A stretch of 64,000 bases of DNA from assembly GCA_965217585.1 (NCBI GenBank), contig OZ244561.1:704001-768000 (forward strand). Reading direction: 5' to 3'. The notes under the pieces are model-generated. The model was given only the letters and a program-made list of their open reading frames with translations, was not told the origin of the DNA and did not search any database. The stretch is from Candidatus Latescibacterota bacterium (GTDB lineage: Bacteria; Latescibacterota; UBA2968; UBA8231). The translations under genes and the position numbers were made by a program. Numbering within the stretch: position 1 is the stretch's first letter; every line of letters starts with the position of its first letter. Positions 1-64,000 of the stretch are shown here, in pieces.

Positions 1-2
1 TT

Positions 3-2312
3 TATGAAATAAGTTGGTTTCGCTTATTGGTATCTGTTCTGGGTCCTTCGGTTCATTCTTTTTCAATGATGTTAGCCGTATTTTTGATAGGTATTGGCCT
101 TGGTAGCACCACTGGTACCTGGATAACAGGTAAAATCAGTCTTAAAAACGTTTTAATCGCCATGGCGGGTCTCGAAATATTTATAGGCCTAGGCACTTTA
201 CTTACGATTCCCTTTTACGATCTGCTTCCAGAATTTTATGTCCGACTGTTTGTAGAATTAGCTGATTCAAAACCAAATCTAGTATATATACTCGCTCAAA
301 GTCTAATAACTGCTATTGTTGTTTTGCCTGGAACCTTTATTATGGGTTTAATATTTCCAATTACTATAAAAGCGTATCAGGCATCTTCAAAAGACCGTGA
401 GATCCCGGAGGCTACAATTGGCAAACTGTACCTATTCAATACGTTGGGTGCTATTACCGGGAGCTTAATTACAGGTTTCTATCTAGTTCCAATACTTGGT
501 TTTTATAACGCGATCTTGTTGGCTAGTTTTGGAAGTGTTCTACTTGGTTGCATTTTAGTGGCGGCAGGTGTTAAATCGAGTCGTCCCTATTTTAAGATCC
601 AATGGATTACTGGAAGTCTGGCGATTAGTTTGAGTATTATACTCGCTGTTCCAGAACCCGATGCTCGGGAACTAAACTCTGGACTCTGGTATAAAATGTC
701 TAGCAAAAAAAGAACACATTATATTTTGCATGAGCGGGATAAAGAAAAAGAAAAGGAGTTACAGCCCATCTATTATAAAGATGGTATAAACACCGCAGTT
801 TCTATATTGCCCGATATTTCGGGTTATATTGCGCTGATGGTCTCAAATAAGCCGGTGGCAAGTTCGGGATTGCAGGATCAAATTCACCTTTACCTTATAG
901 GTCATCTGCCTGCATTATTTACAAAAAACTTAAAAGATGTTGCAATTATTGGATTGGGAGCAGGCGTATCAGCAGGAGCGGCCCTCAAGCATCCCTCGGT
1001 TGAATCCGTTGATATCATTGAAATTGAACAAGGTGTCGTTGAAGCATCTGAATATTTTTTTAATATTAACAACAACCCTCTTAAAGATCCTAGGACTAAT
1101 CTGATTATTGAGGACGGGCGCATCCATCTTACATATACCGACAAAAAATACGACCTTATCAGCACAGATCCTATTAGCCCCATTTCCGCCGGTGCCGCTA
1201 ACCTATATACGGCAGATTATTTCGCAATAGTTTCGAAGCGTCTGAAGCCTCAGGGAACTTTTTCCCAATGGATTCCAATGTCAGACATGAGCGAAAAAAG
1301 CTTTAAGAGTATTTTAGCTGCTATAAGTAAAAATTTTGCCTATACTTTAGTTTTTTTGGATGAGTTTGATGCCATTATCATCTCTTCTCACCAGCGATTC
1401 GACATCTCTTGGAAGGACTTTGCTCAGCGTTTTAACGAGCCTGCTGTGCATGAGGATTTCAAATCCTTTAAGATTGATTCTCCATTTGCTTTGCTAGCTT
1501 TTCTTTACGGTGGGCCGGATTCGGTTAAAGATTATGTAAGAAATGCAGAGGTTATAAATAGCGATGATAATGTTTGGCTTGAACGCCAGATGCCTGTTGA
1601 TCTATATACAAACAGAGGTCATTCAGTGTCCAATGATTTAATATCTAACTGGGCAAATAGCCGCTTCAATACATTGATTGATTTAATGCCAGATTTGCCT
1701 GTGTCTGACGTGGTGCAAACTTTCGTAGGAAACTCTGATCTCAATTATTATCGCCCACTTTATATCAGGAGTTGGATGAAAAACTGGTATTTTCCAACCT
1801 ATAAGGCATTAATGGTTTATTTTAACCAGAGGCACGATCAGCAAATGCTGGAAAATATGAAAAAATGGCAAATGGAATTGTTAAATACTCTACGAGAACT
1901 AAGAGCGGAGCAGCGCAAGCTCAATTTAGAACTGACAGGCAAAGAAACAACCTATGGTTTAGCGAAATTATATACTCTTGCTGGAGAAAAGGCGGAGAAA
2001 GAGGGGCATTGCGAACGGGCCGAAAAATTTTACAAAAAAAGTATAGATATTCCGAGAGCACCGACTCATTACCGAACTGTCTTGCAGCTAGCAAGGTTAC
2101 TTAAAAAACAGGGCCGGTTTGACGATGCGTTAGGCTATCTGGAAACATTGAAGAACTACTATCCAGCTAAGTCTGCCGCCTATGCTGAAATCATTAAAAT
2201 ATATCAAGCGTCGGGAGATTCAGCCGCCGCTAATAAAACGCTTAAGACCGGATTGTTTTTTGTACCTAAGGCTAAAGCTAAAGAACTAGCGCTGCTTGGC
2301 GGAAATAATTAA
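3..2312 (+). CDS. Membrane-fused spermidine synthase-like (fused MFS/spermidine synthase) protein with C-terminal TPRs; 5'-partial
   Basis: The frame is open from the window edge (YEISWFRLLVSVLGPSVHSF). It has many TM helices, a SAM-binding IIGLGAGVS motif, EIEQGV, EDGR and YDLISTDP motifs, and a TPR-like C-terminus. Confidence 0.85.
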   Translation, partial: YEISWFRLLVSVLGPSVHSFSMMLAVFLIGIGLGSTTGTWITGKISLKNVLIAMAGLEIFIGLGTLLTIPFYDLLPEFYVRLFVELADSKPNLVYILAQSLITAIVVLPGTFIMGLIFPITIKAYQASSKDREIPEATIGKLYLFNTLGAITGSLITGFYLVPILGFYNAILLASFGSVLLGCILVAAGVKSSRPYFKIQWITGSLAISLSIILAVPEPDARELNSGLWYKMSSKKRTHYILHERDKEKEKELQPIYYKDGINTAVSILPDISGYIALMVSNKPVASSGLQDQIHLYLIGHLPALFTKNLKDVAIIGLGAGVSAGAALKHPSVESVDIIEIEQGVVEASEYFFNINNNPLKDPRTNLIIEDGRIHLTYTDKKYDLISTDPISPISAGAANLYTADYFAIVSKRLKPQGTFSQWIPMSDMSEKSFKSILAAISKNFAYTLVFLDEFDAIIISSHQRFDISWKDFAQRFNEPAVHEDFKSFKIDSPFALLAFLYGGPDSVKDYVRNAEVINSDDNVWLERQMPVDLYTNRGHSVSNDLISNWANSRFNTLIDLMPDLPVSDVVQTFVGNSDLNYYRPLYIRSWMKNWYFPTYKALMVYFNQRHDQQMLENMKKWQMELLNTLRELRAEQRKLNLELTGKETTYGLAKLYTLAGEKAEKEGHCERAEKFYKKSIDIPRAPTHYRTVLQLARLLKKQGRFDDALGYLETLKNYYPAKSAAYAEIIKIYQASGDSAAANKTLKTGLFFVPKAKAKELALLGGNN

Positions 2313-2344
2313 CGGGAGTTTTTTTGCTATCATAATAATTTTTC

Positions 2345-2374
2345 TTGACCCCCCAAGGCTCATATATTAATAAT
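2345..2374 (+). promoter_or_regulatory. Degenerate sigma70-like promoter homologous to the one at 4508-4536
   Basis: TTGACC at 2345 followed by an AT-rich -10 region. It shares caag(g/a)ctcatatat with the 4508 promoter. Confidence 0.45.
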
Positions 2375-2401
2375 TAAGGAATAAGGCAAAGTTTAGTTTT
2401 T

Positions 2402-2432
2402 GGGGCGAAATTATATAGTTTCGCCCCTTTTT
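2402..2432 (+). terminator. Intrinsic terminator-like hairpin (copy 1)
   Basis: GGGGCGAAA-ttatatag-TTTCGCCCC followed by TTTTT. Confidence 0.7.
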
Positions 2433-2455
2433 AACCCGACCCGGAAAAAACAGAC

Positions 2456-4426
2456 ATGCTTTTATCCCAATCGACAGGTTATTTTGTCCTTGCGTTGCTG
2501 GGCTTGGCCCTGTTTTCGACGAAGGCTTCCGGCGTCATTATCTACCGAGTCGGCACCCCGTTTGCCGCAGCGGAGAAGGACAGCCTCCAGGACCTGGGGA
2601 TCGACTTTAGAGAAATCAGCTGGTCGTTTTCGGCGCTGGAGGAAGGCCTCGAAGTAGACTCTTTAAGCGCCGGCTCCCTGCAACCCAATTTCTTCGATGA
2701 GGACGAGAATATCGCCCGGACCGCCCTGCTCAGAGGTGGTCGGATAAGCATAAATATCACGGGGCAGGAAAATACCCTATTAGCACAGGTGCTCCTGGAT
2801 GGAGATCCGAGTACGGCTTATGTGTGGCCGGAGGCCACTGGAGTCGCAACGAGGAGCGCCAGGGTAACCCTTGATCTGGGCGGAAAATTCCTCGTCAAGA
2901 AGGTGGGTTTCCGCCCCTTGGCGGAAAATCCGGGACGCTTTATAGAGAACTTCGGGGTTGGTATCGGCAATGAGCTCAAGAACACCTCTTGCGGGCAATG
3001 TATTGCGAGTCTCCCATTGGCAAATATTCAAAAACTGGGCGGCATAGCCTCGGGGCCGAGGATAAACGAGAACACAGATCCTGAGGTCACGGCGCTCCTC
3101 AATCCGCCGGATGGGGTGGAGATCCGCTTTCTCCAACTACATATTGACCGCGTAACCCCCAAGGCGATAGAGCTAGCCGCATTCGAGGTCTTTGGCGGCG
3201 GTTTCGTCAACCAAGCCTCCTATCTATCCGACATCATCGAGCTGGACGACCTCGCCAGTTGGGGCCCCATCTCCTGGTCGGGACGGCAGGATCCCAACGC
3301 CCGGATCGATATCCGCACCCGAACGGGTGCCGACCTGCAGCCGGATATCTTCTGGGAAGCCCGCCCCGAACACCAAGACAGCGTAAAGTACCTCCAAGGC
3401 GGGGGCACCCTCACAGCGAAGGACTACAAAACCCGCTACAACCGGCTCCCCGATGTGTTCAAGCCGGTAGAGCAACGCAACCGGGTCAGTCCCGATACGG
3501 AAAACTGGAGCTTCTGGTCGAGCCCCTACGATTTTGGCAAACCCGGTGCCGATGTGGTCTCTCCCAGTTCGCGCCAATTCATTCAACTCAGCGCCGATTT
3601 TACCTCCACTACCGAGGATGGGGGCAAAATCGACTATATCGAATTCAAAGCCTCCGTGCCACCGGCCGTGCGCGGGATCGTGGGTGAGATCTTCCCGCCC
3701 GAGACCCAGATCGGCGAGGTGACCCAGTTCACCTATTTCATCAAGCCGACCATTCGGGCGGGCGATCAGGGCTTTGACAGCGTGGAGATTGCCACCCCGT
3801 CGGGGTTTACCTCGGTGGATTCGCTGCGCATAGAGGGGGTTGATCAGGCCGATTTCACCTGGACGCCCCAGCCGGACGGACTGGGCTTTGAAGTGCAGTT
3901 GCCGCGCAAGCTAGGGCCAACCGACAGCGGGGCAGTTCTGGAGGTGGTATTCAAGGCCCCGGTGTTGAGAGAAGTGGGCACCTTTTTTGACGGTCGGGTG
4001 TTCGACAGTGCGAAACCGCACGAGGTGCGGCAGCAGATAGAGCCGGGCAATGCCGCTGATGAGGCCGAGAGCGAGCTGCTTTCGGTGAGAACGTCCGTGG
4101 GTCGATCCTTGTTGTTCGCGCCCCGGGTTTTTCCCCGCATCTTTACCCCCAACGGCGATGCCATCAACGAGGTATTGAATATCTCCTACACTCTCTTGCG
4201 GGTCACGGCACCCGTGCCGGTCTCGGTAGCGATCTACGATCTTTCCGGTGCCCTGATAAAGCAGGTGTACGCGGGGGATGACTCCGTTGGCGAGTACGCC
4301 CGAACCTGGGACGGCACCGATGGTTCCAACCGTCGGGTGGTGCCGGGGATCTATCTATATCGCCTAGCCGTGGATCTGCACGCAGAGACGGAAATCAGCA
4401 GCGGTATTATCTCTGTGGTCTATTAG
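2456..4426 (+). CDS. Secreted protein: discoidin/F5-8-like domain, Ig-like domain, FlgD/CHU_C-like C-terminal domain (paralog A)
   Basis: Signal peptide, LDGDPST..W and TLDLGG motifs, and a C-terminal IFTPNGDAINE...IYDLSG..IK...WDGTD...PGIYLY segment. Confidence 0.8.
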   Translation: MLLSQSTGYFVLALLGLALFSTKASGVIIYRVGTPFAAAEKDSLQDLGIDFREISWSFSALEEGLEVDSLSAGSLQPNFFDEDENIARTALLRGGRISINITGQENTLLAQVLLDGDPSTAYVWPEATGVATRSARVTLDLGGKFLVKKVGFRPLAENPGRFIENFGVGIGNELKNTSCGQCIASLPLANIQKLGGIASGPRINENTDPEVTALLNPPDGVEIRFLQLHIDRVTPKAIELAAFEVFGGGFVNQASYLSDIIELDDLASWGPISWSGRQDPNARIDIRTRTGADLQPDIFWEARPEHQDSVKYLQGGGTLTAKDYKTRYNRLPDVFKPVEQRNRVSPDTENWSFWSSPYDFGKPGADVVSPSSRQFIQLSADFTSTTEDGGKIDYIEFKASVPPAVRGIVGEIFPPETQIGEVTQFTYFIKPTIRAGDQGFDSVEIATPSGFTSVDSLRIEGVDQADFTWTPQPDGLGFEVQLPRKLGPTDSGAVLEVVFKAPVLREVGTFFDGRVFDSAKPHEVRQQIEPGNAADEAESELLSVRTSVGRSLLFAPRVFPRIFTPNGDAINEVLNISYTLLRVTAPVPVSVAIYDLSGALIKQVYAGDDSVGEYARTWDGTDGSNRRVVPGIYLYRLAVDLHAETEISSGIISVVY

Positions 4427-4507
4427 GAGGTAGAATTGCTAAACTCAGTGCAAACAAATAAATAGGCCACTTAAGGTGGTTTTTAAAAACTTAGTTTAAT
4501 TTTTTTG

Positions 4508-4536
4508 TTGCTCCTCACAAGACTCATATATATAAT
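4508..4536 (+). promoter_or_regulatory. Sigma70 promoter
   Basis: TTGCTC-17 bp-TATAAT with an AT-rich upstream tract. Confidence 0.7.
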
Positions 4537-4663
4537 AAGGCTTATATATATGGTTTGTACTTTTGCTACCTCCCCGAACATCTGAAAGGAGGTGAGGTTT
4601 AGGAGGAGTAAAAAGTAGCGCTTGCCAAAGTTCCGCACTCATTCAACGGAGGATTTTATTAAG

Positions 4664-5593
4664 ATGAAGAAAACCATGACTTTAGTATTTTTGGTGCTAG
4701 GCTTTGTGCTCTTCACCTTCTCAGTAAGCTCGGCTCACCTGCGGCCAGATGTGAATTTTGCTGCGGTACAGGTGCCCATTGGGGTCGCCGGTATCCAAGA
4801 CTATGTACCAGACGGCGATCTCAGCGAGTGGGAAAACATCCCCTCGATCTTCTGGGTGACCCACGATGATCTGGTAGAAACCGTCAGAAACATCGGAGAT
4901 CCGGATGCCTCTAATCTTGCCGTGAGAGTTATTGTCGGGTGGCACCCGGACACGGACCAGATCATCATGATGGAGGACAGGTTCGACGACGCCTTTTTTG
5001 GCACCCATGATGGTTACCAAGAGACGATCGAGTTTGTCATCGATACCGATCACAGTGCAGATCCTCAGTTCTTCAACGTGCAAGATATCGGTCTCGATCC
5101 GGACAGGTACTCTGGTGCTCTGACGCAGAATTACCGCTACCAGCTATGGAATGAGCCACCAGCGGATTTGTGGCTTTGGGGTGGAGCGCCGTGGGCTGGC
5201 GTGCCTCCCTATGCTGGACTCGGCTGGAGTTTTGACGGCGACCTGAATGGTGGGTCGGGCAACCTGAGCATGGAGATGTACATGACCGCGTTCGATGATT
5301 TGCCCAATCCGAGCACCGGTCCCGACAGTCCGGAAGTGCTCTTCCACGATTTAGTGGAGGGCGAAATCATCGGCCTAGGCTTTGCCCTTCAGGACGCAGA
5401 TGATCCGGAATCGAGCCGTTACAACGGCTATTGGACGAACGGCGGCGACACCGAACTCTACATCAAGGCGACCTCATTGGTCGACTACACGCTGCTTGGC
5501 TGGAATGCCGGTCTATGGGTAGAAGGAGATGACACGGCCTCATCAGTTGAGTCCGATTCTTGGGGCCGCATAAAGTCGACCTTTACCCACTAA
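4664..5593 (+). CDS. Secreted CBM9/DOMON-like sugar-binding-type protein with C-terminal SVESDSWGRIKSTF tail
   Basis: ATG 4664 follows GGAGG. It has a signal peptide (MKKTMTLVFL...SSA), PDGDLSEW and G..IGLGFALQDAD motifs typical of CBM9-like folds, and is acidic and Trp-rich. Confidence 0.7.
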   Translation: MKKTMTLVFLVLGFVLFTFSVSSAHLRPDVNFAAVQVPIGVAGIQDYVPDGDLSEWENIPSIFWVTHDDLVETVRNIGDPDASNLAVRVIVGWHPDTDQIIMMEDRFDDAFFGTHDGYQETIEFVIDTDHSADPQFFNVQDIGLDPDRYSGALTQNYRYQLWNEPPADLWLWGGAPWAGVPPYAGLGWSFDGDLNGGSGNLSMEMYMTAFDDLPNPSTGPDSPEVLFHDLVEGEIIGLGFALQDADDPESSRYNGYWTNGGDTELYIKATSLVDYTLLGWNAGLWVEGDDTASSVESDSWGRIKSTFTH

Positions 5594-5625
5594 GGATTAA
5601 TGTTTGGGAGGGTAAAGCTTAGTTT

Positions 5626-5662
5626 GGGGGGCGAAATTATAGTAGTTTCGCCCCCCTTTTTT
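5626..5662 (+). terminator. Intrinsic terminator hairpin (copy 2)
   Basis: GGGGGGCGAAA...TTTCGCCCCCC followed by TTTTTT, just after the stop of 4664-5593. Confidence 0.8.
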
Positions 5663-5688
5663 AATAACCTAGACCGACAAGAACAGGT

Positions 5689-7650
5689 ATGCTTTTACCC
5701 CAATCGACAGGTTATTTTGTCCTTGCGTTGTTGGGCTTATCCCTGTTTTCGACGGAGGCTTCCGGCGTGATTATCTACCGAGTTGGAAGCCCATTTACCG
5801 CAGCGGAAAAAGACAGTCTCCAGGACCTGGGAATCGACTTTAGAGAACTCGACTGGTCGTTTTCCGAGCTGGAGGAAAGCCTCGAATTGGACTCTTTAAG
5901 CATCGGTTCCCTTCAACCCAATTTCTTCGATGAGGACGAGGACATCGCCCAGACCGCCTTGAGCAGAGGTGGAGAGGTGCACATAACCGTATTCGCGCAT
6001 GAAAACAGCTTGGTCGGGCAGGTGCTCTTGGATGGGGATCCGAGCACGGCTTATGTGTGGGAAGAGGCCGTTGGAGTCAGTTCGCGCCAAGCTAGGGTAA
6101 CCCTCAATCTGGGCGGAAAATTCCTCGTCAAGAAGGTGGGTTTCCGCCCCTTGGCGGAAAATCCGGGACGCTTTTTAGAGAGTTTCAGTGTTGGTGTCAC
6201 CAATGTGCCATTCGAAACTTTCCGCATTCCGACTCTCCCCGCAGTTAATGTTCAAAAACCGGGCGGCACCGCCCCAGGGCCGAGAATAAACGGGAACACA
6301 GATCCTGAGGTCCTCGTCCTCCTCAATCCGCCGGATGGGGTGGAGATCCGTTTTCTCCAGCTAGATATTGACCGCGTAACCCCCAAGGCGATAGAGCTAG
6401 CCGCATTCGAGGTCTTTGGCGGCGGTTTCGTCAACCAAGCCTCCTATCTATCCGACATCATCGAGCTGGACGACCTCGCCAGTTGGGGCCCCATCTCCTG
6501 GTCGGGACGGCAGGATCCCAACGCCCGGATCGATATCCGCACCCGAACGGGTGCCGACCTGCAGCCGGATATCTTCTGGGAAGCCCGCCCCGAACACCAA
6601 GACAGCGTAAAGTACCTCCAAGGTGGAGGCACCCTCACAGCGAAGGACTACAAAACCCGCTACAACCGGCTCCCCGATGTGTTCAAGCCGGTAGAGCAAC
6701 GCAACCGGGTCAGTCCCGATACGGAAAACTGGAGCTTCTGGTCGAGCCCCTACGATTTTGGCAAACCCGGTGCCGATGTGGTCTCTCCCAGTTCGCGCCA
6801 ATTCATTCAACTCAGCGCCGATTTTACCTCCACTACCGAGGATGGGGGCAAAATCGACTATATCGAATTCAAAGCCTCCGTGCCACCGGCCGTGCGCGGG
6901 ATCGTGGGTGAGATCTTCCCGCCCGAGACCCAGATCGGCGAGGTGACCCAGTTCACCTATTTCATCAAGCCGACCATTCGGGCGGGCGATCAGGGCTTTG
7001 ACAGCGTGGAGATTGCCACCCCGTCGGGGTTTACCTCGGTGGATTCGCTGCGCATAGAGGGGGTTGATCAGGCCGATTTCACCTGGACGCCCCAGCCGGA
7101 CGGACTGGGCTTTGAAGTGCAGTTGCCGCGCAAGCTAGGGCCGACTGACAGCGGGGCGGTCTTGGAAGTGGTATTCAAGGCCTCGGTGTTGAGAGCAGTG
7201 GGCACCTTCTTTGACGGCCGGGTGTTCGACAGCACGAAACCGCACGAAGTGCGACAGCAGATAGAGCCGGGCAATGCCGCTGATGAGACCGAGAGCGAGC
7301 TGCTTTCGGTGAGAACGTCCGTGGGTCGATCCTTGTTGTTCGCGCCCCGGGTTTTTCCCCGCACCTTTACCCCCAACGGCGATGCCATCAACGAGGTATT
7401 GAATATCTCCTACACTCTCTTGCGGGTCACGGCACCCGTGCCGGTCTCGGTAGCGATCTACGATCTTTCCGGTGCTCTGATAAAGCAGGTGTATGCCGGC
7501 GACGATCCTATCGGCGAGTACACCCGCTCTTGGGATGGCACCGATGGTTCCAACCGTCGGGTGGTGCCGGGGATCTATCTATACCGCCTAGCGGTAGATC
7601 TGCACACAGAGACGGAAGTCAGCAGCGGTATTATCTCTGTGGTCTATTAG
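5689..7650 (+). CDS. Secreted discoidin-like/Ig-like/FlgD-CHU_C-like CTD protein (paralog A')
   Basis: Close paralog of 2456-4426 with the same motifs. Confidence 0.8.
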   Translation: MLLPQSTGYFVLALLGLSLFSTEASGVIIYRVGSPFTAAEKDSLQDLGIDFRELDWSFSELEESLELDSLSIGSLQPNFFDEDEDIAQTALSRGGEVHITVFAHENSLVGQVLLDGDPSTAYVWEEAVGVSSRQARVTLNLGGKFLVKKVGFRPLAENPGRFLESFSVGVTNVPFETFRIPTLPAVNVQKPGGTAPGPRINGNTDPEVLVLLNPPDGVEIRFLQLDIDRVTPKAIELAAFEVFGGGFVNQASYLSDIIELDDLASWGPISWSGRQDPNARIDIRTRTGADLQPDIFWEARPEHQDSVKYLQGGGTLTAKDYKTRYNRLPDVFKPVEQRNRVSPDTENWSFWSSPYDFGKPGADVVSPSSRQFIQLSADFTSTTEDGGKIDYIEFKASVPPAVRGIVGEIFPPETQIGEVTQFTYFIKPTIRAGDQGFDSVEIATPSGFTSVDSLRIEGVDQADFTWTPQPDGLGFEVQLPRKLGPTDSGAVLEVVFKASVLRAVGTFFDGRVFDSTKPHEVRQQIEPGNAADETESELLSVRTSVGRSLLFAPRVFPRTFTPNGDAINEVLNISYTLLRVTAPVPVSVAIYDLSGALIKQVYAGDDPIGEYTRSWDGTDGSNRRVVPGIYLYRLAVDLHTETEVSSGIISVVY

Positions 7651-7678
7651 TCTTAGTTAATGAAGCGGGTAGCGATCT

Positions 7679-10318
7679 ATGACCTCATTAAAACGAAATG
7701 GCAAACCAAAGAGAACGATCCTAGCTTGTCTTTTATTTCCCATGATCTGGGGAGGATTATTTGTCGACTCGGTTGCTTGGGGACAGCGGGTGGACCAAGG
7801 GGGGTACGCCATAGAGGACGGGAGCAAGGTGGTCATCGATTCAAAAGACCAATGGGATCTCTGGCAGTCTGTTCACAAGACGATCCAGATCAGCGAAGAG
7901 GGGGAAGTGCGGCCTGCCTTCATCCGCAAGGGGATAAACGCTATCGCAAATGCCGCTGAGTTTGGAGGCGGTATCCGAGCCGCGGGTTCTAATCTTGCGG
8001 CCGCGGATGCCCTTTTGGACGGCGATATGAACACCTTCTGGGAACCGGATCTTTCAGATCTTCCAGAGAACTGGTGGGTACAAATTGATCTGGGACGGGG
8101 GGTATCTGCTAACAAGATTGTCCTCAAGTTTGTCGGGGAGGAGTTGGGGGATCCATTCCTCCACTTCGCGGTCACCACGTCTCAGGGGAAAGAATCCCTT
8201 GGCGCGCTCCAGTTTAGGAGGGTTTTCAGAACCGATCGACCGGGCCTTAATCAAAGAGTCTTCGAAGTCGATTTAACCAGCCTGCCGCCGACGAAATATC
8301 CAAATGTTGTCGGAGACTATACCGGGGACATGATCAGATATGTAGGAGTGGGCGTTACAGATAGCAATTACGGCAAGGCCCAAAAGGTCTCGGAGGCCGA
8401 GTATCTGAATCTTGTGCCCGAAGAGCAGGGAGATATAGAGTACTTCCGCCGAGAAGTATCGGGAAGGCTAAGGGTGCTGGAAGGGAAGGAGGATTGGGAT
8501 GCCCTCGAGGAGAGCCAAAAAGGGCCTTTAGTCTATTACCGCCGAGAGCGTCCAAGGCTTGCAGAGGTAGAAGTTTGGTCAATCGGCGACAATATCGGCG
8601 TGACCGTACTCGATCGTGGGGGCAAAGTGACGAGCTCCGAAAGCAATGGAGTTGAATTTGTCTTGGTGGATGGGGATATCTACAGTACTGAAGCCGCGCC
8701 GTTCTGGCCCATCAGAGGAGGGTATAATCCCGATAGGTTGCTACCGACAGAGTCACCAAAACAAGAGCGCGATGCAGTTGTAGATCTTGGAGGCACCTTT
8801 TTCGTGGACAACATCCGCTTGTTTTTTCCGGTTCACCCTGGCCCCCCAAGAGCCTACAGGATTCGGCTGTCAGACGGTTCTAGGCATGCCGACGGGACCT
8901 TGGTCTGGAAAGAAGTTGGAGCGGAGCCTAATGTCGTGGGTGGACAACTGTATCACGACCACAAATTCCCTCTCACTATAGCCAAATTTTTTGCCTATAC
9001 CTACAGGCTCTTTGTGGGGCAGGGCCGCAAAGGGTTTGCCGAGGTACAGCTTTTTGGAGAAGGCTTCATGCCGGAGTCCACGATCATATCCAACTTTGGC
9101 GGCACCGCCCCTTTTATAGAGCTGGGGAGGACTTCGCAGAATCTGGCTACAATAGAATGGGATGCGGATACACCGCCAGGTACGGATGTTATTCTTCAGA
9201 CCAAGACGGGTGATACGGTCGAAAATATAACCCACTACTACAAGAAGAACGGGGACGAATATCCCGGCACAGAAGAGGAAGCCAAGGAAGAGTACGAAAC
9301 TCAAAAGAAATTCTTCGGGGACGCATCGGTAGGGGCCATTGTCACTGAAACTATCCCGGGAAGCGATTGGAGCGGTTGGAGTGAGCGCTATTTTAAGCCG
9401 GGCGATGCGATAAAATCGCCCAGTCCCAGAAGATTCGTGTCGGTCAAAGCGACGTTTCTGACGGACAATCCTATGGTATCGGCGACCTTGCGTTCGGTGA
9501 CGCTCAATTTCGTAAACCCCGTGGCCCGCAGCGTAGTTGGCGAGATTCTGCCTCACCGTTTGAAAGAGATAGGCTCCAGTCAGGAACTGACCTATTTCAT
9601 CCGTCCGACCTTTGAGACCGTCAGTAAGGGCTTCGATGATATCCTCATAGAGGCCCCTGCCGGCGTCAAAATGAAATTCAAGCAACTCAATGTGGACCTA
9701 GCGGGGAGCTCGACTGAAAGTTATACAGCCCAGAGCGAAGGCTTTCAGATCATTTCCGAAGAGTCCGATTCGCTCTGGGTGCGTCTGCCCACTGTTATTA
9801 AAACCACTAGTGGGACGACACAAGTCGGGGTCCAATTTGATGCGACCATATTCGGCTTTACTACCTTCTTCAATGGTTCCATAGCCCATTCTTCCTTTGA
9901 AGATTCCTGGCAAAGAGTAGATGATGGCAATGCAAATGGGATTCTGGGAGACAGCGAAAAGACCGTTGTTCTAGCCCTTGAAGGCAAAGAGGTACTGGGG
10001 GCTATCGCGCTCGACCGCGAGGTTTTCACGCCCAATGCCGATGGCATCAACGATGAGCTGTCGGTGCGCTTTCCGCTCACGCGCGTGTCCAAAGCAACCC
10101 CGGTCCAGGTGCAAATATACGATCTCAGTGGCCGCCTCGTGCACGAATTGATCAATGAGCCACTCTCTGCTGGACTCCATACGGTGCCTTGGACAGGCCT
10201 CGATACCTTTGGAGAGCTAGTGCCCCCTGGCGTATATCTTCTGAGAATCGCTATTGATACCGATTCGGATTCGGTGAAAAATACTTCGGTTAATCACTTG
10301 GTACATGTCGTCTATTGA
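7679..10318 (+). CDS. Secreted protein with two discoidin-like domains and FlgD/CHU_C-like CTD (paralog B)
   Basis: LLDGDMNTFW, WWVQIDLG, VVDLGG, WSGWSERY, GEILP, VFTPNADGINDE and PGVYL motifs. Confidence 0.8.
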   Translation: MTSLKRNGKPKRTILACLLFPMIWGGLFVDSVAWGQRVDQGGYAIEDGSKVVIDSKDQWDLWQSVHKTIQISEEGEVRPAFIRKGINAIANAAEFGGGIRAAGSNLAAADALLDGDMNTFWEPDLSDLPENWWVQIDLGRGVSANKIVLKFVGEELGDPFLHFAVTTSQGKESLGALQFRRVFRTDRPGLNQRVFEVDLTSLPPTKYPNVVGDYTGDMIRYVGVGVTDSNYGKAQKVSEAEYLNLVPEEQGDIEYFRREVSGRLRVLEGKEDWDALEESQKGPLVYYRRERPRLAEVEVWSIGDNIGVTVLDRGGKVTSSESNGVEFVLVDGDIYSTEAAPFWPIRGGYNPDRLLPTESPKQERDAVVDLGGTFFVDNIRLFFPVHPGPPRAYRIRLSDGSRHADGTLVWKEVGAEPNVVGGQLYHDHKFPLTIAKFFAYTYRLFVGQGRKGFAEVQLFGEGFMPESTIISNFGGTAPFIELGRTSQNLATIEWDADTPPGTDVILQTKTGDTVENITHYYKKNGDEYPGTEEEAKEEYETQKKFFGDASVGAIVTETIPGSDWSGWSERYFKPGDAIKSPSPRRFVSVKATFLTDNPMVSATLRSVTLNFVNPVARSVVGEILPHRLKEIGSSQELTYFIRPTFETVSKGFDDILIEAPAGVKMKFKQLNVDLAGSSTESYTAQSEGFQIISEESDSLWVRLPTVIKTTSGTTQVGVQFDATIFGFTTFFNGSIAHSSFEDSWQRVDDGNANGILGDSEKTVVLALEGKEVLGAIALDREVFTPNADGINDELSVRFPLTRVSKATPVQVQIYDLSGRLVHELINEPLSAGLHTVPWTGLDTFGELVPPGVYLLRIAIDTDSDSVKNTSVNHLVHVVY

Positions 10319-10345
10319 AGTCAATCCGGGGAAGGGATAGATAGG

Positions 10346-12058
10346 TTGAGGTTGAGTAGACCACATTTTTTCAGACCATCGTGGGTGTGGCTCCTTTTCT
10401 TTGCATCAACAGGACAGGCTCACGGAGAGGTCGTCATCGTAGGGGGTGGTCCGGGTACATCTGCGTGGGACGGACAATATTCTGAGATATCCGTCATCGA
10501 TTTTGAAACTAATCCCGGTCAGATCCAGCCCATTCAAAATGAACCCGAGGATAATATTGCCTTAAAAATACTCGAAAGAGGAGGTAAGGTAACATCGCCC
10601 AATGCGAGAATAGTGCTCGAATTATCCGACGCTGAGTCAATTAAACTCTTAAATCATATGGTCAGCGGTGATAGGACCAAGGCCTTTGAAGTTAAGGGGA
10701 TCGTTGCTATAGGAGTCATAATTGATATAGACCTAGGCCAGCGTTTTGCGGTCAACAGACTCAGGTTTTTTCCGAGGGAAGGTTTCGAAGGCTTTTTTCT
10801 GAAGGGCTACGAAATATCTTTAAACGATGGTAGTGAGGAGCAGAGGACCTTGGCGGGAAGGCCCGATTTCAGGCTCTTTAAAACAGTAGAGCGCAACACC
10901 AAATCAATAGTCGAAGAGAATATACCACTGCAATTTGTCCGTTTTATAAAGTTAAAACAGCTTGTTAGAGGAGAGTGGGAGATCGACGAGATGCAAATCT
11001 TCGGCGAAGGATTTGCCTCTGAAGCTTCGTACACATCAAAGGTATTCGATCAACAACAGCCTGCCGTCTTTGGGGGGATAATATGGTCCGGGGGGCATAT
11101 AGGCGAACCGACCAAAGCAGGTGTCACCCTATCTACAAGGAGCGGCACCAGTCCAGATCCCAGTGACTCTTTAGCCTGGAGCACCTGGTCGCCTCCCTAC
11201 CCTCCGGGAGTTCTCACTGATATCTCATCACCGGCACCCCGTCAATTTTTTCAGTTTCGCTTCCTCTTTACAAGCGACGATTTTTTTTCTGCGGCCACGG
11301 TTGACTCGCTCGCATTTGAGGTTTCTCCTGCACTGACTGATTCGGTGAAGGGCGAGATCCAGCCGCAAAATGCCTTTATCGGGCAAGCTACTACATTCAC
11401 CTATACCCTGAGGTCGTTTAATAGCAGAGGCTTCGACCGCCTCCAGATAAAGACCCTAGCACCGGTAGATGTGGTACGATCAGTGGCAATAGATGGAACC
11501 GATATCCCCATCGACTTTGTCAATGTCGAAGACGGGGTCCAGATCAGCTTCCCCAAGATTATGGGAAACAGCACCCTTAAAGTGGTCTTCGACAGCATAG
11601 CCCTGCAGTACAACACCGTCTTCAGCGGCAAGGTCTCCGATAGCTCCAGATCCGACAATCTGCCCCAATTGGTTGTAGCGGGGGACACAGATACCCTGAC
11701 CGCAGGAGGAGACCTTTCCGTCACGATCCTCGTGGGCAAAAACCTGCTCCACGCGCTGGACGTGGCTCCTGCCATTACACCGAATGGAGACGGAGTAAAT
11801 GATGAACTCCTCATAACCTATGATATCGTCAACCTGACGCATGCAGCTCCGGTTTCGGTAAGGGCATATGATCTTGCTGGCAGACTTGTAAAGGAGATTT
11901 ATTATGGTTTGGATTCCAGTGGGAGATACCAGAAGGCCTGGGATGGAACCGACAATGGTAGACAAAAGATGGGACCTGGAATCTATCTGGTGCACCTAGA
12001 GATAGAGGCAGATTCGGGGACAGAAGGCAAAACGGCAATCGTATCTTTAGCCTATTGA
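10346..12058 (+). CDS. Secreted discoidin-like/FlgD-CHU_C-like CTD protein (paralog C)
   Basis: Signal peptide, IDIDLG, WSTWSPPY, GEIQP, ITPNGDGVNDE and WDGTD..PGIYL motifs. Confidence 0.8.
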   Translation: MRLSRPHFFRPSWVWLLFFASTGQAHGEVVIVGGGPGTSAWDGQYSEISVIDFETNPGQIQPIQNEPEDNIALKILERGGKVTSPNARIVLELSDAESIKLLNHMVSGDRTKAFEVKGIVAIGVIIDIDLGQRFAVNRLRFFPREGFEGFFLKGYEISLNDGSEEQRTLAGRPDFRLFKTVERNTKSIVEENIPLQFVRFIKLKQLVRGEWEIDEMQIFGEGFASEASYTSKVFDQQQPAVFGGIIWSGGHIGEPTKAGVTLSTRSGTSPDPSDSLAWSTWSPPYPPGVLTDISSPAPRQFFQFRFLFTSDDFFSAATVDSLAFEVSPALTDSVKGEIQPQNAFIGQATTFTYTLRSFNSRGFDRLQIKTLAPVDVVRSVAIDGTDIPIDFVNVEDGVQISFPKIMGNSTLKVVFDSIALQYNTVFSGKVSDSSRSDNLPQLVVAGDTDTLTAGGDLSVTILVGKNLLHALDVAPAITPNGDGVNDELLITYDIVNLTHAAPVSVRAYDLAGRLVKEIYYGLDSSGRYQKAWDGTDNGRQKMGPGIYLVHLEIEADSGTEGKTAIVSLAY

Positions 12059-12097
12059 TCCATTGCGATTTCAACTAAAAAATAAGGTGGGATTCTC

Positions 12098-14812
12098 ATG
12101 GTGGGTCATACTCTCAGATCTAAAGTGCTTAATATAGTTTCAACAGCCATGGTTTGCTCTGTAGGTTCACTGGTGCTGATTTTCAACACTCACTCTGTGG
12201 CTCAAGATACTGCTTCGACGCGAATAAAAGGGATACGTCGAGGTGGTGAGCTTACCTTTGAACCAACCGGACCTGGTGTCATGTTTGGTGCCTTGGACCC
12301 GGCGGTCAAAAAATGGTACGTGCCGCAGGAACTCTACTCGGAGTATCAGTGGAAGCAGTGGGAGTACACCAACTACGCCCGGAATCGCTACCGGCGCTAT
12401 GTGAATACTGCCAACGAAGGAGATTATTTCTACGATCTCTACGGTTCCTATATCACCCGGGGTTGGTTGATCTACGACTGGACCCAGACCCAACCCCAGC
12501 AGGGGGGCAGCAACCTGTTCAAAGACTCGAAGTTCGCGAGCTTTTTCAGCAACCTAATCATAGCCTCCGATCAAAAGGGACAGCACTTTCTGGCAGTAAC
12601 CATAGGCAATCAGATCAGGTCAACCCTGACGCCGATGACCTTCTCTAAACCGGCGTTTGACGGGATTCAGGTGGATTATCAGTCCGACAAATACGAGGTG
12701 ACCACCATCCTTTCACGGATCAGTTCCCCCGGAGGTGCTGGTGTACGCAACCCCGCCATTAATGAGAGGACCACCCTGACGACCTTGATGGGGGGGAGAA
12801 CGACAGCGCAGGTGGGAGATCTTGTCAAAGTCGGAGCCAACTATGTAAGCGCCCACAACTCCTTTCAACTCCTCGATGCCTTTGAGGGGAGTCCGCGAAG
12901 CGGTTCGATTACCTCGAGTCAAAATGTCGAGAACATAACACAACTTTTCGTCCGTCTTTCGGACGATTCACCCGAGGACAACGAAGGTGGCACCACCCTC
13001 TTTGCATGGGATCTGATCATAGAAGCCGATGTTGTAGAAATCGACCCTGTTACGGGAGAGCCGACCACCCGGAGAGAAAAGGTACGGGCAAGCGAAGTAG
13101 GACTTACACCTTCTCCCCAGGGTGGCTTTCAACGCCGGGGATTCTGGGAAGCCAGCGGTTCCGAGCAGATAGACCTAGAATTCGATCTTACGGACTCGAG
13201 ATACACAGGCCCTGATCCAACAGAAATAAGACAGGTAACGTTCGAGTTGGTGGTGGCAAACGACTACAGGATTGAGGTGTCTTCAAACCGTCAGACAAAC
13301 AGGCAAGGCAGCAAGGTCTTCCTGCTGGCAGCCCGAGCCTTAGACAACGTCAAGGATGGCTCGAATTTAAGGGTCCTCGAAATCCCTTACGGCCTACCGA
13401 CAGCCACCGAAATATACGGGGGAACTCTTGAGGTAGAAAATTTTCTGGGATTTGATTTTTACGGAGAATTCGACCGGAGCACCAGTTACAGAAAGTATCC
13501 CAACACGGCGCAAACAAAACACTTATCAGGCTCTGATGAAGGCGATGGCTGGATAATGACCTTATCGAAGAGGACCGATCCATGGTTCTTCTTCAGCGAA
13601 GCCTACAGAATGGACCACGATTACAATACAAGCGCAATTCTGGCCAAGGGAGAGGTTCTTATAGACTACGAAGACAGGACTCAATTTTACTACGAATTTG
13701 TTGACGACAACGACGATCAGGATAGAAGACCCGATTGGTCGAGGGTATTCGAAGACACGGATGTGGAGGTGTTCCCCGGCCTAGACGAGAACTATGATTT
13801 TATATCTGATTTTAATCAAAATGACAGCAGAGACCGACCCAATCTAGTGCCCGACTACGAAGAGCCATTTTTAAGGTATAACACAGACCGACCCGAGTAT
13901 CTGTTCGGTGTCGACATGAACAACAATGTGTGGGTAGATCGATTCGAAAACGACGATGAACCAGACCTTCCCTATAATAGAGATCACAGAGGGTACAATG
14001 TTTATTTAGGTGCCGATATCGTTCCGGGGATAAGGGCCACATTCGGCCACAACAATGAGAAACTCCTTGCAGGTGCCAGGAACAACACCACCAGCTATTT
14101 TCTGTTGACTCTGAACAAGGACTACCCAGGTCTGGGCAAGCTGAAGATCTTCGAGAATCTGAAGCTAGCAAAGGACGATATAGAAAACGATCTACGCCAG
14201 TGGGACGAAGTGGAAAGAAGGAACGTTCCGACCATCGATCCACTGGCCGCCCAAGATACATGGATAAGTTCGGCTTATGCAAGTTTTGACTATACAAAGG
14301 TCAGGGACCTGAACATTATTAGCAAAATAAAATACGATCGGTGGCATCAACGGAAAAATCAGCCGGATTTGAGGGAGAATTTTACTTTTTTCGGCTTGAT
14401 CAATAAGGTAGACTACAGATTTAAGATTGGGACTTTTGATATCCGGCCGAAGATTAAAAACGAACTGAGGATAGAAACACCAGTACTTAAGACATCTCCC
14501 AAACGCCAAGAAGATACCATACTTATGATTCTGCTGGCACGATGGCCCTTGCTCAACCTTTCCTCGATTGAAGCGGGAGTGGAGTATACTATCTTCCAGC
14601 AGCTCAGAGATTCGGATAAAGCCGTTCGGGAAGGGCTCGACGACGACTTTACTGAAATCGTGGGAGCAGCGCAATTCTCCAACACTTCAAACTACCTGGG
14701 ATACAGCCTGACAACCCAGATGGGCTTCAGACTGAGTAGAAGGAACCTTGATGGAGAAGATGCCGAAATGGGCCGAGTAGCCTTTGCCACGGTTTATGCC
14801 GGTTTCGAATAA
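12098..14812 (+). CDS. Large secreted protein, probable outer-membrane beta-barrel with Asp-rich loops
   Basis: Signal peptide, many amphipathic aromatic-ended strands, DxNxD-type loops and a C-terminal ATVYAGFE strand. Confidence 0.55.
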   Translation: MVGHTLRSKVLNIVSTAMVCSVGSLVLIFNTHSVAQDTASTRIKGIRRGGELTFEPTGPGVMFGALDPAVKKWYVPQELYSEYQWKQWEYTNYARNRYRRYVNTANEGDYFYDLYGSYITRGWLIYDWTQTQPQQGGSNLFKDSKFASFFSNLIIASDQKGQHFLAVTIGNQIRSTLTPMTFSKPAFDGIQVDYQSDKYEVTTILSRISSPGGAGVRNPAINERTTLTTLMGGRTTAQVGDLVKVGANYVSAHNSFQLLDAFEGSPRSGSITSSQNVENITQLFVRLSDDSPEDNEGGTTLFAWDLIIEADVVEIDPVTGEPTTRREKVRASEVGLTPSPQGGFQRRGFWEASGSEQIDLEFDLTDSRYTGPDPTEIRQVTFELVVANDYRIEVSSNRQTNRQGSKVFLLAARALDNVKDGSNLRVLEIPYGLPTATEIYGGTLEVENFLGFDFYGEFDRSTSYRKYPNTAQTKHLSGSDEGDGWIMTLSKRTDPWFFFSEAYRMDHDYNTSAILAKGEVLIDYEDRTQFYYEFVDDNDDQDRRPDWSRVFEDTDVEVFPGLDENYDFISDFNQNDSRDRPNLVPDYEEPFLRYNTDRPEYLFGVDMNNNVWVDRFENDDEPDLPYNRDHRGYNVYLGADIVPGIRATFGHNNEKLLAGARNNTTSYFLLTLNKDYPGLGKLKIFENLKLAKDDIENDLRQWDEVERRNVPTIDPLAAQDTWISSAYASFDYTKVRDLNIISKIKYDRWHQRKNQPDLRENFTFFGLINKVDYRFKIGTFDIRPKIKNELRIETPVLKTSPKRQEDTILMILLARWPLLNLSSIEAGVEYTIFQQLRDSDKAVREGLDDDFTEIVGAAQFSNTSNYLGYSLTTQMGFRLSRRNLDGEDAEMGRVAFATVYAGFE

Positions 14813-14864
14813 TCTAAAGATGACCTATTTCTTGCCCGCTTTTGGGTGCAGAGCGAGTTTGCGT

Positions 14865-16538
14865 ATGGACGCTAAAGTTTGGGGCTTCTCAATCGCACTT
14901 TTGGCTATATGCATGAGTTGCGCAGAGGAGACTGATGCTCCAGAAGTCACTCAGGATGATCTGGTAGTCGCCGAGGTGGGAGACAAGGCGATAACCGTCA
15001 AGCAATTGCGAGAATTCAGCGATAACCTTCCCAAACGTCACCAGAGCATAAAAACAGGGCTGGAGAGAGAAAGGGATCACCTGCAGACAATGATCGATAT
15101 GGAGTTTCTGCTAATGGAGGCCCTAAACGAGCGTATTGCCCAAAGCCCTGATTTTCTCAGAAAAATGGAAACAATAAAAAAAAGAAAGCTTGTCGGTGTA
15201 TTTCAACAAAGAAATATAAAGGTAAAAATAAAAGAAAATGAGATACAAGAATACGTGGAAAGGGAGGAACTCTCTAGGGCACTCAGGCTAGGGGATATAT
15301 TAGTCGATAGCAAGGATAAAGCAGAGGCTGTGTTCGCGGAACTCAAAGGAGGGGAAAGTTTTGCGCAGGTTGCTGAGAAATGGTCCATGAATAAAGATAC
15401 TTCAACTAGGGGTGGCGATATGGGCCAATATCTCATCAAAGATCAAATGATCCCAATTCTCCAGGATACGTTATTCTCTCTTGCGGTGGGCGAGGTATCA
15501 GCACCCATAAAAATTGGCAACCGCTATTCGATTTTTAAAGTCATCGCTGAAAAGATCATCAATCTCAACCCACAACAGCGGACGAAGATCGAACAGGATT
15601 TCGGAATAATTAAACTTGGTCTTGAAAGGGCGGCTTTGGTAGAACAGCTCAAGAATAGGTACCGTCTTGAAGTGGACCGAGGAGGGTTGAAAGCTTTTGT
15701 TGAAAGTTTGCGTCAAGGCGCATTATTTGCTGCGGAGGATGAACACAACATCGTCATCTATAGATACGACAAGGGACAAATAACCGCAGGAGATCTTGTC
15801 GACGTGGCTGGTGATCTTAAGGGTGATGTCCTTGCCAGTCTTACAGATGGCAAACGAGTACTCTCTTTTGCAGAGAAATATGCCATTCCCGCCATAATGA
15901 TAATGGAAGCCGCTCTGGATGCCGGCATAGATAAGGAAGAAGAGATAACAACATGGCTCAAAGATCAGAGGAGACAGCTTTTACTAGCAGAACTTAGGAG
16001 CAAAGCGTTGGAGGGCAAAATTAACCTGTCTACGGAGGCCCTTCAGCAGCACTACGACAGCCATCCGAAAAAGTACCTGCATCCTGAGCAACTAGATATA
16101 CAGGAAATACTGGTAGAGACAGAGCCAGAGGCACAGCGCCTTATCGAGAAGATTCAAGAGGGGGTCCCGATGGGCGAACTCGCACGGAAGTATACTCTCC
16201 GGTCCGTACAGGACCAGGGTGATGAAGAAGGCAGATTCCATTTTCACGAACACGAAAGTCCGCATTTTGGCGGTTTAGTAGAGGCCGCGTTTGAGGCTCA
16301 GATAGGGGAACTAAAAGGCCCTGTTGAGGTGAAGGACGGTTATTCTATATTCAAGGTACTATCTAGGGAACGAAAGAGGGAGACCTTTGCGGAGGCCAAA
16401 TGGCGGGTCAGAAGAGAGGTTAAAAAGATTAAATCCCGGGCGGTATTTAATCGATATGTAGAAGGCCTGCGGAATAAATACGAATCACATGTAAGCATTC
16501 GGGAAGATCATCTCAAAACTGCTTTCGAGATGAGGTAG
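14865..16538 (+). CDS. Parvulin-type peptidyl-prolyl isomerase (PrsA/SurA-like), probable lipoprotein
   Basis: Lipobox-like LAICMSC and VVAEVGDKAIT. Two rotamase domains (F..VAEKWS..TRGGDMG; ELARKY...GPVEVKDGYSIFKV). The start could be 14820. Confidence 0.85.
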   Translation: MDAKVWGFSIALLAICMSCAEETDAPEVTQDDLVVAEVGDKAITVKQLREFSDNLPKRHQSIKTGLERERDHLQTMIDMEFLLMEALNERIAQSPDFLRKMETIKKRKLVGVFQQRNIKVKIKENEIQEYVEREELSRALRLGDILVDSKDKAEAVFAELKGGESFAQVAEKWSMNKDTSTRGGDMGQYLIKDQMIPILQDTLFSLAVGEVSAPIKIGNRYSIFKVIAEKIINLNPQQRTKIEQDFGIIKLGLERAALVEQLKNRYRLEVDRGGLKAFVESLRQGALFAAEDEHNIVIYRYDKGQITAGDLVDVAGDLKGDVLASLTDGKRVLSFAEKYAIPAIMIMEAALDAGIDKEEEITTWLKDQRRQLLLAELRSKALEGKINLSTEALQQHYDSHPKKYLHPEQLDIQEILVETEPEAQRLIEKIQEGVPMGELARKYTLRSVQDQGDEEGRFHFHEHESPHFGGLVEAAFEAQIGELKGPVEVKDGYSIFKVLSRERKRETFAEAKWRVRREVKKIKSRAVFNRYVEGLRNKYESHVSIREDHLKTAFEMR

Positions 16539-16628
16539 AGGCGCGTGCTGTATGTCCCGTGTAACCGGCGGTATCCGACTAGTTGCCGCGCTAGGTCTTG
16601 ACGCGGATTGAGGTCGGCAAGAAACGGG

Positions 16629-18623
16629 ATGGAATTGAAAAATCAAGTCCCAACGGAATACCAAGATTATATAAAAAGCCAGCAGCCATCCGGTCAGGAT
16701 CTTGAAGGCATTCCCGCACGGGGAATACTGATCGGGGCGGTGCTGGCTTTTCTGCTCAATTTCCTAGATGCCTATGCCACGACCATCATCCGTGGCTCGT
16801 ACCTGACCTTAAACTTCAGCACTCCGGCCGCGCTGTTTTTTTTGTTTTTTGTGGTCCTGGCCAGCGGTCTGGTCAACCTCCTCCGCCGACCTCTGGCTCT
16901 GAATCGATCCGAGCTGATCACGATCTACATTATGCTGGTAGTGGCCTGCTGTATCCCGGGCATGGGCTTCACGCAATTCATAATTCCCTGTCTTTTGGGT
17001 TCCACTTACTATGCCACGCCCGAGAACAACTGGGATTTCCTCTACAACCAGTACATCCCCGACTGGATGATCCCCCGGGGCGAAAACGTGGCGCGTTTCT
17101 TCTACGAAGGTCTGCCCGAGGGTGCGGCCATCCCCTGGGGCGCTTGGGTAGTACCGCTGAGTTTCTGGTACGGGTTTTTTCTGGTGCTCAGCTTCGCCAT
17201 GATCTGCACCATGGTCATCCTACGTCAGCAGTGGATGGACCGGGAAAAGCTAGTCTATCCACTGGTCCAAGTGCCCATGGAGATGATCGGTCGAGAAAAG
17301 GGAGGAATGATTGGTCGGTCGTTTTTCACCAACAAAGCCATGTGGATCGGCTTTGCCGTATCATCCATTCTGCTCAGTATCAACGGCCTGCACTCCTACT
17401 TTCCGACCTTTCCGCATACCACCAAGACCTTCGTATTGCCCTTATTCCGCGATACGGTCAGCCTGAATTTCTGGTTTAGTCCGCCTTGGACAGGCTTTTT
17501 CTACTTCGTCAACCTCGATATCACGGCCTCAATCTGGATATTCTACATTCTCACCACTGTCCAGCGGGGCATTTTCAATATCGTCGGCTTGCAGAGCACG
17601 GAGCGGATCGATTTCTACTCTATCGAACCTTTTCTGGCCCATCAGGGCATGGGCTCCATGATCGTCTTTGTGCTAGTGGGGTTGTGGGTGGGACGCGGCC
17701 ATTTACAAAATGTATACCGCAAAGCCTTCCATGGCGACGAAGAGGTCGACGACAGCGGCGAGATGCTATCCTACCGGCAGGCCCTTTTCGGCCTGCTAGC
17801 GGCGCTTGCCCTAGTGGTGGTCTGTCTATGCATGATGGGACTAACTTTTCCCACGGCACTTTTATTCATCTTTGGTGCGATGATGCTGTTTATAGGGCTA
17901 ACTCGGGTAGTGGCCGAAGGGGGCATCCCGGCCATGCGGCCCCCTATCATGACTTCGAGCTTTGTCATTTCGGGGGCCGGTGCCTCGGCCTTGGGTGCCT
18001 CGGGTCTGGTAGCCCTGGGCTTTTCCTACGGCTGGCACTCCGAAGTGCGCTCCTTTGTCATGGCGTCTGTAGCCAACGGACTGAAGATGGGTGAGATCAT
18101 CACCGGTTCCAAGCGCCGGCTATTCTGGGCCGTGGTCATTGCCATTGTGGTCAGTCTGGCCGGCTCGTCGTATATGACCCTAGTGCTGGCCTACAAATAC
18201 GGGGGCATCAATCTCAATCCGCTCTTTTTTGTGGGGCAGGCCCCCACCTTCGGTCCTCGGGATATGGCCCCGCGCATCGCCGCAGAGCTGCCCGGCCCAA
18301 GACTGGACGCTTGGCTGTTCATGGGCATTGGTGGGGGGGTGATGGCCCTGCTGATGTGGGCGCGGCACCAGTTCGTCTGGTGGCCGCTCAATCCCCTCGG
18401 CTATACCATCAGCGCCAACTGGAAGACGGGACATATCTTTGGCAGCGCCTTTCTCGCGTGGCTGCTCAAACTGTTAATTCTGCGCTACGGTGGTTCCAAG
18501 CTGTACCGGGGTTTGCGGCCATTTTTTCTCGGCCTGATCTTGGGCGAGATCGTGACGGCGGGCGGATGGCTGGTGCTGGATTATATAACCGGACACATGG
18601 GGAGCTTTCTCACGCAAATCTAA
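16629..18623 (+). CDS. Polytopic inner-membrane protein, DUF6785/DUF6784-like putative (peptide) transporter
   Basis: More than 12 TM segments with QWMDREKLVYPLVQVP, RVVAEGG, WWPLNPLGY and LRPFFLGLILGE motifs. Confidence 0.75.
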   Translation: MELKNQVPTEYQDYIKSQQPSGQDLEGIPARGILIGAVLAFLLNFLDAYATTIIRGSYLTLNFSTPAALFFLFFVVLASGLVNLLRRPLALNRSELITIYIMLVVACCIPGMGFTQFIIPCLLGSTYYATPENNWDFLYNQYIPDWMIPRGENVARFFYEGLPEGAAIPWGAWVVPLSFWYGFFLVLSFAMICTMVILRQQWMDREKLVYPLVQVPMEMIGREKGGMIGRSFFTNKAMWIGFAVSSILLSINGLHSYFPTFPHTTKTFVLPLFRDTVSLNFWFSPPWTGFFYFVNLDITASIWIFYILTTVQRGIFNIVGLQSTERIDFYSIEPFLAHQGMGSMIVFVLVGLWVGRGHLQNVYRKAFHGDEEVDDSGEMLSYRQALFGLLAALALVVVCLCMMGLTFPTALLFIFGAMMLFIGLTRVVAEGGIPAMRPPIMTSSFVISGAGASALGASGLVALGFSYGWHSEVRSFVMASVANGLKMGEIITGSKRRLFWAVVIAIVVSLAGSSYMTLVLAYKYGGINLNPLFFVGQAPTFGPRDMAPRIAAELPGPRLDAWLFMGIGGGVMALLMWARHQFVWWPLNPLGYTISANWKTGHIFGSAFLAWLLKLLILRYGGSKLYRGLRPFFLGLILGEIVTAGGWLVLDYITGHMGSFLTQI

Positions 18624-18683
18624 AACCCTCCTCTGCTCGGCATGGTAGCGCAGAAGCGCCAGCCCCTCAAAGCCCTTTGGGTC

Positions 18684-19964
18684 CTATTGACCGCGCAGAT
18701 ATTCGTCTGGTTTGGCCGCATTGGACGGCCAGTACCCGTCCCGTGATTGATGCCATTGCGCGCCGCACAGGCCGCTTATCACGCTCCATTCGGACGGACT
18801 GGGATCCGGGTCTGGGTGAAAGAGAAATCGCTGGGCACCGGCGGCCTCCGAGGCTTTGAGAATGCCGGCTAAGTCGCGGGCTGGCATGGCGTCTCCGGCG
18901 TGCGGGGAGCGGCCGGTGGACACCCAGAAGATAGTTTTATCGACATCTTTGATGGCCTCTAGCGCCCGCCGCGTTTCGCTGTACACGACTTCGGCGAAGA
19001 ACTCGTCGGGGAAACCCATCTCCATGTCCAGCAGCGACTCGACATTGGGCAGGCGCAGGCCGAACAGCGATTCGACCAGCAGGAAGCAGTCGGCTTCAGT
19101 CAGAGAGGGGTTCCACTCGGCGAATTTTTGCACCCAGCGGGCAATCGTGCCGTACATGCCGTCGAAGCCGCGATGCCAGTAGTAGTGCTTGGGGAAAATA
19201 TAGTCGAAGTATGGCGGCATCTGCTGATAATCCTGGCCGGTCAGGGAAGAAAAAGTGGTGATGCGCGGAATGCCACCCAGTTCGACATAGCGGTTCACTG
19301 CGTCCAAGTCGGCGCGGGCCCGCTCCCAGGAACGCCGCGACTTTTCCCCCCGAGCCCGCAGCCAGTACAGGGCGTCTTCGTTGATATCGAAGAGATTCAG
19401 GCCCGCCAGAGTACCACCCGGGGCCCAATAGCGCACGAGATCCGGGGTGAGGTTGTGGAAACGCTGGCTCATATGGGCAATGCCGCGCTCCAGCCGGTCG
19501 ATGGCAAAGCCCAAGTTGGCGAACTCGCTACGCTCGCCGTCGCGCAATTCAAAGAGTTCGCCGCCGTGGTGCCAAGCTAGTTCGTAGTGGTTCTCGCCGG
19601 GTCCGTCGATGATCACTCCGTTGACCTGGGGATAGCGGTTTATCAAGCTCTGCACGTGGGCGGTGGTACCGCTGTCGAATACCATGATATGCCAACCGCG
19701 CCCAGCGGCATCATCCAGCATAGCGCTTAGTCCCCGCTCCTTTTCCAGATTGCGGGGCTGCTCCTCGGGTGCTTCCAGCCCCAAGTCGGCGTAGGCTTTA
19801 GGATCTTGTGGAAAAGCGGGAATTCGGCTGCCGTCGTCCTCCGTAAAAAACATGCGCCCTACCACAATGCCGCGCACTCCGCCCGCTTCCCAAGCGTCGA
19901 AGATATGCTTGTAGTTGGCCATGTAGCGTTCGAGCGGATTGAAAACGAAAATCCAGCATTGCAT
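18684..19964 (-). CDS. Conserved hypothetical soluble protein (possible TIM-barrel/glycoside-hydrolase-like)
   Basis: 426-aa ORF with a strong AAGGAGG SD and an IIDGPGE motif; no confident family. Confidence 0.6.
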   Translation of the reverse strand: MQCWIFVFNPLERYMANYKHIFDAWEAGGVRGIVVGRMFFTEDDGSRIPAFPQDPKAYADLGLEAPEEQPRNLEKERGLSAMLDDAAGRGWHIMVFDSGTTAHVQSLINRYPQVNGVIIDGPGENHYELAWHHGGELFELRDGERSEFANLGFAIDRLERGIAHMSQRFHNLTPDLVRYWAPGGTLAGLNLFDINEDALYWLRARGEKSRRSWERARADLDAVNRYVELGGIPRITTFSSLTGQDYQQMPPYFDYIFPKHYYWHRGFDGMYGTIARWVQKFAEWNPSLTEADCFLLVESLFGLRLPNVESLLDMEMGFPDEFFAEVVYSETRRALEAIKDVDKTIFWVSTGRSPHAGDAMPARDLAGILKASEAAGAQRFLFHPDPDPSPSEWSVISGLCGAQWHQSRDGYWPSNAAKPDEYLRGQ

Positions 19965-20006
19965 CGTCTAACCTCCTTAGGTTGATGGCCTTTCAACTCG
20001 ACCTTC

Positions 20007-20819
20007 TCATCTCTGTTTGTAAAGCCGCGACCCCTTGTCTTCTCTCCGGTACTGCGGCGGCGTAATAACCGCCTGCTGCTCCTTTGTCAACTCGGCGTAG
20101 AAATCCGGCGGTGTATAGGTCCCCATCAGCGATTCGGCTTGGACGCCGTGGTTGTAGCGCAAAATCACCGAGCGCCGCTGGTGTTTGGCCGTCCACGGCA
20201 GGGCCCCGTGCATCAGCGTCTCGACGAACAGTATCGCGTCGCCAGCTTTGGCTGGGATCTGCGCGATGCGATCCTGGTGCGCCTCGTACAGCCGGATCTC
20301 GTCCGGGCAGGGATAGTTGGCCTTATGGCTGCCGGGCAGACAGGCGAAACCCCCATCCTCCGGCCCCACATCCGCCAACTGTACGGCGATATTGGTCATC
20401 CCGCAAAACATCCGGCCATTGCGGTAGAGGAAACCCCGCGAGCGGTCGAGCGGCTCACCGCCCTCGTGGAACCAGAAGCCTTCGGCCCCCTCGTCCATGG
20501 TGATGATCCCCAGGCCCTCCAAGCGAAAACCCGGTCCCAGCAATTCTTCCAGATAAGGCTTGAACCTCGCATGGGCGATCGTCGCCCGGAACGGATCGCA
20601 ATGCGGTTTGTCCCACGTCAGCATCCCGCCCAAATCGCCGCGTCCCTGCGCGCCCTTGAGCGTCTCCGATTCGTGGGCCAAGTCATTGGCGCGGATACCG
20701 ATTTGGTCGGCGTGGTGGTCAATCGCCGCATTGGCCGCCGCCACTTCCTGCGGCGAGAGCGCGCCTTCAATCACCAAATAGCCGTGTACTTCGAAGAGAT
20801 ACTTTTCCACTTCGTTCAT
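20007..20819 (-). CDS. PhyH-family Fe(II)/2OG dioxygenase with HxG motif
   Basis: GYLVIEGALS, GGFACLPGSHK, AGDAILF..LMHG and RRSV motifs. Confidence 0.85.
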   Translation of the reverse strand: MNEVEKYLFEVHGYLVIEGALSPQEVAAANAAIDHHADQIGIRANDLAHESETLKGAQGRGDLGGMLTWDKPHCDPFRATIAHARFKPYLEELLGPGFRLEGLGIITMDEGAEGFWFHEGGEPLDRSRGFLYRNGRMFCGMTNIAVQLADVGPEDGGFACLPGSHKANYPCPDEIRLYEAHQDRIAQIPAKAGDAILFVETLMHGALPWTAKHQRRSVILRYNHGVQAESLMGTYTPPDFYAELTKEQQAVITPPQYRREDKGSRLYKQR

Positions 20820-20907
20820 TGTCGACCTGCTTTTCCTTGTGCCTTATGGAATATTAACACACACAAGGTCCGTCCGTCAGCCCTCACGGCACCAATACTC
20901 CAGGCAG

Positions 20908-21270
20908 TTAAGCGGGCAGCACCTCGCGCAAGACCCGCAGGTAATTCCCGCCACATATCTTGCTCGCGTCCTCCGCGCTGAATCCCGCATCCAGCAAGCC
21001 CTCTACCACCCAAGGCAATACCGCACTGTTGAAGTGGGTACCGATCCCCACGCCGTCCACACCCATCACATCAGCGGCGTAGCGAACCCGCACCAAGGTC
21101 TGCTCCAACTGTTCTGGCGCGACCGCCCCATAGGGCGCGTCCCCCGGCGGCCGGATAATCGGCGGCGGGATCCCCAACACGCCTCCGCGCTCGGCCAACG
21201 CCCGCATAACCTCGTCGGGTGCCGCCCTGAGATCGCCGACCAATGCCCGCGGATTCGAGTGCTTCGGCAA
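20908..21270 (-). pseudogene. C-terminal fragment of membrane dipeptidase (peptidase M19)
   Basis: HSNPRAL, DEVMRALAERGGVLG, GVDGVGIG and KICGGNYLRV motifs. The N-terminal two-thirds are missing. Confidence 0.75.
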
Positions 21271-21418
21271 ACTTGGGAAAGTCACCGCGACAACCACTCG
21301 CGTCTTTTTTGCCCAGGTCAATATCGTCGATCACGAAACGGGGATGGGTCAGGTTTAACTCCAGCTATCGCATACTAAATGCGGCCAAATGCGGCCGGAG
21401 GGCAATCTCATGGTCATC

Positions 21419-22195
21419 TTATTCACCGAGCGCTTGGTCGAAATCCCGGCGGCAAGCGGCCAAAACCTGCGCTAGGGCAAAATCGCCGCCATAAGCCAGC
21501 ATCTGCGCCCCTTGTGCGCGGTATTTGGCCAGCAACTCAGGCGTGCCAGCGGGTATCCCCCAGGCTTTGCCGTGTTTTTTCGCCGCCGCCGCGACTTTGG
21601 CGACAGCCTGATCGAGATCGACATCCCCCCCGGCCACACCGAGCCGCAACCCCAAGTCTGCCGGGCCGACGAAGAGCCCGTCCACCCCCTCGACCGCGGC
21701 GATCTCCTCGACATTGGCCAGCGCTTGCGGGGTTTCGATCTGCAAGACGACGAAGGTCTCGCGATTGGCGTCGTCGATATAGGTACTGCCCTCATGCCAT
21801 ACGTCGAGACCGAAATCACCGTCCAAACCCGCCCCGTCCAAACCGCGATTGCCCAGGGGTGGGTACTTCACCGCCGCGACGATTTGGCGCGCCAGAGCCG
21901 CATCGGCAACCAGCGGCATCATCAGACCGGTCGCGCCGTCCTCGAGATAGCGATAGAGGCGGGTGCGCTCAAGCGTCGGGGGCCGCAACATGCAATCGAT
22001 ATCGCAGGCGCGACATAAAGCCAACAGGCCCTGGACCTCGCGCTGATCCATCGCCCGGTGTTCCAAGTCGAGCCAGATGCCGTCATAGCCGTTGTGGGCG
22101 GCATAGCGCACGAAGAACGGCAGATAATGCCCTAGGCCACAAATGCGGGCACACCGCCCCGTGCGCATTTTTTCCAAGACTTTGCTCTTTCTCAT
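21419..22195 (-). CDS. HpcH/HpaI aldolase family protein
   Basis: WLDLEH, KYPPLGNRG, QIET and DGLFVGPADL motifs. Confidence 0.9.
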   Translation of the reverse strand: MRKSKVLEKMRTGRCARICGLGHYLPFFVRYAAHNGYDGIWLDLEHRAMDQREVQGLLALCRACDIDCMLRPPTLERTRLYRYLEDGATGLMMPLVADAALARQIVAAVKYPPLGNRGLDGAGLDGDFGLDVWHEGSTYIDDANRETFVVLQIETPQALANVEEIAAVEGVDGLFVGPADLGLRLGVAGGDVDLDQAVAKVAAAAKKHGKAWGIPAGTPELLAKYRAQGAQMLAYGGDFALAQVLAACRRDFDQALGE

Positions 22196-22238
22196 ATTCC
22201 CCGCTTTGATGGAGAGTTGCGTTGCTACATATAGTATA

Positions 22239-23471
22239 CTACCGCAAATACGCCTGCTCCACCTTCGCAAACGCCTCCGCAATATCCGCTACCTCCTGCT
22301 CGGCAAAATTCTCGTGGATCGACATGATAAAGTGGCTTTCAACCGCATCAACGGCGTTGGGACAGGTAAACTGTGCATTGCGGTCTCCTCCATACGCCGG
22401 CAATCCCCACGGATAGTCGCTGCCGGGAAAGACCTGCCGCTCCTTAAACCAGATCGCCTCGGAAGGGATATAGCGATACGTAGCTGTCACCGGAATCCCC
22501 TCTGCAGCTACTGCCCGGGCAAAGCCGTCTTTGTCCACCCGGAGCTTGTCGGCATCTACGTGGAAGCGCATAAACCAGTACACCCCCTCCGACTCGGCCA
22601 CCTGCCATCCCAGCCGCACCGCCTTGCGCTCGGCAATGGCCTCGGCGATCTGCGCTGCTACCCGACGTCGCTTGGCGATCATCGCATCGAGCTTCTTTAG
22701 CTGCACCCGCCCAATAGCGGCCGACAGGTCGTTGCCGTTGAGATTAAGTCCGGCGCGCAGGTTGGAGGCCGCATCCGTATTAAAAGGCTTGCCCCGGTCG
22801 GCAAAGCGCTTGGCCTCCCAGCAGAGTTCTTCGTCGCGGGTAAAAACCACCCCGCCCTGCGGACCCGTCGCGTGGTGTTTGCCGCTCATGGTCGAAAAAG
22901 CCGCCACCGTGCCCAACGATCCCGCTAGCTGCCCTTTGTAGCACGCTCCATGAGCTTGGGCACAATCCTCGATGATCGGGATGCCGCGCTCCTCGGCTAG
23001 CGCCAAAATTGGCGTCATATCCGCGGGTTCGCCGGCGATATGGGCCACGACAATGGCGCGGGTGTGAGGCGTTAGCACCGCCTCAATCTGCTCAGCACCG
23101 GCGTTGAACGACCCCGGCGCGGCATCGGCAACCACTGGCACTTGGCACAACAGCGCCGCGGGCATCGCCCCACCCGGATCCGTAATCGGCGGGATCACTA
23201 CCTCGCCAGCCGCTTCTAGCTTTAGGGCTCCCAATGCCGCGTAGAGCGCCGCAGTACCCGAATTGACCAAATCGGCGTAGCCACCACCCATGAATGCGGC
23301 AAACTCCCGCTCATAGGCCAATTCCTCTGGCCCACTATAGCCGATCGCAGCGCCGCTCTCCATCGCCGCAGAGAACAGCCGCAGCGCGGCCTGGCGCTCT
23401 TCAGCCCCAAAGAGATGCCGTTGGGGAAATGGCGTCTCGCGGACTTTTGGTCCCCCGTCTATTGCCAACAT
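22239..23471 (-). CDS. DegT/DnrJ/EryC1/StrS family PLP aminotransferase
   Basis: LAIDGGP, VNSGTAAL, IEDCAQAHGA and FSTMSGKH motifs. Confidence 0.9.
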   Translation of the reverse strand: MLAIDGGPKVRETPFPQRHLFGAEERQAALRLFSAAMESGAAIGYSGPEELAYEREFAAFMGGGYADLVNSGTAALYAALGALKLEAAGEVVIPPITDPGGAMPAALLCQVPVVADAAPGSFNAGAEQIEAVLTPHTRAIVVAHIAGEPADMTPILALAEERGIPIIEDCAQAHGACYKGQLAGSLGTVAAFSTMSGKHHATGPQGGVVFTRDEELCWEAKRFADRGKPFNTDAASNLRAGLNLNGNDLSAAIGRVQLKKLDAMIAKRRRVAAQIAEAIAERKAVRLGWQVAESEGVYWFMRFHVDADKLRVDKDGFARAVAAEGIPVTATYRYIPSEAIWFKERQVFPGSDYPWGLPAYGGDRNAQFTCPNAVDAVESHFIMSIHENFAEQEVADIAEAFAKVEQAYLR

Positions 23472-23582
23472 TATAATAAACTTCCTCCCTCGACAGTGTG
23501 TCACTGGCGCTAGCCAGAACCATACAAGTAATTTAGCAAGATCGCACCACTCGCCGCCCATAACTAGCATACTGCTACTAAT

Positions 23583-24842
23583 TTGCACAAAAGACACGAC
23601 CCCTACACCAGCCTGCGCGTCCCGCTCTTCCGGCGTTACCTCATCGCCACCGCACTGGTGCGGATGGGTACGGCCGCCCAAGGTTTGGCCATCGGTTGGG
23701 AGATGTACGACCGCACCGGCCAAGCGCTCTCGCTCGGCATGGTCGGCCTCGTCCAAGCCATCCCCATGCTGCTCTTGACTCTGCCTGCCGGGTATCTAGC
23801 CGACGTCTTCGACCGCCGCAAGCTGATGATGCTTAGCTTGGCTGGCGCGACGCTCGCTTCGCTGGCCTTGGCCGCCTTTAGCTGGTACCAGATGCCGGTC
23901 CATTGGATGTACTTGCTGCTCTTTTTGGACTCGTCCTTCCTCCGCTTAGGTTGGCCCGCCCAAAGAGCGATCGCACCCTTGTTGGTGCCGGATGTGCTCT
24001 TTGAAAACGCTGCCAAGTGGTCAACCAGCCTGATGCAGATCACCGGCATCGCCGGACCAGCCATCGGCGGCTTTGTCATCGCCTTCAACCTCCAAGCCGC
24101 CTATCTCCTCAGCGCCGTTTCTTCTGCGGCCTTCATTCTCTTCCTCAGTACCATGGTCTTGCCGCCCGCCCCGCGCATCCAAGGGGGCAATATGTTCGCT
24201 CAGATCGCCGTCGGGCTGCGCTTCGTCCGCGACCAACCGCTCCTACTCGGCGCGATCTCGCTCGATCTCTTCGCCGTCCTCCTAGGCGGCGCGGTGTACC
24301 TTTTGCCCATCTTCGCCCGCGAGATCATCGACCTCAGCTCCGTCGGCCTCGCACCCGAAGCTGCGCTCGGCTGGCTGCGCGCGGCCCCGGCCATCGGCGC
24401 CAGCATCACCGCCTTGGCCATCGCCCATTTGCCGCCGATTCGCCGCGCTGGTAAGACCCTGCTGTGGTGCGTGGCCGGTTTTGGTGCGGCGACCATTCTC
24501 TTTGGCCTCTCGCAAAACTTCTGGTTCTCGCTGCTGATGCTGGCGCTAACCGGTGCCTTCGACAACGTCAGCATGGTCATCCGCCGCGTCATCTCGCAGA
24601 TGGGCACGCCCAACCAGATGCGGGGCCGAGTCCAAGCCGTCTCCGCCATCTTCGTCGGTTCTTCCAACGAGATCGGCGGCTTTGAGTCCGGGCTGGTAGC
24701 CCAGCTCTTCAACCCGGTCTTCTCCGTCGTCAGCGGTGGCATCGGCACGTTGCTGGTCGTCGCCGCTTGGACGGGCCTTTTTCCCTCGCTGAGAAACTTG
24801 GGCAGCCTCTCGTCCCTGACGGCCCAGCACTCGGCCAAATGA
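23583..24842 (+). CDS. MFS transporter (EntS/MFS_3-like)
   Basis: GYLADVFDRRK, LDLFAVLLGG and MRGRV..V motifs; 12 TM segments. Confidence 0.9.
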   Translation: MHKRHDPYTSLRVPLFRRYLIATALVRMGTAAQGLAIGWEMYDRTGQALSLGMVGLVQAIPMLLLTLPAGYLADVFDRRKLMMLSLAGATLASLALAAFSWYQMPVHWMYLLLFLDSSFLRLGWPAQRAIAPLLVPDVLFENAAKWSTSLMQITGIAGPAIGGFVIAFNLQAAYLLSAVSSAAFILFLSTMVLPPAPRIQGGNMFAQIAVGLRFVRDQPLLLGAISLDLFAVLLGGAVYLLPIFAREIIDLSSVGLAPEAALGWLRAAPAIGASITALAIAHLPPIRRAGKTLLWCVAGFGAATILFGLSQNFWFSLLMLALTGAFDNVSMVIRRVISQMGTPNQMRGRVQAVSAIFVGSSNEIGGFESGLVAQLFNPVFSVVSGGIGTLLVVAAWTGLFPSLRNLGSLSSLTAQHSAK

Positions 24843-24930
24843 GAGACCGGTGCTTTCTAGTTTGACCGCTTCACGCGTCCTTCCAAATTTGTTATAGTTG
24901 TAGGTATTGTCACCTAATGGAAGGGGCCTC

Positions 24931-27498
24931 ATGAAATTCGTACGCACCATTGTCGTCATCTTCGTTGTACAACTAGCCCAGGATGCCCATGGGCAGATTA
25001 CGGTTTCAGGTACCGTGGTTTCGGATGAAACCGGTGATGCCTTACCAGGCGGAACGGTTGTCATTGAGGGCACATTCATCGGGGCGGTGACGGACCAGGA
25101 TGGGGCCTATTCGATTGACCTTCGGTCTCTGGAGGACATTCTGGTTTTTTCCTTTGTGGGATTCCGGACAAAGCGACTGACGATAAGTCCGGGCGTCACC
25201 ACTCTTGATGTTCGTTTGGAACCGAGCGTCGTCGGACTCGAGGGGATCAGCGTCGTTGCCGAGAAACCCCGGATCTTCGCGAGCAATGTCGTCGCCGAGC
25301 CGATGCTGCTGCAGCAGTCGAACATCACCAGCGTGACGTCGGTGGTCGACAACCTGCCCGGGGTATCCATCCAAGAGGGCGATGCGTACGGCTTCGACGA
25401 CTGGTCGAGCAACGTCGCCGTGCGCGGCTTCCAAGTGACCATCAGCGAGGCGCAGATCGGCACGACCATCGATGGGTTCCCGAACGGTACATCCGACTAC
25501 TTCAGCGGCGCCAAGGCGAACCGGTTCATCGACCCGATGAACCTCGGAGGCGTCGAGGTGTCCCAGGGGACGGCTGACATCGCCTCCCGGTCGGTCGAGG
25601 CGCTGGGCGGCACCTTCAACTACCTGACGGACGATCCGGCGGCCGAGCGGACCTACACTGCGTCGACCACCATCGGCGAGAACGACGGCAAGCGGTTCTA
25701 CATGCGCCTCGACACCGGGCCGCTGTTCGGCAGTGAGACCCGCGCGTGGATCGCCGCGGTCCGACAGGAGGCGACCGACTGGGTGCAGGGTTCGGCGCGG
25801 AACGAACGGGAGCACGTGGCCGCCAAGCTGGTCTCGTCGCACGGGGGCCTCGATCTCACCAGCCATATCTCGTACGACAGCATCCATGAGGACACCTACC
25901 AGCGGCTCTACAGCGAGGGCGACTTCCTGGCCAACCCGCGTTGGGACCGCCTGGTCGGCGACTGGCCTGGCGTCCCATACCTGAACCAGTTCTACCGGCC
26001 CGGCTGGCAGACCCGGCGGAACAACGCGTTCGCCTACCTGAAGGCGGACTGGTCGTTCAACGACGTCACCTCGCTGAGCGGCGGAATCTATTTCCATCGC
26101 AACCGGGGCCGCGGCGATTGGCTGCCCCCCTACATCGTCGACGTCACCGACGGCGGCGGCCCGGAATCGGAGCTGATGGGCCGGACACCGGTGCAGGGCG
26201 GCGCACAGCTCGGGCTGATCCGCTTCGTGAACCGGGACGGTGTCGCAGTCGGACCGACGCCCGAGTGCACGTCGTCCTACATCTTCAACTACTATGGATC
26301 GGGCGGCCCGGAGGTCGACCCTGCGTGTCACCCGGATGCTACTGCGGTGCAGTCGTACCGCCACAGCCACTACGGGAAGGACCGCGTCGGCGTGACGCTC
26401 GACGAGGAGTGGTTCACCACCGTCGGCGCCGCCGGCAGCACGCTGCGCGCCGGCATCTGGTACGAGAACTCGCGGCGGGACCTGGGCCGGGACTGGCATC
26501 AGATGCTGGATCCGACGCTCAGCTTCAAATGGAACGAGCAGGCCTACTGGCACCAGTACGAGTGGGATTTCCCGCAGCGCGTGTTCAAGTGGTACGTCGA
26601 GGAGACGCTCTACGCCGCCCCGTTCACTCTGAGCGGCGGCGTCAAGCAGTTCCTGGTCAGGGTGTCGCGCAAGGACTTGTTTGGCGTCGACCCGGACCTC
26701 GTGGCCGATTCCGATTCGAAACTGCTCGTCTCCGGCGGCGTCACGTACGAGACGCCGGTCGAGGGCCTGCACCTTTTCGGCGGATATGTCGAAAATTTCA
26801 GGGCGATCAGCAGCACACTCCTCGAGGTGCCAGGACGGAGCCTCGAGGAGCTCGAACCGGAAACCGCCTCAAACATCGATGTGGGGCTACAGTATACCGG
26901 GGACTGGGTTGCGCTCGGTGCCACTGGATACGTCGTCGATTTTCAGAACCGGATTTTCTACCTCGGCCCGCAAACGACGGCCGGTCCCAACTACCTCATC
27001 CCGGGCGGTGGTGCCTATTTCAACGCCGGCGGCATCCACACGAACGGCTTCGAGTTCTCAGCAACGGTGCGGATGCCGCAGCAGATATCCTTCTACACGG
27101 CCTACACATTCAACAACTCGGAGTACATCGGGAGCGGTGATCCCCTCGTCGACGCAAGCCAGAATATCGTTGCGGAGACTGACGTCACTGGCGTACCGGA
27201 CAAGCTGTGGGTCGTCTCGCTTGATCGGACCGGGCCTCTCCGCACGGGACTGACGGCCAAGTACACATCGCCGCGGCGTGTCAGCCTGACGGCCGACTGG
27301 CACACAGACGCCTATTGGATGGTGGACGCGTATGTCAGTTTCTCAGGCGAGGCGCTGGGTCCCTTGCTCCGGTCGACGGAGTTCTCGATCGTGGCGAACA
27401 ATCTGCTCGACAAGGCCTATCTGTCCGCCATCACCGAGAACGCGGCCTGGCTCGGCGCGCCGCGGACGGTTTCAATGACCGCGACTGTTTCGTTCTAA
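24931..27498 (+). CDS. TonB-dependent receptor with N-terminal carboxypeptidase-regulatory-like domain
   Basis: VSGTVV..ETG..LPG and FSFVGF in the N-domain, plug motifs NLPGV/VRGF/IDGFP, and C-terminal NNLLDKAY...GAPRT...SF. Confidence 0.92.
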   Translation: MKFVRTIVVIFVVQLAQDAHGQITVSGTVVSDETGDALPGGTVVIEGTFIGAVTDQDGAYSIDLRSLEDILVFSFVGFRTKRLTISPGVTTLDVRLEPSVVGLEGISVVAEKPRIFASNVVAEPMLLQQSNITSVTSVVDNLPGVSIQEGDAYGFDDWSSNVAVRGFQVTISEAQIGTTIDGFPNGTSDYFSGAKANRFIDPMNLGGVEVSQGTADIASRSVEALGGTFNYLTDDPAAERTYTASTTIGENDGKRFYMRLDTGPLFGSETRAWIAAVRQEATDWVQGSARNEREHVAAKLVSSHGGLDLTSHISYDSIHEDTYQRLYSEGDFLANPRWDRLVGDWPGVPYLNQFYRPGWQTRRNNAFAYLKADWSFNDVTSLSGGIYFHRNRGRGDWLPPYIVDVTDGGGPESELMGRTPVQGGAQLGLIRFVNRDGVAVGPTPECTSSYIFNYYGSGGPEVDPACHPDATAVQSYRHSHYGKDRVGVTLDEEWFTTVGAAGSTLRAGIWYENSRRDLGRDWHQMLDPTLSFKWNEQAYWHQYEWDFPQRVFKWYVEETLYAAPFTLSGGVKQFLVRVSRKDLFGVDPDLVADSDSKLLVSGGVTYETPVEGLHLFGGYVENFRAISSTLLEVPGRSLEELEPETASNIDVGLQYTGDWVALGATGYVVDFQNRIFYLGPQTTAGPNYLIPGGGAYFNAGGIHTNGFEFSATVRMPQQISFYTAYTFNNSEYIGSGDPLVDASQNIVAETDVTGVPDKLWVVSLDRTGPLRTGLTAKYTSPRRVSLTADWHTDAYWMVDAYVSFSGEALGPLLRSTEFSIVANNLLDKAYLSAITENAAWLGAPRTVSMTATVSF

Positions 27499-27630
27499 GC
27501 GGAGCACGAAGGGGCAAAAATCTAGGTGGCGTGCAGACCCAGCGTCTGCTCTACCTCAAGTAGGTCCCGCCCGTCGTTATAGGTTGGAGCCGAAGCCCCG
27601 CGAGGATGCGAGAACCCGGTCCCAAATGAC

Positions 27631-27659
27631 TTGCGCCCCGTGGCCCAAGCAAATAGTAT
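27631..27659 (+). promoter_or_regulatory. Putative sigma70 promoter
   Basis: TTGCGC-17 bp-TAGTAT upstream of 27702. Confidence 0.4.
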
Positions 27660-27701
27660 AGACCGCGACCCAGCAGACGCAGCCAAGCATAGGGAAGAGA
27701 C

Positions 27702-28436
27702 ATGAAGAAGAAACTTTTCATCACCGGCGCCGCCGGCAAAGTCGGGTCTGGCCTGCGCCGTCACCTCAAAGACCGCTACGACTTCCGCCTGCTCTTCCAC
27801 CGCAACATCCCCCCGGTCGAACCAAACGAAGAAATCGTAGTCTCCGACCTCGCCAACTTCGAAAACATGGTCGAGGCCTGCGAAGGCATCGACACCATCG
27901 TCCACCTCGGCATCGCTATCGTCCAGCGGGGCTATCCGCGCACGCGTTACAACCAGATGATCATGGAGACCAATATCCAGGGCACCTACAACATCTTTGA
28001 GGCCGCCCGCATCAACAAGGTCCCGGTCGTCGTCTTTGCCAGCACCAACCACGTAACGGGTTTCTACGAGCAAGAAGGCATCTACACCACCCCCGACATG
28101 CCGATCCGCCCCGACAGCATGTACGGCGTCAGCAAGGCCTTCGGCGAAGCGCTCGGCCGCTTCTACTACGACGAGTACGGCATCTCCTCCTATTGCCTCC
28201 GCATCGCCAACTACCCGGACACCGAGGAAATCAACAGCACCTATCCCCCCGGTGAAAACCGCTGGCTCAGCGCCCGCGATGTCTCCGAGCTGACCGCCTG
28301 CTGCATCGAGGCCCCCCGGCCCCAATTCGGCATCTTGTACGCAGTCTCGCAGGGCGCGGACAAAAAGTGGGACCTGGCCAACGCCAAAGAACTCGTCGGC
28401 TGGGAGCCCCAAGACCGCGGCGCGCCCTCGCCGTGA
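27702..28436 (+). CDS. NAD-dependent epimerase/dehydratase (uronate dehydrogenase-like)
   Basis: ITGAAGKVG, FASTNH and YGVSK motifs. Confidence 0.88.
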   Translation: MKKKLFITGAAGKVGSGLRRHLKDRYDFRLLFHRNIPPVEPNEEIVVSDLANFENMVEACEGIDTIVHLGIAIVQRGYPRTRYNQMIMETNIQGTYNIFEAARINKVPVVVFASTNHVTGFYEQEGIYTTPDMPIRPDSMYGVSKAFGEALGRFYYDEYGISSYCLRIANYPDTEEINSTYPPGENRWLSARDVSELTACCIEAPRPQFGILYAVSQGADKKWDLANAKELVGWEPQDRGAPSP

Positions 28437-29083
28437 CCAACGTGGCCGACTTGGGCGGCGGCTACGCAGAGTCCGCACCCGACCCCGGCCCCACCATAGC
28501 AGCCCTCCTCCAAGCCGCCCGCCCCGGCAGCCCGTCTTCCCGCCTCGTGGTCTTGGGCGGGCCGCCCGGCGTCGGCAAAACTGCCGTCGCCCAAGCTCTT
28601 CTCGCGCTCTACCCAAATACCTTCCTCCTCGACAAAGACCAAACGGCCGCTGGTTTTATCCTCGAAGCGGCCGCGCTGCGGGGTGACGCGCCCGATGCGG
28701 CCTACGGCACTCCGCACTACTGGCAAAAGCTCCGTCCCCTCGAATATGCCAGCTCCCTCGCCGCAGCTTGCGCTAACCTCGTCGGCACCCGCCAAGTCCT
28801 CCTCGTCGGCGGCTTTGGCCCCGAGCTAGGCGTGGACGCCCTCTGGGAAGGGCTAGCCGCAAACATCGCCCCAGCCACCCTCTGCGTCCTCCACCTCGAT
28901 CCGCCACCCCTGGACATTTGGTGCGCCCGCATGGCCAGCCGCGGCTCTCGCGCCGACGCTCCCTACTTTGCCAATCTCACGCGGGCCCTCGGCAGTCTTC
29001 CCGTCTGGGCCGGGGCCGTCCGCATCCCGACCGACGGCCCCCTGCACTCAGTCGTCCAACACACCCTCAACGCCCTCGGCTGA
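28433..29083 (+). CDS. P-loop kinase/AAA family protein
   Basis: GPPGVGKT and LLDKD motifs; the GTG start overlaps the upstream stop. Confidence 0.75.
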   Translation: MTNVADLGGGYAESAPDPGPTIAALLQAARPGSPSSRLVVLGGPPGVGKTAVAQALLALYPNTFLLDKDQTAAGFILEAAALRGDAPDAAYGTPHYWQKLRPLEYASSLAAACANLVGTRQVLLVGGFGPELGVDALWEGLAANIAPATLCVLHLDPPPLDIWCARMASRGSRADAPYFANLTRALGSLPVWAGAVRIPTDGPLHSVVQHTLNALG

Positions 29084-29148
29084 AGGCGCGGGGCCGTGTG
29101 CGCCACGGTTGACTTTTCTCGGTTTTGCCCTTTATTTCTTAGGATGTT

Positions 29149-29652
29149 ATGTTAATCGTTCACAGTGCCTTAGGCTACTGCGTTCTCCTTGTCATAGCCT
29201 ATCTCAGCGGCCGCCGCACCCGCTCCATTCCCTGGAAAACCATCGGCGTGGCCACGGTGCTCCAGCTCTTGCTAGCCGCCATCCTGCTGCAACCAGCCAT
29301 TCGCTCGCTGGTGTTTGGTCTCGCCAGCGACTTGACGACCCTGCTCAAAAAAACCGCGCTTACCGCCAATAAGTCTCTGTTGTTTAGCGGCATGAGCGCG
29401 GAGTCGTTCGCCCGCGAGCACGGGCCGGTGGTCGCTCTCGAAATCGCGGCGATCCTCATCTTTGTGGCCTCGCTTTCGCGCGTGCTCTACCACTACCGGC
29501 TCCTGCCTTGGGTCATCGCCCGGCTCAGCCGGTTCATGCAGAAGTCAATGGGCATCAGCTCCGCCGAGAGCGTCGGCACGACCAAAGCCCCGCTCCTGGC
29601 TATACCCGTGAAACTCAGTGGCACTTTGGGCGTTATATATTATTTAGACTGA
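29149..29652 (+). pseudogene. Truncated NupC/CNT nucleoside transporter
   Basis: LGYCVLLVIAYLS, LIFVASLSRVLYHY and MGISSAES motifs. Similarity ends near 29577, and 167 aa is far short of about 400 aa. Confidence 0.75.
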
Positions 29653-29664
29653 AGCGGAAAGCAC

Positions 29665-29913
29665 ATGACTACCAAAAAGACGACATATCGCGCCCGGTTT
29701 GACGGTCACCGACGGCTCGCCGCCGCGGTCATCATCCAAGCCGTCAAAGACGTCCAGACCACAGATTGCAATCAGGAGCGACAGACGGCTATCGACTTCC
29801 TCAAAGGGGACATGTGGCCCTTTTCCGACGTGCTCGACCTGCCTTTAGACGGTCGCGCCCTCTGCGAGTACCTACGCACTATGGAGAGGACTTCCGCCGA
29901 ATCCCTCAGCTGA
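29665..29913 (+). CDS. Small hypothetical protein (phage-like L.AAVI.QA.KD motif)
   Basis: 82-aa ORF containing RRLAAAVIIQAVKD. Confidence 0.55.
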   Translation: MTTKKTTYRARFDGHRRLAAAVIIQAVKDVQTTDCNQERQTAIDFLKGDMWPFSDVLDLPLDGRALCEYLRTMERTSAESLS

Positions 29914-29967
29914 CCTGCGGCAGAAGCGGTATCCCCCGTGGCGCATCTAACCCGGAGACGATCCCTC

Positions 29968-30780
29968 ATGGAACTTTCGCCCGCGCAGATCAGCTTCTTC
30001 AAGACCTTCGGCTACCTCTACTTCCCGCGGCTTTTTGCCCCCGACGAGATCGCTTGGATCACCGAGGAGTTTGAGCTCTCCATCCAAGCCTGTGGCAACG
30101 GTGCCCAACACGACGGCACCAAGCGCACCATGTTCGGCGGCCCCATCGAGCACCGCGAGCGACTTTGCACCCTCGTAGACGACGAGCGCATCGTCGGGAT
30201 CTGCAACGGCGTCCTCGGCGCGAACTTCAACTATGCCAGCGGTGACGGCAACTACTACAGCGGCGATACCGGCTGGCACCCCGATGGCAGTTGGGGCCAG
30301 CTTTTCTCGGTCAAAATCGCTTTCTATCTAGACGACCTGACCCGCGACACGGGCTGTATGCGGGTGCTCCCCGGCAGCCACCACCCCAACCACTTCGTCC
30401 GCGCCGAGGGCATTGATCTCAACCGGTCCATGGAGCTGTTCGGTGTCGAGCCGCGCGATGTTCCCGGCAACCTCGCGCTCGAGACGACCCCCGGCGACCT
30501 CGTCATCTTCAACCACGACCTCTATCACGCCTCCTTCGGCGGCGACCAGCGGCGGCGCATGTTTACCATGAACCTCACCCGCCCCTGCACCAACGATGCG
30601 GACCGGGCCACCCTCAAAGACTATCTCCGTCGGCACTCGCCCGGCGGCTACCAAGTTGTCACCGGCGGCGGCATGTTCTATCCCACCATGCTCGATACCG
30701 CCGGCCCGGAGCGCGTGGTTCACCTGCGCCAATGCGCCGAAGTCCACGACGAGCTCTTCCCAGAACTGGCACGGCATTGA
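29968..30780 (+). CDS. PhyH-family Fe(II)/2OG dioxygenase
   Basis: FKTFGYL, WHPD, LPGSH, PGDLVIFNHDLYH and RRMF motifs. Confidence 0.88.
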   Translation: MELSPAQISFFKTFGYLYFPRLFAPDEIAWITEEFELSIQACGNGAQHDGTKRTMFGGPIEHRERLCTLVDDERIVGICNGVLGANFNYASGDGNYYSGDTGWHPDGSWGQLFSVKIAFYLDDLTRDTGCMRVLPGSHHPNHFVRAEGIDLNRSMELFGVEPRDVPGNLALETTPGDLVIFNHDLYHASFGGDQRRRMFTMNLTRPCTNDADRATLKDYLRRHSPGGYQVVTGGGMFYPTMLDTAGPERVVHLRQCAEVHDELFPELARH

Positions 30781-30811
30781 CGACCAGCCCACCTGTGCAG
30801 ATATTTTTTAC

Positions 30812-30887
<76 letters not shown>

Positions 30888-30893
30888 TCTTTG

Positions 30894-30930
30894 CCAAGGG
30901 GTTGCGGACGCCGAATCCGCAACCCCTTGG
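30894..30930 (+). terminator. 15-bp perfect hairpin after the tRNA (terminator or processing signal)
   Basis: CCAAGGGGTTGCGGA / TCCGCAACCCCTTGG; no clear U-tract. Confidence 0.55.
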
Positions 30931-31041
30931 GCTGTGAATTCGCGCCTTCCCATCGCCCTGCCCCATCCTTGACATCTCGCAGTTCAGAACATAAAATAGC
31001 CTCTCGTTTCAGCCGCCTGAACACCTCCCATCCCTATCGCC

Positions 31042-31863
31042 ATGGCCAACTCCATAGCCAAACTGGAAAAAGCATTCCGACGCGATCCGGATTCCCCGCG
31101 CTTTGCTCGCCTCGCCGATCTCTATCTCAAGCGCGGGCGCATTGAGCGCGCCCTCGAGCTTTGCCAAAAGGGCTGTGCGAGTTTTCCCGATTACGCCACC
31201 GGCTTTATCGTCCTCAGCAAGTGCTATGAGAAACGGGGGGCCATGGAAGAAGCGCGCGAGGCCATGGGGCAAGCCCTGCGGCTCGACCCGGAAAACCCCA
31301 GCGGCTACAAACGACTCGCCCACCTCTTTGAACAGCTTGGCGTCACGCCGCTGGTCTTGCAGAGTCTGCGCCAAGCCGCGTACCTCGACCCTTTCGACGC
31401 CTCCCTAGCAGAGCAAATTGACCGCTTCACTAGCCAAACCCGCCAAAGTGAGCCCGATGAGCCCGAACCCAAAGAGTTCGTCGCCAGCGCGGCCCCGAAG
31501 GCTCTCGGCACCGAAGCCACTCAGCCCCAAGCTCTGTCGCCGAACCGGCCGCCAGAAGACCGCGACGACCTGTACGGCGACGCCAACGACAGCGAATTGC
31601 TCCGCCTCTTGCAGGAAATCGAAGAGGAGAAAGCCGCCAAACCGGTGCCCGCACCCGAAGAGCCACCCACCCCGGCTGCCAACGAGCCTAGCACACCGAA
31701 AAGCAAGCGCATCGCCACTATGACGCTGGCTGAGATCTACACTACTCAGGGCTTGACCCAGAAGGCGATCGAAACGTATCGCGAGCTCCTCGAACAGGAG
31801 CCAACCAACACCATCATCCGCAGCAAGCTGGCTGCGCTAGAAAAAAGCAGCAGCAAGCACTAA
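31042..31863 (+). CDS. TPR protein
   Basis: DPDSPRFARLADLY, TPR helices and C-terminal TMTLAEIYTTQG. Confidence 0.85.
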   Translation: MANSIAKLEKAFRRDPDSPRFARLADLYLKRGRIERALELCQKGCASFPDYATGFIVLSKCYEKRGAMEEAREAMGQALRLDPENPSGYKRLAHLFEQLGVTPLVLQSLRQAAYLDPFDASLAEQIDRFTSQTRQSEPDEPEPKEFVASAAPKALGTEATQPQALSPNRPPEDRDDLYGDANDSELLRLLQEIEEEKAAKPVPAPEEPPTPAANEPSTPKSKRIATMTLAEIYTTQGLTQKAIETYRELLEQEPTNTIIRSKLAALEKSSSKH

Positions 31864-31873
31864 TGGGAGCGAT

Positions 31874-32431
31874 ATGGCAGACACCACGGATTTTAGAAAC
31901 GGTTTTACCATGTCCCTCGACGGCGAGATATTCTCCATCGTCGAGTTTCAGCACGTCAAACCAGGCAAGGGCAGCGCCTTCGTACGCACCAAGCTCAAAA
32001 ATACCAAGACCGGTGCCGTGCTCGACCGCACCTTCCGCTCGGGCGACAAGGTCGAGGCAGTCCGGCTCGAAAAGCGCCAGATGCAATACCTGTATTCCGA
32101 CCAAGGGCTGTACTACTTCATGGACTTGGACACCTACGATCAGATCCCGGTGTCCGCAGAGATCGTCGGCGCGGCAAGCAACCTCCTCAAAGAAAGCGAG
32201 AACGCTTTCCTCCTCATAGCGGGCGAGGAGGTCGTCGCCGTTGACCTACCCAACTTCGTATCCCTGGCCGTCACCCACACCGAACCGGGTATCAAGGGCG
32301 ACACCGCCACTGGCGCGGTCAAGCCAGCTACCCTAGAGACCGGCTACGTGGTGCAAGTGCCGCTCTTTGTCAATAAGGGCGACCGGCTCAAGGTCGATAC
32401 CCGCACTGGCGAATACGTAGAGCGCGTTTGA
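31874..32431 (+). CDS. efp: Elongation factor P
   Basis: HVKPGKG, KPATLETG and VDTRTGEY motifs. Confidence 0.97.
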   Translation: MADTTDFRNGFTMSLDGEIFSIVEFQHVKPGKGSAFVRTKLKNTKTGAVLDRTFRSGDKVEAVRLEKRQMQYLYSDQGLYYFMDLDTYDQIPVSAEIVGAASNLLKESENAFLLIAGEEVVAVDLPNFVSLAVTHTEPGIKGDTATGAVKPATLETGYVVQVPLFVNKGDRLKVDTRTGEYVERV

Positions 32432-32449
32432 GAAAGGACGACATCTCCT

Positions 32450-32896
32450 GTGAACGAAGGCAAGCTGCGCAAACTGCTAGAGCTTTTCCACGATAGCGAC
32501 ATAGAAGAGTTAGAGATCCAAACCAGCTTCTGGCACGGCACGCGCATCCGCCTGACCCGCAGCCCTGCGCCCGCACCAGTGGCACCCGCCGCGCCCATGC
32601 CCATCGCACCCACCGCGCCCACTGAGCCAGTACCCACCGAAAAGACCGATGACGGCCTGCACGAGGTCCTCTCACCCATGGTCGGCACGTTTTACCGGGC
32701 TACCTCGCCCGAGGCCGACCCCTTTGTGGGCGAGGGCCAGCGCGTCGAAAGCGGCCAGACCCTCTGCATTATCGAAGCCATGAAGATCATGAACGAGATT
32801 CCAGCGGATATCCAAGGCGAAGTAGTCGAAATCCTCGTCGGCGACGCCCAGCCCGTTGAGTACAATCAAGCCCTGTTCAAAATTCGCCCCAGCTAA
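32450..32896 (+). CDS. accB: Acetyl-CoA carboxylase biotin carboxyl carrier protein
   Basis: SPMVGTFY and EAMK motifs. Confidence 0.96.
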
Positions 32897-32903
32897 GACG
32901 GCT

Positions 32904-34238
32904 GTGTTCGAGAAAGTCCTCATCGCCGACCGCGGCGAAATCGCGTTGCGCGTCATTCGCGCCTGCCAAGAGATGGGCATTGCGACAGTGGCCGTCCACT
33001 CCCAAGCCGACACCCACTCCCTGCACGTGTCCTTTGCCGACGAGGACGTCTGCATCGGGCCGGCGGCCGGCAAGGACAGCTACCGCAACATTGTCAATAT
33101 CATCAGCGCCGCCGAACTGACCAACGCCGACGCGATCCACCCCGGCTACGGCCCCTTGGCCGAAAACGCCGATTTCTCCGAGATCTGCGCCGATTGCGGG
33201 ATCCAGTTCATCGGCCCGCCGACCACGGCTATCCGCAAGATGGGCGATAAGGCCGTCGCCCGTCACACTATGCAGGAGGCCGGCGTGCCCGTAGTGCCGG
33301 GCAGCGAGGGCGCACTCCAGTCGCTGGACGACACCCGTCAATGGGCGAAAAAGATCGGCTTCCCGCTGCGTCTCAAGGCCGCCGCTGGCGGTGGCGGGCG
33401 CGGTATGAGGGTCGTCCGCAGCATGGATGAATTAGAGGAAGCCTATCAGATGGCGCGCCGCGAAGCACGCACCGCCTTTACCAGCGACGCCGTGTACATG
33501 GAGCGCTCCATCGAAGAGGCGCGCCACATCGAAATCCAAGTCCTCGGCGACCAGCACGGGCACCTCGTCCATCTCGGCGAGCGCGAATGTTCCATCCAGC
33601 GTCGGCACCAGAAGCTCTTGGAAGAAAGCCCCTCGCCAGTAGTTGACGCCGACTTGCGCCAGCGGCTCGGCGAGTCCACCCTCGCCGGCGCAGCGGCCGT
33701 CGGCTACTACAGCGCGGGCACCATTGAGTTCCTCGTCGATTCAGACCACAACTTCTACTTCATGGAGATGAATACCCGCATCCAAGTCGAACATCCCGTC
33801 ACCGAGATGGTCACTGGCATCGACTTAGTCGGGGAACAGATCCGCATCGCGGCCGGCGAATCCCTGAATTTTGGCCAAGAGGACATCCAGCTCAAAGGGC
33901 ACGCCATTGAGTGCCGGATCAACGCCGAGGATCCCGCGCGCAACTTCATTCCCTCTTCGGGCATCATCGAGGCCCTCCACCTGCCGGGCGGACCCGGCGT
34001 CCGCATCGATAGCCACATCTACCAAGGCTACGAGATTCCTCCTTATTACGACTCCCTGCTGGCCAAAATCATCGCCTACGGCCCCGACCGCCAAGGTGCC
34101 ATGGCGCGGATGCGTCGAGTCTTAGGGGAATGCACAATAGAAGGCGTGGCCACCACCCTGCCCTTTCACCAAACCCTACTCAACGAACCCGACTTTATCG
34201 CTGGGCAGTTTGACACCAACTACGTAGCCAACGCGTAG
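32904..34238 (+). CDS. accC: Biotin carboxylase
   Basis: [27 protein letters not shown] and [10 protein letters not shown] motifs. Confidence 0.96.
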
Positions 34239-34269
34239 CGGTCGTCTTAAACAAGCACGAGAGGCGATT

Positions 34270-34662
34270 ATGAGCCAGACCCAGATCCCCGAGCACTTGA
34301 TCTACTCGGAAAGCCACGAATGGCTTCTACTAGAAAGCGACATTGCCACCATCGGCGTTACAGATTTCGCCCAAACCGAGTTGGGAGACATAGTATTCGC
34401 CGAGTTGCCCGAGGTGGGTGAACACCTCGAAAGGGACGAAACCTTTGGCACGCTTGAGGCGGTTAAGACCGTCGCCGACCTCATCGCCCCGGCTTCCGGC
34501 GAGGTGCTAGAAGTCAACGACAGCCTCGCGGAAGGGGCCGAACAGATCAACCAAGACCCTTATGGCGGCGGTTGGCTGCTCAAGATCCGCATCGACGACG
34601 CTGCGGACTTGGAGCACTTGCTCAGCGCCCAAGAGTACGCCGACCTGCTCGCCAACCACTGA
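34270..34662 (+). CDS. gcvH: Glycine cleavage system H protein
   Basis: HEW, GVTDFAQTELGD, EAVK and DPYGGGW motifs. Confidence 0.96.
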   Translation: MSQTQIPEHLIYSESHEWLLLESDIATIGVTDFAQTELGDIVFAELPEVGEHLERDETFGTLEAVKTVADLIAPASGEVLEVNDSLAEGAEQINQDPYGGGWLLKIRIDDAADLEHLLSAQEYADLLANH

Positions 34663-34817
34663 CATCGCGCTTGCACTTGTTTATTGTAAATACGCTTTTT
34701 ATAAGGAATACAAATTGTATCGTGGGAGGGTGAAGCTGTAAAATAAATCCAATCCCGAGGGTTGGAACATGCCAAAAGTAGCTTAAATTTAATTAGCTCT
34801 ACACCGCGGATAGACCC

Positions 34818-35321
34818 TTGCTGGAAAGAACCGTACTCGTCCTCAATCAAAACTACGAGCCCCTGAGCGTGTGCAGCGTGCGCCGGGCCTTGTTGCTGAT
34901 TTTGCGTGGGAAGGCCGAAGCCGTCGAGAAGATGGGTGAGGTGATCCATTCGATCTCCCAAGAGTATCCGGTGCCCAGCGTCGTCCGCCTCGGGCGCTAC
35001 ATCCGCGCCCCGCGCCGACGGGTCGTGCTTTCCAAGCGCAATATCCTCAAGCGCGACAACCACCAGTGCCAGTACTGCGGCAGCAAAGACGGCAAGCTGA
35101 CGGTCGATCACATCGTGCCGCGCACCAAAGGGGGCCAAGGGACTTGGGAAAACCTCGTCTGTGCCTGCGCCTTGTGCAATAACAAGAAAGGCGAACACCG
35201 GCCCGAGCAGGTCGGCCTCGCGTTGCGCACCAAACCCAAGCGCCCCAACAACGTGAGCTTCATCCGCAACTTCGTCGGCATCGACGATCAGCGCTGGAAA
35301 CCGTATCTTTTTATCGACTAA
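34818..35321 (+). CDS. HNH endonuclease
   Basis: VLVLNQNYEP, RDNHQCQYCG, TVDHIVP and CNNKKG motifs. Confidence 0.92.
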   Translation: MLERTVLVLNQNYEPLSVCSVRRALLLILRGKAEAVEKMGEVIHSISQEYPVPSVVRLGRYIRAPRRRVVLSKRNILKRDNHQCQYCGSKDGKLTVDHIVPRTKGGQGTWENLVCACALCNNKKGEHRPEQVGLALRTKPKRPNNVSFIRNFVGIDDQRWKPYLFID

Positions 35322-35334
35322 GGCAGGCGCTCTC

Positions 35335-36120
35335 ATGGAACGCGACTTGATCGAACAAGAAGAAGAATCGGCTCTCTACGAAGTCAAACTCGACGTCTTT
35401 GAAGGTCCGATGGACCTGTTGCTCTATCTGATACGCAAAGACGAGTTGGACATCTACGACATTCCCATCGCCCACATCACCACCCAGTACTTGGGCTTTT
35501 TGCAACACATCCACCAACTCGACATCGAACAGGCCAGCGACTTCATCCTCATGGCGGCCACCCTACTGCGGATCAAGTCGCAGATGATGCTGCCCCGCGA
35601 GGAACTCGGTCTCGACGACGAGGGCGAGGAAGACCCCAAGGCCGAGTTGGTCCGCCGCCTGCTAGAGTACCAGCAATTTAAGGACATCGCCGACTGGCTG
35701 GGCGTGCGCAAAAACGAGCGGCGCGACGTGTACCTGCGCCGCCAAGGGCCTGACGACGGCGTCGGGGAGTCGGCCCAGCTACGGCCCGTATCGCTCTTCG
35801 ACCTGTTGGCCGTGTACAAGCACGTGCTCGACACGGTGCCCGAAAACCTAGTACACCAAATCGTCGAAGAAGAGGTCTCGGTCGCCGAGTGCATCGACTA
35901 TCTGTTGGCGGTGCTCGCGCGCAATTCGCGCATCAGCTTCATGGACCTGCTCCAAGGCCGCGACCGCCAAGCCCTAATCGCCACCTTCGTCGGGATCCTA
36001 GAACTGCTCAAATCGCAGCGCGTCCGCGTGCAACAGGCGCGGCCCTTCGACGAGATCTGGATCGAACAATCACCACTCCAACCGACCGCAGCGGGGGCCA
36101 TTCAGACCCGTGAGCCATGA
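35335..36120 (+). CDS. scpA: Segregation/condensation protein A
   Basis: FEGPMDLLLYLI and LRIKSQMMLP motifs. Confidence 0.95.
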   Translation: MERDLIEQEEESALYEVKLDVFEGPMDLLLYLIRKDELDIYDIPIAHITTQYLGFLQHIHQLDIEQASDFILMAATLLRIKSQMMLPREELGLDDEGEEDPKAELVRRLLEYQQFKDIADWLGVRKNERRDVYLRRQGPDDGVGESAQLRPVSLFDLLAVYKHVLDTVPENLVHQIVEEEVSVAECIDYLLAVLARNSRISFMDLLQGRDRQALIATFVGILELLKSQRVRVQQARPFDEIWIEQSPLQPTAAGAIQTREP

Positions 36121-36766
36121 ACCCACAGCGGCCTCGCGCGACGTCGATCCTGCGAAGGCTCGGGCGATCATTGAGGCCATCCTGCTGACGGCGACCGAGC
36201 CAGTGACCCCGGGCCGCCTCGTCCACCTGCTCGCCGGGTACAACGGCCGCGATATCCGCGAGGCCATCGACGCGCTCAACGCCCAGTACGAAGCGGCCGG
36301 GCACGGGATCGAAGTCGTCGAACTAGCGGGTGGCTATCAGCTCGCCTCGCGCCAAGAATGCGGACCTTGGCTGCGCAAGTACCACAGGACCTCGCGCCAA
36401 GTGCGCCTCTCTGCGGCGGGCCTCGAAGTCCTCGCCATCGTCGCCTTCAAGCAGCCGGTCACCCGCGTCGAGATCGACAACATCCGCGGCGTTAGCTCGG
36501 CCAGCGTGTTGCAAACGCTGATGGAACTCAACATGGTCCGTCTCGCCGGTCGCTCCGACGGCATTGGCAAACCCATGCTCTTTGGCACGACCCGAGAATT
36601 TTTGGTCCACTTTGGGCTGCGGGGACTAGGCGAGCTACCTAAGCCCAAGGAATTAGAAGAGCTAATCGCCGAGGGCCAGCAGCCAGCCGCAGCCCGACAA
36701 CTCGCCACTGAGCTGGACGAGTTGCAAAAGCAGGCGGAGGAAGGGAGCGAAGATGAACGCTCCTGA
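36110..36766 (+). CDS. scpB: SMC-Scp complex subunit ScpB
   Basis: LEVLAIVAFKQPVTR and IRGV motifs. Confidence 0.95.
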   Translation: MSHEPTAASRDVDPAKARAIIEAILLTATEPVTPGRLVHLLAGYNGRDIREAIDALNAQYEAAGHGIEVVELAGGYQLASRQECGPWLRKYHRTSRQVRLSAAGLEVLAIVAFKQPVTRVEIDNIRGVSSASVLQTLMELNMVRLAGRSDGIGKPMLFGTTREFLVHFGLRGLGELPKPKELEELIAEGQQPAAARQLATELDELQKQAEEGSEDERS

Positions 36767-37502
36767 GCCGCAAATGCGCCTCAATCGCTTCTTGGCCCGC
36801 TGCGGTGTAGCCTCGCGCCGCCACAGCGATGCGCTGATACAAAGCGGCGCGGTGCGCATCAACGGCGAGGTCGTCGCCGAGCCGGGGCGCGTGGTCGCAG
36901 TGAGTGCCGACCGAGTCGAGTGCCGCGGCCGCGTCGTCGCCCTGCCCGGCCAGTATGAATACGTGCTTTTGCACAAACCGGCCGGGTATCTAGTCACCCG
37001 CAGCGACCCACGCGACCGGCCCACGATCTTCGACCTCTTGCCCGACCTTCACCCAGGCACCGTGCCCGTGGGTCGTCTCGACCTCGACACCACCGGGCTT
37101 TTGCTACTGACCGACGACGGTGACCTCGGCTATCGGCTGCTGCACCCGCGCTTTGTCGTCGACAAGCGCTACGAGGCCATCGTCAGCGGCGATCCACACG
37201 AGGACCGGCTCGACCGGCTGCGCGAGGGCATCGCGCTCGACGACGGCCCCACAGCACCGGCTCAGGTCCAAGTCGAGGAGCGCTGGAGCAGCGGTTGGGT
37301 CAAACAGGCGCGGCTGAGCCTTTGCATTCACGAGGGGCGCAAGCGCCAAGTCCGCCGCATGCTCCGCGCTGTCGGCTACCCGGTGCGGCAATTGACGCGG
37401 GTCGAATTTGCCGGGCTGACCCTCGCCCCGCTCGCCGCAGGCCAACACCGCCGTCTCAGCCCCGGGGAAGTCCGCCGCCTCAAAGCCGAGGTCGGTCTGT
37501 GA
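36753..37502 (+). CDS. rluB: rRNA pseudouridine synthase (RsuA/RluB family)
   Basis: S4 domain GVASRR, VGRLD and EGRKRQVRRM motifs. Confidence 0.88.
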   Translation: MNAPEPQMRLNRFLARCGVASRRHSDALIQSGAVRINGEVVAEPGRVVAVSADRVECRGRVVALPGQYEYVLLHKPAGYLVTRSDPRDRPTIFDLLPDLHPGTVPVGRLDLDTTGLLLLTDDGDLGYRLLHPRFVVDKRYEAIVSGDPHEDRLDRLREGIALDDGPTAPAQVQVEERWSSGWVKQARLSLCIHEGRKRQVRRMLRAVGYPVRQLTRVEFAGLTLAPLAAGQHRRLSPGEVRRLKAEVGL

Positions 37503-38170
37503 AGCGACGCGGGCTGGTCATCGCCATCGATGGCACCGTCGGTACCGGCAAGACGACCACCGCACAGCGGGTGGCCGAGCGGCTGGGCTATCGCCACCTC
37601 GACACCGGGGCCATGTATCGAGCCGTGGCTTTAGCAGCGACCCGCCGTGGGGTGGAACCCGAGGATGAGGACGCGCTGGAGGCCCTATTGGCCACTTCGA
37701 CCATAGATTTGGACTCTTGCCGGGGGCACGTGCTGCTCGACGGACAGGACATCAGCGAAGCGATTCGCCGGCCCGAGATCACCCGCCGGGCAGGTGCGTA
37801 TGCAGACGTGCCCTTGGTGCGCCACTCCCTAGTCGCCCAGCAGCAGCGATTGGGCCAGTGGGGCGGCGTAGTCGCCGAGGGGCGCGACATAGCCGCGGTG
37901 GTCTTTCCCGACGCCGAGCTAAAAATCGCCTTGGTGGCCGACCTCGATGAGCGCACCCGGCGGCGGCATCGGGAATTGACCGCCAAAGGAGTGTGCATCA
38001 CATTGGAGCAAGTCCGGTCCGACATCCAAACTCGAGATCGGGAAGACGCCGAGCGCGACTACGGAGGTACGAGCGCAGCGGCCGAGATCGTCGAGATTGA
38101 CACGACTCGAATGACTTTTGAAGACCAAGTTGACTGCGTCGTCGCATTGGCTCGCCAACGCGGCGCCTAA
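37499..38170 (+). CDS. cmk: Cytidylate kinase
   Basis: IAIDG..GTGKTT, LDTGAMYR and EGRDI motifs. Confidence 0.95.
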   Translation: MKRRGLVIAIDGTVGTGKTTTAQRVAERLGYRHLDTGAMYRAVALAATRRGVEPEDEDALEALLATSTIDLDSCRGHVLLDGQDISEAIRRPEITRRAGAYADVPLVRHSLVAQQQRLGQWGGVVAEGRDIAAVVFPDAELKIALVADLDERTRRRHRELTAKGVCITLEQVRSDIQTRDREDAERDYGGTSAAAEIVEIDTTRMTFEDQVDCVVALARQRGA

Positions 38171-38251
38171 CGCTGGCGCGGAAAGGCCGCGCCGGTATCA
38201 CACTACGCGAAGTGCTCGCTTCGCTTTAACCTTTTTGAGGATCTGCACAAC

Positions 38252-40075
38252 ATGACTGAAGAAACCACAGTAACAGAAGAGCCGCAGGAAGCAACAGAAG
38301 CACAACAAGAAGCTCCTGTGTACGGCAACGTCAGCGTCGAAGAGCTGGAGAAGCCCGAGTACGATCAGGCCCAATTCGACGAATTCATGGCCCTCTACGA
38401 GGAGAGCATCTCCGGCATCAAAGAGGGTCAGATCGTCAAGGGCACGGTCGTCTCAATCGGCCCCAGTGAGGTGATGGTCGATATCGGCTTCAAGTCCGAA
38501 GGCGCGGTGCCGATCAAGGAATTTTCCGACCCCGAGTCCATTGAGAACGGCCAAGAAATCGAGGTCTTCTTAGAAGACGTCGAAGACGAAGAGGGCCAAG
38601 TCGTGCTCTCCAAGCAGAAGGCCGACTTCATGCGGGTCTGGGATTCGATCAAGGATGCTCACGACACCGGCAACACCGTCGAGGGCCGGCTGATGCGGCG
38701 CATCAAGGGCGGCATCGTCGTCAATCTCTTTGGCGTCGAGGCCTTTCTGCCCGGCTCGCAGATCGACATCCGTCAAGTCAAGAACTTCGACCAGTTCATC
38801 GGCCACGAGTTTCCCTTTAAGATCATCAAGCTCAACAAGGCGCGGCGGAACATCGTCGTCTCGCGCCGCGCCGTGCTAGAGGAAGAGCGTGCGCGGATGC
38901 GCGAGGAGATCGTCAAGGTGTTGGAGGAAGGCCAGATCCGCGAGGGCATCGTCAAGAACATCACCGACTTCGGTGCCTTCATCGACTTGGGCGGCGTCGA
39001 TGGCCTCCTCCACATCACCGACATGTCGTGGGGGCGCGTCAACCACCCCTCGGAGTTGGTCTCTATCGGCGACCGCATCAAGGTCAAGGTGCTCAGCTAC
39101 GACCGCAAGCGCGAACGCATCTCCTTGGGGCTTAAGCAGCTAACCCCCCATCCGTGGGAGAACATCGAGAAAAAGTACCCGATTGAGAGCCAAATTCGCG
39201 GCAAGGTGGTCTCCATCACCGACTACGGTGCCTTCGTCGAGCTGGAGGAAGGCATCGAGGGCCTAGTCCACATCTCTGAGATGTCCTGGACCCAGCACGT
39301 GCGCCATCCTTCCAAGCTGGTTGAAATCGGCGACATCGTCGAGGTGAAGGTGCTCAAGATCGACAGCGAGAACCAGAAGATCTCGCTCGGCATGAAGCAA
39401 ACCGAGGACGATCCGTGGGATACCCTCGACGCCAAGTATCCCCCCGGCACCAAGATCGAGGGCACGGTATGCAGCCTGACCAACTTCGGGGCCTTCATCG
39501 AGATCGAGGACAACATCGACGGGCTAGTCCATATTTCGGATATGTCTTGGACTAAGCGCATCCGCCAAGCCAGCGAAATGTTCAAAAAGGGCGACGTGAT
39601 TCCCGTAGTCGTCTCCGAAATCGACATCAAGCGCCGCCGCATCTCGCTCAGCCACAAGGATGCCTTTGAAAACCCCTGGTCTCGCTTCGCCGATCAGTAC
39701 GCGGTGGGCGTCGAGGCCCAGGGCGCGATCTCGCGGATCCTCGAGCGCGGCGTCGTCGTTTCGCTCGTCGACGAAGTTGACGGGTTCGTGCCACTGTCGC
39801 ATTTGGCCATCGACGAGTTGCAAAACCCGCGCCAGAGCTTTGCCGAAGGGCAGGAACTCCCGCTAGAGGTCATCGAGTTCGACAAGAACCAGAAAAAGAT
39901 CGTCCTCAGCGTGCGCGAGTACTTCAAGGACAAGGACCAAGCCGAGTACGAAGCCTACTTAGCCGACCATCCCGTCCAAGAGGTCGCCGCCGAGGTCGCC
40001 GCCGAGGTCGCCGCCGACAAGGACGACGAGATGGAGAGCTGGGGAGACGCCCACTACGAGCAAGACGAGTCGTAA
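38252..40075 (+). CDS. rpsA: 30S ribosomal protein S1
   Basis: Six S1 repeats with KSEG and FGAFIDLGGVDGLLHITD motifs. Confidence 0.97.
   Translation: MTEETTVTEEPQEATEAQQEAPVYGNVSVEELEKPEYDQAQFDEFMALYEESISGIKEGQIVKGTVVSIGPSEVMVDIGFKSEGAVPIKEFSDPESIENGQEIEVFLEDVEDEEGQVVLSKQKADFMRVWDSIKDAHDTGNTVEGRLMRRIKGGIVVNLFGVEAFLPGSQIDIRQVKNFDQFIGHEFPFKIIKLNKARRNIVVSRRAVLEEERARMREEIVKVLEEGQIREGIVKNITDFGAFIDLGGVDGLLHITDMSWGRVNHPSELVSIGDRIKVKVLSYDRKRERISLGLKQLTPHPWENIEKKYPIESQIRGKVVSITDYGAFVELEEGIEGLVHISEMSWTQHVRHPSKLVEIGDIVEVKVLKIDSENQKISLGMKQTEDDPWDTLDAKYPPGTKIEGTVCSLTNFGAFIEIEDNIDGLVHISDMSWTKRIRQASEMFKKGDVIPVVVSEIDIKRRRISLSHKDAFENPWSRFADQYAVGVEAQGAISRILERGVVVSLVDEVDGFVPLSHLAIDELQNPRQSFAEGQELPLEVIEFDKNQKKIVLSVREYFKDKDQAEYEAYLADHPVQEVAAEVAAEVAADKDDEMESWGDAHYEQDES
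39980..40015 (+). repeat. 12-bp tandem repeat x3 (EVAA) in the rpsA tail
   Basis: GAGGTCGCCGCC repeated three times. Confidence 0.9.
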
Positions 40076-40094
40076 GCTCCGCAGCAACAACCAA

Positions 40095-40133
40095 GCGCGG
40101 TGGGACGAACGATCGTTCCACCGCGTTTTTATT
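40095..40133 (+). terminator. Intrinsic terminator after rpsA
   Basis: GCGCGGTGGGACGA / TCGTTCCACCGCGT stem followed by TTTTATTT. Confidence 0.8.
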
Positions 40134-40167
40134 TCTGCCAACCCCAACCCACTAACCGGCCCCCACC

Positions 40168-42789
40168 ATGCCACCGAGAACCAAGCTCACTCCGGCGATG
40201 GAGCAGTACATGCACTTTAAGCGTCAGCACCCCGACGCGATTCTCTTCTTCCGCATGGGCGACTTCTACGAGATGTTCTGCGACGACGCCAAAGAGGCCG
40301 CGCGCCTGCTGGGCCTCACCCTGACCTCGCGCCCGGCCGGCAAATCCGGCGACTTGCCCCTCGCCGGCGTGCCCCATCACGCCATGGAAGGCTATCTGGC
40401 CAAACTCATCCAGCTCGGGCGCAAGGTCGCCATTTGCGAGCAGATCGAAGATCCCAAAAAGGCCAAGGGCGTGGTCAAGCGCGACGTAGTCGAGGTCGTC
40501 TCCCCAGGCACCGCGCTCTCCGACGCCATGCTCGACCAACAGCGCAACAACTTCCTCGTCGGCCTCTGCGCGCACTCCGGCCGCGTCGGCCTCGCCAGCG
40601 TCGATTTGTCAACCGGAGACTTCGCGCTCGACGAGATTCCCGCCAGCGACCTCGCCGACGAGCTGGAGAGCTTAGGCCCAGCCGAGCTGCTCATCGCCGA
40701 AGGGGCCGACGAACAATGGGTCGCCACCCTGCAAAACGCCCTGCCACAAGTGGCGCTCAGCCGCCTCGCGGACTGGCACTTCGCCGCCGACACCGCGTAC
40801 GAAACCCTCACCAGCCAGCTTCGCGTCCAGACGCTGAAGGGCTTTGGCTGCGAGGACATGGAGGCCGCCATCCGCGCCGGCGGGGCAACAGTGGCCTATT
40901 TGCGCGACAACCAGCGCGGTGCGGTCGAGCACATCAACCGCCTCCAGCGCAAGCACCGCGAGCACTTTGCCCTCATCGACGCCACGGCCCAGCGCAACCT
41001 AGAGCTTCTCGCCAATCGCCAAGATGGGGGCCGCGCCAACACCTTACTCGAAATCCTCGACCGCACCCGCACCCCCATGGGTGCGCGTCTGCTGCGCCAG
41101 TGGGTGACCCAGCCGCTCAAGTCCCCACCCTTAATCATCGACCGTCTAGAGGCCGTTGACGAGCTTCTACGCCAACGCGAAATCCGCCGCACCCTCGGCC
41201 AATGCCTAGAGCAAGTCGGCGACCTAGAGCGGCTGATTGCGCGGATTTGCTGTCTGCGGGCCAATGCCCGCGACATGGTGGGCCTCGCCCGCTCGCTCGA
41301 CACCGCGCCCGCCATTGGCACCGCGCTATCCCCGGCACAGAGCGCGCTCCTGCAAGAGCTGTGCTCCAAAGGGCTGCCCGACGTCAGCGAGCTGGTCTCC
41401 GAAATCCTCGGTTCCCTAGTCGATGCGCCCCCGGCGACCCTGACCGACGGCGGCCTAATCCGCGACGGCTATAACCCGGATGTTGATGATCTGCGGCGAA
41501 TCGCCCGCGGCGGCAAGGAATACATCGCCCGCTTGCAGGCCACCGAGCGCGAGCGCACCGGCATTGCCTCGCTCAAGATCGGCTACAACCAAGTCTTTGG
41601 TTACTACATTGAGATCAGCAAGGCCAACCTCGACAAAGCTCCCGCCGAGTATCATCGCAAACAGACCTTGGCCAACGCCGAGCGCTTCATCACGCCTGAG
41701 CTAAAGGAATACGAGGAAAAGGTCCTAGGGGCCGAGGACCGCCTCAAAGAGCTGGAAAACGAGCTATTCTTGGCCCTGCGCGACCGCGCCGCCCGCTGGA
41801 CGCCCCAAGTCCAGCAGATCGCCCGCGCCATCGCGCGCATCGACGTGCTGTATTCCCTCGCCGAAGTCGCCGAGAGCGAATCCTACACCCGGCCCCAAGT
41901 CGATGATGGCCAGCTAATCGAAATCCGCGACGGCCGCCACCCGGTCGTCGAGCGTCAACTCCACACGGGCCGCTTCGTGCCCAACGATGTGCGCCTCGAC
42001 ACCAACGGGGCGCAGATCATGCTCATCACCGGCCCGAATATGGCCGGCAAGAGCACCATCATCCGCCAAGTGGGTCTCATCGCGCTGATGGCGCAGATGG
42101 GCAGCTTCGTCCCCGCGCGGCAAGCTACCATCGGCGTCGTCGATCGCATCTTCACCCGCGTGGGCGCGTCCGACAACCTCGCCGGTGGCGAGAGCACCTT
42201 CATGGTAGAGATGCACGAGGCAGCCAATATCCTCAACAACGCCACCAGCCGCAGCTTGCTCCTCATAGACGAACTTGGCCGCGGCACTAGCACCTTCGAC
42301 GGCCTGAGCATTGCCTGGGCTATTGTCGAGTATTTGCACCAGCACCGCGAGGTCCACCCGCGCACCCTTTTTGCCACGCATTACCACGAGATGACCGAAC
42401 TCGAAAGCCACCTAGAGCGCGTCGTCAACTTCAACGTGCAGGTGCGCGAAGAAGGCGACCGCGTGGTGTTCCTCCACCGCCTAGCCCCAGGGTCTGCCGA
42501 CCAAAGCTACGGCATCAACGTCGCGCAGATGGCCGGGATGCCGGACCAAGTCGTCGCGCGCGCCCAAGAAATCCTCGCCCGTCTCGAAAAGGACCAGATC
42601 GACACCACGGACATCCACCGCCCGGACGCGCCTCCGTCGGCCCCTAAACCCCAGCTCAATCTCTTCCCCGCGCCTGCGGACGCGCCGTGGGTGGCGGAGT
42701 TGCGGGACATGGACCTCAGCCAGATTACGCCGCTTCAGGCGTTGCTCAAGCTGAATGAGTGGAAAGAGAATATTAAAAATGGGGAATGA
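40168..42789 (+). CDS. mutS: DNA mismatch repair protein MutS
   Basis: FRMGDFYE, TGPNMAGKST, DELGRGTS and FATHYHE motifs. Confidence 0.98.
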   Translation: MPPRTKLTPAMEQYMHFKRQHPDAILFFRMGDFYEMFCDDAKEAARLLGLTLTSRPAGKSGDLPLAGVPHHAMEGYLAKLIQLGRKVAICEQIEDPKKAKGVVKRDVVEVVSPGTALSDAMLDQQRNNFLVGLCAHSGRVGLASVDLSTGDFALDEIPASDLADELESLGPAELLIAEGADEQWVATLQNALPQVALSRLADWHFAADTAYETLTSQLRVQTLKGFGCEDMEAAIRAGGATVAYLRDNQRGAVEHINRLQRKHREHFALIDATAQRNLELLANRQDGGRANTLLEILDRTRTPMGARLLRQWVTQPLKSPPLIIDRLEAVDELLRQREIRRTLGQCLEQVGDLERLIARICCLRANARDMVGLARSLDTAPAIGTALSPAQSALLQELCSKGLPDVSELVSEILGSLVDAPPATLTDGGLIRDGYNPDVDDLRRIARGGKEYIARLQATERERTGIASLKIGYNQVFGYYIEISKANLDKAPAEYHRKQTLANAERFITPELKEYEEKVLGAEDRLKELENELFLALRDRAARWTPQVQQIARAIARIDVLYSLAEVAESESYTRPQVDDGQLIEIRDGRHPVVERQLHTGRFVPNDVRLDTNGAQIMLITGPNMAGKSTIIRQVGLIALMAQMGSFVPARQATIGVVDRIFTRVGASDNLAGGESTFMVEMHEAANILNNATSRSLLLIDELGRGTSTFDGLSIAWAIVEYLHQHREVHPRTLFATHYHEMTELESHLERVVNFNVQVREEGDRVVFLHRLAPGSADQSYGINVAQMAGMPDQVVARAQEILARLEKDQIDTTDIHRPDAPPSAPKPQLNLFPAPADAPWVAELRDMDLSQITPLQALLKLNEWKENIKNGE

Positions 42790-42891
42790 GGCAGATTCAC
42801 CGGGAGATTGAGCGAGAGTATGTGGTTGTGCAGGAGGGGGTCAAGGAACGAAGAGCTTGGGATTTGAATGAACCATAGAGGAGGCAGCACA

Positions 42892-43182
42892 ATGATTCGA
42901 CCGACCGAAGTACACCCACGAGCTGGCTACCACATTTGGCTTCGATATTCAGATGGCGTCACCGGTGAGATAGACCTGTCACATCTTGCCGGAAAGGGCG
43001 TGTTCAAGATTTGGGACGAGCCGGGATATTTCGCGAAGGTGCATATAACTTCCCACAGAGCCATAGCTTGGGACGATGACATCGACCTTTGCGCCGATGC
43101 TCTATACATGGAACTCACAGGTAAATCTGTTGAGGAAGTGATGCCCGGTGTGAAACAGATAATACAGAGCCGCGATGCCTGA
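42892..43182 (+). CDS. DUF2442 protein (putative antitoxin)
   Basis: YHIWLRYSDG..GEIDL and IAWDDDIDLCADALY motifs. Confidence 0.85.
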   Translation: MIRPTEVHPRAGYHIWLRYSDGVTGEIDLSHLAGKGVFKIWDEPGYFAKVHITSHRAIAWDDDIDLCADALYMELTGKSVEEVMPGVKQIIQSRDA

Positions 43183-43435
43183 ACTCTGTAGATTTTATGG
43201 CATCAGCATTCGCATTAACTTTCGCGACCACAATCCACCTCATTTTCACGCGCTGTACGGTGAACATGAAGCTGTCATAGACATAAACAGCATCAGCGTG
43301 GTGGAGGGGCAGCTTCCCGCCCGTGCCCGCCGTCTTGTGGTGGAATGGGCATCCCTTCACCAAGACGAACTGATGGCAGCTTGGATGCGTGCGCAGCGTT
43401 CAGAGCCGCCCGGCAGGATCGCACCGTTGGAGTGA
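43175..43435 (+). CDS. DUF4160 protein (putative toxin, DhiT-like)
   Basis: MPELCRFYGI, DHNPPHFHA, VEWA..HQDEL..W and IAPLE motifs. Confidence 0.9.
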   Translation: MPELCRFYGISIRINFRDHNPPHFHALYGEHEAVIDINSISVVEGQLPARARRLVVEWASLHQDELMAAWMRAQRSEPPGRIAPLE

Positions 43436-43511
43436 CGCTATGGTGCTGCGACATGAACCAAGGACAGGAAATCGAACGCGGGCATGCAGGTATGGGTTTA
43501 GTCGAGGATGA

Positions 43512-43589
43512 ATGGTAAGCGAGTGGCGCGAGGTTCCAGTATCCGAAGTCGCGAAACTCACCATCCGCAACTTCAAGCGCTTTGAATAG
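43512..43589 (+). pseudogene. 25-codon chimeric relic (HsdS-like start fused to AAA/SMC-like ATPase start)
   Basis: Translates MVSEWREVPVSEVA-KLTIRNFKRFE*. Confidence 0.45.
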
Positions 43590-43610
43590 CTCGCCGGAAG
43601 GGAAAACGCG

Positions 43611-44612
43611 ATGATCCGGTTTATCAAGAAATGGTTCTCACGCAGCACGAACCCGTCATCAAAAGCTGAAAGTGCACCAGCGGACGAGGCGGCGACCGCC
43701 GAGCAAGCGACAGACGCTGACACATCCACGCCCAGCGAACCAACTGCCCCTGCCACAGACGAAGTCGAAATCCAGCGCCGCTTCAACGAATTCGAGCGCC
43801 GTTTCAACGAACGCCAGCGGGAGCTTCTGGATTACCGGGCGAAGTCCATTAGCTGGTGGCTTGCTCTCATAACTATACTCCTTACGTCTTTCGGCGTTAT
43901 TGGAGCCATCATTGGTTACATAGGCTTCAGCAGCCTTAAAGAAATCGAAGCGACGGCTAAAGAGCATGAGGAAGCCGCTAAGAGCTATGTAGAAGAGATT
44001 AAGAAGCACCGAGACAAAGCCGAAGAGATTGTTCTCGCCATGGACGCTCAGACTGTTGCCGATGATCCTACTAAGGCGAGGCAGTTCATTGAGGATGTCC
44101 GCGAAAATCCCAAAGCATCCTCGACAGACAAGGCGATCGCTAAGGCCGTTTCTCTCCAAGACCAAGGAAAGAAAGAAGAAGCCCTCAAGATATGGCGAGG
44201 CATCGCCGATACTTTTGAAGAAGTCGATAGAGAGCTCGCCGCCGGAGCTTGGTTTTCCGTCGGTTATCTACTTGAGCTGGGAAAGCCCGAAGATGCGATT
44301 GCCGCATACGACCAAGCGCTCCGCTTAGAGCCAGATAAAGTCGCAGCCTACAACAATCGCGGCCTTGTAAAGAACTTACTAGGCCGACACGAAGCCGCCA
44401 TCGCCGATTATGACGAGGCAATCCGTTTGAAACCAGACTATGAAAAAGCCTATCTAAACCGAGGCATGGTGAAGATCTCACTGAGCCGAATAGACGAGGC
44501 GCGGCAGGATTTCGAGAAAGCACTCGACTTAGCGCGCAAGGCCGGCAATGACAGCCTCGTCGCCTCGGTAGAGCAGAGGTTGCAAGGCCTCAACAACCGA
44601 GAAGGCGAATGA
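43611..44612 (+). CDS. Membrane-anchored TPR protein
   Basis: One TM helix, a coiled coil and AYNNRG/AYLNRG TPRs. Confidence 0.85.
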   Translation: MIRFIKKWFSRSTNPSSKAESAPADEAATAEQATDADTSTPSEPTAPATDEVEIQRRFNEFERRFNERQRELLDYRAKSISWWLALITILLTSFGVIGAIIGYIGFSSLKEIEATAKEHEEAAKSYVEEIKKHRDKAEEIVLAMDAQTVADDPTKARQFIEDVRENPKASSTDKAIAKAVSLQDQGKKEEALKIWRGIADTFEEVDRELAAGAWFSVGYLLELGKPEDAIAAYDQALRLEPDKVAAYNNRGLVKNLLGRHEAAIADYDEAIRLKPDYEKAYLNRGMVKISLSRIDEARQDFEKALDLARKAGNDSLVASVEQRLQGLNNREGE

Positions 44613-44625
44613 CTTTTTTCGAGAG

Positions 44626-44850
44626 TCAGCCCCTAGGCGGAAATGGGTCGTTGCCGTAAGAGTTGCGTTCCCGTATGCGGCCATCCCTACCGTGGATGAA
44701 CATTTCGCTACCCTGGTTCTGGGCGATCTCTTGCGCGGCGTCAATAGCCTCGCGCTGAGTGCGGTGAACCGAGCTGGCGCGCTGGCTCCTATCACCCCGA
44801 ACGGCCCATTCACCGTCGTGCGGAACAACGTGCTGATTGCGTTTCGCCAT
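44626..44850 (-). CDS. DUF2188 protein
   Basis: NQHVVPH..W.V, TQREAI..A and IHGRDGRIRERNSYG.DP motifs. Confidence 0.9.
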   Translation of the reverse strand: MAKRNQHVVPHDGEWAVRGDRSQRASSVHRTQREAIDAAQEIAQNQGSEMFIHGRDGRIRERNSYGNDPFPPRG

Positions 44851-44901
44851 ATTACAGTAACCTCCTAATCAGATATTCTTTGCAGACCATCCCTGCAAGG
44901 C

Positions 44902-44949
44902 TTGATTGATTATGTTTACACTTATAGTATATATTTTAAAAGTGTAAAC
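44902..44949. promoter_or_regulatory. Promoter plus inverted-repeat operator between divergent DUF2188 and XRE-ImmA
   Basis: TTGATT-17-TAGTAT (44902-44930) and GTTTACACTT-N16-AAGTGTAAAC (44914-44949). Confidence 0.65.
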
Positions 44950-44967
44950 TTCAACATCAGGAGCCAC

Positions 44968-46104
44968 ATGTTCGGAGATCGCCTAAAACTTGCCAGAAAA
45001 AAGTCCGGTTATTCGCTGCGCGGGCTGTCGGATGCACTGGACGGCCACGTCACCGCCCAAGCCATCGGGAAATACGAGCGGGGCGAGATGATGCCGAGTT
45101 CCGACGTCCTAATCCGGTTATCTAAGACTCTTGGCGTGTCCCTTGAATACCTGCTGAGCGAAGAGGTCGAAGAGCTTGAGGCGGTGGAATTTCGGAAGCT
45201 TTCCGGCACGTCGGCTGGCGAAAGAGCGCGGGTGTCGGCTGAAGTGATCGACTGTTTGCAGCGCTATCTGACGATTGAGGAAATCCTAGGCCTAGATAGC
45301 GGGGTATGGAGTGCGCCGCAATCCGGGAATCGTTGCCTCAATCAAGAAGATGACGGCGAAATCGTCGCCGAGGACATTCGTAGAGAATGGAAACTCGGTA
45401 TCGATCCCATCCCGAATATGACCGCCCTGCTTGAGGATTGGGGAATCAAGGTCTTGGTGATCGAATTGCCGGAGCGCGTGTCGGGCTTAACCTGCCTAGT
45501 TCGCAGACAACACCAGAAAGAGAAAGTCCCGGTGATTGTCGTAAACCGAAAAGCCACGCTTGAGAGGCGGCGGTTCACGCTTGCCCACGAGTTGGCACAC
45601 CGGCTAATCGACAAAAACTCTCCAGTGGACCACGAAAAAGCATCGAACGTCTTTGCGGGAGCCTTTCTCATTCCGCGAGATCATCTCGTCAGAGAGATTG
45701 GAGAAGCCCGCAAGGCTATCGGCTACCAAGAACTGATCCAACTCAAGCGGATGTACCGGGTTGGCGCGGCAACGCTGCTCGTGCGCTTCAAGCAGGTAGA
45801 CGTGATCAATGAATCGACGCTCGCCTATGCGTTCCAGACCTTTGCACGCGGATGGCGCTCCAACGAGCCAGAACCGCTGGAGGAGAACGGCGAAGAAGGA
45901 CAGCACGAGGTGCCGCGACGGTTTGAGCGGCTTTGTTATTGGGCGCTGGCCGAGGGCCTCATTTCACCAAGCAAGGCCGGAGAGTTGCTTCAGCAGCCTC
46001 GCCACAAGATCGAGCAGGGATTGAGGGGGCCGGTTGAGGCTGATGCGGCTTCTGACGTTACGCACCCGTCATTCTCGCGCAAGCGGGTTTCACCGCGCCT
46101 TTAG
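44968..46104 (+). CDS. XRE HTH fused to ImmA/IrrE-family metallopeptidase
   Basis: GDRLKLAR...QAIGKYERG HTH and RRFTLAHELAH (HExxH). Confidence 0.92.
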   Translation: MFGDRLKLARKKSGYSLRGLSDALDGHVTAQAIGKYERGEMMPSSDVLIRLSKTLGVSLEYLLSEEVEELEAVEFRKLSGTSAGERARVSAEVIDCLQRYLTIEEILGLDSGVWSAPQSGNRCLNQEDDGEIVAEDIRREWKLGIDPIPNMTALLEDWGIKVLVIELPERVSGLTCLVRRQHQKEKVPVIVVNRKATLERRRFTLAHELAHRLIDKNSPVDHEKASNVFAGAFLIPRDHLVREIGEARKAIGYQELIQLKRMYRVGAATLLVRFKQVDVINESTLAYAFQTFARGWRSNEPEPLEENGEEGQHEVPRRFERLCYWALAEGLISPSKAGELLQQPRHKIEQGLRGPVEADAASDVTHPSFSRKRVSPRL

Positions 46105-46165
46105 GTGACATCCAGTGGGGATCGTCTGCTCCCAAGGGCCAACCCTCCGAATGTTCAGACGGCTT

Positions 46166-47032
46166 CTAAGATATTTCAATGCGTTGGACGACCTCGCGAA
46201 AGAAATCCTGCGACCAAACATCGATGGTTCGCGGGTCGCGCACAAACCGCATCACATCGTCCTGGGCGCGCCCAACATCGAGTTGGTCAACCGCTTGGCG
46301 CAAGAGTTCCATGAGGCGGCCCCGCGTCAAAGGCATCTCGTCCCGATAATCGCCCGACTGCCTCATGCGCTCCTCTAGATGGCTCAGACGCACCTGTGGA
46401 TGACGGCCGACGTACCAGACTAGATCGTACCAGTCCCGCCCCTTGACACGAGTCTGCCACCTCCGGCACAGGATGGCGTGTAGCTTACCAGCGAACAGAT
46501 CGGGCAGGCTATAAACGCGCACCGCAAACGGAATAGGTTGCAGCAGATAGCGGCTCTCGGTCTCAAAGCCGCCGGGTGGGTCGGTGTCCACTTCGAGTTT
46601 GATCCGCAGAGCCGATCCGGGATGCAGGCCGGGGAACCGTTCGGCGTCTGCTTCGATGACGAGCAACTGTTTGAGCGTATGGGCCTTGAGAAAGGCCGAC
46701 TCAATAGCCGTCTGCCGGGTCGGCTCTCTTTGCTCAAACTCGACGCTAAAGCCAAAACTGCCGATCTCGCGCAAGAGGGACTCGCCATATTGCCCAAGCG
46801 AAAATCCCGGGTCGGGTGCCAGCAACGAGAAGTCAATGTCCTCGGAATAGCGATCTAGGCCGTAGAGTACGCGCAGGGCCGTGCCTCCGTAGAAGGCGGC
46901 ATGCTCGAAAAACTTGCTGCGCCAGAGGCCGAGCAACGCCAGTTCCTGTAGTATTTCCCGCAGCGCATTGACGTAATCGTCGCGCGTTTCAGGTGCGTAT
47001 CGGTCGAGCATGGGACGAATGGCCTCATGCAT
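46166..47032 (-). CDS. AbiEii-family nucleotidyltransferase toxin
   Basis: FYGGTALR...RYSEDIDF, AGKLHA and KGRDWYD motifs. Confidence 0.92.
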   Translation of the reverse strand: MHEAIRPMLDRYAPETRDDYVNALREILQELALLGLWRSKFFEHAAFYGGTALRVLYGLDRYSEDIDFSLLAPDPGFSLGQYGESLLREIGSFGFSVEFEQREPTRQTAIESAFLKAHTLKQLLVIEADAERFPGLHPGSALRIKLEVDTDPPGGFETESRYLLQPIPFAVRVYSLPDLFAGKLHAILCRRWQTRVKGRDWYDLVWYVGRHPQVRLSHLEERMRQSGDYRDEMPLTRGRLMELLRQAVDQLDVGRAQDDVMRFVRDPRTIDVWSQDFFREVVQRIEIS

Positions 47033-47678
47033 GGCTTCGCTCCTTCAGCGTCTGTAGGTAGCGCATGAGCCAATAGAGCTTCCGCGAATCGTAGGCTCTC
47101 GCGATCACCTCGAGGCGGTCGTGGTCGAAGACGGCCAATCGGGCGAGATCCAGCCGCAGGTCGTCCAGCAAATACGAACCGTAGGTCGCCAAGCGAGTCC
47201 CGTCGAAGCGCTTGTCGGCCCATACCTTATCCGCCAGTGCCTTTTCTGGGGAAGCGATCAGGAAGGACAGATCGCCGTGCTCTGCTAGAAGGCCCCCAAC
47301 GGCGTAGCGGCTCTGACTCAGGCGACGGTAGGAGAACATTCCGTAGGGCGTAGTGAAGGTGCGCGACCGCCCCAATGTCACCGAGGTGACTGTCTCGACG
47401 CGTTCCGGTATGAGTCCGTGGTAGCTCAGTGCGTAGTCTAGGCTTATGTAGGAAGGCCCATAGATCAGATTGGCCAGCAGTTCCCGGCTGATGGGTGCTC
47501 GTCGGAGGGACTCGCCAAAGGCGTACAAGCCCTTCCTAATGCGCACGATTTCTCCACTAGCTAACAATCTGCGGATTTTGTCGCGGGGCTTGCTAAACTG
47601 GGACAAACAGGCGACCAGCTGCTGGTAATCGAAGACATCTCGAGCGATCTGCTGTCGCAATGGGGTCGTTTCAAGCAT
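47025..47678 (-). CDS. AbiEi-family antitoxin (type IV TA)
   Basis: IVRIRKGLY, PSYISLDYALSYHGLIPE and ASPEKALAD motifs; overlaps the toxin start. Confidence 0.9.
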   Translation of the reverse strand: MLETTPLRQQIARDVFDYQQLVACLSQFSKPRDKIRRLLASGEIVRIRKGLYAFGESLRRAPISRELLANLIYGPSYISLDYALSYHGLIPERVETVTSVTLGRSRTFTTPYGMFSYRRLSQSRYAVGGLLAEHGDLSFLIASPEKALADKVWADKRFDGTRLATYGSYLLDDLRLDLARLAVFDHDRLEVIARAYDSRKLYWLMRYLQTLKERSHA

Positions 47679-47702
47679 TTTGTACCGCAATAATATACAT
47701 CA

Positions 47703-47723
47703 ATGTCCACAATTAGTGGACAT
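47703..47723. promoter_or_regulatory. Inverted repeat upstream of AbiE (candidate operator)
   Basis: ATGTCCAC-AATTA-GTGGACAT. Confidence 0.6.
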
Positions 47724-47911
47724 AGTATGCTAAAAATGTGAGGTTCTGTCCAATTTTCTCCGCGCTGCCAGAGGGCACCGTCGAGTCGCTGCTGCCAGCA
47801 TCCCTACCATCTAACCTGCACATCGAGTATTTTTACGTTGAGTAATTGTCCTATACGTTCCCACGCCATAGACCTGCTCTGCCGTCTGCACGAGCCGAGC
47901 TCAGCTAATTC

Positions 47912-48655
47912 ATGTCCGATAACCAAACACCCGACGACCTAATTTGGGGCCGCCACCCCGTACTCGAAGCCCTCCGCGCCGAGCGCCCTCTGCGCCGCCT
48001 GCTCGTCGCCAAGGGTGCGCACGGCCCGGTCATCGACGAAATTTTCGCCCGCGCACGGCAGGCTCACATCCCCTATGATCTGCGCGACAAGGCCCAACTC
48101 GACCGCCTCGCCGGCCCCCACCACCAAAGCGTCGTCGCCTACGCGGCAGCCGCAACGTACGCGGACTTCGAGCACGTGCTCGCCCACCTGCCGACTCCAG
48201 CCCTGCTCCTCTTTCTCGACCAAGTGCAGGATCCCCACAACCTCGGTGCCATCATCCGCAGCGCCCACGCGCTCGGTGCGCAAGGCGTAGTCGTGCCCGC
48301 CCGCGAAGCTGCCGGCCTCTCGCCAGCCGCGCTCAAGGCCGCCGCCGGTGCGGCCCAGCACCTGCCCGTCTGCCGAGTTGACAACTTGCAAAAGGCCCTG
48401 CAAAAGGCCGCGGATTGTGGGCTTTTCATCGCCGGACTCGACGCCCAAGGCGAGCAGCCCTTGACGGCCGCGGACCTTGCCCAGCCCTGCGCCCTAGTCA
48501 TCGGCAGCGAGGGCAAGGGGCTGCGACGCATGGTGCAGAAGCGCTGCGACGCACTCCTGCACATCCCCATGCAGCGCGAGGCCATCGGCTCGCTCAACGC
48601 CTCTGTGGCCGCCGGCATCGCCCTGTACGAAGTACTGCGCCAGCGCCAGCCATGA
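47912..48655 (+). CDS. rlmB: 23S rRNA (Gm2251) methyltransferase
   Basis: GRHPVLEAL, DPHNLGAIIRS, GSEGKG and SLNASVA motifs. Confidence 0.93.
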   Translation: MSDNQTPDDLIWGRHPVLEALRAERPLRRLLVAKGAHGPVIDEIFARARQAHIPYDLRDKAQLDRLAGPHHQSVVAYAAAATYADFEHVLAHLPTPALLLFLDQVQDPHNLGAIIRSAHALGAQGVVVPAREAAGLSPAALKAAAGAAQHLPVCRVDNLQKALQKAADCGLFIAGLDAQGEQPLTAADLAQPCALVIGSEGKGLRRMVQKRCDALLHIPMQREAIGSLNASVAAGIALYEVLRQRQP

Positions 48656-51096
48656 TCGGCCTGCTGGTCCTCTGCCTGGCCCTCACCCATCCGCGCAGCA
48701 GCGAGGCGTCCCAGACCCAACTGCAACAGGCCCAAGCCCTGCTGACCCAAGCCAAGGGCCAGAACAAAGACCAAGGCTTTGCATACCAAGCCACCTATAT
48801 GAACTACTACGAGGTCGGCGACTCGCTCCTGTTGCAGGGGCAGGCCCGCATCTCGCACAAGGGCGCTGAGTTGGAGGCCGCCGAGATCGTCTTCCGCCGC
48901 GCCCTCGACCAAGTCGAAGCGCGAGCAACCCTCGATTCGCTTGGGCAGGTCATCGGCCGCCCGGTGTTGCGCCAAGGCGACCAAACGCTGCGCGGCGAGC
49001 GCATCCTCTACGACCTCTCCACCGAGCAAGGAACCATCCTCGAAGGCAAGATCCACCGCGACAAGGGATTTTACTCCGGACGCTTGATCCAGACCCGCAG
49101 CGGCACCGAGTTCCACGTCCACCAAGGCTCGTACACCACGTGCGAGGCCGATCACCCGCACTTCGACTTCTACAGCCCGCGGATCAAGGTCTTAGCCGGC
49201 GACATGGCCGTGGCGCGCCCCGTGTATTTCCGCATCAAGGAGCGGCGGCTGTTGTGGATTCCCTTCTATGTATTTTCGCTGCGCGAAGACCGCCAGTCTG
49301 GGCTTTTGACGCCGAGTTTTGGCAACCGCTCCCTTAGATATGGGGCGCGCCAAAGCGAGTGGGAGCTGCGCAACTTGGGCTACTACCTCGCGCCCAACGA
49401 CTATTGGGATCTGTCCCTTGCGGCCGACCTGCGGCAGCGCTCAGGCTGGCTAGGGCGCGCCCGCTTCAACTACACGGCGCGCTACCGATTCAGAGGGAAC
49501 GTCAGCACCCAGCTCGAAAATCGCCAAGATGGCCGCACAGCCTCGCGCAATTGGCGACTAGAATTCAGACACAGCCAAGAGCTAGGGCGCGACGCCAGCC
49601 TGCGGGCCAACGGCACCTTCCAGAGCAACAACAGCTTCGCCCAAGACAACAGCGCCAGCCTCCAAGACCGCCTCAACCGCACCCTGCGCTCCAATCTCAG
49701 CTACACTCGGCGCTGGCGCGGCTCGGGCAATAGCTTGGGCCTAAAAGCGAGCCAGACCAAAAACCTCGACACCGAGACGTTCTCCACCATTCTGCCCGAA
49801 CTCAGCCTGCGCAAGAGCCGCAAGCCGATTTGGGGCCAAGCGCCAAAGGGCTCAAGCCGTCAAAGCCGCCAAAACCTCCCCTGGTACAGTCGCATTTACT
49901 ACGACGGCAACGCCAGTCTGCGCAACACTCGGCGCGGCAGCCGCACGGACACGACCAGCAAAACTAGGGCCCAAGTGGTCTGGCGCGTCAGCGCGCAGTA
50001 CCGCCCCTTCTCTTGGCTCAATCTCAGCCCAGCACTCAACCAAGACTGGCGCGACCAAAATCTGCGCGAGAGCACAACCCGCAGCCGACGCAGCGACCGC
50101 TTCTCGACCCGCGCGGCCCTGAGCCAGACCTTCTACGGCCTTTTCAACCCATCCATCGGCCCGCTCCAAGCCCTGCGCCACGTGCTCAAACCCAGCGTCT
50201 CGTTCAACTATCAAGCCTCCCGCACCGACACCGGCGGCGTCTTGGGCTTTGGCGGCGACGGCAGCCAACTCCAACACCAACGGACATTGAACTTGCGCCT
50301 CGACAACACTTTCTGGGCCAAAGTCCTGCGCGACGAGGAGGAGCACAAAGTGCGCTTAGTCCAGCTCAATTTCGCGACGGCCTATAAATTTGAGCAAAAG
50401 GAAAACCAGCTAGACGACTTGCGGACTACTCTAAGCGTCGAGGCAGGTCGCTACCTAAATTCGCGGCTGACCTTGCGCCACGAATTCTACGACGAGCAAA
50501 ACCGACTGCACCTGTTGGCACCGCGCCGCGAGCAGCTTGAAGTGCGGACCTCGGTTAGCTGGTCGCGGCAGTCGAGGAAGGCGCGCTCGGACGCCGACCG
50601 GACCGATGGTTTCGGAACCTCCAACCGCTACGAACAGAGCAGCTTTGACTCCGCCAGCCGCTACGGACAAAGCAGCTTTGGCACTGCCAGCCGCTACGGC
50701 CGGGAATCCTTCGGCTTTGAAAGCGGCCTCATGCGCGACATCGACAACCGTCGCCGCGGCAGCCGCTTCCAGCTCAGCCACTACATCTCACACCGCCGCG
50801 CCACGACTACTAGTACCATCCGCTCTTGGGTACAGGCCTCGGCCGGCTTTAGCTTGTGGTCGAGCTGGTATTGCAATTATTCGCTCAACTACAACCTGCG
50901 CGCCCCGGGGACGCGGCTGTTGGCCAGCGAGCGCATCACTTCCGAACTGTTGTCCCTACAAAAGGAGTTCCACGACTGGACCGCGACCCTCAACGTGCAA
51001 CCGAGCACCTTCCACAAAAACCGGGCGTTCTTTTTTAAGGTGCAGTTGAAGGACATTCCGCAACTCAAACTCGAGCGCGGCCAGCGGCGCTTCTAG
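48652..51096 (+). CDS. Putative LPS assembly protein, LptD-like
   Basis: Signal peptide, OstA-like N-domain, GSYTTC..PHF, RQSGLLTP and a beta-barrel region. Confidence 0.8.
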   Translation: MIGLLVLCLALTHPRSSEASQTQLQQAQALLTQAKGQNKDQGFAYQATYMNYYEVGDSLLLQGQARISHKGAELEAAEIVFRRALDQVEARATLDSLGQVIGRPVLRQGDQTLRGERILYDLSTEQGTILEGKIHRDKGFYSGRLIQTRSGTEFHVHQGSYTTCEADHPHFDFYSPRIKVLAGDMAVARPVYFRIKERRLLWIPFYVFSLREDRQSGLLTPSFGNRSLRYGARQSEWELRNLGYYLAPNDYWDLSLAADLRQRSGWLGRARFNYTARYRFRGNVSTQLENRQDGRTASRNWRLEFRHSQELGRDASLRANGTFQSNNSFAQDNSASLQDRLNRTLRSNLSYTRRWRGSGNSLGLKASQTKNLDTETFSTILPELSLRKSRKPIWGQAPKGSSRQSRQNLPWYSRIYYDGNASLRNTRRGSRTDTTSKTRAQVVWRVSAQYRPFSWLNLSPALNQDWRDQNLRESTTRSRRSDRFSTRAALSQTFYGLFNPSIGPLQALRHVLKPSVSFNYQASRTDTGGVLGFGGDGSQLQHQRTLNLRLDNTFWAKVLRDEEEHKVRLVQLNFATAYKFEQKENQLDDLRTTLSVEAGRYLNSRLTLRHEFYDEQNRLHLLAPRREQLEVRTSVSWSRQSRKARSDADRTDGFGTSNRYEQSSFDSASRYGQSSFGTASRYGRESFGFESGLMRDIDNRRRGSRFQLSHYISHRRATTTSTIRSWVQASAGFSLWSSWYCNYSLNYNLRAPGTRLLASERITSELLSLQKEFHDWTATLNVQPSTFHKNRAFFFKVQLKDIPQLKLERGQRRF
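50611..50715 (+). repeat. 33-bp (11-aa) imperfect tandem repeat x3 in the LptD-like gene
   Basis: FGTSNRYEQSS / FDSASRYGQSS / FGTASRYGRES. Confidence 0.85.
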
Positions 51097-51205
51097 GGTG
51101 GTTGACAGTAGTACGGCGGGGGGTACATTTAACTTCTATGACCGATTTCCCTAGCGAGTTTTCCCAGATGCTGACGGCGTCCCCGCTGATCTTGCACTTC
51201 CTCCC

Positions 51206-51649
51206 GTGAAAGTCCTCGTCCAGCGCGTCAGCCACGCTAGCGTCCACGTCGATGGCCAGCTCCGCGGCCAAATCGGCCAGGGCCTGGTCCTGCTCGTCGG
51301 CTTCGGCCCTAGCGACGAGGACCAAGCGCTGCGCTTCTGCGCTGAAAAGTGCGCTCACCTGCGCATCTTCGCCGACGACCAAGGCAAGATGAATCGCTCG
51401 GTGCTCGATGTCGGCGGCGGCGTGCTCGCCATCTCGCAGTTTACCCTGTACGGCGACTGCCGCAAAGGCCGCCGCCCCAGCTTCGTCCAAGCCGCCCCAC
51501 CCGCTGTCGCCCAGCGCCTCTACGAGCGCTTCCTCGACCTTCTCGCCGCACAAGGCTTGCCGCCTCAACAAGGCGTCTTCGGTGCCTACATGCAGGTCGA
51601 AATCCACAACGACGGCCCGGTCACCTTGATGGTGGAGTCGCCAGCGTGA
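51206..51649 (+). CDS. dtd: D-aminoacyl-tRNA deacylase
   Basis: QRV, SQFTLYGD..KGRRP and NDGPVT motifs. Confidence 0.96.
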   Translation: MKVLVQRVSHASVHVDGQLRGQIGQGLVLLVGFGPSDEDQALRFCAEKCAHLRIFADDQGKMNRSVLDVGGGVLAISQFTLYGDCRKGRRPSFVQAAPPAVAQRLYERFLDLLAAQGLPPQQGVFGAYMQVEIHNDGPVTLMVESPA

Positions 51650-52233
51650 AGTCGCTCATCCTCGGCTCGGCCTCACCCCGGCGCGCCGCGCTGTTGCGCC
51701 AACTCACCCTGCCCTTTACAGTAGTCCCCAGTCCGCTGGCAGAGCCTGTGCCCACAACGTCCATCCCGGCCGACTACGCACTCGAATCGGCCGTGGCCAA
51801 AGCCCGCGCTGTGGCCAGCTCAGTCGCCGCAGACACCATCATCATCGCGGCGGACACCATCGTCTGTATCAACGGCGCGATATTGGGCAAGCCCGCCGAC
51901 GCGGCCGATGCGGCCTCCATGCTCGGTCGCCTCTCGGGCAAGGTCCATCAAGTCTATACCGGACTAGCCATCCAAAGCGGCGATCAGCTCTTGCAGGAAG
52001 CCGTTTGCACCCAAGTGGAGATGCGGCCCTTGACCGCCGCCGACATCGCCGCTTACGTCGCCAGCGGCGAACCCCTCGACAAAGCCGGTGGCTATGGCAT
52101 ACAGGGGCTAGGAGCGCGCTTTATTGAACGCATCGCAGGTTGTTATTATAATGTAGTTGGTCTGCCCCTAGCTCGTCTTTGCGTCCTCTTGAGCGCGGTG
52201 GGGTGCGACCTAAACGATCAGGCGACAAAATGA
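51646..52233 (+). CDS. maf: Maf family nucleotide pyrophosphatase
   Basis: SASPRR, ADTIV, GKP, DKAGGYGIQ and NVVGLP motifs. Confidence 0.93.
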   Translation: MKSLILGSASPRRAALLRQLTLPFTVVPSPLAEPVPTTSIPADYALESAVAKARAVASSVAADTIIIAADTIVCINGAILGKPADAADAASMLGRLSGKVHQVYTGLAIQSGDQLLQEAVCTQVEMRPLTAADIAAYVASGEPLDKAGGYGIQGLGARFIERIAGCYYNVVGLPLARLCVLLSAVGCDLNDQATK

Positions 52234-53111
52234 GCGAAGAAAAACAACCAACCATCGCAGAAGAATTGTCGGCCGCACGCCAAGCGCGCGGCCTCGACTT
52301 CGAAGAAGTCCAGCGACAGACCGGCATTAGTTTGTCCGTCTTACAGGGTATAGAAGCCGGCCAGTTCGATGTGGTCGAGCCGGTATTTGCCCGCCTAGCA
52401 CTGAAAGCATATGCCGAATTACTCGGTCTCGATCCCGAGCCGTTGCTGACCCGCTTCGACCAACAGCACGGCCAGGCCTTCCAACCTCGCCACCGACCTA
52501 CGGTCTTGCTATCGCAGCCTGTTCGGCGTCGCTCGCGGAAGCCGCTGATCGTCATCGGCTTGGTAATAGGTGCCTGCTGCGCCCTCGCTGTGGCGTTCTA
52601 CCTTTTCGGTGGTAGGGCTGCGCCATCACAGACCCCGGCCCAATCCTCCGCCCCACCACAAGCGACCGCCGTCCCGCCGCAAGCGGTCGTCGCCCAGCCC
52701 GAATCCCAGCCGACAACCGCTCCAAACGACCCGCTTGTCGCCCAGTCATCCACCGCAGACACCTCCGCGACTGTGGCGGCCGCACAAACCACCGAATCCG
52801 CCCCCGTCGTCCTCGAACTAGAAGCCCGCGACTCTACTTGGGTGCAGATCCGCTGGGATGACTCAGCAGAAAATTTTGAGCGCATCGTTCCACCTGGCGA
52901 GCGCCACCGCTTTGAGGCCCGCGACCACTTTGTCGTACTCTCGACCCGTCCCCACGGTCTGCGCTATTGGTTGGACGGCCAACTACTCGGCAACGGCCAA
53001 CTCGGCGACCCCACCAACGTGCTGCGCTTCCGCGCCACGGCCGACGGCATCGAATTACTAGGATCGAACTTACAGTCCCTAGCAGAAGAGGCTCCCGACG
53101 CCCAACCATGA
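52230..53111 (+). CDS. rodZ: RodZ-like HTH/TM/DUF4115 protein
   Basis: N-terminal HTH (YAELLGLD), a TM helix and C-terminal TWVQI. Confidence 0.75.
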   Translation: MSEEKQPTIAEELSAARQARGLDFEEVQRQTGISLSVLQGIEAGQFDVVEPVFARLALKAYAELLGLDPEPLLTRFDQQHGQAFQPRHRPTVLLSQPVRRRSRKPLIVIGLVIGACCALAVAFYLFGGRAAPSQTPAQSSAPPQATAVPPQAVVAQPESQPTTAPNDPLVAQSSTADTSATVAAAQTTESAPVVLELEARDSTWVQIRWDDSAENFERIVPPGERHRFEARDHFVVLSTRPHGLRYWLDGQLLGNGQLGDPTNVLRFRATADGIELLGSNLQSLAEEAPDAQP

Positions 53112-55558
53112 TCCAAGGCTACGTAGAGGTCGCCCTGCCGCCACCCGTAGCGCGCGAGTTGACCTATGGCGTACCTGCTGAACTCGCTGCTGAAGCGCGG
53201 CCGGGGGCCTTGGTGTTGGTGCCGGTGGTCCAGCGCCGGCTCACCGGCATCGTCTTGGGGCCAGCTACAATCGGCGACCTCCCTCCGAGCAAGATCCGCC
53301 CTATTGAGCAAATTCTCGACACCTCGCTCCTCAGCCCGGAGATCGTCGCGCTTTGTCGCTGGATGGCTTCCTACTACATGGCCCCCCTCGGCAGTGCGCT
53401 GATGGCCGCCCTGCCCCCAGGCGTCAAACTCAGCTCCAACCGCGTCGTGCAATTGCGCGAGGTGCCCGCTGGCCACCACACGGGCATGGAGGCGCGGATC
53501 CTCGGCGAGTTGCAGCGCAGCGGCTCCCTCAAGGTCAGCACCCTCAAGCGCCGCCTCGGCAGCCGGGGCTTGGAAAAGGGGGTGCGCGCCCTGCGCCGCA
53601 GCGGGCGCATTGAAATCGCACCCGTGCTCGAAGACCGACGGCCCCACGCCTTGAGCCAACGCCGCTTCCTCCTGAGCGACGAAACGGCCGCGCACGCAGC
53701 CGTCGCCGACATCGAAAAGCGCGCCCCGCGCCAAGCGGCCTGTCTGCGCTACTTGCTAGACCACCCCACGGCTGCGCGCAGCGAACTGAGCGCAGCCGGC
53801 TTTTCCTCGGCCGTACTCAAGGGGCTCGAAGGCCGTGGCTTGATTGAGTCAACTACCGAGGAAGTCGTCCGCGATCCCCTCGCCCACATCGCCAGTGGTC
53901 CCCCTCCGGACCTCGTCCCTACGGCCGACCAGCAACAGGCCCTCGACGCCCTATCGGCCGCGCTCGATGCCCGAGAATTCTATCCGGCCCTGCTGCATGG
54001 AGTCACCGGCTCGGGCAAGACCCTCGTGTACATCCAACTCGTGGCGCAAGCGTTGTCCACGGGGCGCGGCGCGATCATCTTGGTGCCAGAAATCGCCCTC
54101 GCTTGGCAGATGGTGCGGCGCTTCAAGGAGCACTTCGGCGAGGCAGTCGCCGTCCTCCACAGCCAGCTCTCGGCCGGAGAGCGCTACGACACGTGGCGTC
54201 GCGTGCGCCGCCGCGAGCAGCGCATACTCATCGGCGCTCGCTCGGCCATTCTCGCACCAGTGGACGATTTGGGGCTGATTGTCGTGGACGAAGAGCACGA
54301 CACCTCGTACAAGCAAGAAGACCTAGACAGCAGCCACCCCCTCACCTACAATGCTCGCGACCTCGCCTTAGTCCGCGGGCAGCACTGCAAAGCCGTCGTC
54401 GTCCTCGGCTCGGCCACGCCCAGCCTAGAGTCGCACTGGAATGCCGTCATGGGCAAATACCACCTCCACACCCTGCCCCGCCGCATCGACGACCGCCCCT
54501 TGCCGCAAGTGACGGTCGTCGATATGAAACAGGAGCCTTTTCAACGGCAGCAGCGGGCCATCTTCTCGCACGACTTGCGGCGCAAGATGCAGGACCGCCT
54601 CGACCGCGGCGAGAAAATCATCCTATTGCAAAACCGCCGTGGCTTTGCGCCCTTCATTAGTTGCACCGCCTGTGGCGAGCCGATCCAGTGCAACAGTTGC
54701 CGAGTCTCGCTGACCTATCACCGGCGGCCCACTGCCTCCGAGACCCGCTGTCATTACTGCGACTTCGCGGCCCCACCACCGCGGGTCTGCCCTTCCTGCG
54801 GCAGCCCGGAGCTGCGCTTCGAGGGGGTGGGCACCCAACGGGTCGAAAGCGCCCTCTTGGCCCAATTCTCCGGCATCCGCGTCATCCGCATGGACGTGGA
54901 CACCACCGCTTGGAAAGGCGCGCACGACTCCCTCGTCGAGCGCTTCCGCCGCGGCGAGGCCGACGTGCTGCTCGGCACCCAAATGGTCGCCAAGGGCCTC
55001 GACCTGCCCGAAGTCACGCTAGTCGGCGTGATCTCCGCCGACACCGGCATGCACCTACCCGACTTCCGCGCGGCCGAAAGGAGCTTCCAGCTCCTGACCC
55101 AAGTCGCCGGCCGCTCGGGTCGCGGTCGCACGGCCGGCGAGGTAGTCATCCAGACGCTGCTGCCCGAAGACGCAGCCCTGTGCGCGGCTGCAAACCAAAA
55201 CTACGCGGACTTTGCCCACAGCGAGTTGGATCAGCGGCGGCAGGCCGGGTTTCCCCCTTTTGGCCGCCTAATCGTCTTCCGCTGGCGCGGCCCCTGCGAG
55301 CAAGCCGTTGAAACCGGGGCACAACAGGGCGTGGACGCTCTGCGACAGGACCTCGACGCAGACGCGCTCGTGCTCGGCCCAGCGCCAGCCCCATTGGCGC
55401 GGCTGCGCGGTCACTACCGCTGGCAAGCCCTCTTGCGCGGCTCCTCAGCGCGCCACTTGCGCACAACGGCCCTCAGCGCCCTGCCAGCCATGCGCGAGGC
55501 CGCCAAAAACCACGCCTTGCACTTTTCCATCAATATCGACCCTCTAACAATGATGTAG
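53108..55558 (+). CDS. priA: Primosomal protein N'
   Basis: GVTGSGKT, DEEHD, four CxxC pairs and GTQMVAKG motifs. Confidence 0.97.
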   Translation: MIQGYVEVALPPPVARELTYGVPAELAAEARPGALVLVPVVQRRLTGIVLGPATIGDLPPSKIRPIEQILDTSLLSPEIVALCRWMASYYMAPLGSALMAALPPGVKLSSNRVVQLREVPAGHHTGMEARILGELQRSGSLKVSTLKRRLGSRGLEKGVRALRRSGRIEIAPVLEDRRPHALSQRRFLLSDETAAHAAVADIEKRAPRQAACLRYLLDHPTAARSELSAAGFSSAVLKGLEGRGLIESTTEEVVRDPLAHIASGPPPDLVPTADQQQALDALSAALDAREFYPALLHGVTGSGKTLVYIQLVAQALSTGRGAIILVPEIALAWQMVRRFKEHFGEAVAVLHSQLSAGERYDTWRRVRRREQRILIGARSAILAPVDDLGLIVVDEEHDTSYKQEDLDSSHPLTYNARDLALVRGQHCKAVVVLGSATPSLESHWNAVMGKYHLHTLPRRIDDRPLPQVTVVDMKQEPFQRQQRAIFSHDLRRKMQDRLDRGEKIILLQNRRGFAPFISCTACGEPIQCNSCRVSLTYHRRPTASETRCHYCDFAAPPPRVCPSCGSPELRFEGVGTQRVESALLAQFSGIRVIRMDVDTTAWKGAHDSLVERFRRGEADVLLGTQMVAKGLDLPEVTLVGVISADTGMHLPDFRAAERSFQLLTQVAGRSGRGRTAGEVVIQTLLPEDAALCAAANQNYADFAHSELDQRRQAGFPPFGRLIVFRWRGPCEQAVETGAQQGVDALRQDLDADALVLGPAPAPLARLRGHYRWQALLRGSSARHLRTTALSALPAMREAAKNHALHFSINIDPLTMM

Positions 55559-55567
55559 GCCGTCCCC

Positions 55568-57772
55568 ATGCTCTTGCTCCGCCTCGCTCCACTGCTGCTC
55601 TTGGCTTTGCCCGCCCGCGCCCAACTATCCGGCACCCAATGGGAAGCCTATACCAGTATGCGCCAAATCAACCGGGTCCTCGTCCACCAAAATGAGGTCT
55701 GGGCCGGTACCAGCGGCGGCGTCCTGCGCTACGACCAGCAGACCCAATCCTATACGCGCTTCACCCGCCGCGACGGCCTGCCGGGCAACCTCATCTTGAG
55801 CCTATCCGTAGATGCCAACGGCCACCTGTGGTTCGGTACGAACTCGCAGGGCTTGAGCCGCTATCGGCCCGAGGACGATCGCTTCGACCCGCCCTTCCTC
55901 GACTTCCAAAACCTCCGCATCAACGCCCTCAAGCCTCATGGGGACATCCTCTACGTCGGCAGCGAGCGCGGCGTCAGCGCGTTTGTCATCAGCAAGGAGG
56001 AGGTCAAGGAAACCTATCGCCGCTTGGGGGATCTGCCCAAAGACACCGAGGTGACCAGCATTGAGGTGTTTGCTGGACGCCTGTGGGCCGGGACCGGTAA
56101 TGATCTAGTATGGGCGGATTTGGACCAACCCAATCTCCAAGATCCCAGCAGTTGGGAAGCCGAGCTAATAGGGGGCGCGGTGCGCGACATGCTAGTCTAT
56201 CGAGACACGCTCTTCGTCTCGGCCACAAACGGCGTCTGGCGAGTACATCCCGCGCTTGACCGCCCCGCGATCGAATACTCTACGACCACTAGTGTTGCCC
56301 TCGGCCTCTTCGAGGGGAGCATCGTCAGCGCGACGGCCGAGGGCCTCTTGTTCCAGCGCCAAGGCAACCGTTGGCAGCCGCTTGGTGCATCGGACATTAG
56401 CAGCACCGCCGACCTGTCCGATACCGACGGTCCTCTGTGGGTGGCCAGCGCGAGCGGCCTGCGCGTCCTCGGCACCGACCCCCCACCGCCGCCCCGCGAG
56501 CCTAGAGCTAACTTCTTCTTCGACATGACCCAGACCGCCGACGGCCACCTATGGGTCGCCTCCGTGCCCAAGGACAATCTGCCCGCTTTTGGCCTGTACG
56601 AGTTCGACGGCGAGGGCTGGACCACCCATAACAAAAGGACCGACCTGTCGTCCGCGACCGTCTCGGCCGTGGAGACCGACGGCGAGGGCCTGCTGTGGGT
56701 TGGCCATTGGGGCCGGGGCATTGACGTGCGCGATCCCAACGGCCAGTGGCAGCGCCTCACCGCCAACAACTCGGCCCTCGAAGGCATCGACGGCAGTGCT
56801 TTTGTCGCCATCAGCGACATCGACCGCGACGCCAACGGCTTGGTATGGATCGCCAACGTCCGCAATGGGTTAGTCGTCATGGATGGGTGGCCGCCCCAAC
56901 AAGCCGCGCTCAACAGCCAGTTGGACTTCGGCATGGCCCCGGGCCGAGACATGACCAAAATCGCCATTGGTCCCGACGGCCTGAAGTGGATTGGGACGGC
57001 GCTCGACGGCTTCTGCCTCTTCGACGATGGCGGCACCCCTTTTGCGACCGACGATGAGATTGGCCTAGTCTTCGACACGACCGCATACCCGCACCTGACC
57101 AGCAACGCCGTCATCGATATCCACGTCGATCGCTCGGGGCAGGTGTGGATCGCCACCAACAACGGCCTCAATGCAGTGCGCGGCGAGTATTCGCGCACCG
57201 GCGCGCATTTTGATGTCACAAGCTGGAAGGTGTTCAACGCCGACAACGGCCTGCCGTCCAGCGCGACCACATCGCTGGCCGAAGACGACTGGGGGCGCAT
57301 TTGGGTCGGCACCGAAGGCGGCCTGGCCCGCATCAACACCGAGGGCCAAGTCGAGTTCGCGCTCGACACCAGCGACGGCCTCGTCAACAACCACGTCAAC
57401 TCGCTGTATTTCGATCGGGAAAACGGCGCACTGTGGATTGGCACGCTCGGCGGGATGAGCCGCCTGCAAATCGGCACTGCGGGGACGACCGCTGGGCCCC
57501 AGGCGTACGCGTATCCCAATCCCTTCCGCATCGGCGTGCGCGGCGGCGCCCTGACCTTTGCCGACCTGCCGCTAGGGTCCAGCGTGCGCATTTTCACGGC
57601 CGCTGGCGAACTCGTCCGCCAGCTCGACGGCGCGGCCGGTCAAGGCGCGGTCACTTGGCATGGCCAGAGCGCGGCGGGCTTTCTCGTGGGATCGGGTATT
57701 TACTACTTTGTCGCGCAGACAGAAACCGGCGACACCGTGCGCGGCAAATTCGCCGTGATCAACAACCGCTGA
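55568..57772 (+). CDS. PorZ-like beta-propeller protein with type-A T9SS-like C-terminal domain
   Basis: Signal peptide, repeated D..G.LWxGT..GL blades and C-terminal AYPNPF...IFTAAGELVR...SGIYY..GKFAVI. Confidence 0.75.
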   Translation: MLLLRLAPLLLLALPARAQLSGTQWEAYTSMRQINRVLVHQNEVWAGTSGGVLRYDQQTQSYTRFTRRDGLPGNLILSLSVDANGHLWFGTNSQGLSRYRPEDDRFDPPFLDFQNLRINALKPHGDILYVGSERGVSAFVISKEEVKETYRRLGDLPKDTEVTSIEVFAGRLWAGTGNDLVWADLDQPNLQDPSSWEAELIGGAVRDMLVYRDTLFVSATNGVWRVHPALDRPAIEYSTTTSVALGLFEGSIVSATAEGLLFQRQGNRWQPLGASDISSTADLSDTDGPLWVASASGLRVLGTDPPPPPREPRANFFFDMTQTADGHLWVASVPKDNLPAFGLYEFDGEGWTTHNKRTDLSSATVSAVETDGEGLLWVGHWGRGIDVRDPNGQWQRLTANNSALEGIDGSAFVAISDIDRDANGLVWIANVRNGLVVMDGWPPQQAALNSQLDFGMAPGRDMTKIAIGPDGLKWIGTALDGFCLFDDGGTPFATDDEIGLVFDTTAYPHLTSNAVIDIHVDRSGQVWIATNNGLNAVRGEYSRTGAHFDVTSWKVFNADNGLPSSATTSLAEDDWGRIWVGTEGGLARINTEGQVEFALDTSDGLVNNHVNSLYFDRENGALWIGTLGGMSRLQIGTAGTTAGPQAYAYPNPFRIGVRGGALTFADLPLGSSVRIFTAAGELVRQLDGAAGQGAVTWHGQSAAGFLVGSGIYYFVAQTETGDTVRGKFAVINNR

Positions 57773-57773
57773 C

Positions 57774-58427
57774 ATGCGCGGCCTCTACACTGCACTCGCC
57801 ATCGCGCTCCTCGCGGTGGACGGCCCAGCCCAGCCCCTATTTACCATTGCGCGGCTGCAATACGGCGGCGGCGGCGACTGGTACAGCGACCCCTCTTCCC
57901 TGCCCAACTTGCTCCGCTTCTTAAGAGAGCATACCCAAATCGACGCGGCCGAAGCCGAGACGCGCGTGCAAATCATGGACGAGGAGTTGTTTTCCTATCC
58001 GTACATCTACATGACCGGGCACGGCAATGTGGCTTTTTCCGCTGAGGAAGCAGCGCGGCTTAGGCACTACTTGGAAAGCGGTGGCTTTCTCCACGCCGAC
58101 GACAACTACGGCATGGACGAGAGCTTCCGCCGCGCCATGCGCCAAGTCTTCCCCAATGCCGAGTGGGTGGAACTGCCGCCCGAGCATCCCCTATTCCACT
58201 GCCACTTCGAGTTGCCAGCGGGCCTGCCCAAGGTCCACGAGCACGACGGCAAACGGCCGCAAGCCCTCGCGCTGTTCACGGGCGAACGCCTAGCTGTGCT
58301 ATACACGTATGAGGCGGATTTAGGCGACGGCTGGGAGGACCCCGGCGTCCACAGCGACCCAGAGAGCAAGCGACTCGACGCCCTCAAAATGGGTGCCAAT
58401 ATCGCGGTCTGGGCGCTGAGCCACTAG
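57774..58427 (+). CDS. DUF4159 protein
   Basis: YGGGGDWY, YMTGHG, GGFLHADDNYG and DLGDGWE motifs. Confidence 0.88.
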   Translation: MRGLYTALAIALLAVDGPAQPLFTIARLQYGGGGDWYSDPSSLPNLLRFLREHTQIDAAEAETRVQIMDEELFSYPYIYMTGHGNVAFSAEEAARLRHYLESGGFLHADDNYGMDESFRRAMRQVFPNAEWVELPPEHPLFHCHFELPAGLPKVHEHDGKRPQALALFTGERLAVLYTYEADLGDGWEDPGVHSDPESKRLDALKMGANIAVWALSH

Positions 58428-58813
58428 ACGTGCAGTAAGCGATACCCCCACAACGCCAGTACGAGGACCAGCACGCCCCCAGCGAGGCCCTTGCGGAGGG
58501 ACGAGGGCAGCACGAGCCAAGCGCGACCAAATCGACTCGGAGAGCACGCGAGGCCGAGGGCCAATGGGATGAGGAAAAACGCGAAGGGATGGTAGTGCCA
58601 AGCGCCGGCGAGGTTGCCTTGTGCAAGAGCTATGCAGGCGCGCCCCATGCCGCAGCCTGGGCAGGGCAGATGGGTGAGGAAACGGAAGGGGCACAGGGTC
58701 GGCCAAGCCTTGCCGAGCACGGGGCTAAACCACGCCAAGAATGCCGCGACGAGCGCCAGCCCGACGAGGAAAATTCGCGCGAGGTGAACTGGGCTAACTG
58801 TCGGCGCTTTCAC
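58424..58813 (-). CDS. DUF2752 membrane protein
   Basis: CPF..LT.LPCPGCG motif. Confidence 0.85.
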   Translation of the reverse strand: MKAPTVSPVHLARIFLVGLALVAAFLAWFSPVLGKAWPTLCPFRFLTHLPCPGCGMGRACIALAQGNLAGAWHYHPFAFFLIPLALGLACSPSRFGRAWLVLPSSLRKGLAGGVLVLVLALWGYRLLHV

Positions 58814-59177
58814 CGTAGAACTTGTTGATCTCCCACTGCTGGATGGCCGTGGCGGCCAAGCCGAAAGAAAAAATAGAAACCAGGACGCAGATCAACGCCA
58901 AGTCTCTGTTTGCGCGTAGATTATTGTTCTCCTGAATCTCGTTGATGCCCTGCGCCATCTTGTACTCGTAATAAATCTCAAATATGCTGCACGTCAGGAT
59001 GTAGAGTACGAGCCAAAGCCAGAAGTTGTACTCCTCCCGCCCCAGCCACGCATTGAGCGTTTCCATCTGTTTGTATTGCCAATAGAAATAGTAAATCCCA
59101 CACGTCAGAATGCTGACGACGATTCCCAAGACAATGCTTCTCACTCCGTCGTATTCTGGATATGGGTAGCTCTGCAT
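58794..59177 (-). CDS. DUF4234 membrane protein
   Basis: SILTCGIY.FYW motif and three TM segments. Confidence 0.8.
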   Translation of the reverse strand: MQSYPYPEYDGVRSIVLGIVVSILTCGIYYFYWQYKQMETLNAWLGREEYNFWLWLVLYILTCSIFEIYYEYKMAQGINEIQENNNLRANRDLALICVLVSIFSFGLAATAIQQWEINKFYGESADS

Positions 59178-59660
59178 AATTGGACCTCCAGCTAGTATGT
59201 AGGCACGCGGGAATATAGCCTCTGGTTTCGGCCTCCATCAAGCGCTTGTTTGAGGCCGGGGCTGTCACCCTCGTCCTCTTTTTAGTCGACCAGATCGCAC
59301 TGAGAACTTGACGAAATGGGGAGGATTATGCCCCTTGCCAGATCAGTGGCATAGGGCGCTTGCGGGCGATGGAAGTAGATCCTCTCTAGCGGAGACGGAT
59401 CGCCTCTGTGGTTCGATGCATGGACCAGGAGAGGGCCACATCGAAATACCTAGTGCGTTCCTCCCGGTGGACAAAGTACTTCCATCACCTATTTTTCATG
59501 TAAAGCCTATGGTCTACAATAAGTTATACTACAGAAAAGTCCATTAAGGCTTAGCTTTTGGGCACTATTGTATATAATACCCAAATTTAGCTTGATTCTG
59601 CGATACAGGGATATTACTTTGCCACTCCCCTTTGAGAACCGGAACTTGGACCCTATAACC

Positions 59661-60416
59661 ATGGCCAAATTCTCGCCGAATTCGCTTACGTTTGAGATTG
59701 ACGGTCCGCGGATTACGGCCCAGCGTTTTAGAAAAGGCTTTAATGCGTTCTTGCAGATGGCCGATGAGGTAGCCGATAGCGTGGCCGGGAAGCCTCACGC
59801 TGTAGAGTGGCTTCTTTCTGTTGAGCCGGGTAGCGTACGCGTACACATCGCTCCAGAAGCAATTAAGATATCGCCTGAAAAGATCCCTGTGGCCATTGAT
59901 GCGATTCAAACTGGGCTTGCGGCCCTTGAGGTGGGGGATGATATCTGGCCTAAGCATTTCTCGGAAAAAGCATTGGAGGCTGCCAAGACGATGGGCGAGG
60001 TACTGTCTAGGTCCGACGGGGAGTTAAGTACAGTACAGGTCCGATACAATGGACAGGCTACTAAAATGTCGTCTCGATCTGTTGCGTCTGTCGACCAGTT
60101 ACTGCAAGGACAGTACGTTGATCACGGTACGGTCGAAGGACGGATTCAAGTACTCAGCAGACGGGGCAAAACGCGCTTTTCTATTGATGATGATATATCG
60201 GGTCGCAATATCAACTGCTATTTTTCTGGTGAATTATGGGACGATGTACTTCAGTCTTTTAATCCTAAGACAGCGCGGCGCGTGTCGGTTTCAGGGCTTA
60301 TTCAATATCGGCGCAATGGTATGCCGATCAATATCACTGTTGAAGAATTTAGAGTACTTCGTCCAAAAGACGAGCTGCCATCCTGGAATGATGTGCTGGG
60401 TATTCTCGCTGAGTAA
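59661..60416 (+). CDS. Hypothetical protein with probable C-terminal OB-fold, partner of a PIN gene
   Basis: EPGSV and GTVEGRI...RVSVSGLI motifs; LPSWNDVLGIL tail. Confidence 0.65.
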   Translation: MAKFSPNSLTFEIDGPRITAQRFRKGFNAFLQMADEVADSVAGKPHAVEWLLSVEPGSVRVHIAPEAIKISPEKIPVAIDAIQTGLAALEVGDDIWPKHFSEKALEAAKTMGEVLSRSDGELSTVQVRYNGQATKMSSRSVASVDQLLQGQYVDHGTVEGRIQVLSRRGKTRFSIDDDISGRNINCYFSGELWDDVLQSFNPKTARRVSVSGLIQYRRNGMPINITVEEFRVLRPKDELPSWNDVLGILAE

Positions 60417-60422
60417 ATCTAT

Positions 60423-60884
60423 ATGCGGAACGTCTATTGCGATGCCAACATATTTATTGGATGGTTCAATAATGAAGAAGATAAAGTAGAAGCCTGTCGT
60501 GGATTAGTTGATGTCTCTGAGAGAGGGGAAGTGCGAATAATCACTTCGGCATTGACATTGACGGAGGTTATCAAGATCAAAGGTCAGCAACCATTGCCTC
60601 AGAGCAAGGAAGAGACTATCAAGGATTTTTTTGAACAAGAGTTCATCGGCATCGTCAATGTGGATCGACGAACGGCCGAATTTGCTCGCGATCTTATATG
60701 GCGCTATCCTCACCTTAATCCCAAGGACTCTCTCCACGCGGCAACAGCCTTGATTACCGAAGACGTTGATGTGTTGTATACTTTTGACGAGGATCTTTTG
60801 CGGTTGAACGGCCAATTGGGAGAGTCTCCTCTGCGGATTTCTACTCCAGATATACCAGATCAGCTTTCTATCCCGTTCGCATAA
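60423..60884 (+). CDS. PIN-domain (VapC-like) nuclease
   Basis: YCDANIF, LTEV, DSLHAATA and TFD acidic tetrad. Confidence 0.88.
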   Translation: MRNVYCDANIFIGWFNNEEDKVEACRGLVDVSERGEVRIITSALTLTEVIKIKGQQPLPQSKEETIKDFFEQEFIGIVNVDRRTAEFARDLIWRYPHLNPKDSLHAATALITEDVDVLYTFDEDLLRLNGQLGESPLRISTPDIPDQLSIPFA

Positions 60885-60895
60885 CTCACTTTGAC

Positions 60896-62506
60896 CTAGT
60901 ACCTAGTGTCCCCCTCCGCAACGCTCATATACGTATCAATCGGTAAGTCCGTCATCTTCTGCAGCACTCCACTCGGCCAATAAATGTGCAGCGAATCCGC
61001 CCGGCCCGCCGCGCCCAAACCAAAATGCACGCGGCGGTCGCCGCTGCCCAAGAAGCTCTCGCCGCAGAGCACGTCCCGCCGCTGCTTTTGGCCGCCGCTC
61101 CACAATACGACCTTCGCGCCGATGGCCTCGCGGTTTTTTCCCGCGCCCACAAGGCGCAAGCCGAGCCAGTGGTGATCAGCGGCCGTCTGGTTGTGCAGCA
61201 GGGAGGGCCGGCCGTTGAGATTGGTGACGAACAGATCCACGCGGCCATCGTCGTCAAAGTCTCCGGCCACTGCGCCGCGGCTGACCGCCCGATTCTCCCC
61301 CAGCTCGACGACGCGGAAATGGCCGGCGTCATTGGCAAACAAGTGATTCGCCTGCGCGTAGGTCGCGCCGCTGCCTGGGCGTTCGATCTGCGGATACACG
61401 TGTCCGTTGGCCACGAACAAGTCTTGGTCGGCGTCGTTGTCGTAATCGATAAAGACCGCGCCAAACCCCACATAGGGCAGGCTGATGCGGCCTAGGCCCG
61501 CGGCAAAGCTCACGTCCGCAAAGATGCCGGCACCGGTGTTGCGATAGAGCGTGTTGTAGTCGTCCTCGAAGTTGGTGACCAGCAAATCGCCGTCGCCGTC
61601 GTTATCGTAATCGCCCCAAGCCGCGCCCATGCCGGCCTGCGCCAAACCCGTTTCCCCCAGCGCGGCATTGGCCTGTAGCCCCACTTCGGCAAAGGTGCCA
61701 GCCCCATCGTTGCGGTAGAGGAAATTGGGCGTCGAGTCGTTGGCGACATACAGATCCAAATCCCCGTCGTCGTCGCTGTCGATGAAGAGCACGGCAAACC
61801 CATAGCCCGGGTCGTGCTGACCGAGGCCGCTGGCCGCCGTCACATCGGCAAAGGTGCCAGCGCCATCGTTGCGGTAGAGCGCGTCCGGCAACGCGGGCAA
61901 GCCCAGCGGACCGACAAATACGTCCCGGCCCTTCCACTGCGTGCCCAAGGGTCGCACCGCGGCCGAATCAAAATCCGCGTAATTGGCCACGTACAAATCC
62001 AAGTCGCCGTCCAAGTCCGCGTCGCCCATGGCCGCGCCGGTACTCCACACCGGCAGCGCCAGCCCGGCGCGGGCCGTGACATCGGCGAATTGCTCTAACC
62101 CGTCGTTGCGATAGAGGATGTTTTCTTGCAGGCAGGTGATGTACAGGTCGGCATCGCCGTCGGCATCGTAGTCCGCACTCAGCGCGCCCATGCCCCAGCC
62201 GCGACCCAAGGCCCCGGCCGCGGCCGCTCGATCGACAAAGCTCCGGCCACGGTCGTTGCGGTAGAGGGCATTGCCACCGCCTTCTCCATTGACCCAGTAG
62301 ATGTCCAAATCGCCGTCGCCATCCGCGTCAAGGAGCGCGGCCCCGCCGCCTTTGGCTTCGACGATATAGCGCTTTTCCGCGCCGCCGCCGACGTGGGACC
62401 GTTCTATGCCCCAATCGCTGGCCTTGTCGATAAAGGGAGGACCGTCAGCAGGCGCACAGGCCATCATGCACAGCGGCAACAGACCACCCCACTTCAATCG
62501 CGCCAC
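60896..62506 (-). CDS. CRTAC1-family lipoprotein (FG-GAP repeats plus ASPIC/UnbV)
   Basis: Repeated D.DGD.DLYV and NxLYRN motifs; RVHFGLG. Confidence 0.92.
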   Translation of the reverse strand: MARLKWGGLLPLCMMACAPADGPPFIDKASDWGIERSHVGGGAEKRYIVEAKGGGAALLDADGDGDLDIYWVNGEGGGNALYRNDRGRSFVDRAAAAGALGRGWGMGALSADYDADGDADLYITCLQENILYRNDGLEQFADVTARAGLALPVWSTGAAMGDADLDGDLDLYVANYADFDSAAVRPLGTQWKGRDVFVGPLGLPALPDALYRNDGAGTFADVTAASGLGQHDPGYGFAVLFIDSDDDGDLDLYVANDSTPNFLYRNDGAGTFAEVGLQANAALGETGLAQAGMGAAWGDYDNDGDGDLLVTNFEDDYNTLYRNTGAGIFADVSFAAGLGRISLPYVGFGAVFIDYDNDADQDLFVANGHVYPQIERPGSGATYAQANHLFANDAGHFRVVELGENRAVSRGAVAGDFDDDGRVDLFVTNLNGRPSLLHNQTAADHHWLGLRLVGAGKNREAIGAKVVLWSGGQKQRRDVLCGESFLGSGDRRVHFGLGAAGRADSLHIYWPSGVLQKMTDLPIDTYMSVAEGDTRY

Positions 62507-62512
62507 AATCCT

Positions 62513-64000
62513 TCAAGACCCAGTAACCGGCGCGACCTTGGCGGGTTCTTCCTCGATCAACCGCTCCCAAAGCCCCTGCACTCCCACCAGCAGACGCATA
62601 CCCACCGGGACGCCCAGCAAAATGATGAAGGTGGCAAAGAGGATGCCAAAGCCCAGGCTGACGGCCATTGGAATCAAAAACTGTGCCTGAAGGCTTTTTT
62701 CGAGGATCATCGGCAAGAGCCCAAAGAAGGTCGTCAGGGAGGTCAGCAGGATGGGGCGGAAGCGCGCGGCCCCGGCCGAGACTAGGGCTTCCTCGTGCGA
62801 CGAGCCCTCGCGCCGCATCTGGTTGTAGAAGGTCAGCAGCACCAGCGAATCGTTGACCACCACGCCCGAGAGCGCGACGATCCCAAAGAGGCTCAAAAGC
62901 GCCAAGTCCAAGCCCATGATAAGATGCCCCCAAACCGCGCCAATGATGCCGAAGGGAATCGCGCTCATGACGACGAGGGGCTGAGTGTACGATTTGAATG
63001 GCACGGCCAGCAGCACGTAGATGGCGGCAAGAGCGATGATAAAATTGAGGCGCAGGCTCTGTAGCGAATCATCCCGCTCCTTCTGCTCGCCGCCGAAGCT
63101 GTAACGCAGACCGGGATAGTCCTGGACCAGCATGGGCAGGAAAAACGATTCGAGATCGCGGTTGATTTCGTCGGCGTTGGCGACTTGGTCATCTACGGAG
63201 CCACTCACCCGCACGACGCGCTGACCATCGGTGCGCTGGATGGAAGCATAGGCGTGGCCGATGGTGACGGTGGCCACCTCGGCAAAGGGCACCTCGGCAC
63301 CCGCAGGCGTGCGCACGCGCATCGAGCGCACATCGCCTATGTTCCGGCGCTCGTCTTTGGGGTAGCGCACCATCACCCGCACGTCGTCCGAGCCGCGCTG
63401 GAAGCGCAGCGCTTGGTCGCCGTAGAAGCCCTGGCGCACTTGGCGAGCCAGATCGGCGAGCGTGAGGCCGAGGGTGCGGGCTTGGGGCTTGAGCTGGAGT
63501 TTCATCTCCAGCTTGCCCTCCTCAAAGCTGTCTTGGATATCGCCGGTGCCGGCGTACTCGGCGATTTTGCCCTTGAGGCGATCGACGGCCAACAAGAGCT
63601 GATCGAAGTTGGCCGAGGCTAGCTCGACTTCGATGGGATTGCCGGCGGAAAACAGCGAGGAAGAATAAATGATGGATTCGGGGCCGGGCACTTCGCCGAC
63701 CCGTTGGCGCAGCCGCGACTCGATCTCAGCGCTGTCGAGCTCGCGCTCCTCGGAAGGTTGTAGCTCGATGGTAACTTCGGCGAGATGCCCTTGGCCGCTG
63801 GCACCCGGGGTAGCCGAAAAGGAGGAACGCCGGGCCATAGGTTGGTCGCCGATATAGGTAAAGACATTGCGGTAGATTGAATCCCCGCCCTCGCGCTCGG
63901 CGTCGATCTGATCGCGCAAGACGAGGGCCTTTTCTTCGATGTGTCGCACGACTTTGGCGGTCTGGGTCGCCGTGGTGCCCTGGGGCATGTTGATTGATAT
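62513..64000 (-). CDS. RND efflux permease (AcrB/AcrD/AcrF family), 5'-partial
   Basis: GVVVNDSLVL and RFRPILLTSLTT motifs; the frame is open to the window edge. Confidence 0.92.
   Translation of the reverse strand: MSINMPQGTTATQTAKVVRHIEEKALVLRDQIDAEREGGDSIYRNVFTYIGDQPMARRSSFSATPGASGQGHLAEVTIELQPSEERELDSAEIESRLRQRVGEVPGPESIIYSSSLFSAGNPIEVELASANFDQLLLAVDRLKGKIAEYAGTGDIQDSFEEGKLEMKLQLKPQARTLGLTLADLARQVRQGFYGDQALRFQRGSDDVRVMVRYPKDERRNIGDVRSMRVRTPAGAEVPFAEVATVTIGHAYASIQRTDGQRVVRVSGSVDDQVANADEINRDLESFFLPMLVQDYPGLRYSFGGEQKERDDSLQSLRLNFIIALAAIYVLLAVPFKSYTQPLVVMSAIPFGIIGAVWGHLIMGLDLALLSLFGIVALSGVVVNDSLVLLTFYNQMRREGSSHEEALVSAGAARFRPILLTSLTTFFGLLPMILEKSLQAQFLIPMAVSLGFGILFATFIILLGVPVGMRLLVGVQGLWERLIEEEPAKVAPVTGS

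Follow-up and report, generated by a model that had tools for sequence, protein, structure and literature searches.

A repeatedly duplicated envelope cassette with lectin-like secreted proteins and a predicted outer-membrane barrel in Latescibacterota

Gene content and organisation

The window, i.e. the whole stretch of DNA analysed, comprises 64,000 nt of Candidatus Latescibacterota bacterium (GCA_965217585.1, contig OZ244561.1, positions 704,001-768,000, forward strand). Between positions 2456 and 18623 all genes lie on the + strand and either overlap or are separated by gaps of 27-195 nt. Four of them encode proteins with a related C-terminal domain (CTD): the A-type protein (2456..4426, 656 aa; identified by ORF, Pfam, alignment and BLASTP), its recent duplicate B (5689..7650, 653 aa), the C-type protein (7679..10318, 879 aa), in which Pfam detects an extra N-terminal discoidin domain, and the D-type protein (10346..12058, 570 aa; AlphaFold2 model, Foldseek and synteny). 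They are followed by a predicted outer-membrane beta-barrel of an undescribed family (12098..14812, 904 aa), a SurA/PrsA-like two-parvulin PPIase lipoprotein (14784..16538, 584 aa) and a polytopic inner-membrane protein with DUF6785 and DUF6784 (16608..18623, 671 aa). These seven ORFs had been listed in an earlier note on this DNA and were found exactly in place and co-oriented. An eighth ORF between A and B (4622..5593, +, 323 aa), absent from that note, belongs to the cassette and encodes a secreted protein of a CBM9-like family.

The gene upstream of A (27..2312, +) encodes a spermidine-synthase-like multi-TM protein with C-terminal TPR, matching Spermine_synth (88.8 bits), NF037959 fused MFS/SpdSyn (69.8 bits) and TPR_19. 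Its GC content is 39.8%, whereas the remainder of the window has 61%. Homologues with a length of 500 aa or more adjoin cassettes in 7 of the 80 loci described below, and it is possibly an accessory gene of the cassette. About 30 nt ahead of the start of gene A, a pattern scan finds a terminator-like hairpin (2402-2427), preceded by a promoter-like site (2345-2374; together 2345..2427, +). A second copy of the hairpin (5626..5656, +) is located about 30 nt upstream of the gene B start; the pattern occurs twice in the window versus 0 times in 100 shuffles.

The CTD proteins and the CBM9-like protein

BLASTP among the CTD proteins gives 90% identity for A/B and E-values of 5e-56 (A/D), 7e-37 (A/C) and 2e-31 (C/D), so that, judged by sequence, their paralogy lies far above chance. 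The homology of the "four paralogs" of the earlier note therefore stands, with the count corrected to three types (A, C, D) and a recent copy of A (B). Every shared motif it had named is an invariant column in the four-way alignment: W351 S352 x W354 S355 xx Y358; S369 P370 xx R373 x F375; G410 E411 I412 x P414; T564 P565 N566 x D568 xx N571; Y594 D595 L596 x G598; W618 x G620; P630 G631 x Y633 L634; and the terminal Y656. The suspected CHU_C and FlgD_ig domains are likewise present in 4/4 proteins, with 31.6-35.1 and 31.1-35.5 bits, respectively (Pfam cut-off 27 bits each), and CHU_C is found at E<=0.01 in 25/25 D-family members scanned. The NCBIfam type-B model TIGR04131 reaches only 19-24 bits in the CTD proteins of the window (cut-off 35), and TIGR04183 stays under its cut-off as well. 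Because FlgD_ig is matched as well as CHU_C, the CTD may be a purely structural Ig domain.

The discoidin domain (F5_F8_type_C) previously suggested for all four proteins is confirmed in C (residues 108-171; F5_F8_type_C 32.5 bits, F5_F8_type_C_2 34.4 bits) but has no match in the other three; an F5/8 type C module occurs in 9/25 D-family members scanned. The A protein consists of a signal peptide, a lectin-like N-terminal domain, beta-sandwich domains and the C-terminal CHU_C/FlgD_ig domain. The AlphaFold2 model of D (mean pLDDT 85.5) has beta-sandwich domains in a chain, and its Foldseek matches include galactose oxidase, PorU, FN3 and Ig modules. A, C and D are secreted multi-domain beta-sandwich proteins that begin with a lectin-like domain and end in one of the CTD kind known from type IX secretion.

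A and B are 78% identical in the N-terminal domain and 94-99% identical in the remainder. In the central codons 265-520 identity is 98.8% and dS is 0.06 within the genome, versus 0.33-0.43 between orthologues. Concerted evolution keeps the C-terminal two thirds of B homogenised with A, which suggests the N-terminal domain as the variable specificity end.

The 323 aa protein itself has no Pfam match; CBM9_1 is detected in 5/22 scanned members of its family. Its top match in the ESM Atlas (0.97) belongs to a cluster with CBM9_1 in 13% of members.

The barrel, PPIase and DUF6785 proteins

The 904 aa protein lacks any Pfam, NCBIfam or PDB sequence match in profile searches; more than 1137 homologues (723 clusters at 50% identity) were retrieved, exclusively from FCB-group lineages where the sources name the organism. 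It had been called "barrel-like", with the lack of a barrel named in advance as a refuting outcome; its model does predict a large beta-barrel with about 27-28 long strands in residues 199-902. Confidence of the model is moderate (mean pLDDT 58.6; fold matches with TM about 0.2), and the N-terminal 200 residues and an acidic insert are unmodelled. With few exceptions, the best Foldseek PDB matches listed are outer-membrane barrels (MtrB, SlpA, FimD, LptD, porins, SprA), and the protein is accordingly modelled as an outer-membrane barrel of an uncharacterised family. The acidic insert (residues 531-626) is its most conserved segment, with 58% mean pairwise identity. Pfam detects no Plug or TonB_dep_Rec domain, no SLH or other wall-binding domain and no usher plug or chaperone-like domains; PorP_SprF and TIGR03519 are not matched either.

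The 584 aa protein contains two rotamase domains (Rotamase 76.4 bits, Rotamase_2 76.3 bits) and a weak SurA_N_3 match. Most of the N-termini listed for its family carry a lipobox-like Cys after the signal peptide, so that the two-parvulin lipoprotein of the earlier note is upheld on both counts. The true start of the gene is probably the ATG at 14865. Assignment of the 671 aa protein to DUF6785 is likewise confirmed (DUF6785 420.4 bits, DUF6784 100.9 bits). Its hydropathy scan has 13 peaks, some overlapping, corresponding to about 11 distinct hydrophobic segments. The sole hint of a transporter function is a language-model lead to OPT-like peptide transporters (0.77-0.79, under the reliability level of the tool).

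Conservation of the cassette

A genome scan yielded 505 relatives of the barrel gene, from which 80 loci were kept, 59 of these at least 20 kb long. The genes had been proposed to form a conserved module, with a lack of co-occurrence in other genomes set beforehand as one of three refuting outcomes; the module is confirmed by at least two CTD paralogs in 59/59 long loci, and at least three in 57/59. The PPIase is present in 49/59 long loci, the family of the 323 aa protein in 59/80 loci (50/59 long loci) and the DUF6785 gene in 36/80 (34/59; missing from 25/59). The D gene lies directly upstream of the barrel gene in 57/80 loci (46/59), and additional barrel genes are accompanied by additional D genes, e.g. 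in loci L047, L059 and L067. Seven of the 80 loci are located on a single 6.6-Mb Latescibacterota chromosome (OZ220690.1).

Pairwise identities of the barrel track those of D, A, C, DUF6785 and the CBM9-like protein (Spearman 0.60-0.74; observed values reached in 0/200 permutations). This co-divergence is in part due to common descent of the orthologous loci rather than to function. The cassette genes travel and diverge together. Latescibacterota and allied FCB-group lineages share this envelope cassette, which is conserved and has been duplicated repeatedly; the locus studied here is one such copy.

Many cassettes contain additional GT-C/TPR (35/80 loci) and FG-GAP proteins. Of 8 TPR neighbours scanned, 6 have PMT_2 (GT-C) fused to TPR, and these often follow the barrel gene immediately; the cassette in the window lacks a GT-C gene. 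The catabolic and transport genes nearby differ between cassettes and comprise enolase-superfamily genes, amidohydrolases, SBP_bac_1 ABC systems, GDSL and PhyH, and one cassette subfamily possesses nucleotidyl-transferase genes. A scan of the 32 neighbour clusters that recur most often finds no glycoside hydrolase or other CAZyme, nor any cytoplasmic synthase-type glycosyltransferase, Wzx/Wzy or polysaccharide co-polymerase family. The multi-copy state in one genome, the GT-C/TPR and FG-GAP accessory genes and the PorZ-like gene described below are absent from the earlier note.

Type IX secretion context

Outside the cassette, and as context only, the window contains a gene for a PorZ-like protein (55568..57772, +; NF052228 and Pfam). 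It matches NF052228 T9SS_PorZ with 192.9 bits (E=1e-56, model positions 121-757 of 757; below the cut-off of 260), as well as Reg_prop, PorZ_N_b_propeller and FlgD_ig. The gene suggests a type IX secretion system in this organism; other type IX core genes were not seen in the sequence scanned, which covers parts of genomes.

In Bacteroidota, a partner of the PorP/SprF family, a barrel of about 300-350 aa, is the defining feature of type-B cargo loci; PorE is a periplasmic protein with TPR and beta-propeller. The proposed parallel to type-B CTDs with PorP/SprF holds in so far as the CHU_C cut-off is passed, but TIGR04131 remains under its cut-off and a PorP/SprF-family partner is absent. Pfam and NCBIfam detect no PorP/SprF, SusC or SusD homologue in the cluster, nor any TonB-dependent receptor, as had been stated. 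Type-B CTD proteins are described as binding PorP-like barrels (PMC9143113) and type-B substrates as requiring cognate PorP/SprF shuttles (PMC12618676).

Putative function

The cassette parts match no described uptake or secretion system. The interpretation given in the earlier note is supported in part: the conserved module, the predicted barrel and the lipoprotein stand, and the hetero-oligomer of CTD proteins, its seat on the barrel and import by DUF6785 are proposals. As best reading, with a probability of roughly 40%, the lectin-like secreted proteins use the new barrel as a docking site to capture a ligand and possibly to take it up. A, C and D would cross the inner membrane via Sec and the outer membrane via the type IX system, and would be retained at the cell surface through attachment to the barrel of the same cassette, which would act as the small PorP/SprF barrels do for the type-B cargo of Bacteroidota. 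The ligand, probably a glycan or some other polymer, would be bound by the variable N-terminal domains of A, C and D and go through the barrel; DUF6785, or the ABC system in some cassettes, would move it over the inner membrane to enzymes that differ from locus to locus. Folding or modification of secreted components may be aided by the PPIase and, in sister cassettes, by GT-C/TPR proteins. In favour of capture and uptake we count the domains and paralogy, the strand pattern and fold matches of the barrel, synteny, multi-copy state, co-divergence, the variable A/B N-terminus, F5/8 type C and CBM9_1, the varying catabolic/transport neighbours and the PorZ-like gene. Against it count the sub-cut-off TIGR04131/TIGR04183 scores, the FlgD_ig match of the CTD, the missing PorP/SprF, the lack of further type IX core genes in the sequence scanned, the lack of CAZymes among the neighbours scanned, the absence of DUF6785 from 25/59 long loci, its sub-threshold transporter lead, the contribution of common descent to the co-divergence and the moderate barrel model.

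Several of these counterpoints, namely the CAZyme and DUF6785 gaps, would suit a role as surface coat or in adhesin display with no import involved, which we regard as rather unlikely. The barrel would be an anchor only, like SlpA/OmpM-type barrels or PorP for SprB, A, C and D a lectin-like layer attaching to particles or cells, and multiple cassettes alternative coats. SlpA occupies fold-match ranks 2-3, SlpA_C is matched under threshold (20-34 bits, cut-off 35) in 6/9 distant barrel-family members scanned, A, C and D are beta-sandwich chains without enzyme domain, and the GT-C/TPR neighbours fit glycosylated surface proteins. However, the barrel has no SLH or other wall-binding domain, neither the window protein nor two family profiles match SlpA, and a coat leaves unexplained that the cassette is recurrently paired with DUF6785 or ABC transporters and with catabolic enzymes.

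The barrel might also be a translocon, usher-like or Slam-like and independent of the type IX system, that exports or assembles A, C and D, recognises their C-terminal Ig-like domain and has the parvulin lipoprotein as its chaperone in the periplasm. The fold matches do include FimD/PapC ushers and LptD, but with TM about 0.2 they do not single out ushers, and usher plug or chaperone-like Pfam domains are missing. The dedicated PPIase, the adjoining D genes, duplicated along with the barrel, and the NCBIfam T9SS CTD scores under cut-off agree with such self-contained secretion; the CHU_C matches in window proteins and D family, the PorZ-like gene and the restriction of named barrel-family members to FCB-group lineages make it decidedly unlikely. 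Export of a polysaccharide or other polymer through the barrel, as in TPR-plus-barrel exporters, with DUF6785 and GT-C/TPR proteins in synthesis or flipping and lectin-like proteins binding the polymer on the surface, is highly improbable. It draws on the PMT_2-TPR fusions, the nucleotidyl-transferase genes and the lectin-type modules, yet synthase-type glycosyltransferases, Wzx/Wzy and co-polymerases are lacking among the 32 recurrent neighbour clusters scanned, the window cassette has no GT-C gene, and uptake would better account for the presence of at least seven cassettes in a genome, with catabolic neighbours that vary.

Comparison with known systems

With SlpA/OmpM-type giant barrels (Deinococcus SlpA, PF21620) the cassette shares a very large barrel, with 8ae1 and 7zgx as fold matches 2 and 3, and weak SlpA_C matches in distant relatives. 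However, all SlpA_C scores are under the Pfam cut-off, and PDB profile searches with the cassette barrel fail to retrieve SlpA.

Type IX type-B cargo with PorP/SprF (SprB-SprF, PG1035-PorP-PorE) likewise combines a Sec signal with a C-terminal CHU_C-type domain. The cargo gene adjoins an outer-membrane barrel gene, partner pairs are duplicated together, TPR and beta-propeller proteins lie near many cassettes, and the lineage belongs to the FCB group, with a PorZ-like gene in the window. In contrast, the cassette barrel has about 900 aa and about 28 strands without PorP_SprF or TIGR03519 match, is accompanied by three cargo types with TIGR04131 under cut-off, and is joined by a PPIase and a DUF6785 protein; the cassette occurs at least seven times in one genome.

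SusC/SusD loci of Bacteroidota differ in that the cassette barrel lacks Plug and TonB_dep_Rec, no SusD-family protein is present, the surface proteins carry CTDs and are not lipoproteins, and no glycoside hydrolase occurs among the 32 recurrent neighbour clusters scanned. Both occur as many paralogous loci per genome, each with a barrel in the outer membrane, surface proteins that contain carbohydrate-binding-type modules, a transporter in the inner membrane (a candidate in the cassette) and catabolic genes that vary. In its logic the cassette would resemble a SusCD polysaccharide-utilisation locus, but one made of unrelated parts and lacking a TonB-dependent receptor.

Gene content of the cassette

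The genes between positions 2456 and 18623 of the window represent one copy of a conserved multi-copy cassette. Its core is firmly established as three lectin-like beta-sandwich proteins with a C-terminal domain (CTD), a novel large protein predicted as a barrel, and a member of a CBM9-like family; equally firm is the finding that a parvulin lipoprotein usually, and DUF6785 and GT-C/TPR proteins often, accompany this core. All genes of the window copy lie on the plus strand, in the order A (656 aa, 2456-4426), a 323-aa ORF of the CBM9-like family (4622-5593), B (653 aa, 5689-7650), C (879 aa, 7679-10318), D (570 aa, 10346-12058), the barrel (904-aa ORF, 12098-14812), the PPIase (584-aa ORF, 14784-16538) and DUF6785 (671-aa ORF, 16608-18623). 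A to D bear the CTD, and B is a recent duplicate of A. From B on, the genes overlap or are separated by gaps of 27-69 nt, so that a single operon is plausible for this part. A convergent gene follows after the 671-aa ORF.

Conservation and copy number

Genome contigs were subjected to a pattern scan with a 32-sequence alignment, which resulted in at least 505 stretches related to the barrel among at least 635 pattern matches. The best 80 of these at least 505 relatives were analysed as loci (L001-L080); 59 of them measure at least 20 kb, and the shorter ones are truncated contigs. ORFs of at least 120 aa were called in the 80 loci, and phmmer searches (E<=1e-5) with the proteins of the window identified their counterparts.

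At least one CTD paralog is present in all 59 loci of 20 kb or more (79 of all 80 loci), at least two are likewise present in all 59 (72/80), and at least three in 57 (65/80). The co-occurrence of CTD paralogs and barrel in other genomes, the main test put forward in the earlier note, is borne out. The CBM9-like family is found in 50 of the long loci (59 of all), the PPIase in 49 (52 of all) and DUF6785 in 34 (36 of all). The D gene lies directly upstream of the barrel gene in 46 long loci (57/80), and the parts list is kept across cassette subfamilies though gene order varies. Two barrel genes occur in 14 of the 59 and in 23 of the 80 loci, in tandem or near-tandem in L036-L046, L050, L053, L079, L080 and others; a second D gene goes with the second barrel gene at, for example, L047, L059 and L067.

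By their labels, 63 of the best 80 loci derive from Latescibacterota/Latescibacteria MAGs, 14 from Gemmatimonadota/Gemmatimonadetes/Gemmatimonadaceae/Gemmatimonas, one from Handelsmanbacteria and two from an 'uncultured bacterium'. Distant relatives of the barrel, judged by the named minority only, also include Marinimicrobia and 'Bacteroidetes bacterium' MAGs. The 6.6-Mb chromosome OZ220690.1 contributes seven of the best 80 loci, and several other sources three to five each. L001, from the closest genome, is the orthologue of the window cluster: its barrel shares 94% identity, and its genes, A, the 323-aa gene and B among them, stand in the same order.

Between loci, pairwise barrel identity is correlated with the identity of the nearest D, A, C, DUF6785 and CBM9-like proteins (Spearman 0.60-0.74), and more weakly with that of the PPIase (Spearman 0.50); none of 200 permutations reaches the observed value for any partner, the PPIase included. 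Many loci are orthologous across related genomes, and this co-divergence consequently shows that the genes were duplicated and inherited together; it is not a sign of binding.

Beta-sandwich proteins A to D

The four proteins are paralogs, as the earlier note had proposed: A and B share 90% identity, and BLASTP connects A with D (E=5e-56), A with C (7e-37) and C with D (2e-31). All shared motifs it had listed, including the terminal Tyr, are invariant columns in the four-way alignment. Its assignment of the C-termini likewise holds, with CHU_C (31.6-35.1 bits) and FlgD_ig (31.1-35.5 bits; cut-offs 27) matching in 4/4 proteins. The discoidin-like domain, suggested for all four, is recovered in C (F5_F8_type_C models, 32.5 and 34.4 bits, cut-offs ~28), where the match is located within a C-specific N-terminal extension, but not in A, B and D, which have no such match.

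Both NCBIfam models for type IX CTDs remain below their cut-offs, TIGR04131 (type B) with 19.2-23.7 bits against 35 and TIGR04183 (type A) with 17.6-22.6 bits against 23, so that the CTD of A-D is placed by kind and not by subtype; FlgD_ig fits these C-termini as well as CHU_C does. Judged by its profile matches, the domain belongs to the type IX CTD / FlgD-Ig beta-sandwich kind, and no subtype is assigned. Among 25 members of the D family, CHU_C is found in all (E<=0.01), FlgD_ig in 23, F5_F8_type_C in nine and Por_Secre_tail in one. The translated N-termini of A-D, inspected by eye, display a hydrophobic segment followed by a small-residue site, which fits a Sec signal peptide; a lipobox Cys at the cleavage position is absent from every one of them.

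The structural model of D, based on 25 family sequences from related loci (mean pLDDT 85.5, pTM 0.71), predicts several beta-rich domains in a row. The N-terminal one extends to about residue 250, two smaller sandwiches come next, and the CTD sandwich spans 468-568. In Foldseek the model matches generic multi-domain beta-sandwich proteins (galactose oxidase, PorU, FN3 and Ig modules, C5a peptidase), and an enzyme domain is evident neither from these nor from the model.

A and B differ unevenly along their length. In the DNA alignment a central tract of ~800 nt is nearly identical, and the 5' third beside this tract is diverged. Codon analysis gives 78% identity, dN 0.148 and dS 0.331 for the N-terminal domain (aa 30-265), versus 98.8% identity and a dS of 0.063 for the central part (aa 265-520). 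The A/B pair of L001 repeats this pattern with a central dS of 0.22. Between the orthologues of window and L001 the central dS is 0.33-0.43, higher than between A and B, and the C-terminal two thirds have therefore been homogenised in each genome. By these substitution rates, A and B undergo concerted evolution confined to the scaffold part, with N-terminal domains that remain distinct and orthologous; the pattern fits a variable specificity domain on a shared scaffold.

The large barrel protein

Neither of the Pfam and NCBIfam copies searched contains a curated model for the barrel family. The 904-aa protein lacks any match in Pfam even at E<=10, in NCBIfam and, by sequence, in the PDB, and two profiles of the family return nothing from the PDB, or chance matches with E>2. 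More than 1137 proteins among 7998 scored candidates belong to the family. It also counts 723 representative clusters (50% identity, E<=0.001), in which full-length members as distant as 24-31% identity occur. Fused forms of 1583-4520 aa were looked for and not found, a null result of little weight.

The AlphaFold2 model from 26 sequences is of moderate quality (mean pLDDT 58.6, pTM 0.51). It contains a signal helix (2-29) followed by ~27-28 long strands at 199-902, where pLDDT is mostly 70-88; residues 29-226 and 531-626 are below 50. At E<=0.001 the model has 64 fold matches in the PDB, and those listed are nearly all outer-membrane barrels (MtrB, SlpA, FimD/PapC, LptD, porins, SprA). The TM-scores are only ~0.2, and thus no particular barrel class is singled out. 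Signal helix, strands and fold matches together agree with the earlier description of the protein as barrel-like and predict an outer-membrane beta-barrel.

Residues 531-626 are the best-conserved part of the family, with 58% mean pairwise identity versus 27-37% elsewhere. Asp and Asn abound in the segment, and the residues of one stretch appear, by eye, to be spaced like an EF-hand-type calcium loop. Neither this insert (residues 520-641) nor the N-terminal region has a Pfam match at E<=10.

Two assignments to known barrels were not adopted. LptD was dropped as a reading of the 904-aa protein because the true LptD is encoded by a separate LptD_2 gene at 48415-51096, outside the cassette. Kinship with SlpA was not accepted: in six of nine distant relatives SlpA_C reaches 19.8-34.2 bits, always short of its cut-off (35), the 904-aa protein shows neither a match to the SlpA/OmpM family (PF21620) at E<=10 nor an SLH domain, and PDB profile searches miss SlpA.

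CBM9-like protein, PPIase and DUF6785

The 323-aa protein of the window possesses no Pfam match, even at E<=10. Its family, whose HMM matches 22/22 members of a group first clustered apart and now included, contains CBM9_1 in 5 of 22 members scanned (best E=3.8e-6). The first match of the protein in the ESM Atlas (0.97) is a cluster with CBM9_1 in 13% of its members, and the best PDB profile match is a beta-xylanase, not significant at E=0.056.

In the 584-aa protein, Rotamase and Rotamase_2 (Pfam) each match two stretches, in keeping with the two parvulins noted before. Its lipoprotein nature likewise finds support, since a lipobox-like Cys follows the signal peptide in most N-termini printed from other loci. 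SurA_N_3 reaches 18.9 bits, less than its cut-off of 27.2, and the SurA and PrsA equivalog models are far below theirs.

The 671-aa protein carries, as had been supposed, DUF6785 (420.4 bits, cut-off 25), together with DUF6784 (100.9 bits, cut-off 26.4; both Pfam). Its hydropathy scan shows 13 peaks, some of them overlapping, which correspond to ~11 distinct hydrophobic segments. The nearest named Atlas clusters, 'peptide transporter'/OPT, score 0.77-0.79, a mere lead on the scale of the tool, and a sequence search of the PDB gives nothing meaningful, with one match to DitZ (E=0.02) over 50 residues.

Flanking sequences and neighbouring genes

Upstream of A, a gene at 27-2312 (plus strand) encodes, according to the ORF list, a multi-TM spermidine-synthase-like protein with TPR repeats; homologues flank cassettes in 7/80 loci. 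Its GC content is 39.8%, that of the cassette genes 46-58% and that of the remaining window 61%. The low GC of the cluster is far stronger in the window and in L001, the mean difference elsewhere being -1.6 points, and it hints at lateral acquisition. At the other end, a 426-aa protein (18684-19964, minus strand) adjoins the cassette in the window and also in L001, L003, L005 and L006; it is without Pfam, NCBIfam or PDB match.

Two near-identical GC-rich hairpins with a T-run are positioned ~30 nt 5' of the start codons of A (2402-2427) and B (5626-5656), the first of them downstream of a promoter-like site (2345-2374). The pattern has two matches in the window versus none in 100 shuffles, and L001 is its sole carrier among the 80 loci. 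The hairpins could be a leader, an attenuator or merely the terminator of the upstream gene. With Rfam at gathering thresholds, the window contains only a tRNA (30812-30884), and the cluster, including the hairpins, has no match.

One type of accessory gene encodes 'TPR' proteins of ~570-750 aa, found in 35/80 loci and frequently located just 3' of the barrel gene. In six of eight scanned, a PMT_2 (GT-C) membrane domain precedes the TPR repeats, and TMTC_DUF1736 is present in two; GT-C/TPR fusions of this kind neighbour the barrel genes in L012, L013, L052, L054, L061-L063, L066, L070, L072-L074, L077 and others. These neighbours of beta-sandwich surface-protein genes are bacterial look-alikes of the eukaryotic TMTC O-mannosyltransferases, which, according to the excerpt available, contribute to O-mannosylation of cadherin domains (PMC7001481). 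By analogy, and speculatively, the GT-C/TPR proteins could glycosylate the beta-sandwich proteins of the cassette.

FG-GAP/ASPIC-UnbV proteins occur in 20/80 loci, and a member of the same family is encoded at 60896-62506 of the window, 42 kb from the cassette. Further variable neighbours comprise enolase-superfamily blocks, amidohydrolases, isochorismatase, GDSL esterases, FGE-sulfatase-fold proteins, PhyH dioxygenases and SBP_bac_1-type ABC systems. In the 32 most recurrent unlabelled neighbour clusters, no example scanned belongs to a glycoside hydrolase family.

Elsewhere in the window, a PorZ-like protein (734 aa, 55568-57772) aligns with positions 121-757 of the 757-position T9SS_PorZ equivalog model at 192.9 bits (E=1e-56, cut-off 260) and contains Reg_prop, PorZ_N_b_propeller and a C-terminal FlgD_ig-type domain. 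This gene suggests that the organism possesses a type IX system, of which the 64-kb window holds no further genes. A DUF4159 gene (57774-58427) follows directly. A TonB-dependent receptor is encoded at 24907-27498, 6 kb 3' of the cassette and outside it; its N-terminus carries a CarboxypepD_reg domain and resembles that of SusC/RagA (TIGR04056, 56 bits, far below cut-off). A regulator with HTH and IrrE/M78 peptidase domains (44902-46104) adjoins an AbiEii/AbiEi type IV toxin-antitoxin pair (46166-47690).

Proposed function and comparison with known systems

For Latescibacterota, a widespread and uncultured phylum, ideas on substrate uptake across the outer membrane are, to our knowledge, largely guesswork. 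In the literature searched, outside which most subscription journals lie, no paper names DUF6785, type IX secretion in connection with Latescibacterota, or polysaccharide utilization together with the outer membrane in connection with this phylum; the excerpts available of PMC4454575 and PMC11495043 make no reference to the cassette.

That the cassette exists and is widespread in an uncultured phylum is solidly supported, and its function is what we infer. The reading that we prefer, by analogy and with a probability of about 40%, is that the barrel of the cassette is the docking site of A, C and D, with a ligand captured and imported via this barrel. The three proteins would be exported as type IX cargo and retained at the cell surface through this docking, a parallel to the type-B cargo of Bacteroidota, which, as far as the excerpts available describe it, binds PorP-like barrels (PMC9143113, PMC12618676). 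Together they would capture a ligand, which would enter through the barrel and cross the inner membrane via DUF6785 or an ABC system.

A surface coat or adhesin display, in which nothing is transported, is an unlikely alternative to capture and import. It seems still less probable that the cassette is a self-contained export pathway, usher-like or Slam-like, and a module for polymer export and matrix is the most improbable of these explanations. Capture and import can also be extended into a more specific proposal, less likely than not but with a genuine chance: a previously unrecognised class of TonB-independent nutrient-capture machines of the outer membrane in Latescibacterota and allied FCB lineages. 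Here A, C and D, delivered by type IX secretion, and a CBM9-like helper would dock on the ~28-strand barrel, perhaps through its conserved acidic, calcium-loop-like insert. Under this tentative scheme the barrel might replace PorP/SprF as anchor and double as an uptake channel feeding DUF6785, and the N-terminal domains might tune each of the many cassettes per genome to a different substrate.

The cassette is one of the most duplicated envelope modules of Latescibacterota. It centres on DUF6785, a family without assigned function, and on a barrel family of hundreds of sequence clusters with no Pfam or NCBIfam model, and it offers testable partners for families of unknown function, namely the barrel, DUF6785/DUF6784, the CBM9-like proteins and the bacterial TMTC-like GT-C/TPR proteins. 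Should docking of the surface proteins on the barrel occur, the known means of anchoring type IX cargo would extend beyond PorV and PorP/SprF, and a strategy like that of SusCD, evolved from other components, would be indicated.

We class the cassette with surface proteins of the type IX kind that have an outer-membrane partner of their own. Type-B cargo loci have a cognate PorP/SprF gene, which the cassette lacks: PorP_SprF and TIGR03519 match no cluster protein at E<=0.01, the 904-aa and 323-aa proteins have no Pfam match of any kind at E<=10, and no example scanned from the 32 most recurrent neighbour clusters is a PorP/SprF. What links those loci with the cassette is the CTD, which in the cassette passes the CHU_C cut-off and falls short of that of the type-B model TIGR04131. 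From SusCD, to which the earlier note had likened the system, the cassette differs in both components. SusC is a TonB-dependent receptor with a plug, whereas Plug, TonB_dep_Rec and TIGR04056 all fail to match the 904-aa protein; in agreement with that note, neither Pfam nor NCBIfam detects a TonB-dependent receptor in the cluster. In SusCD a SusD-family lipoprotein stands beside the barrel, whereas the cassette has D, a beta-sandwich chain, in this place, and no cluster protein has a SusD-type match in Pfam or NCBIfam. With PULs, the cassette has its multi-locus logic in common.
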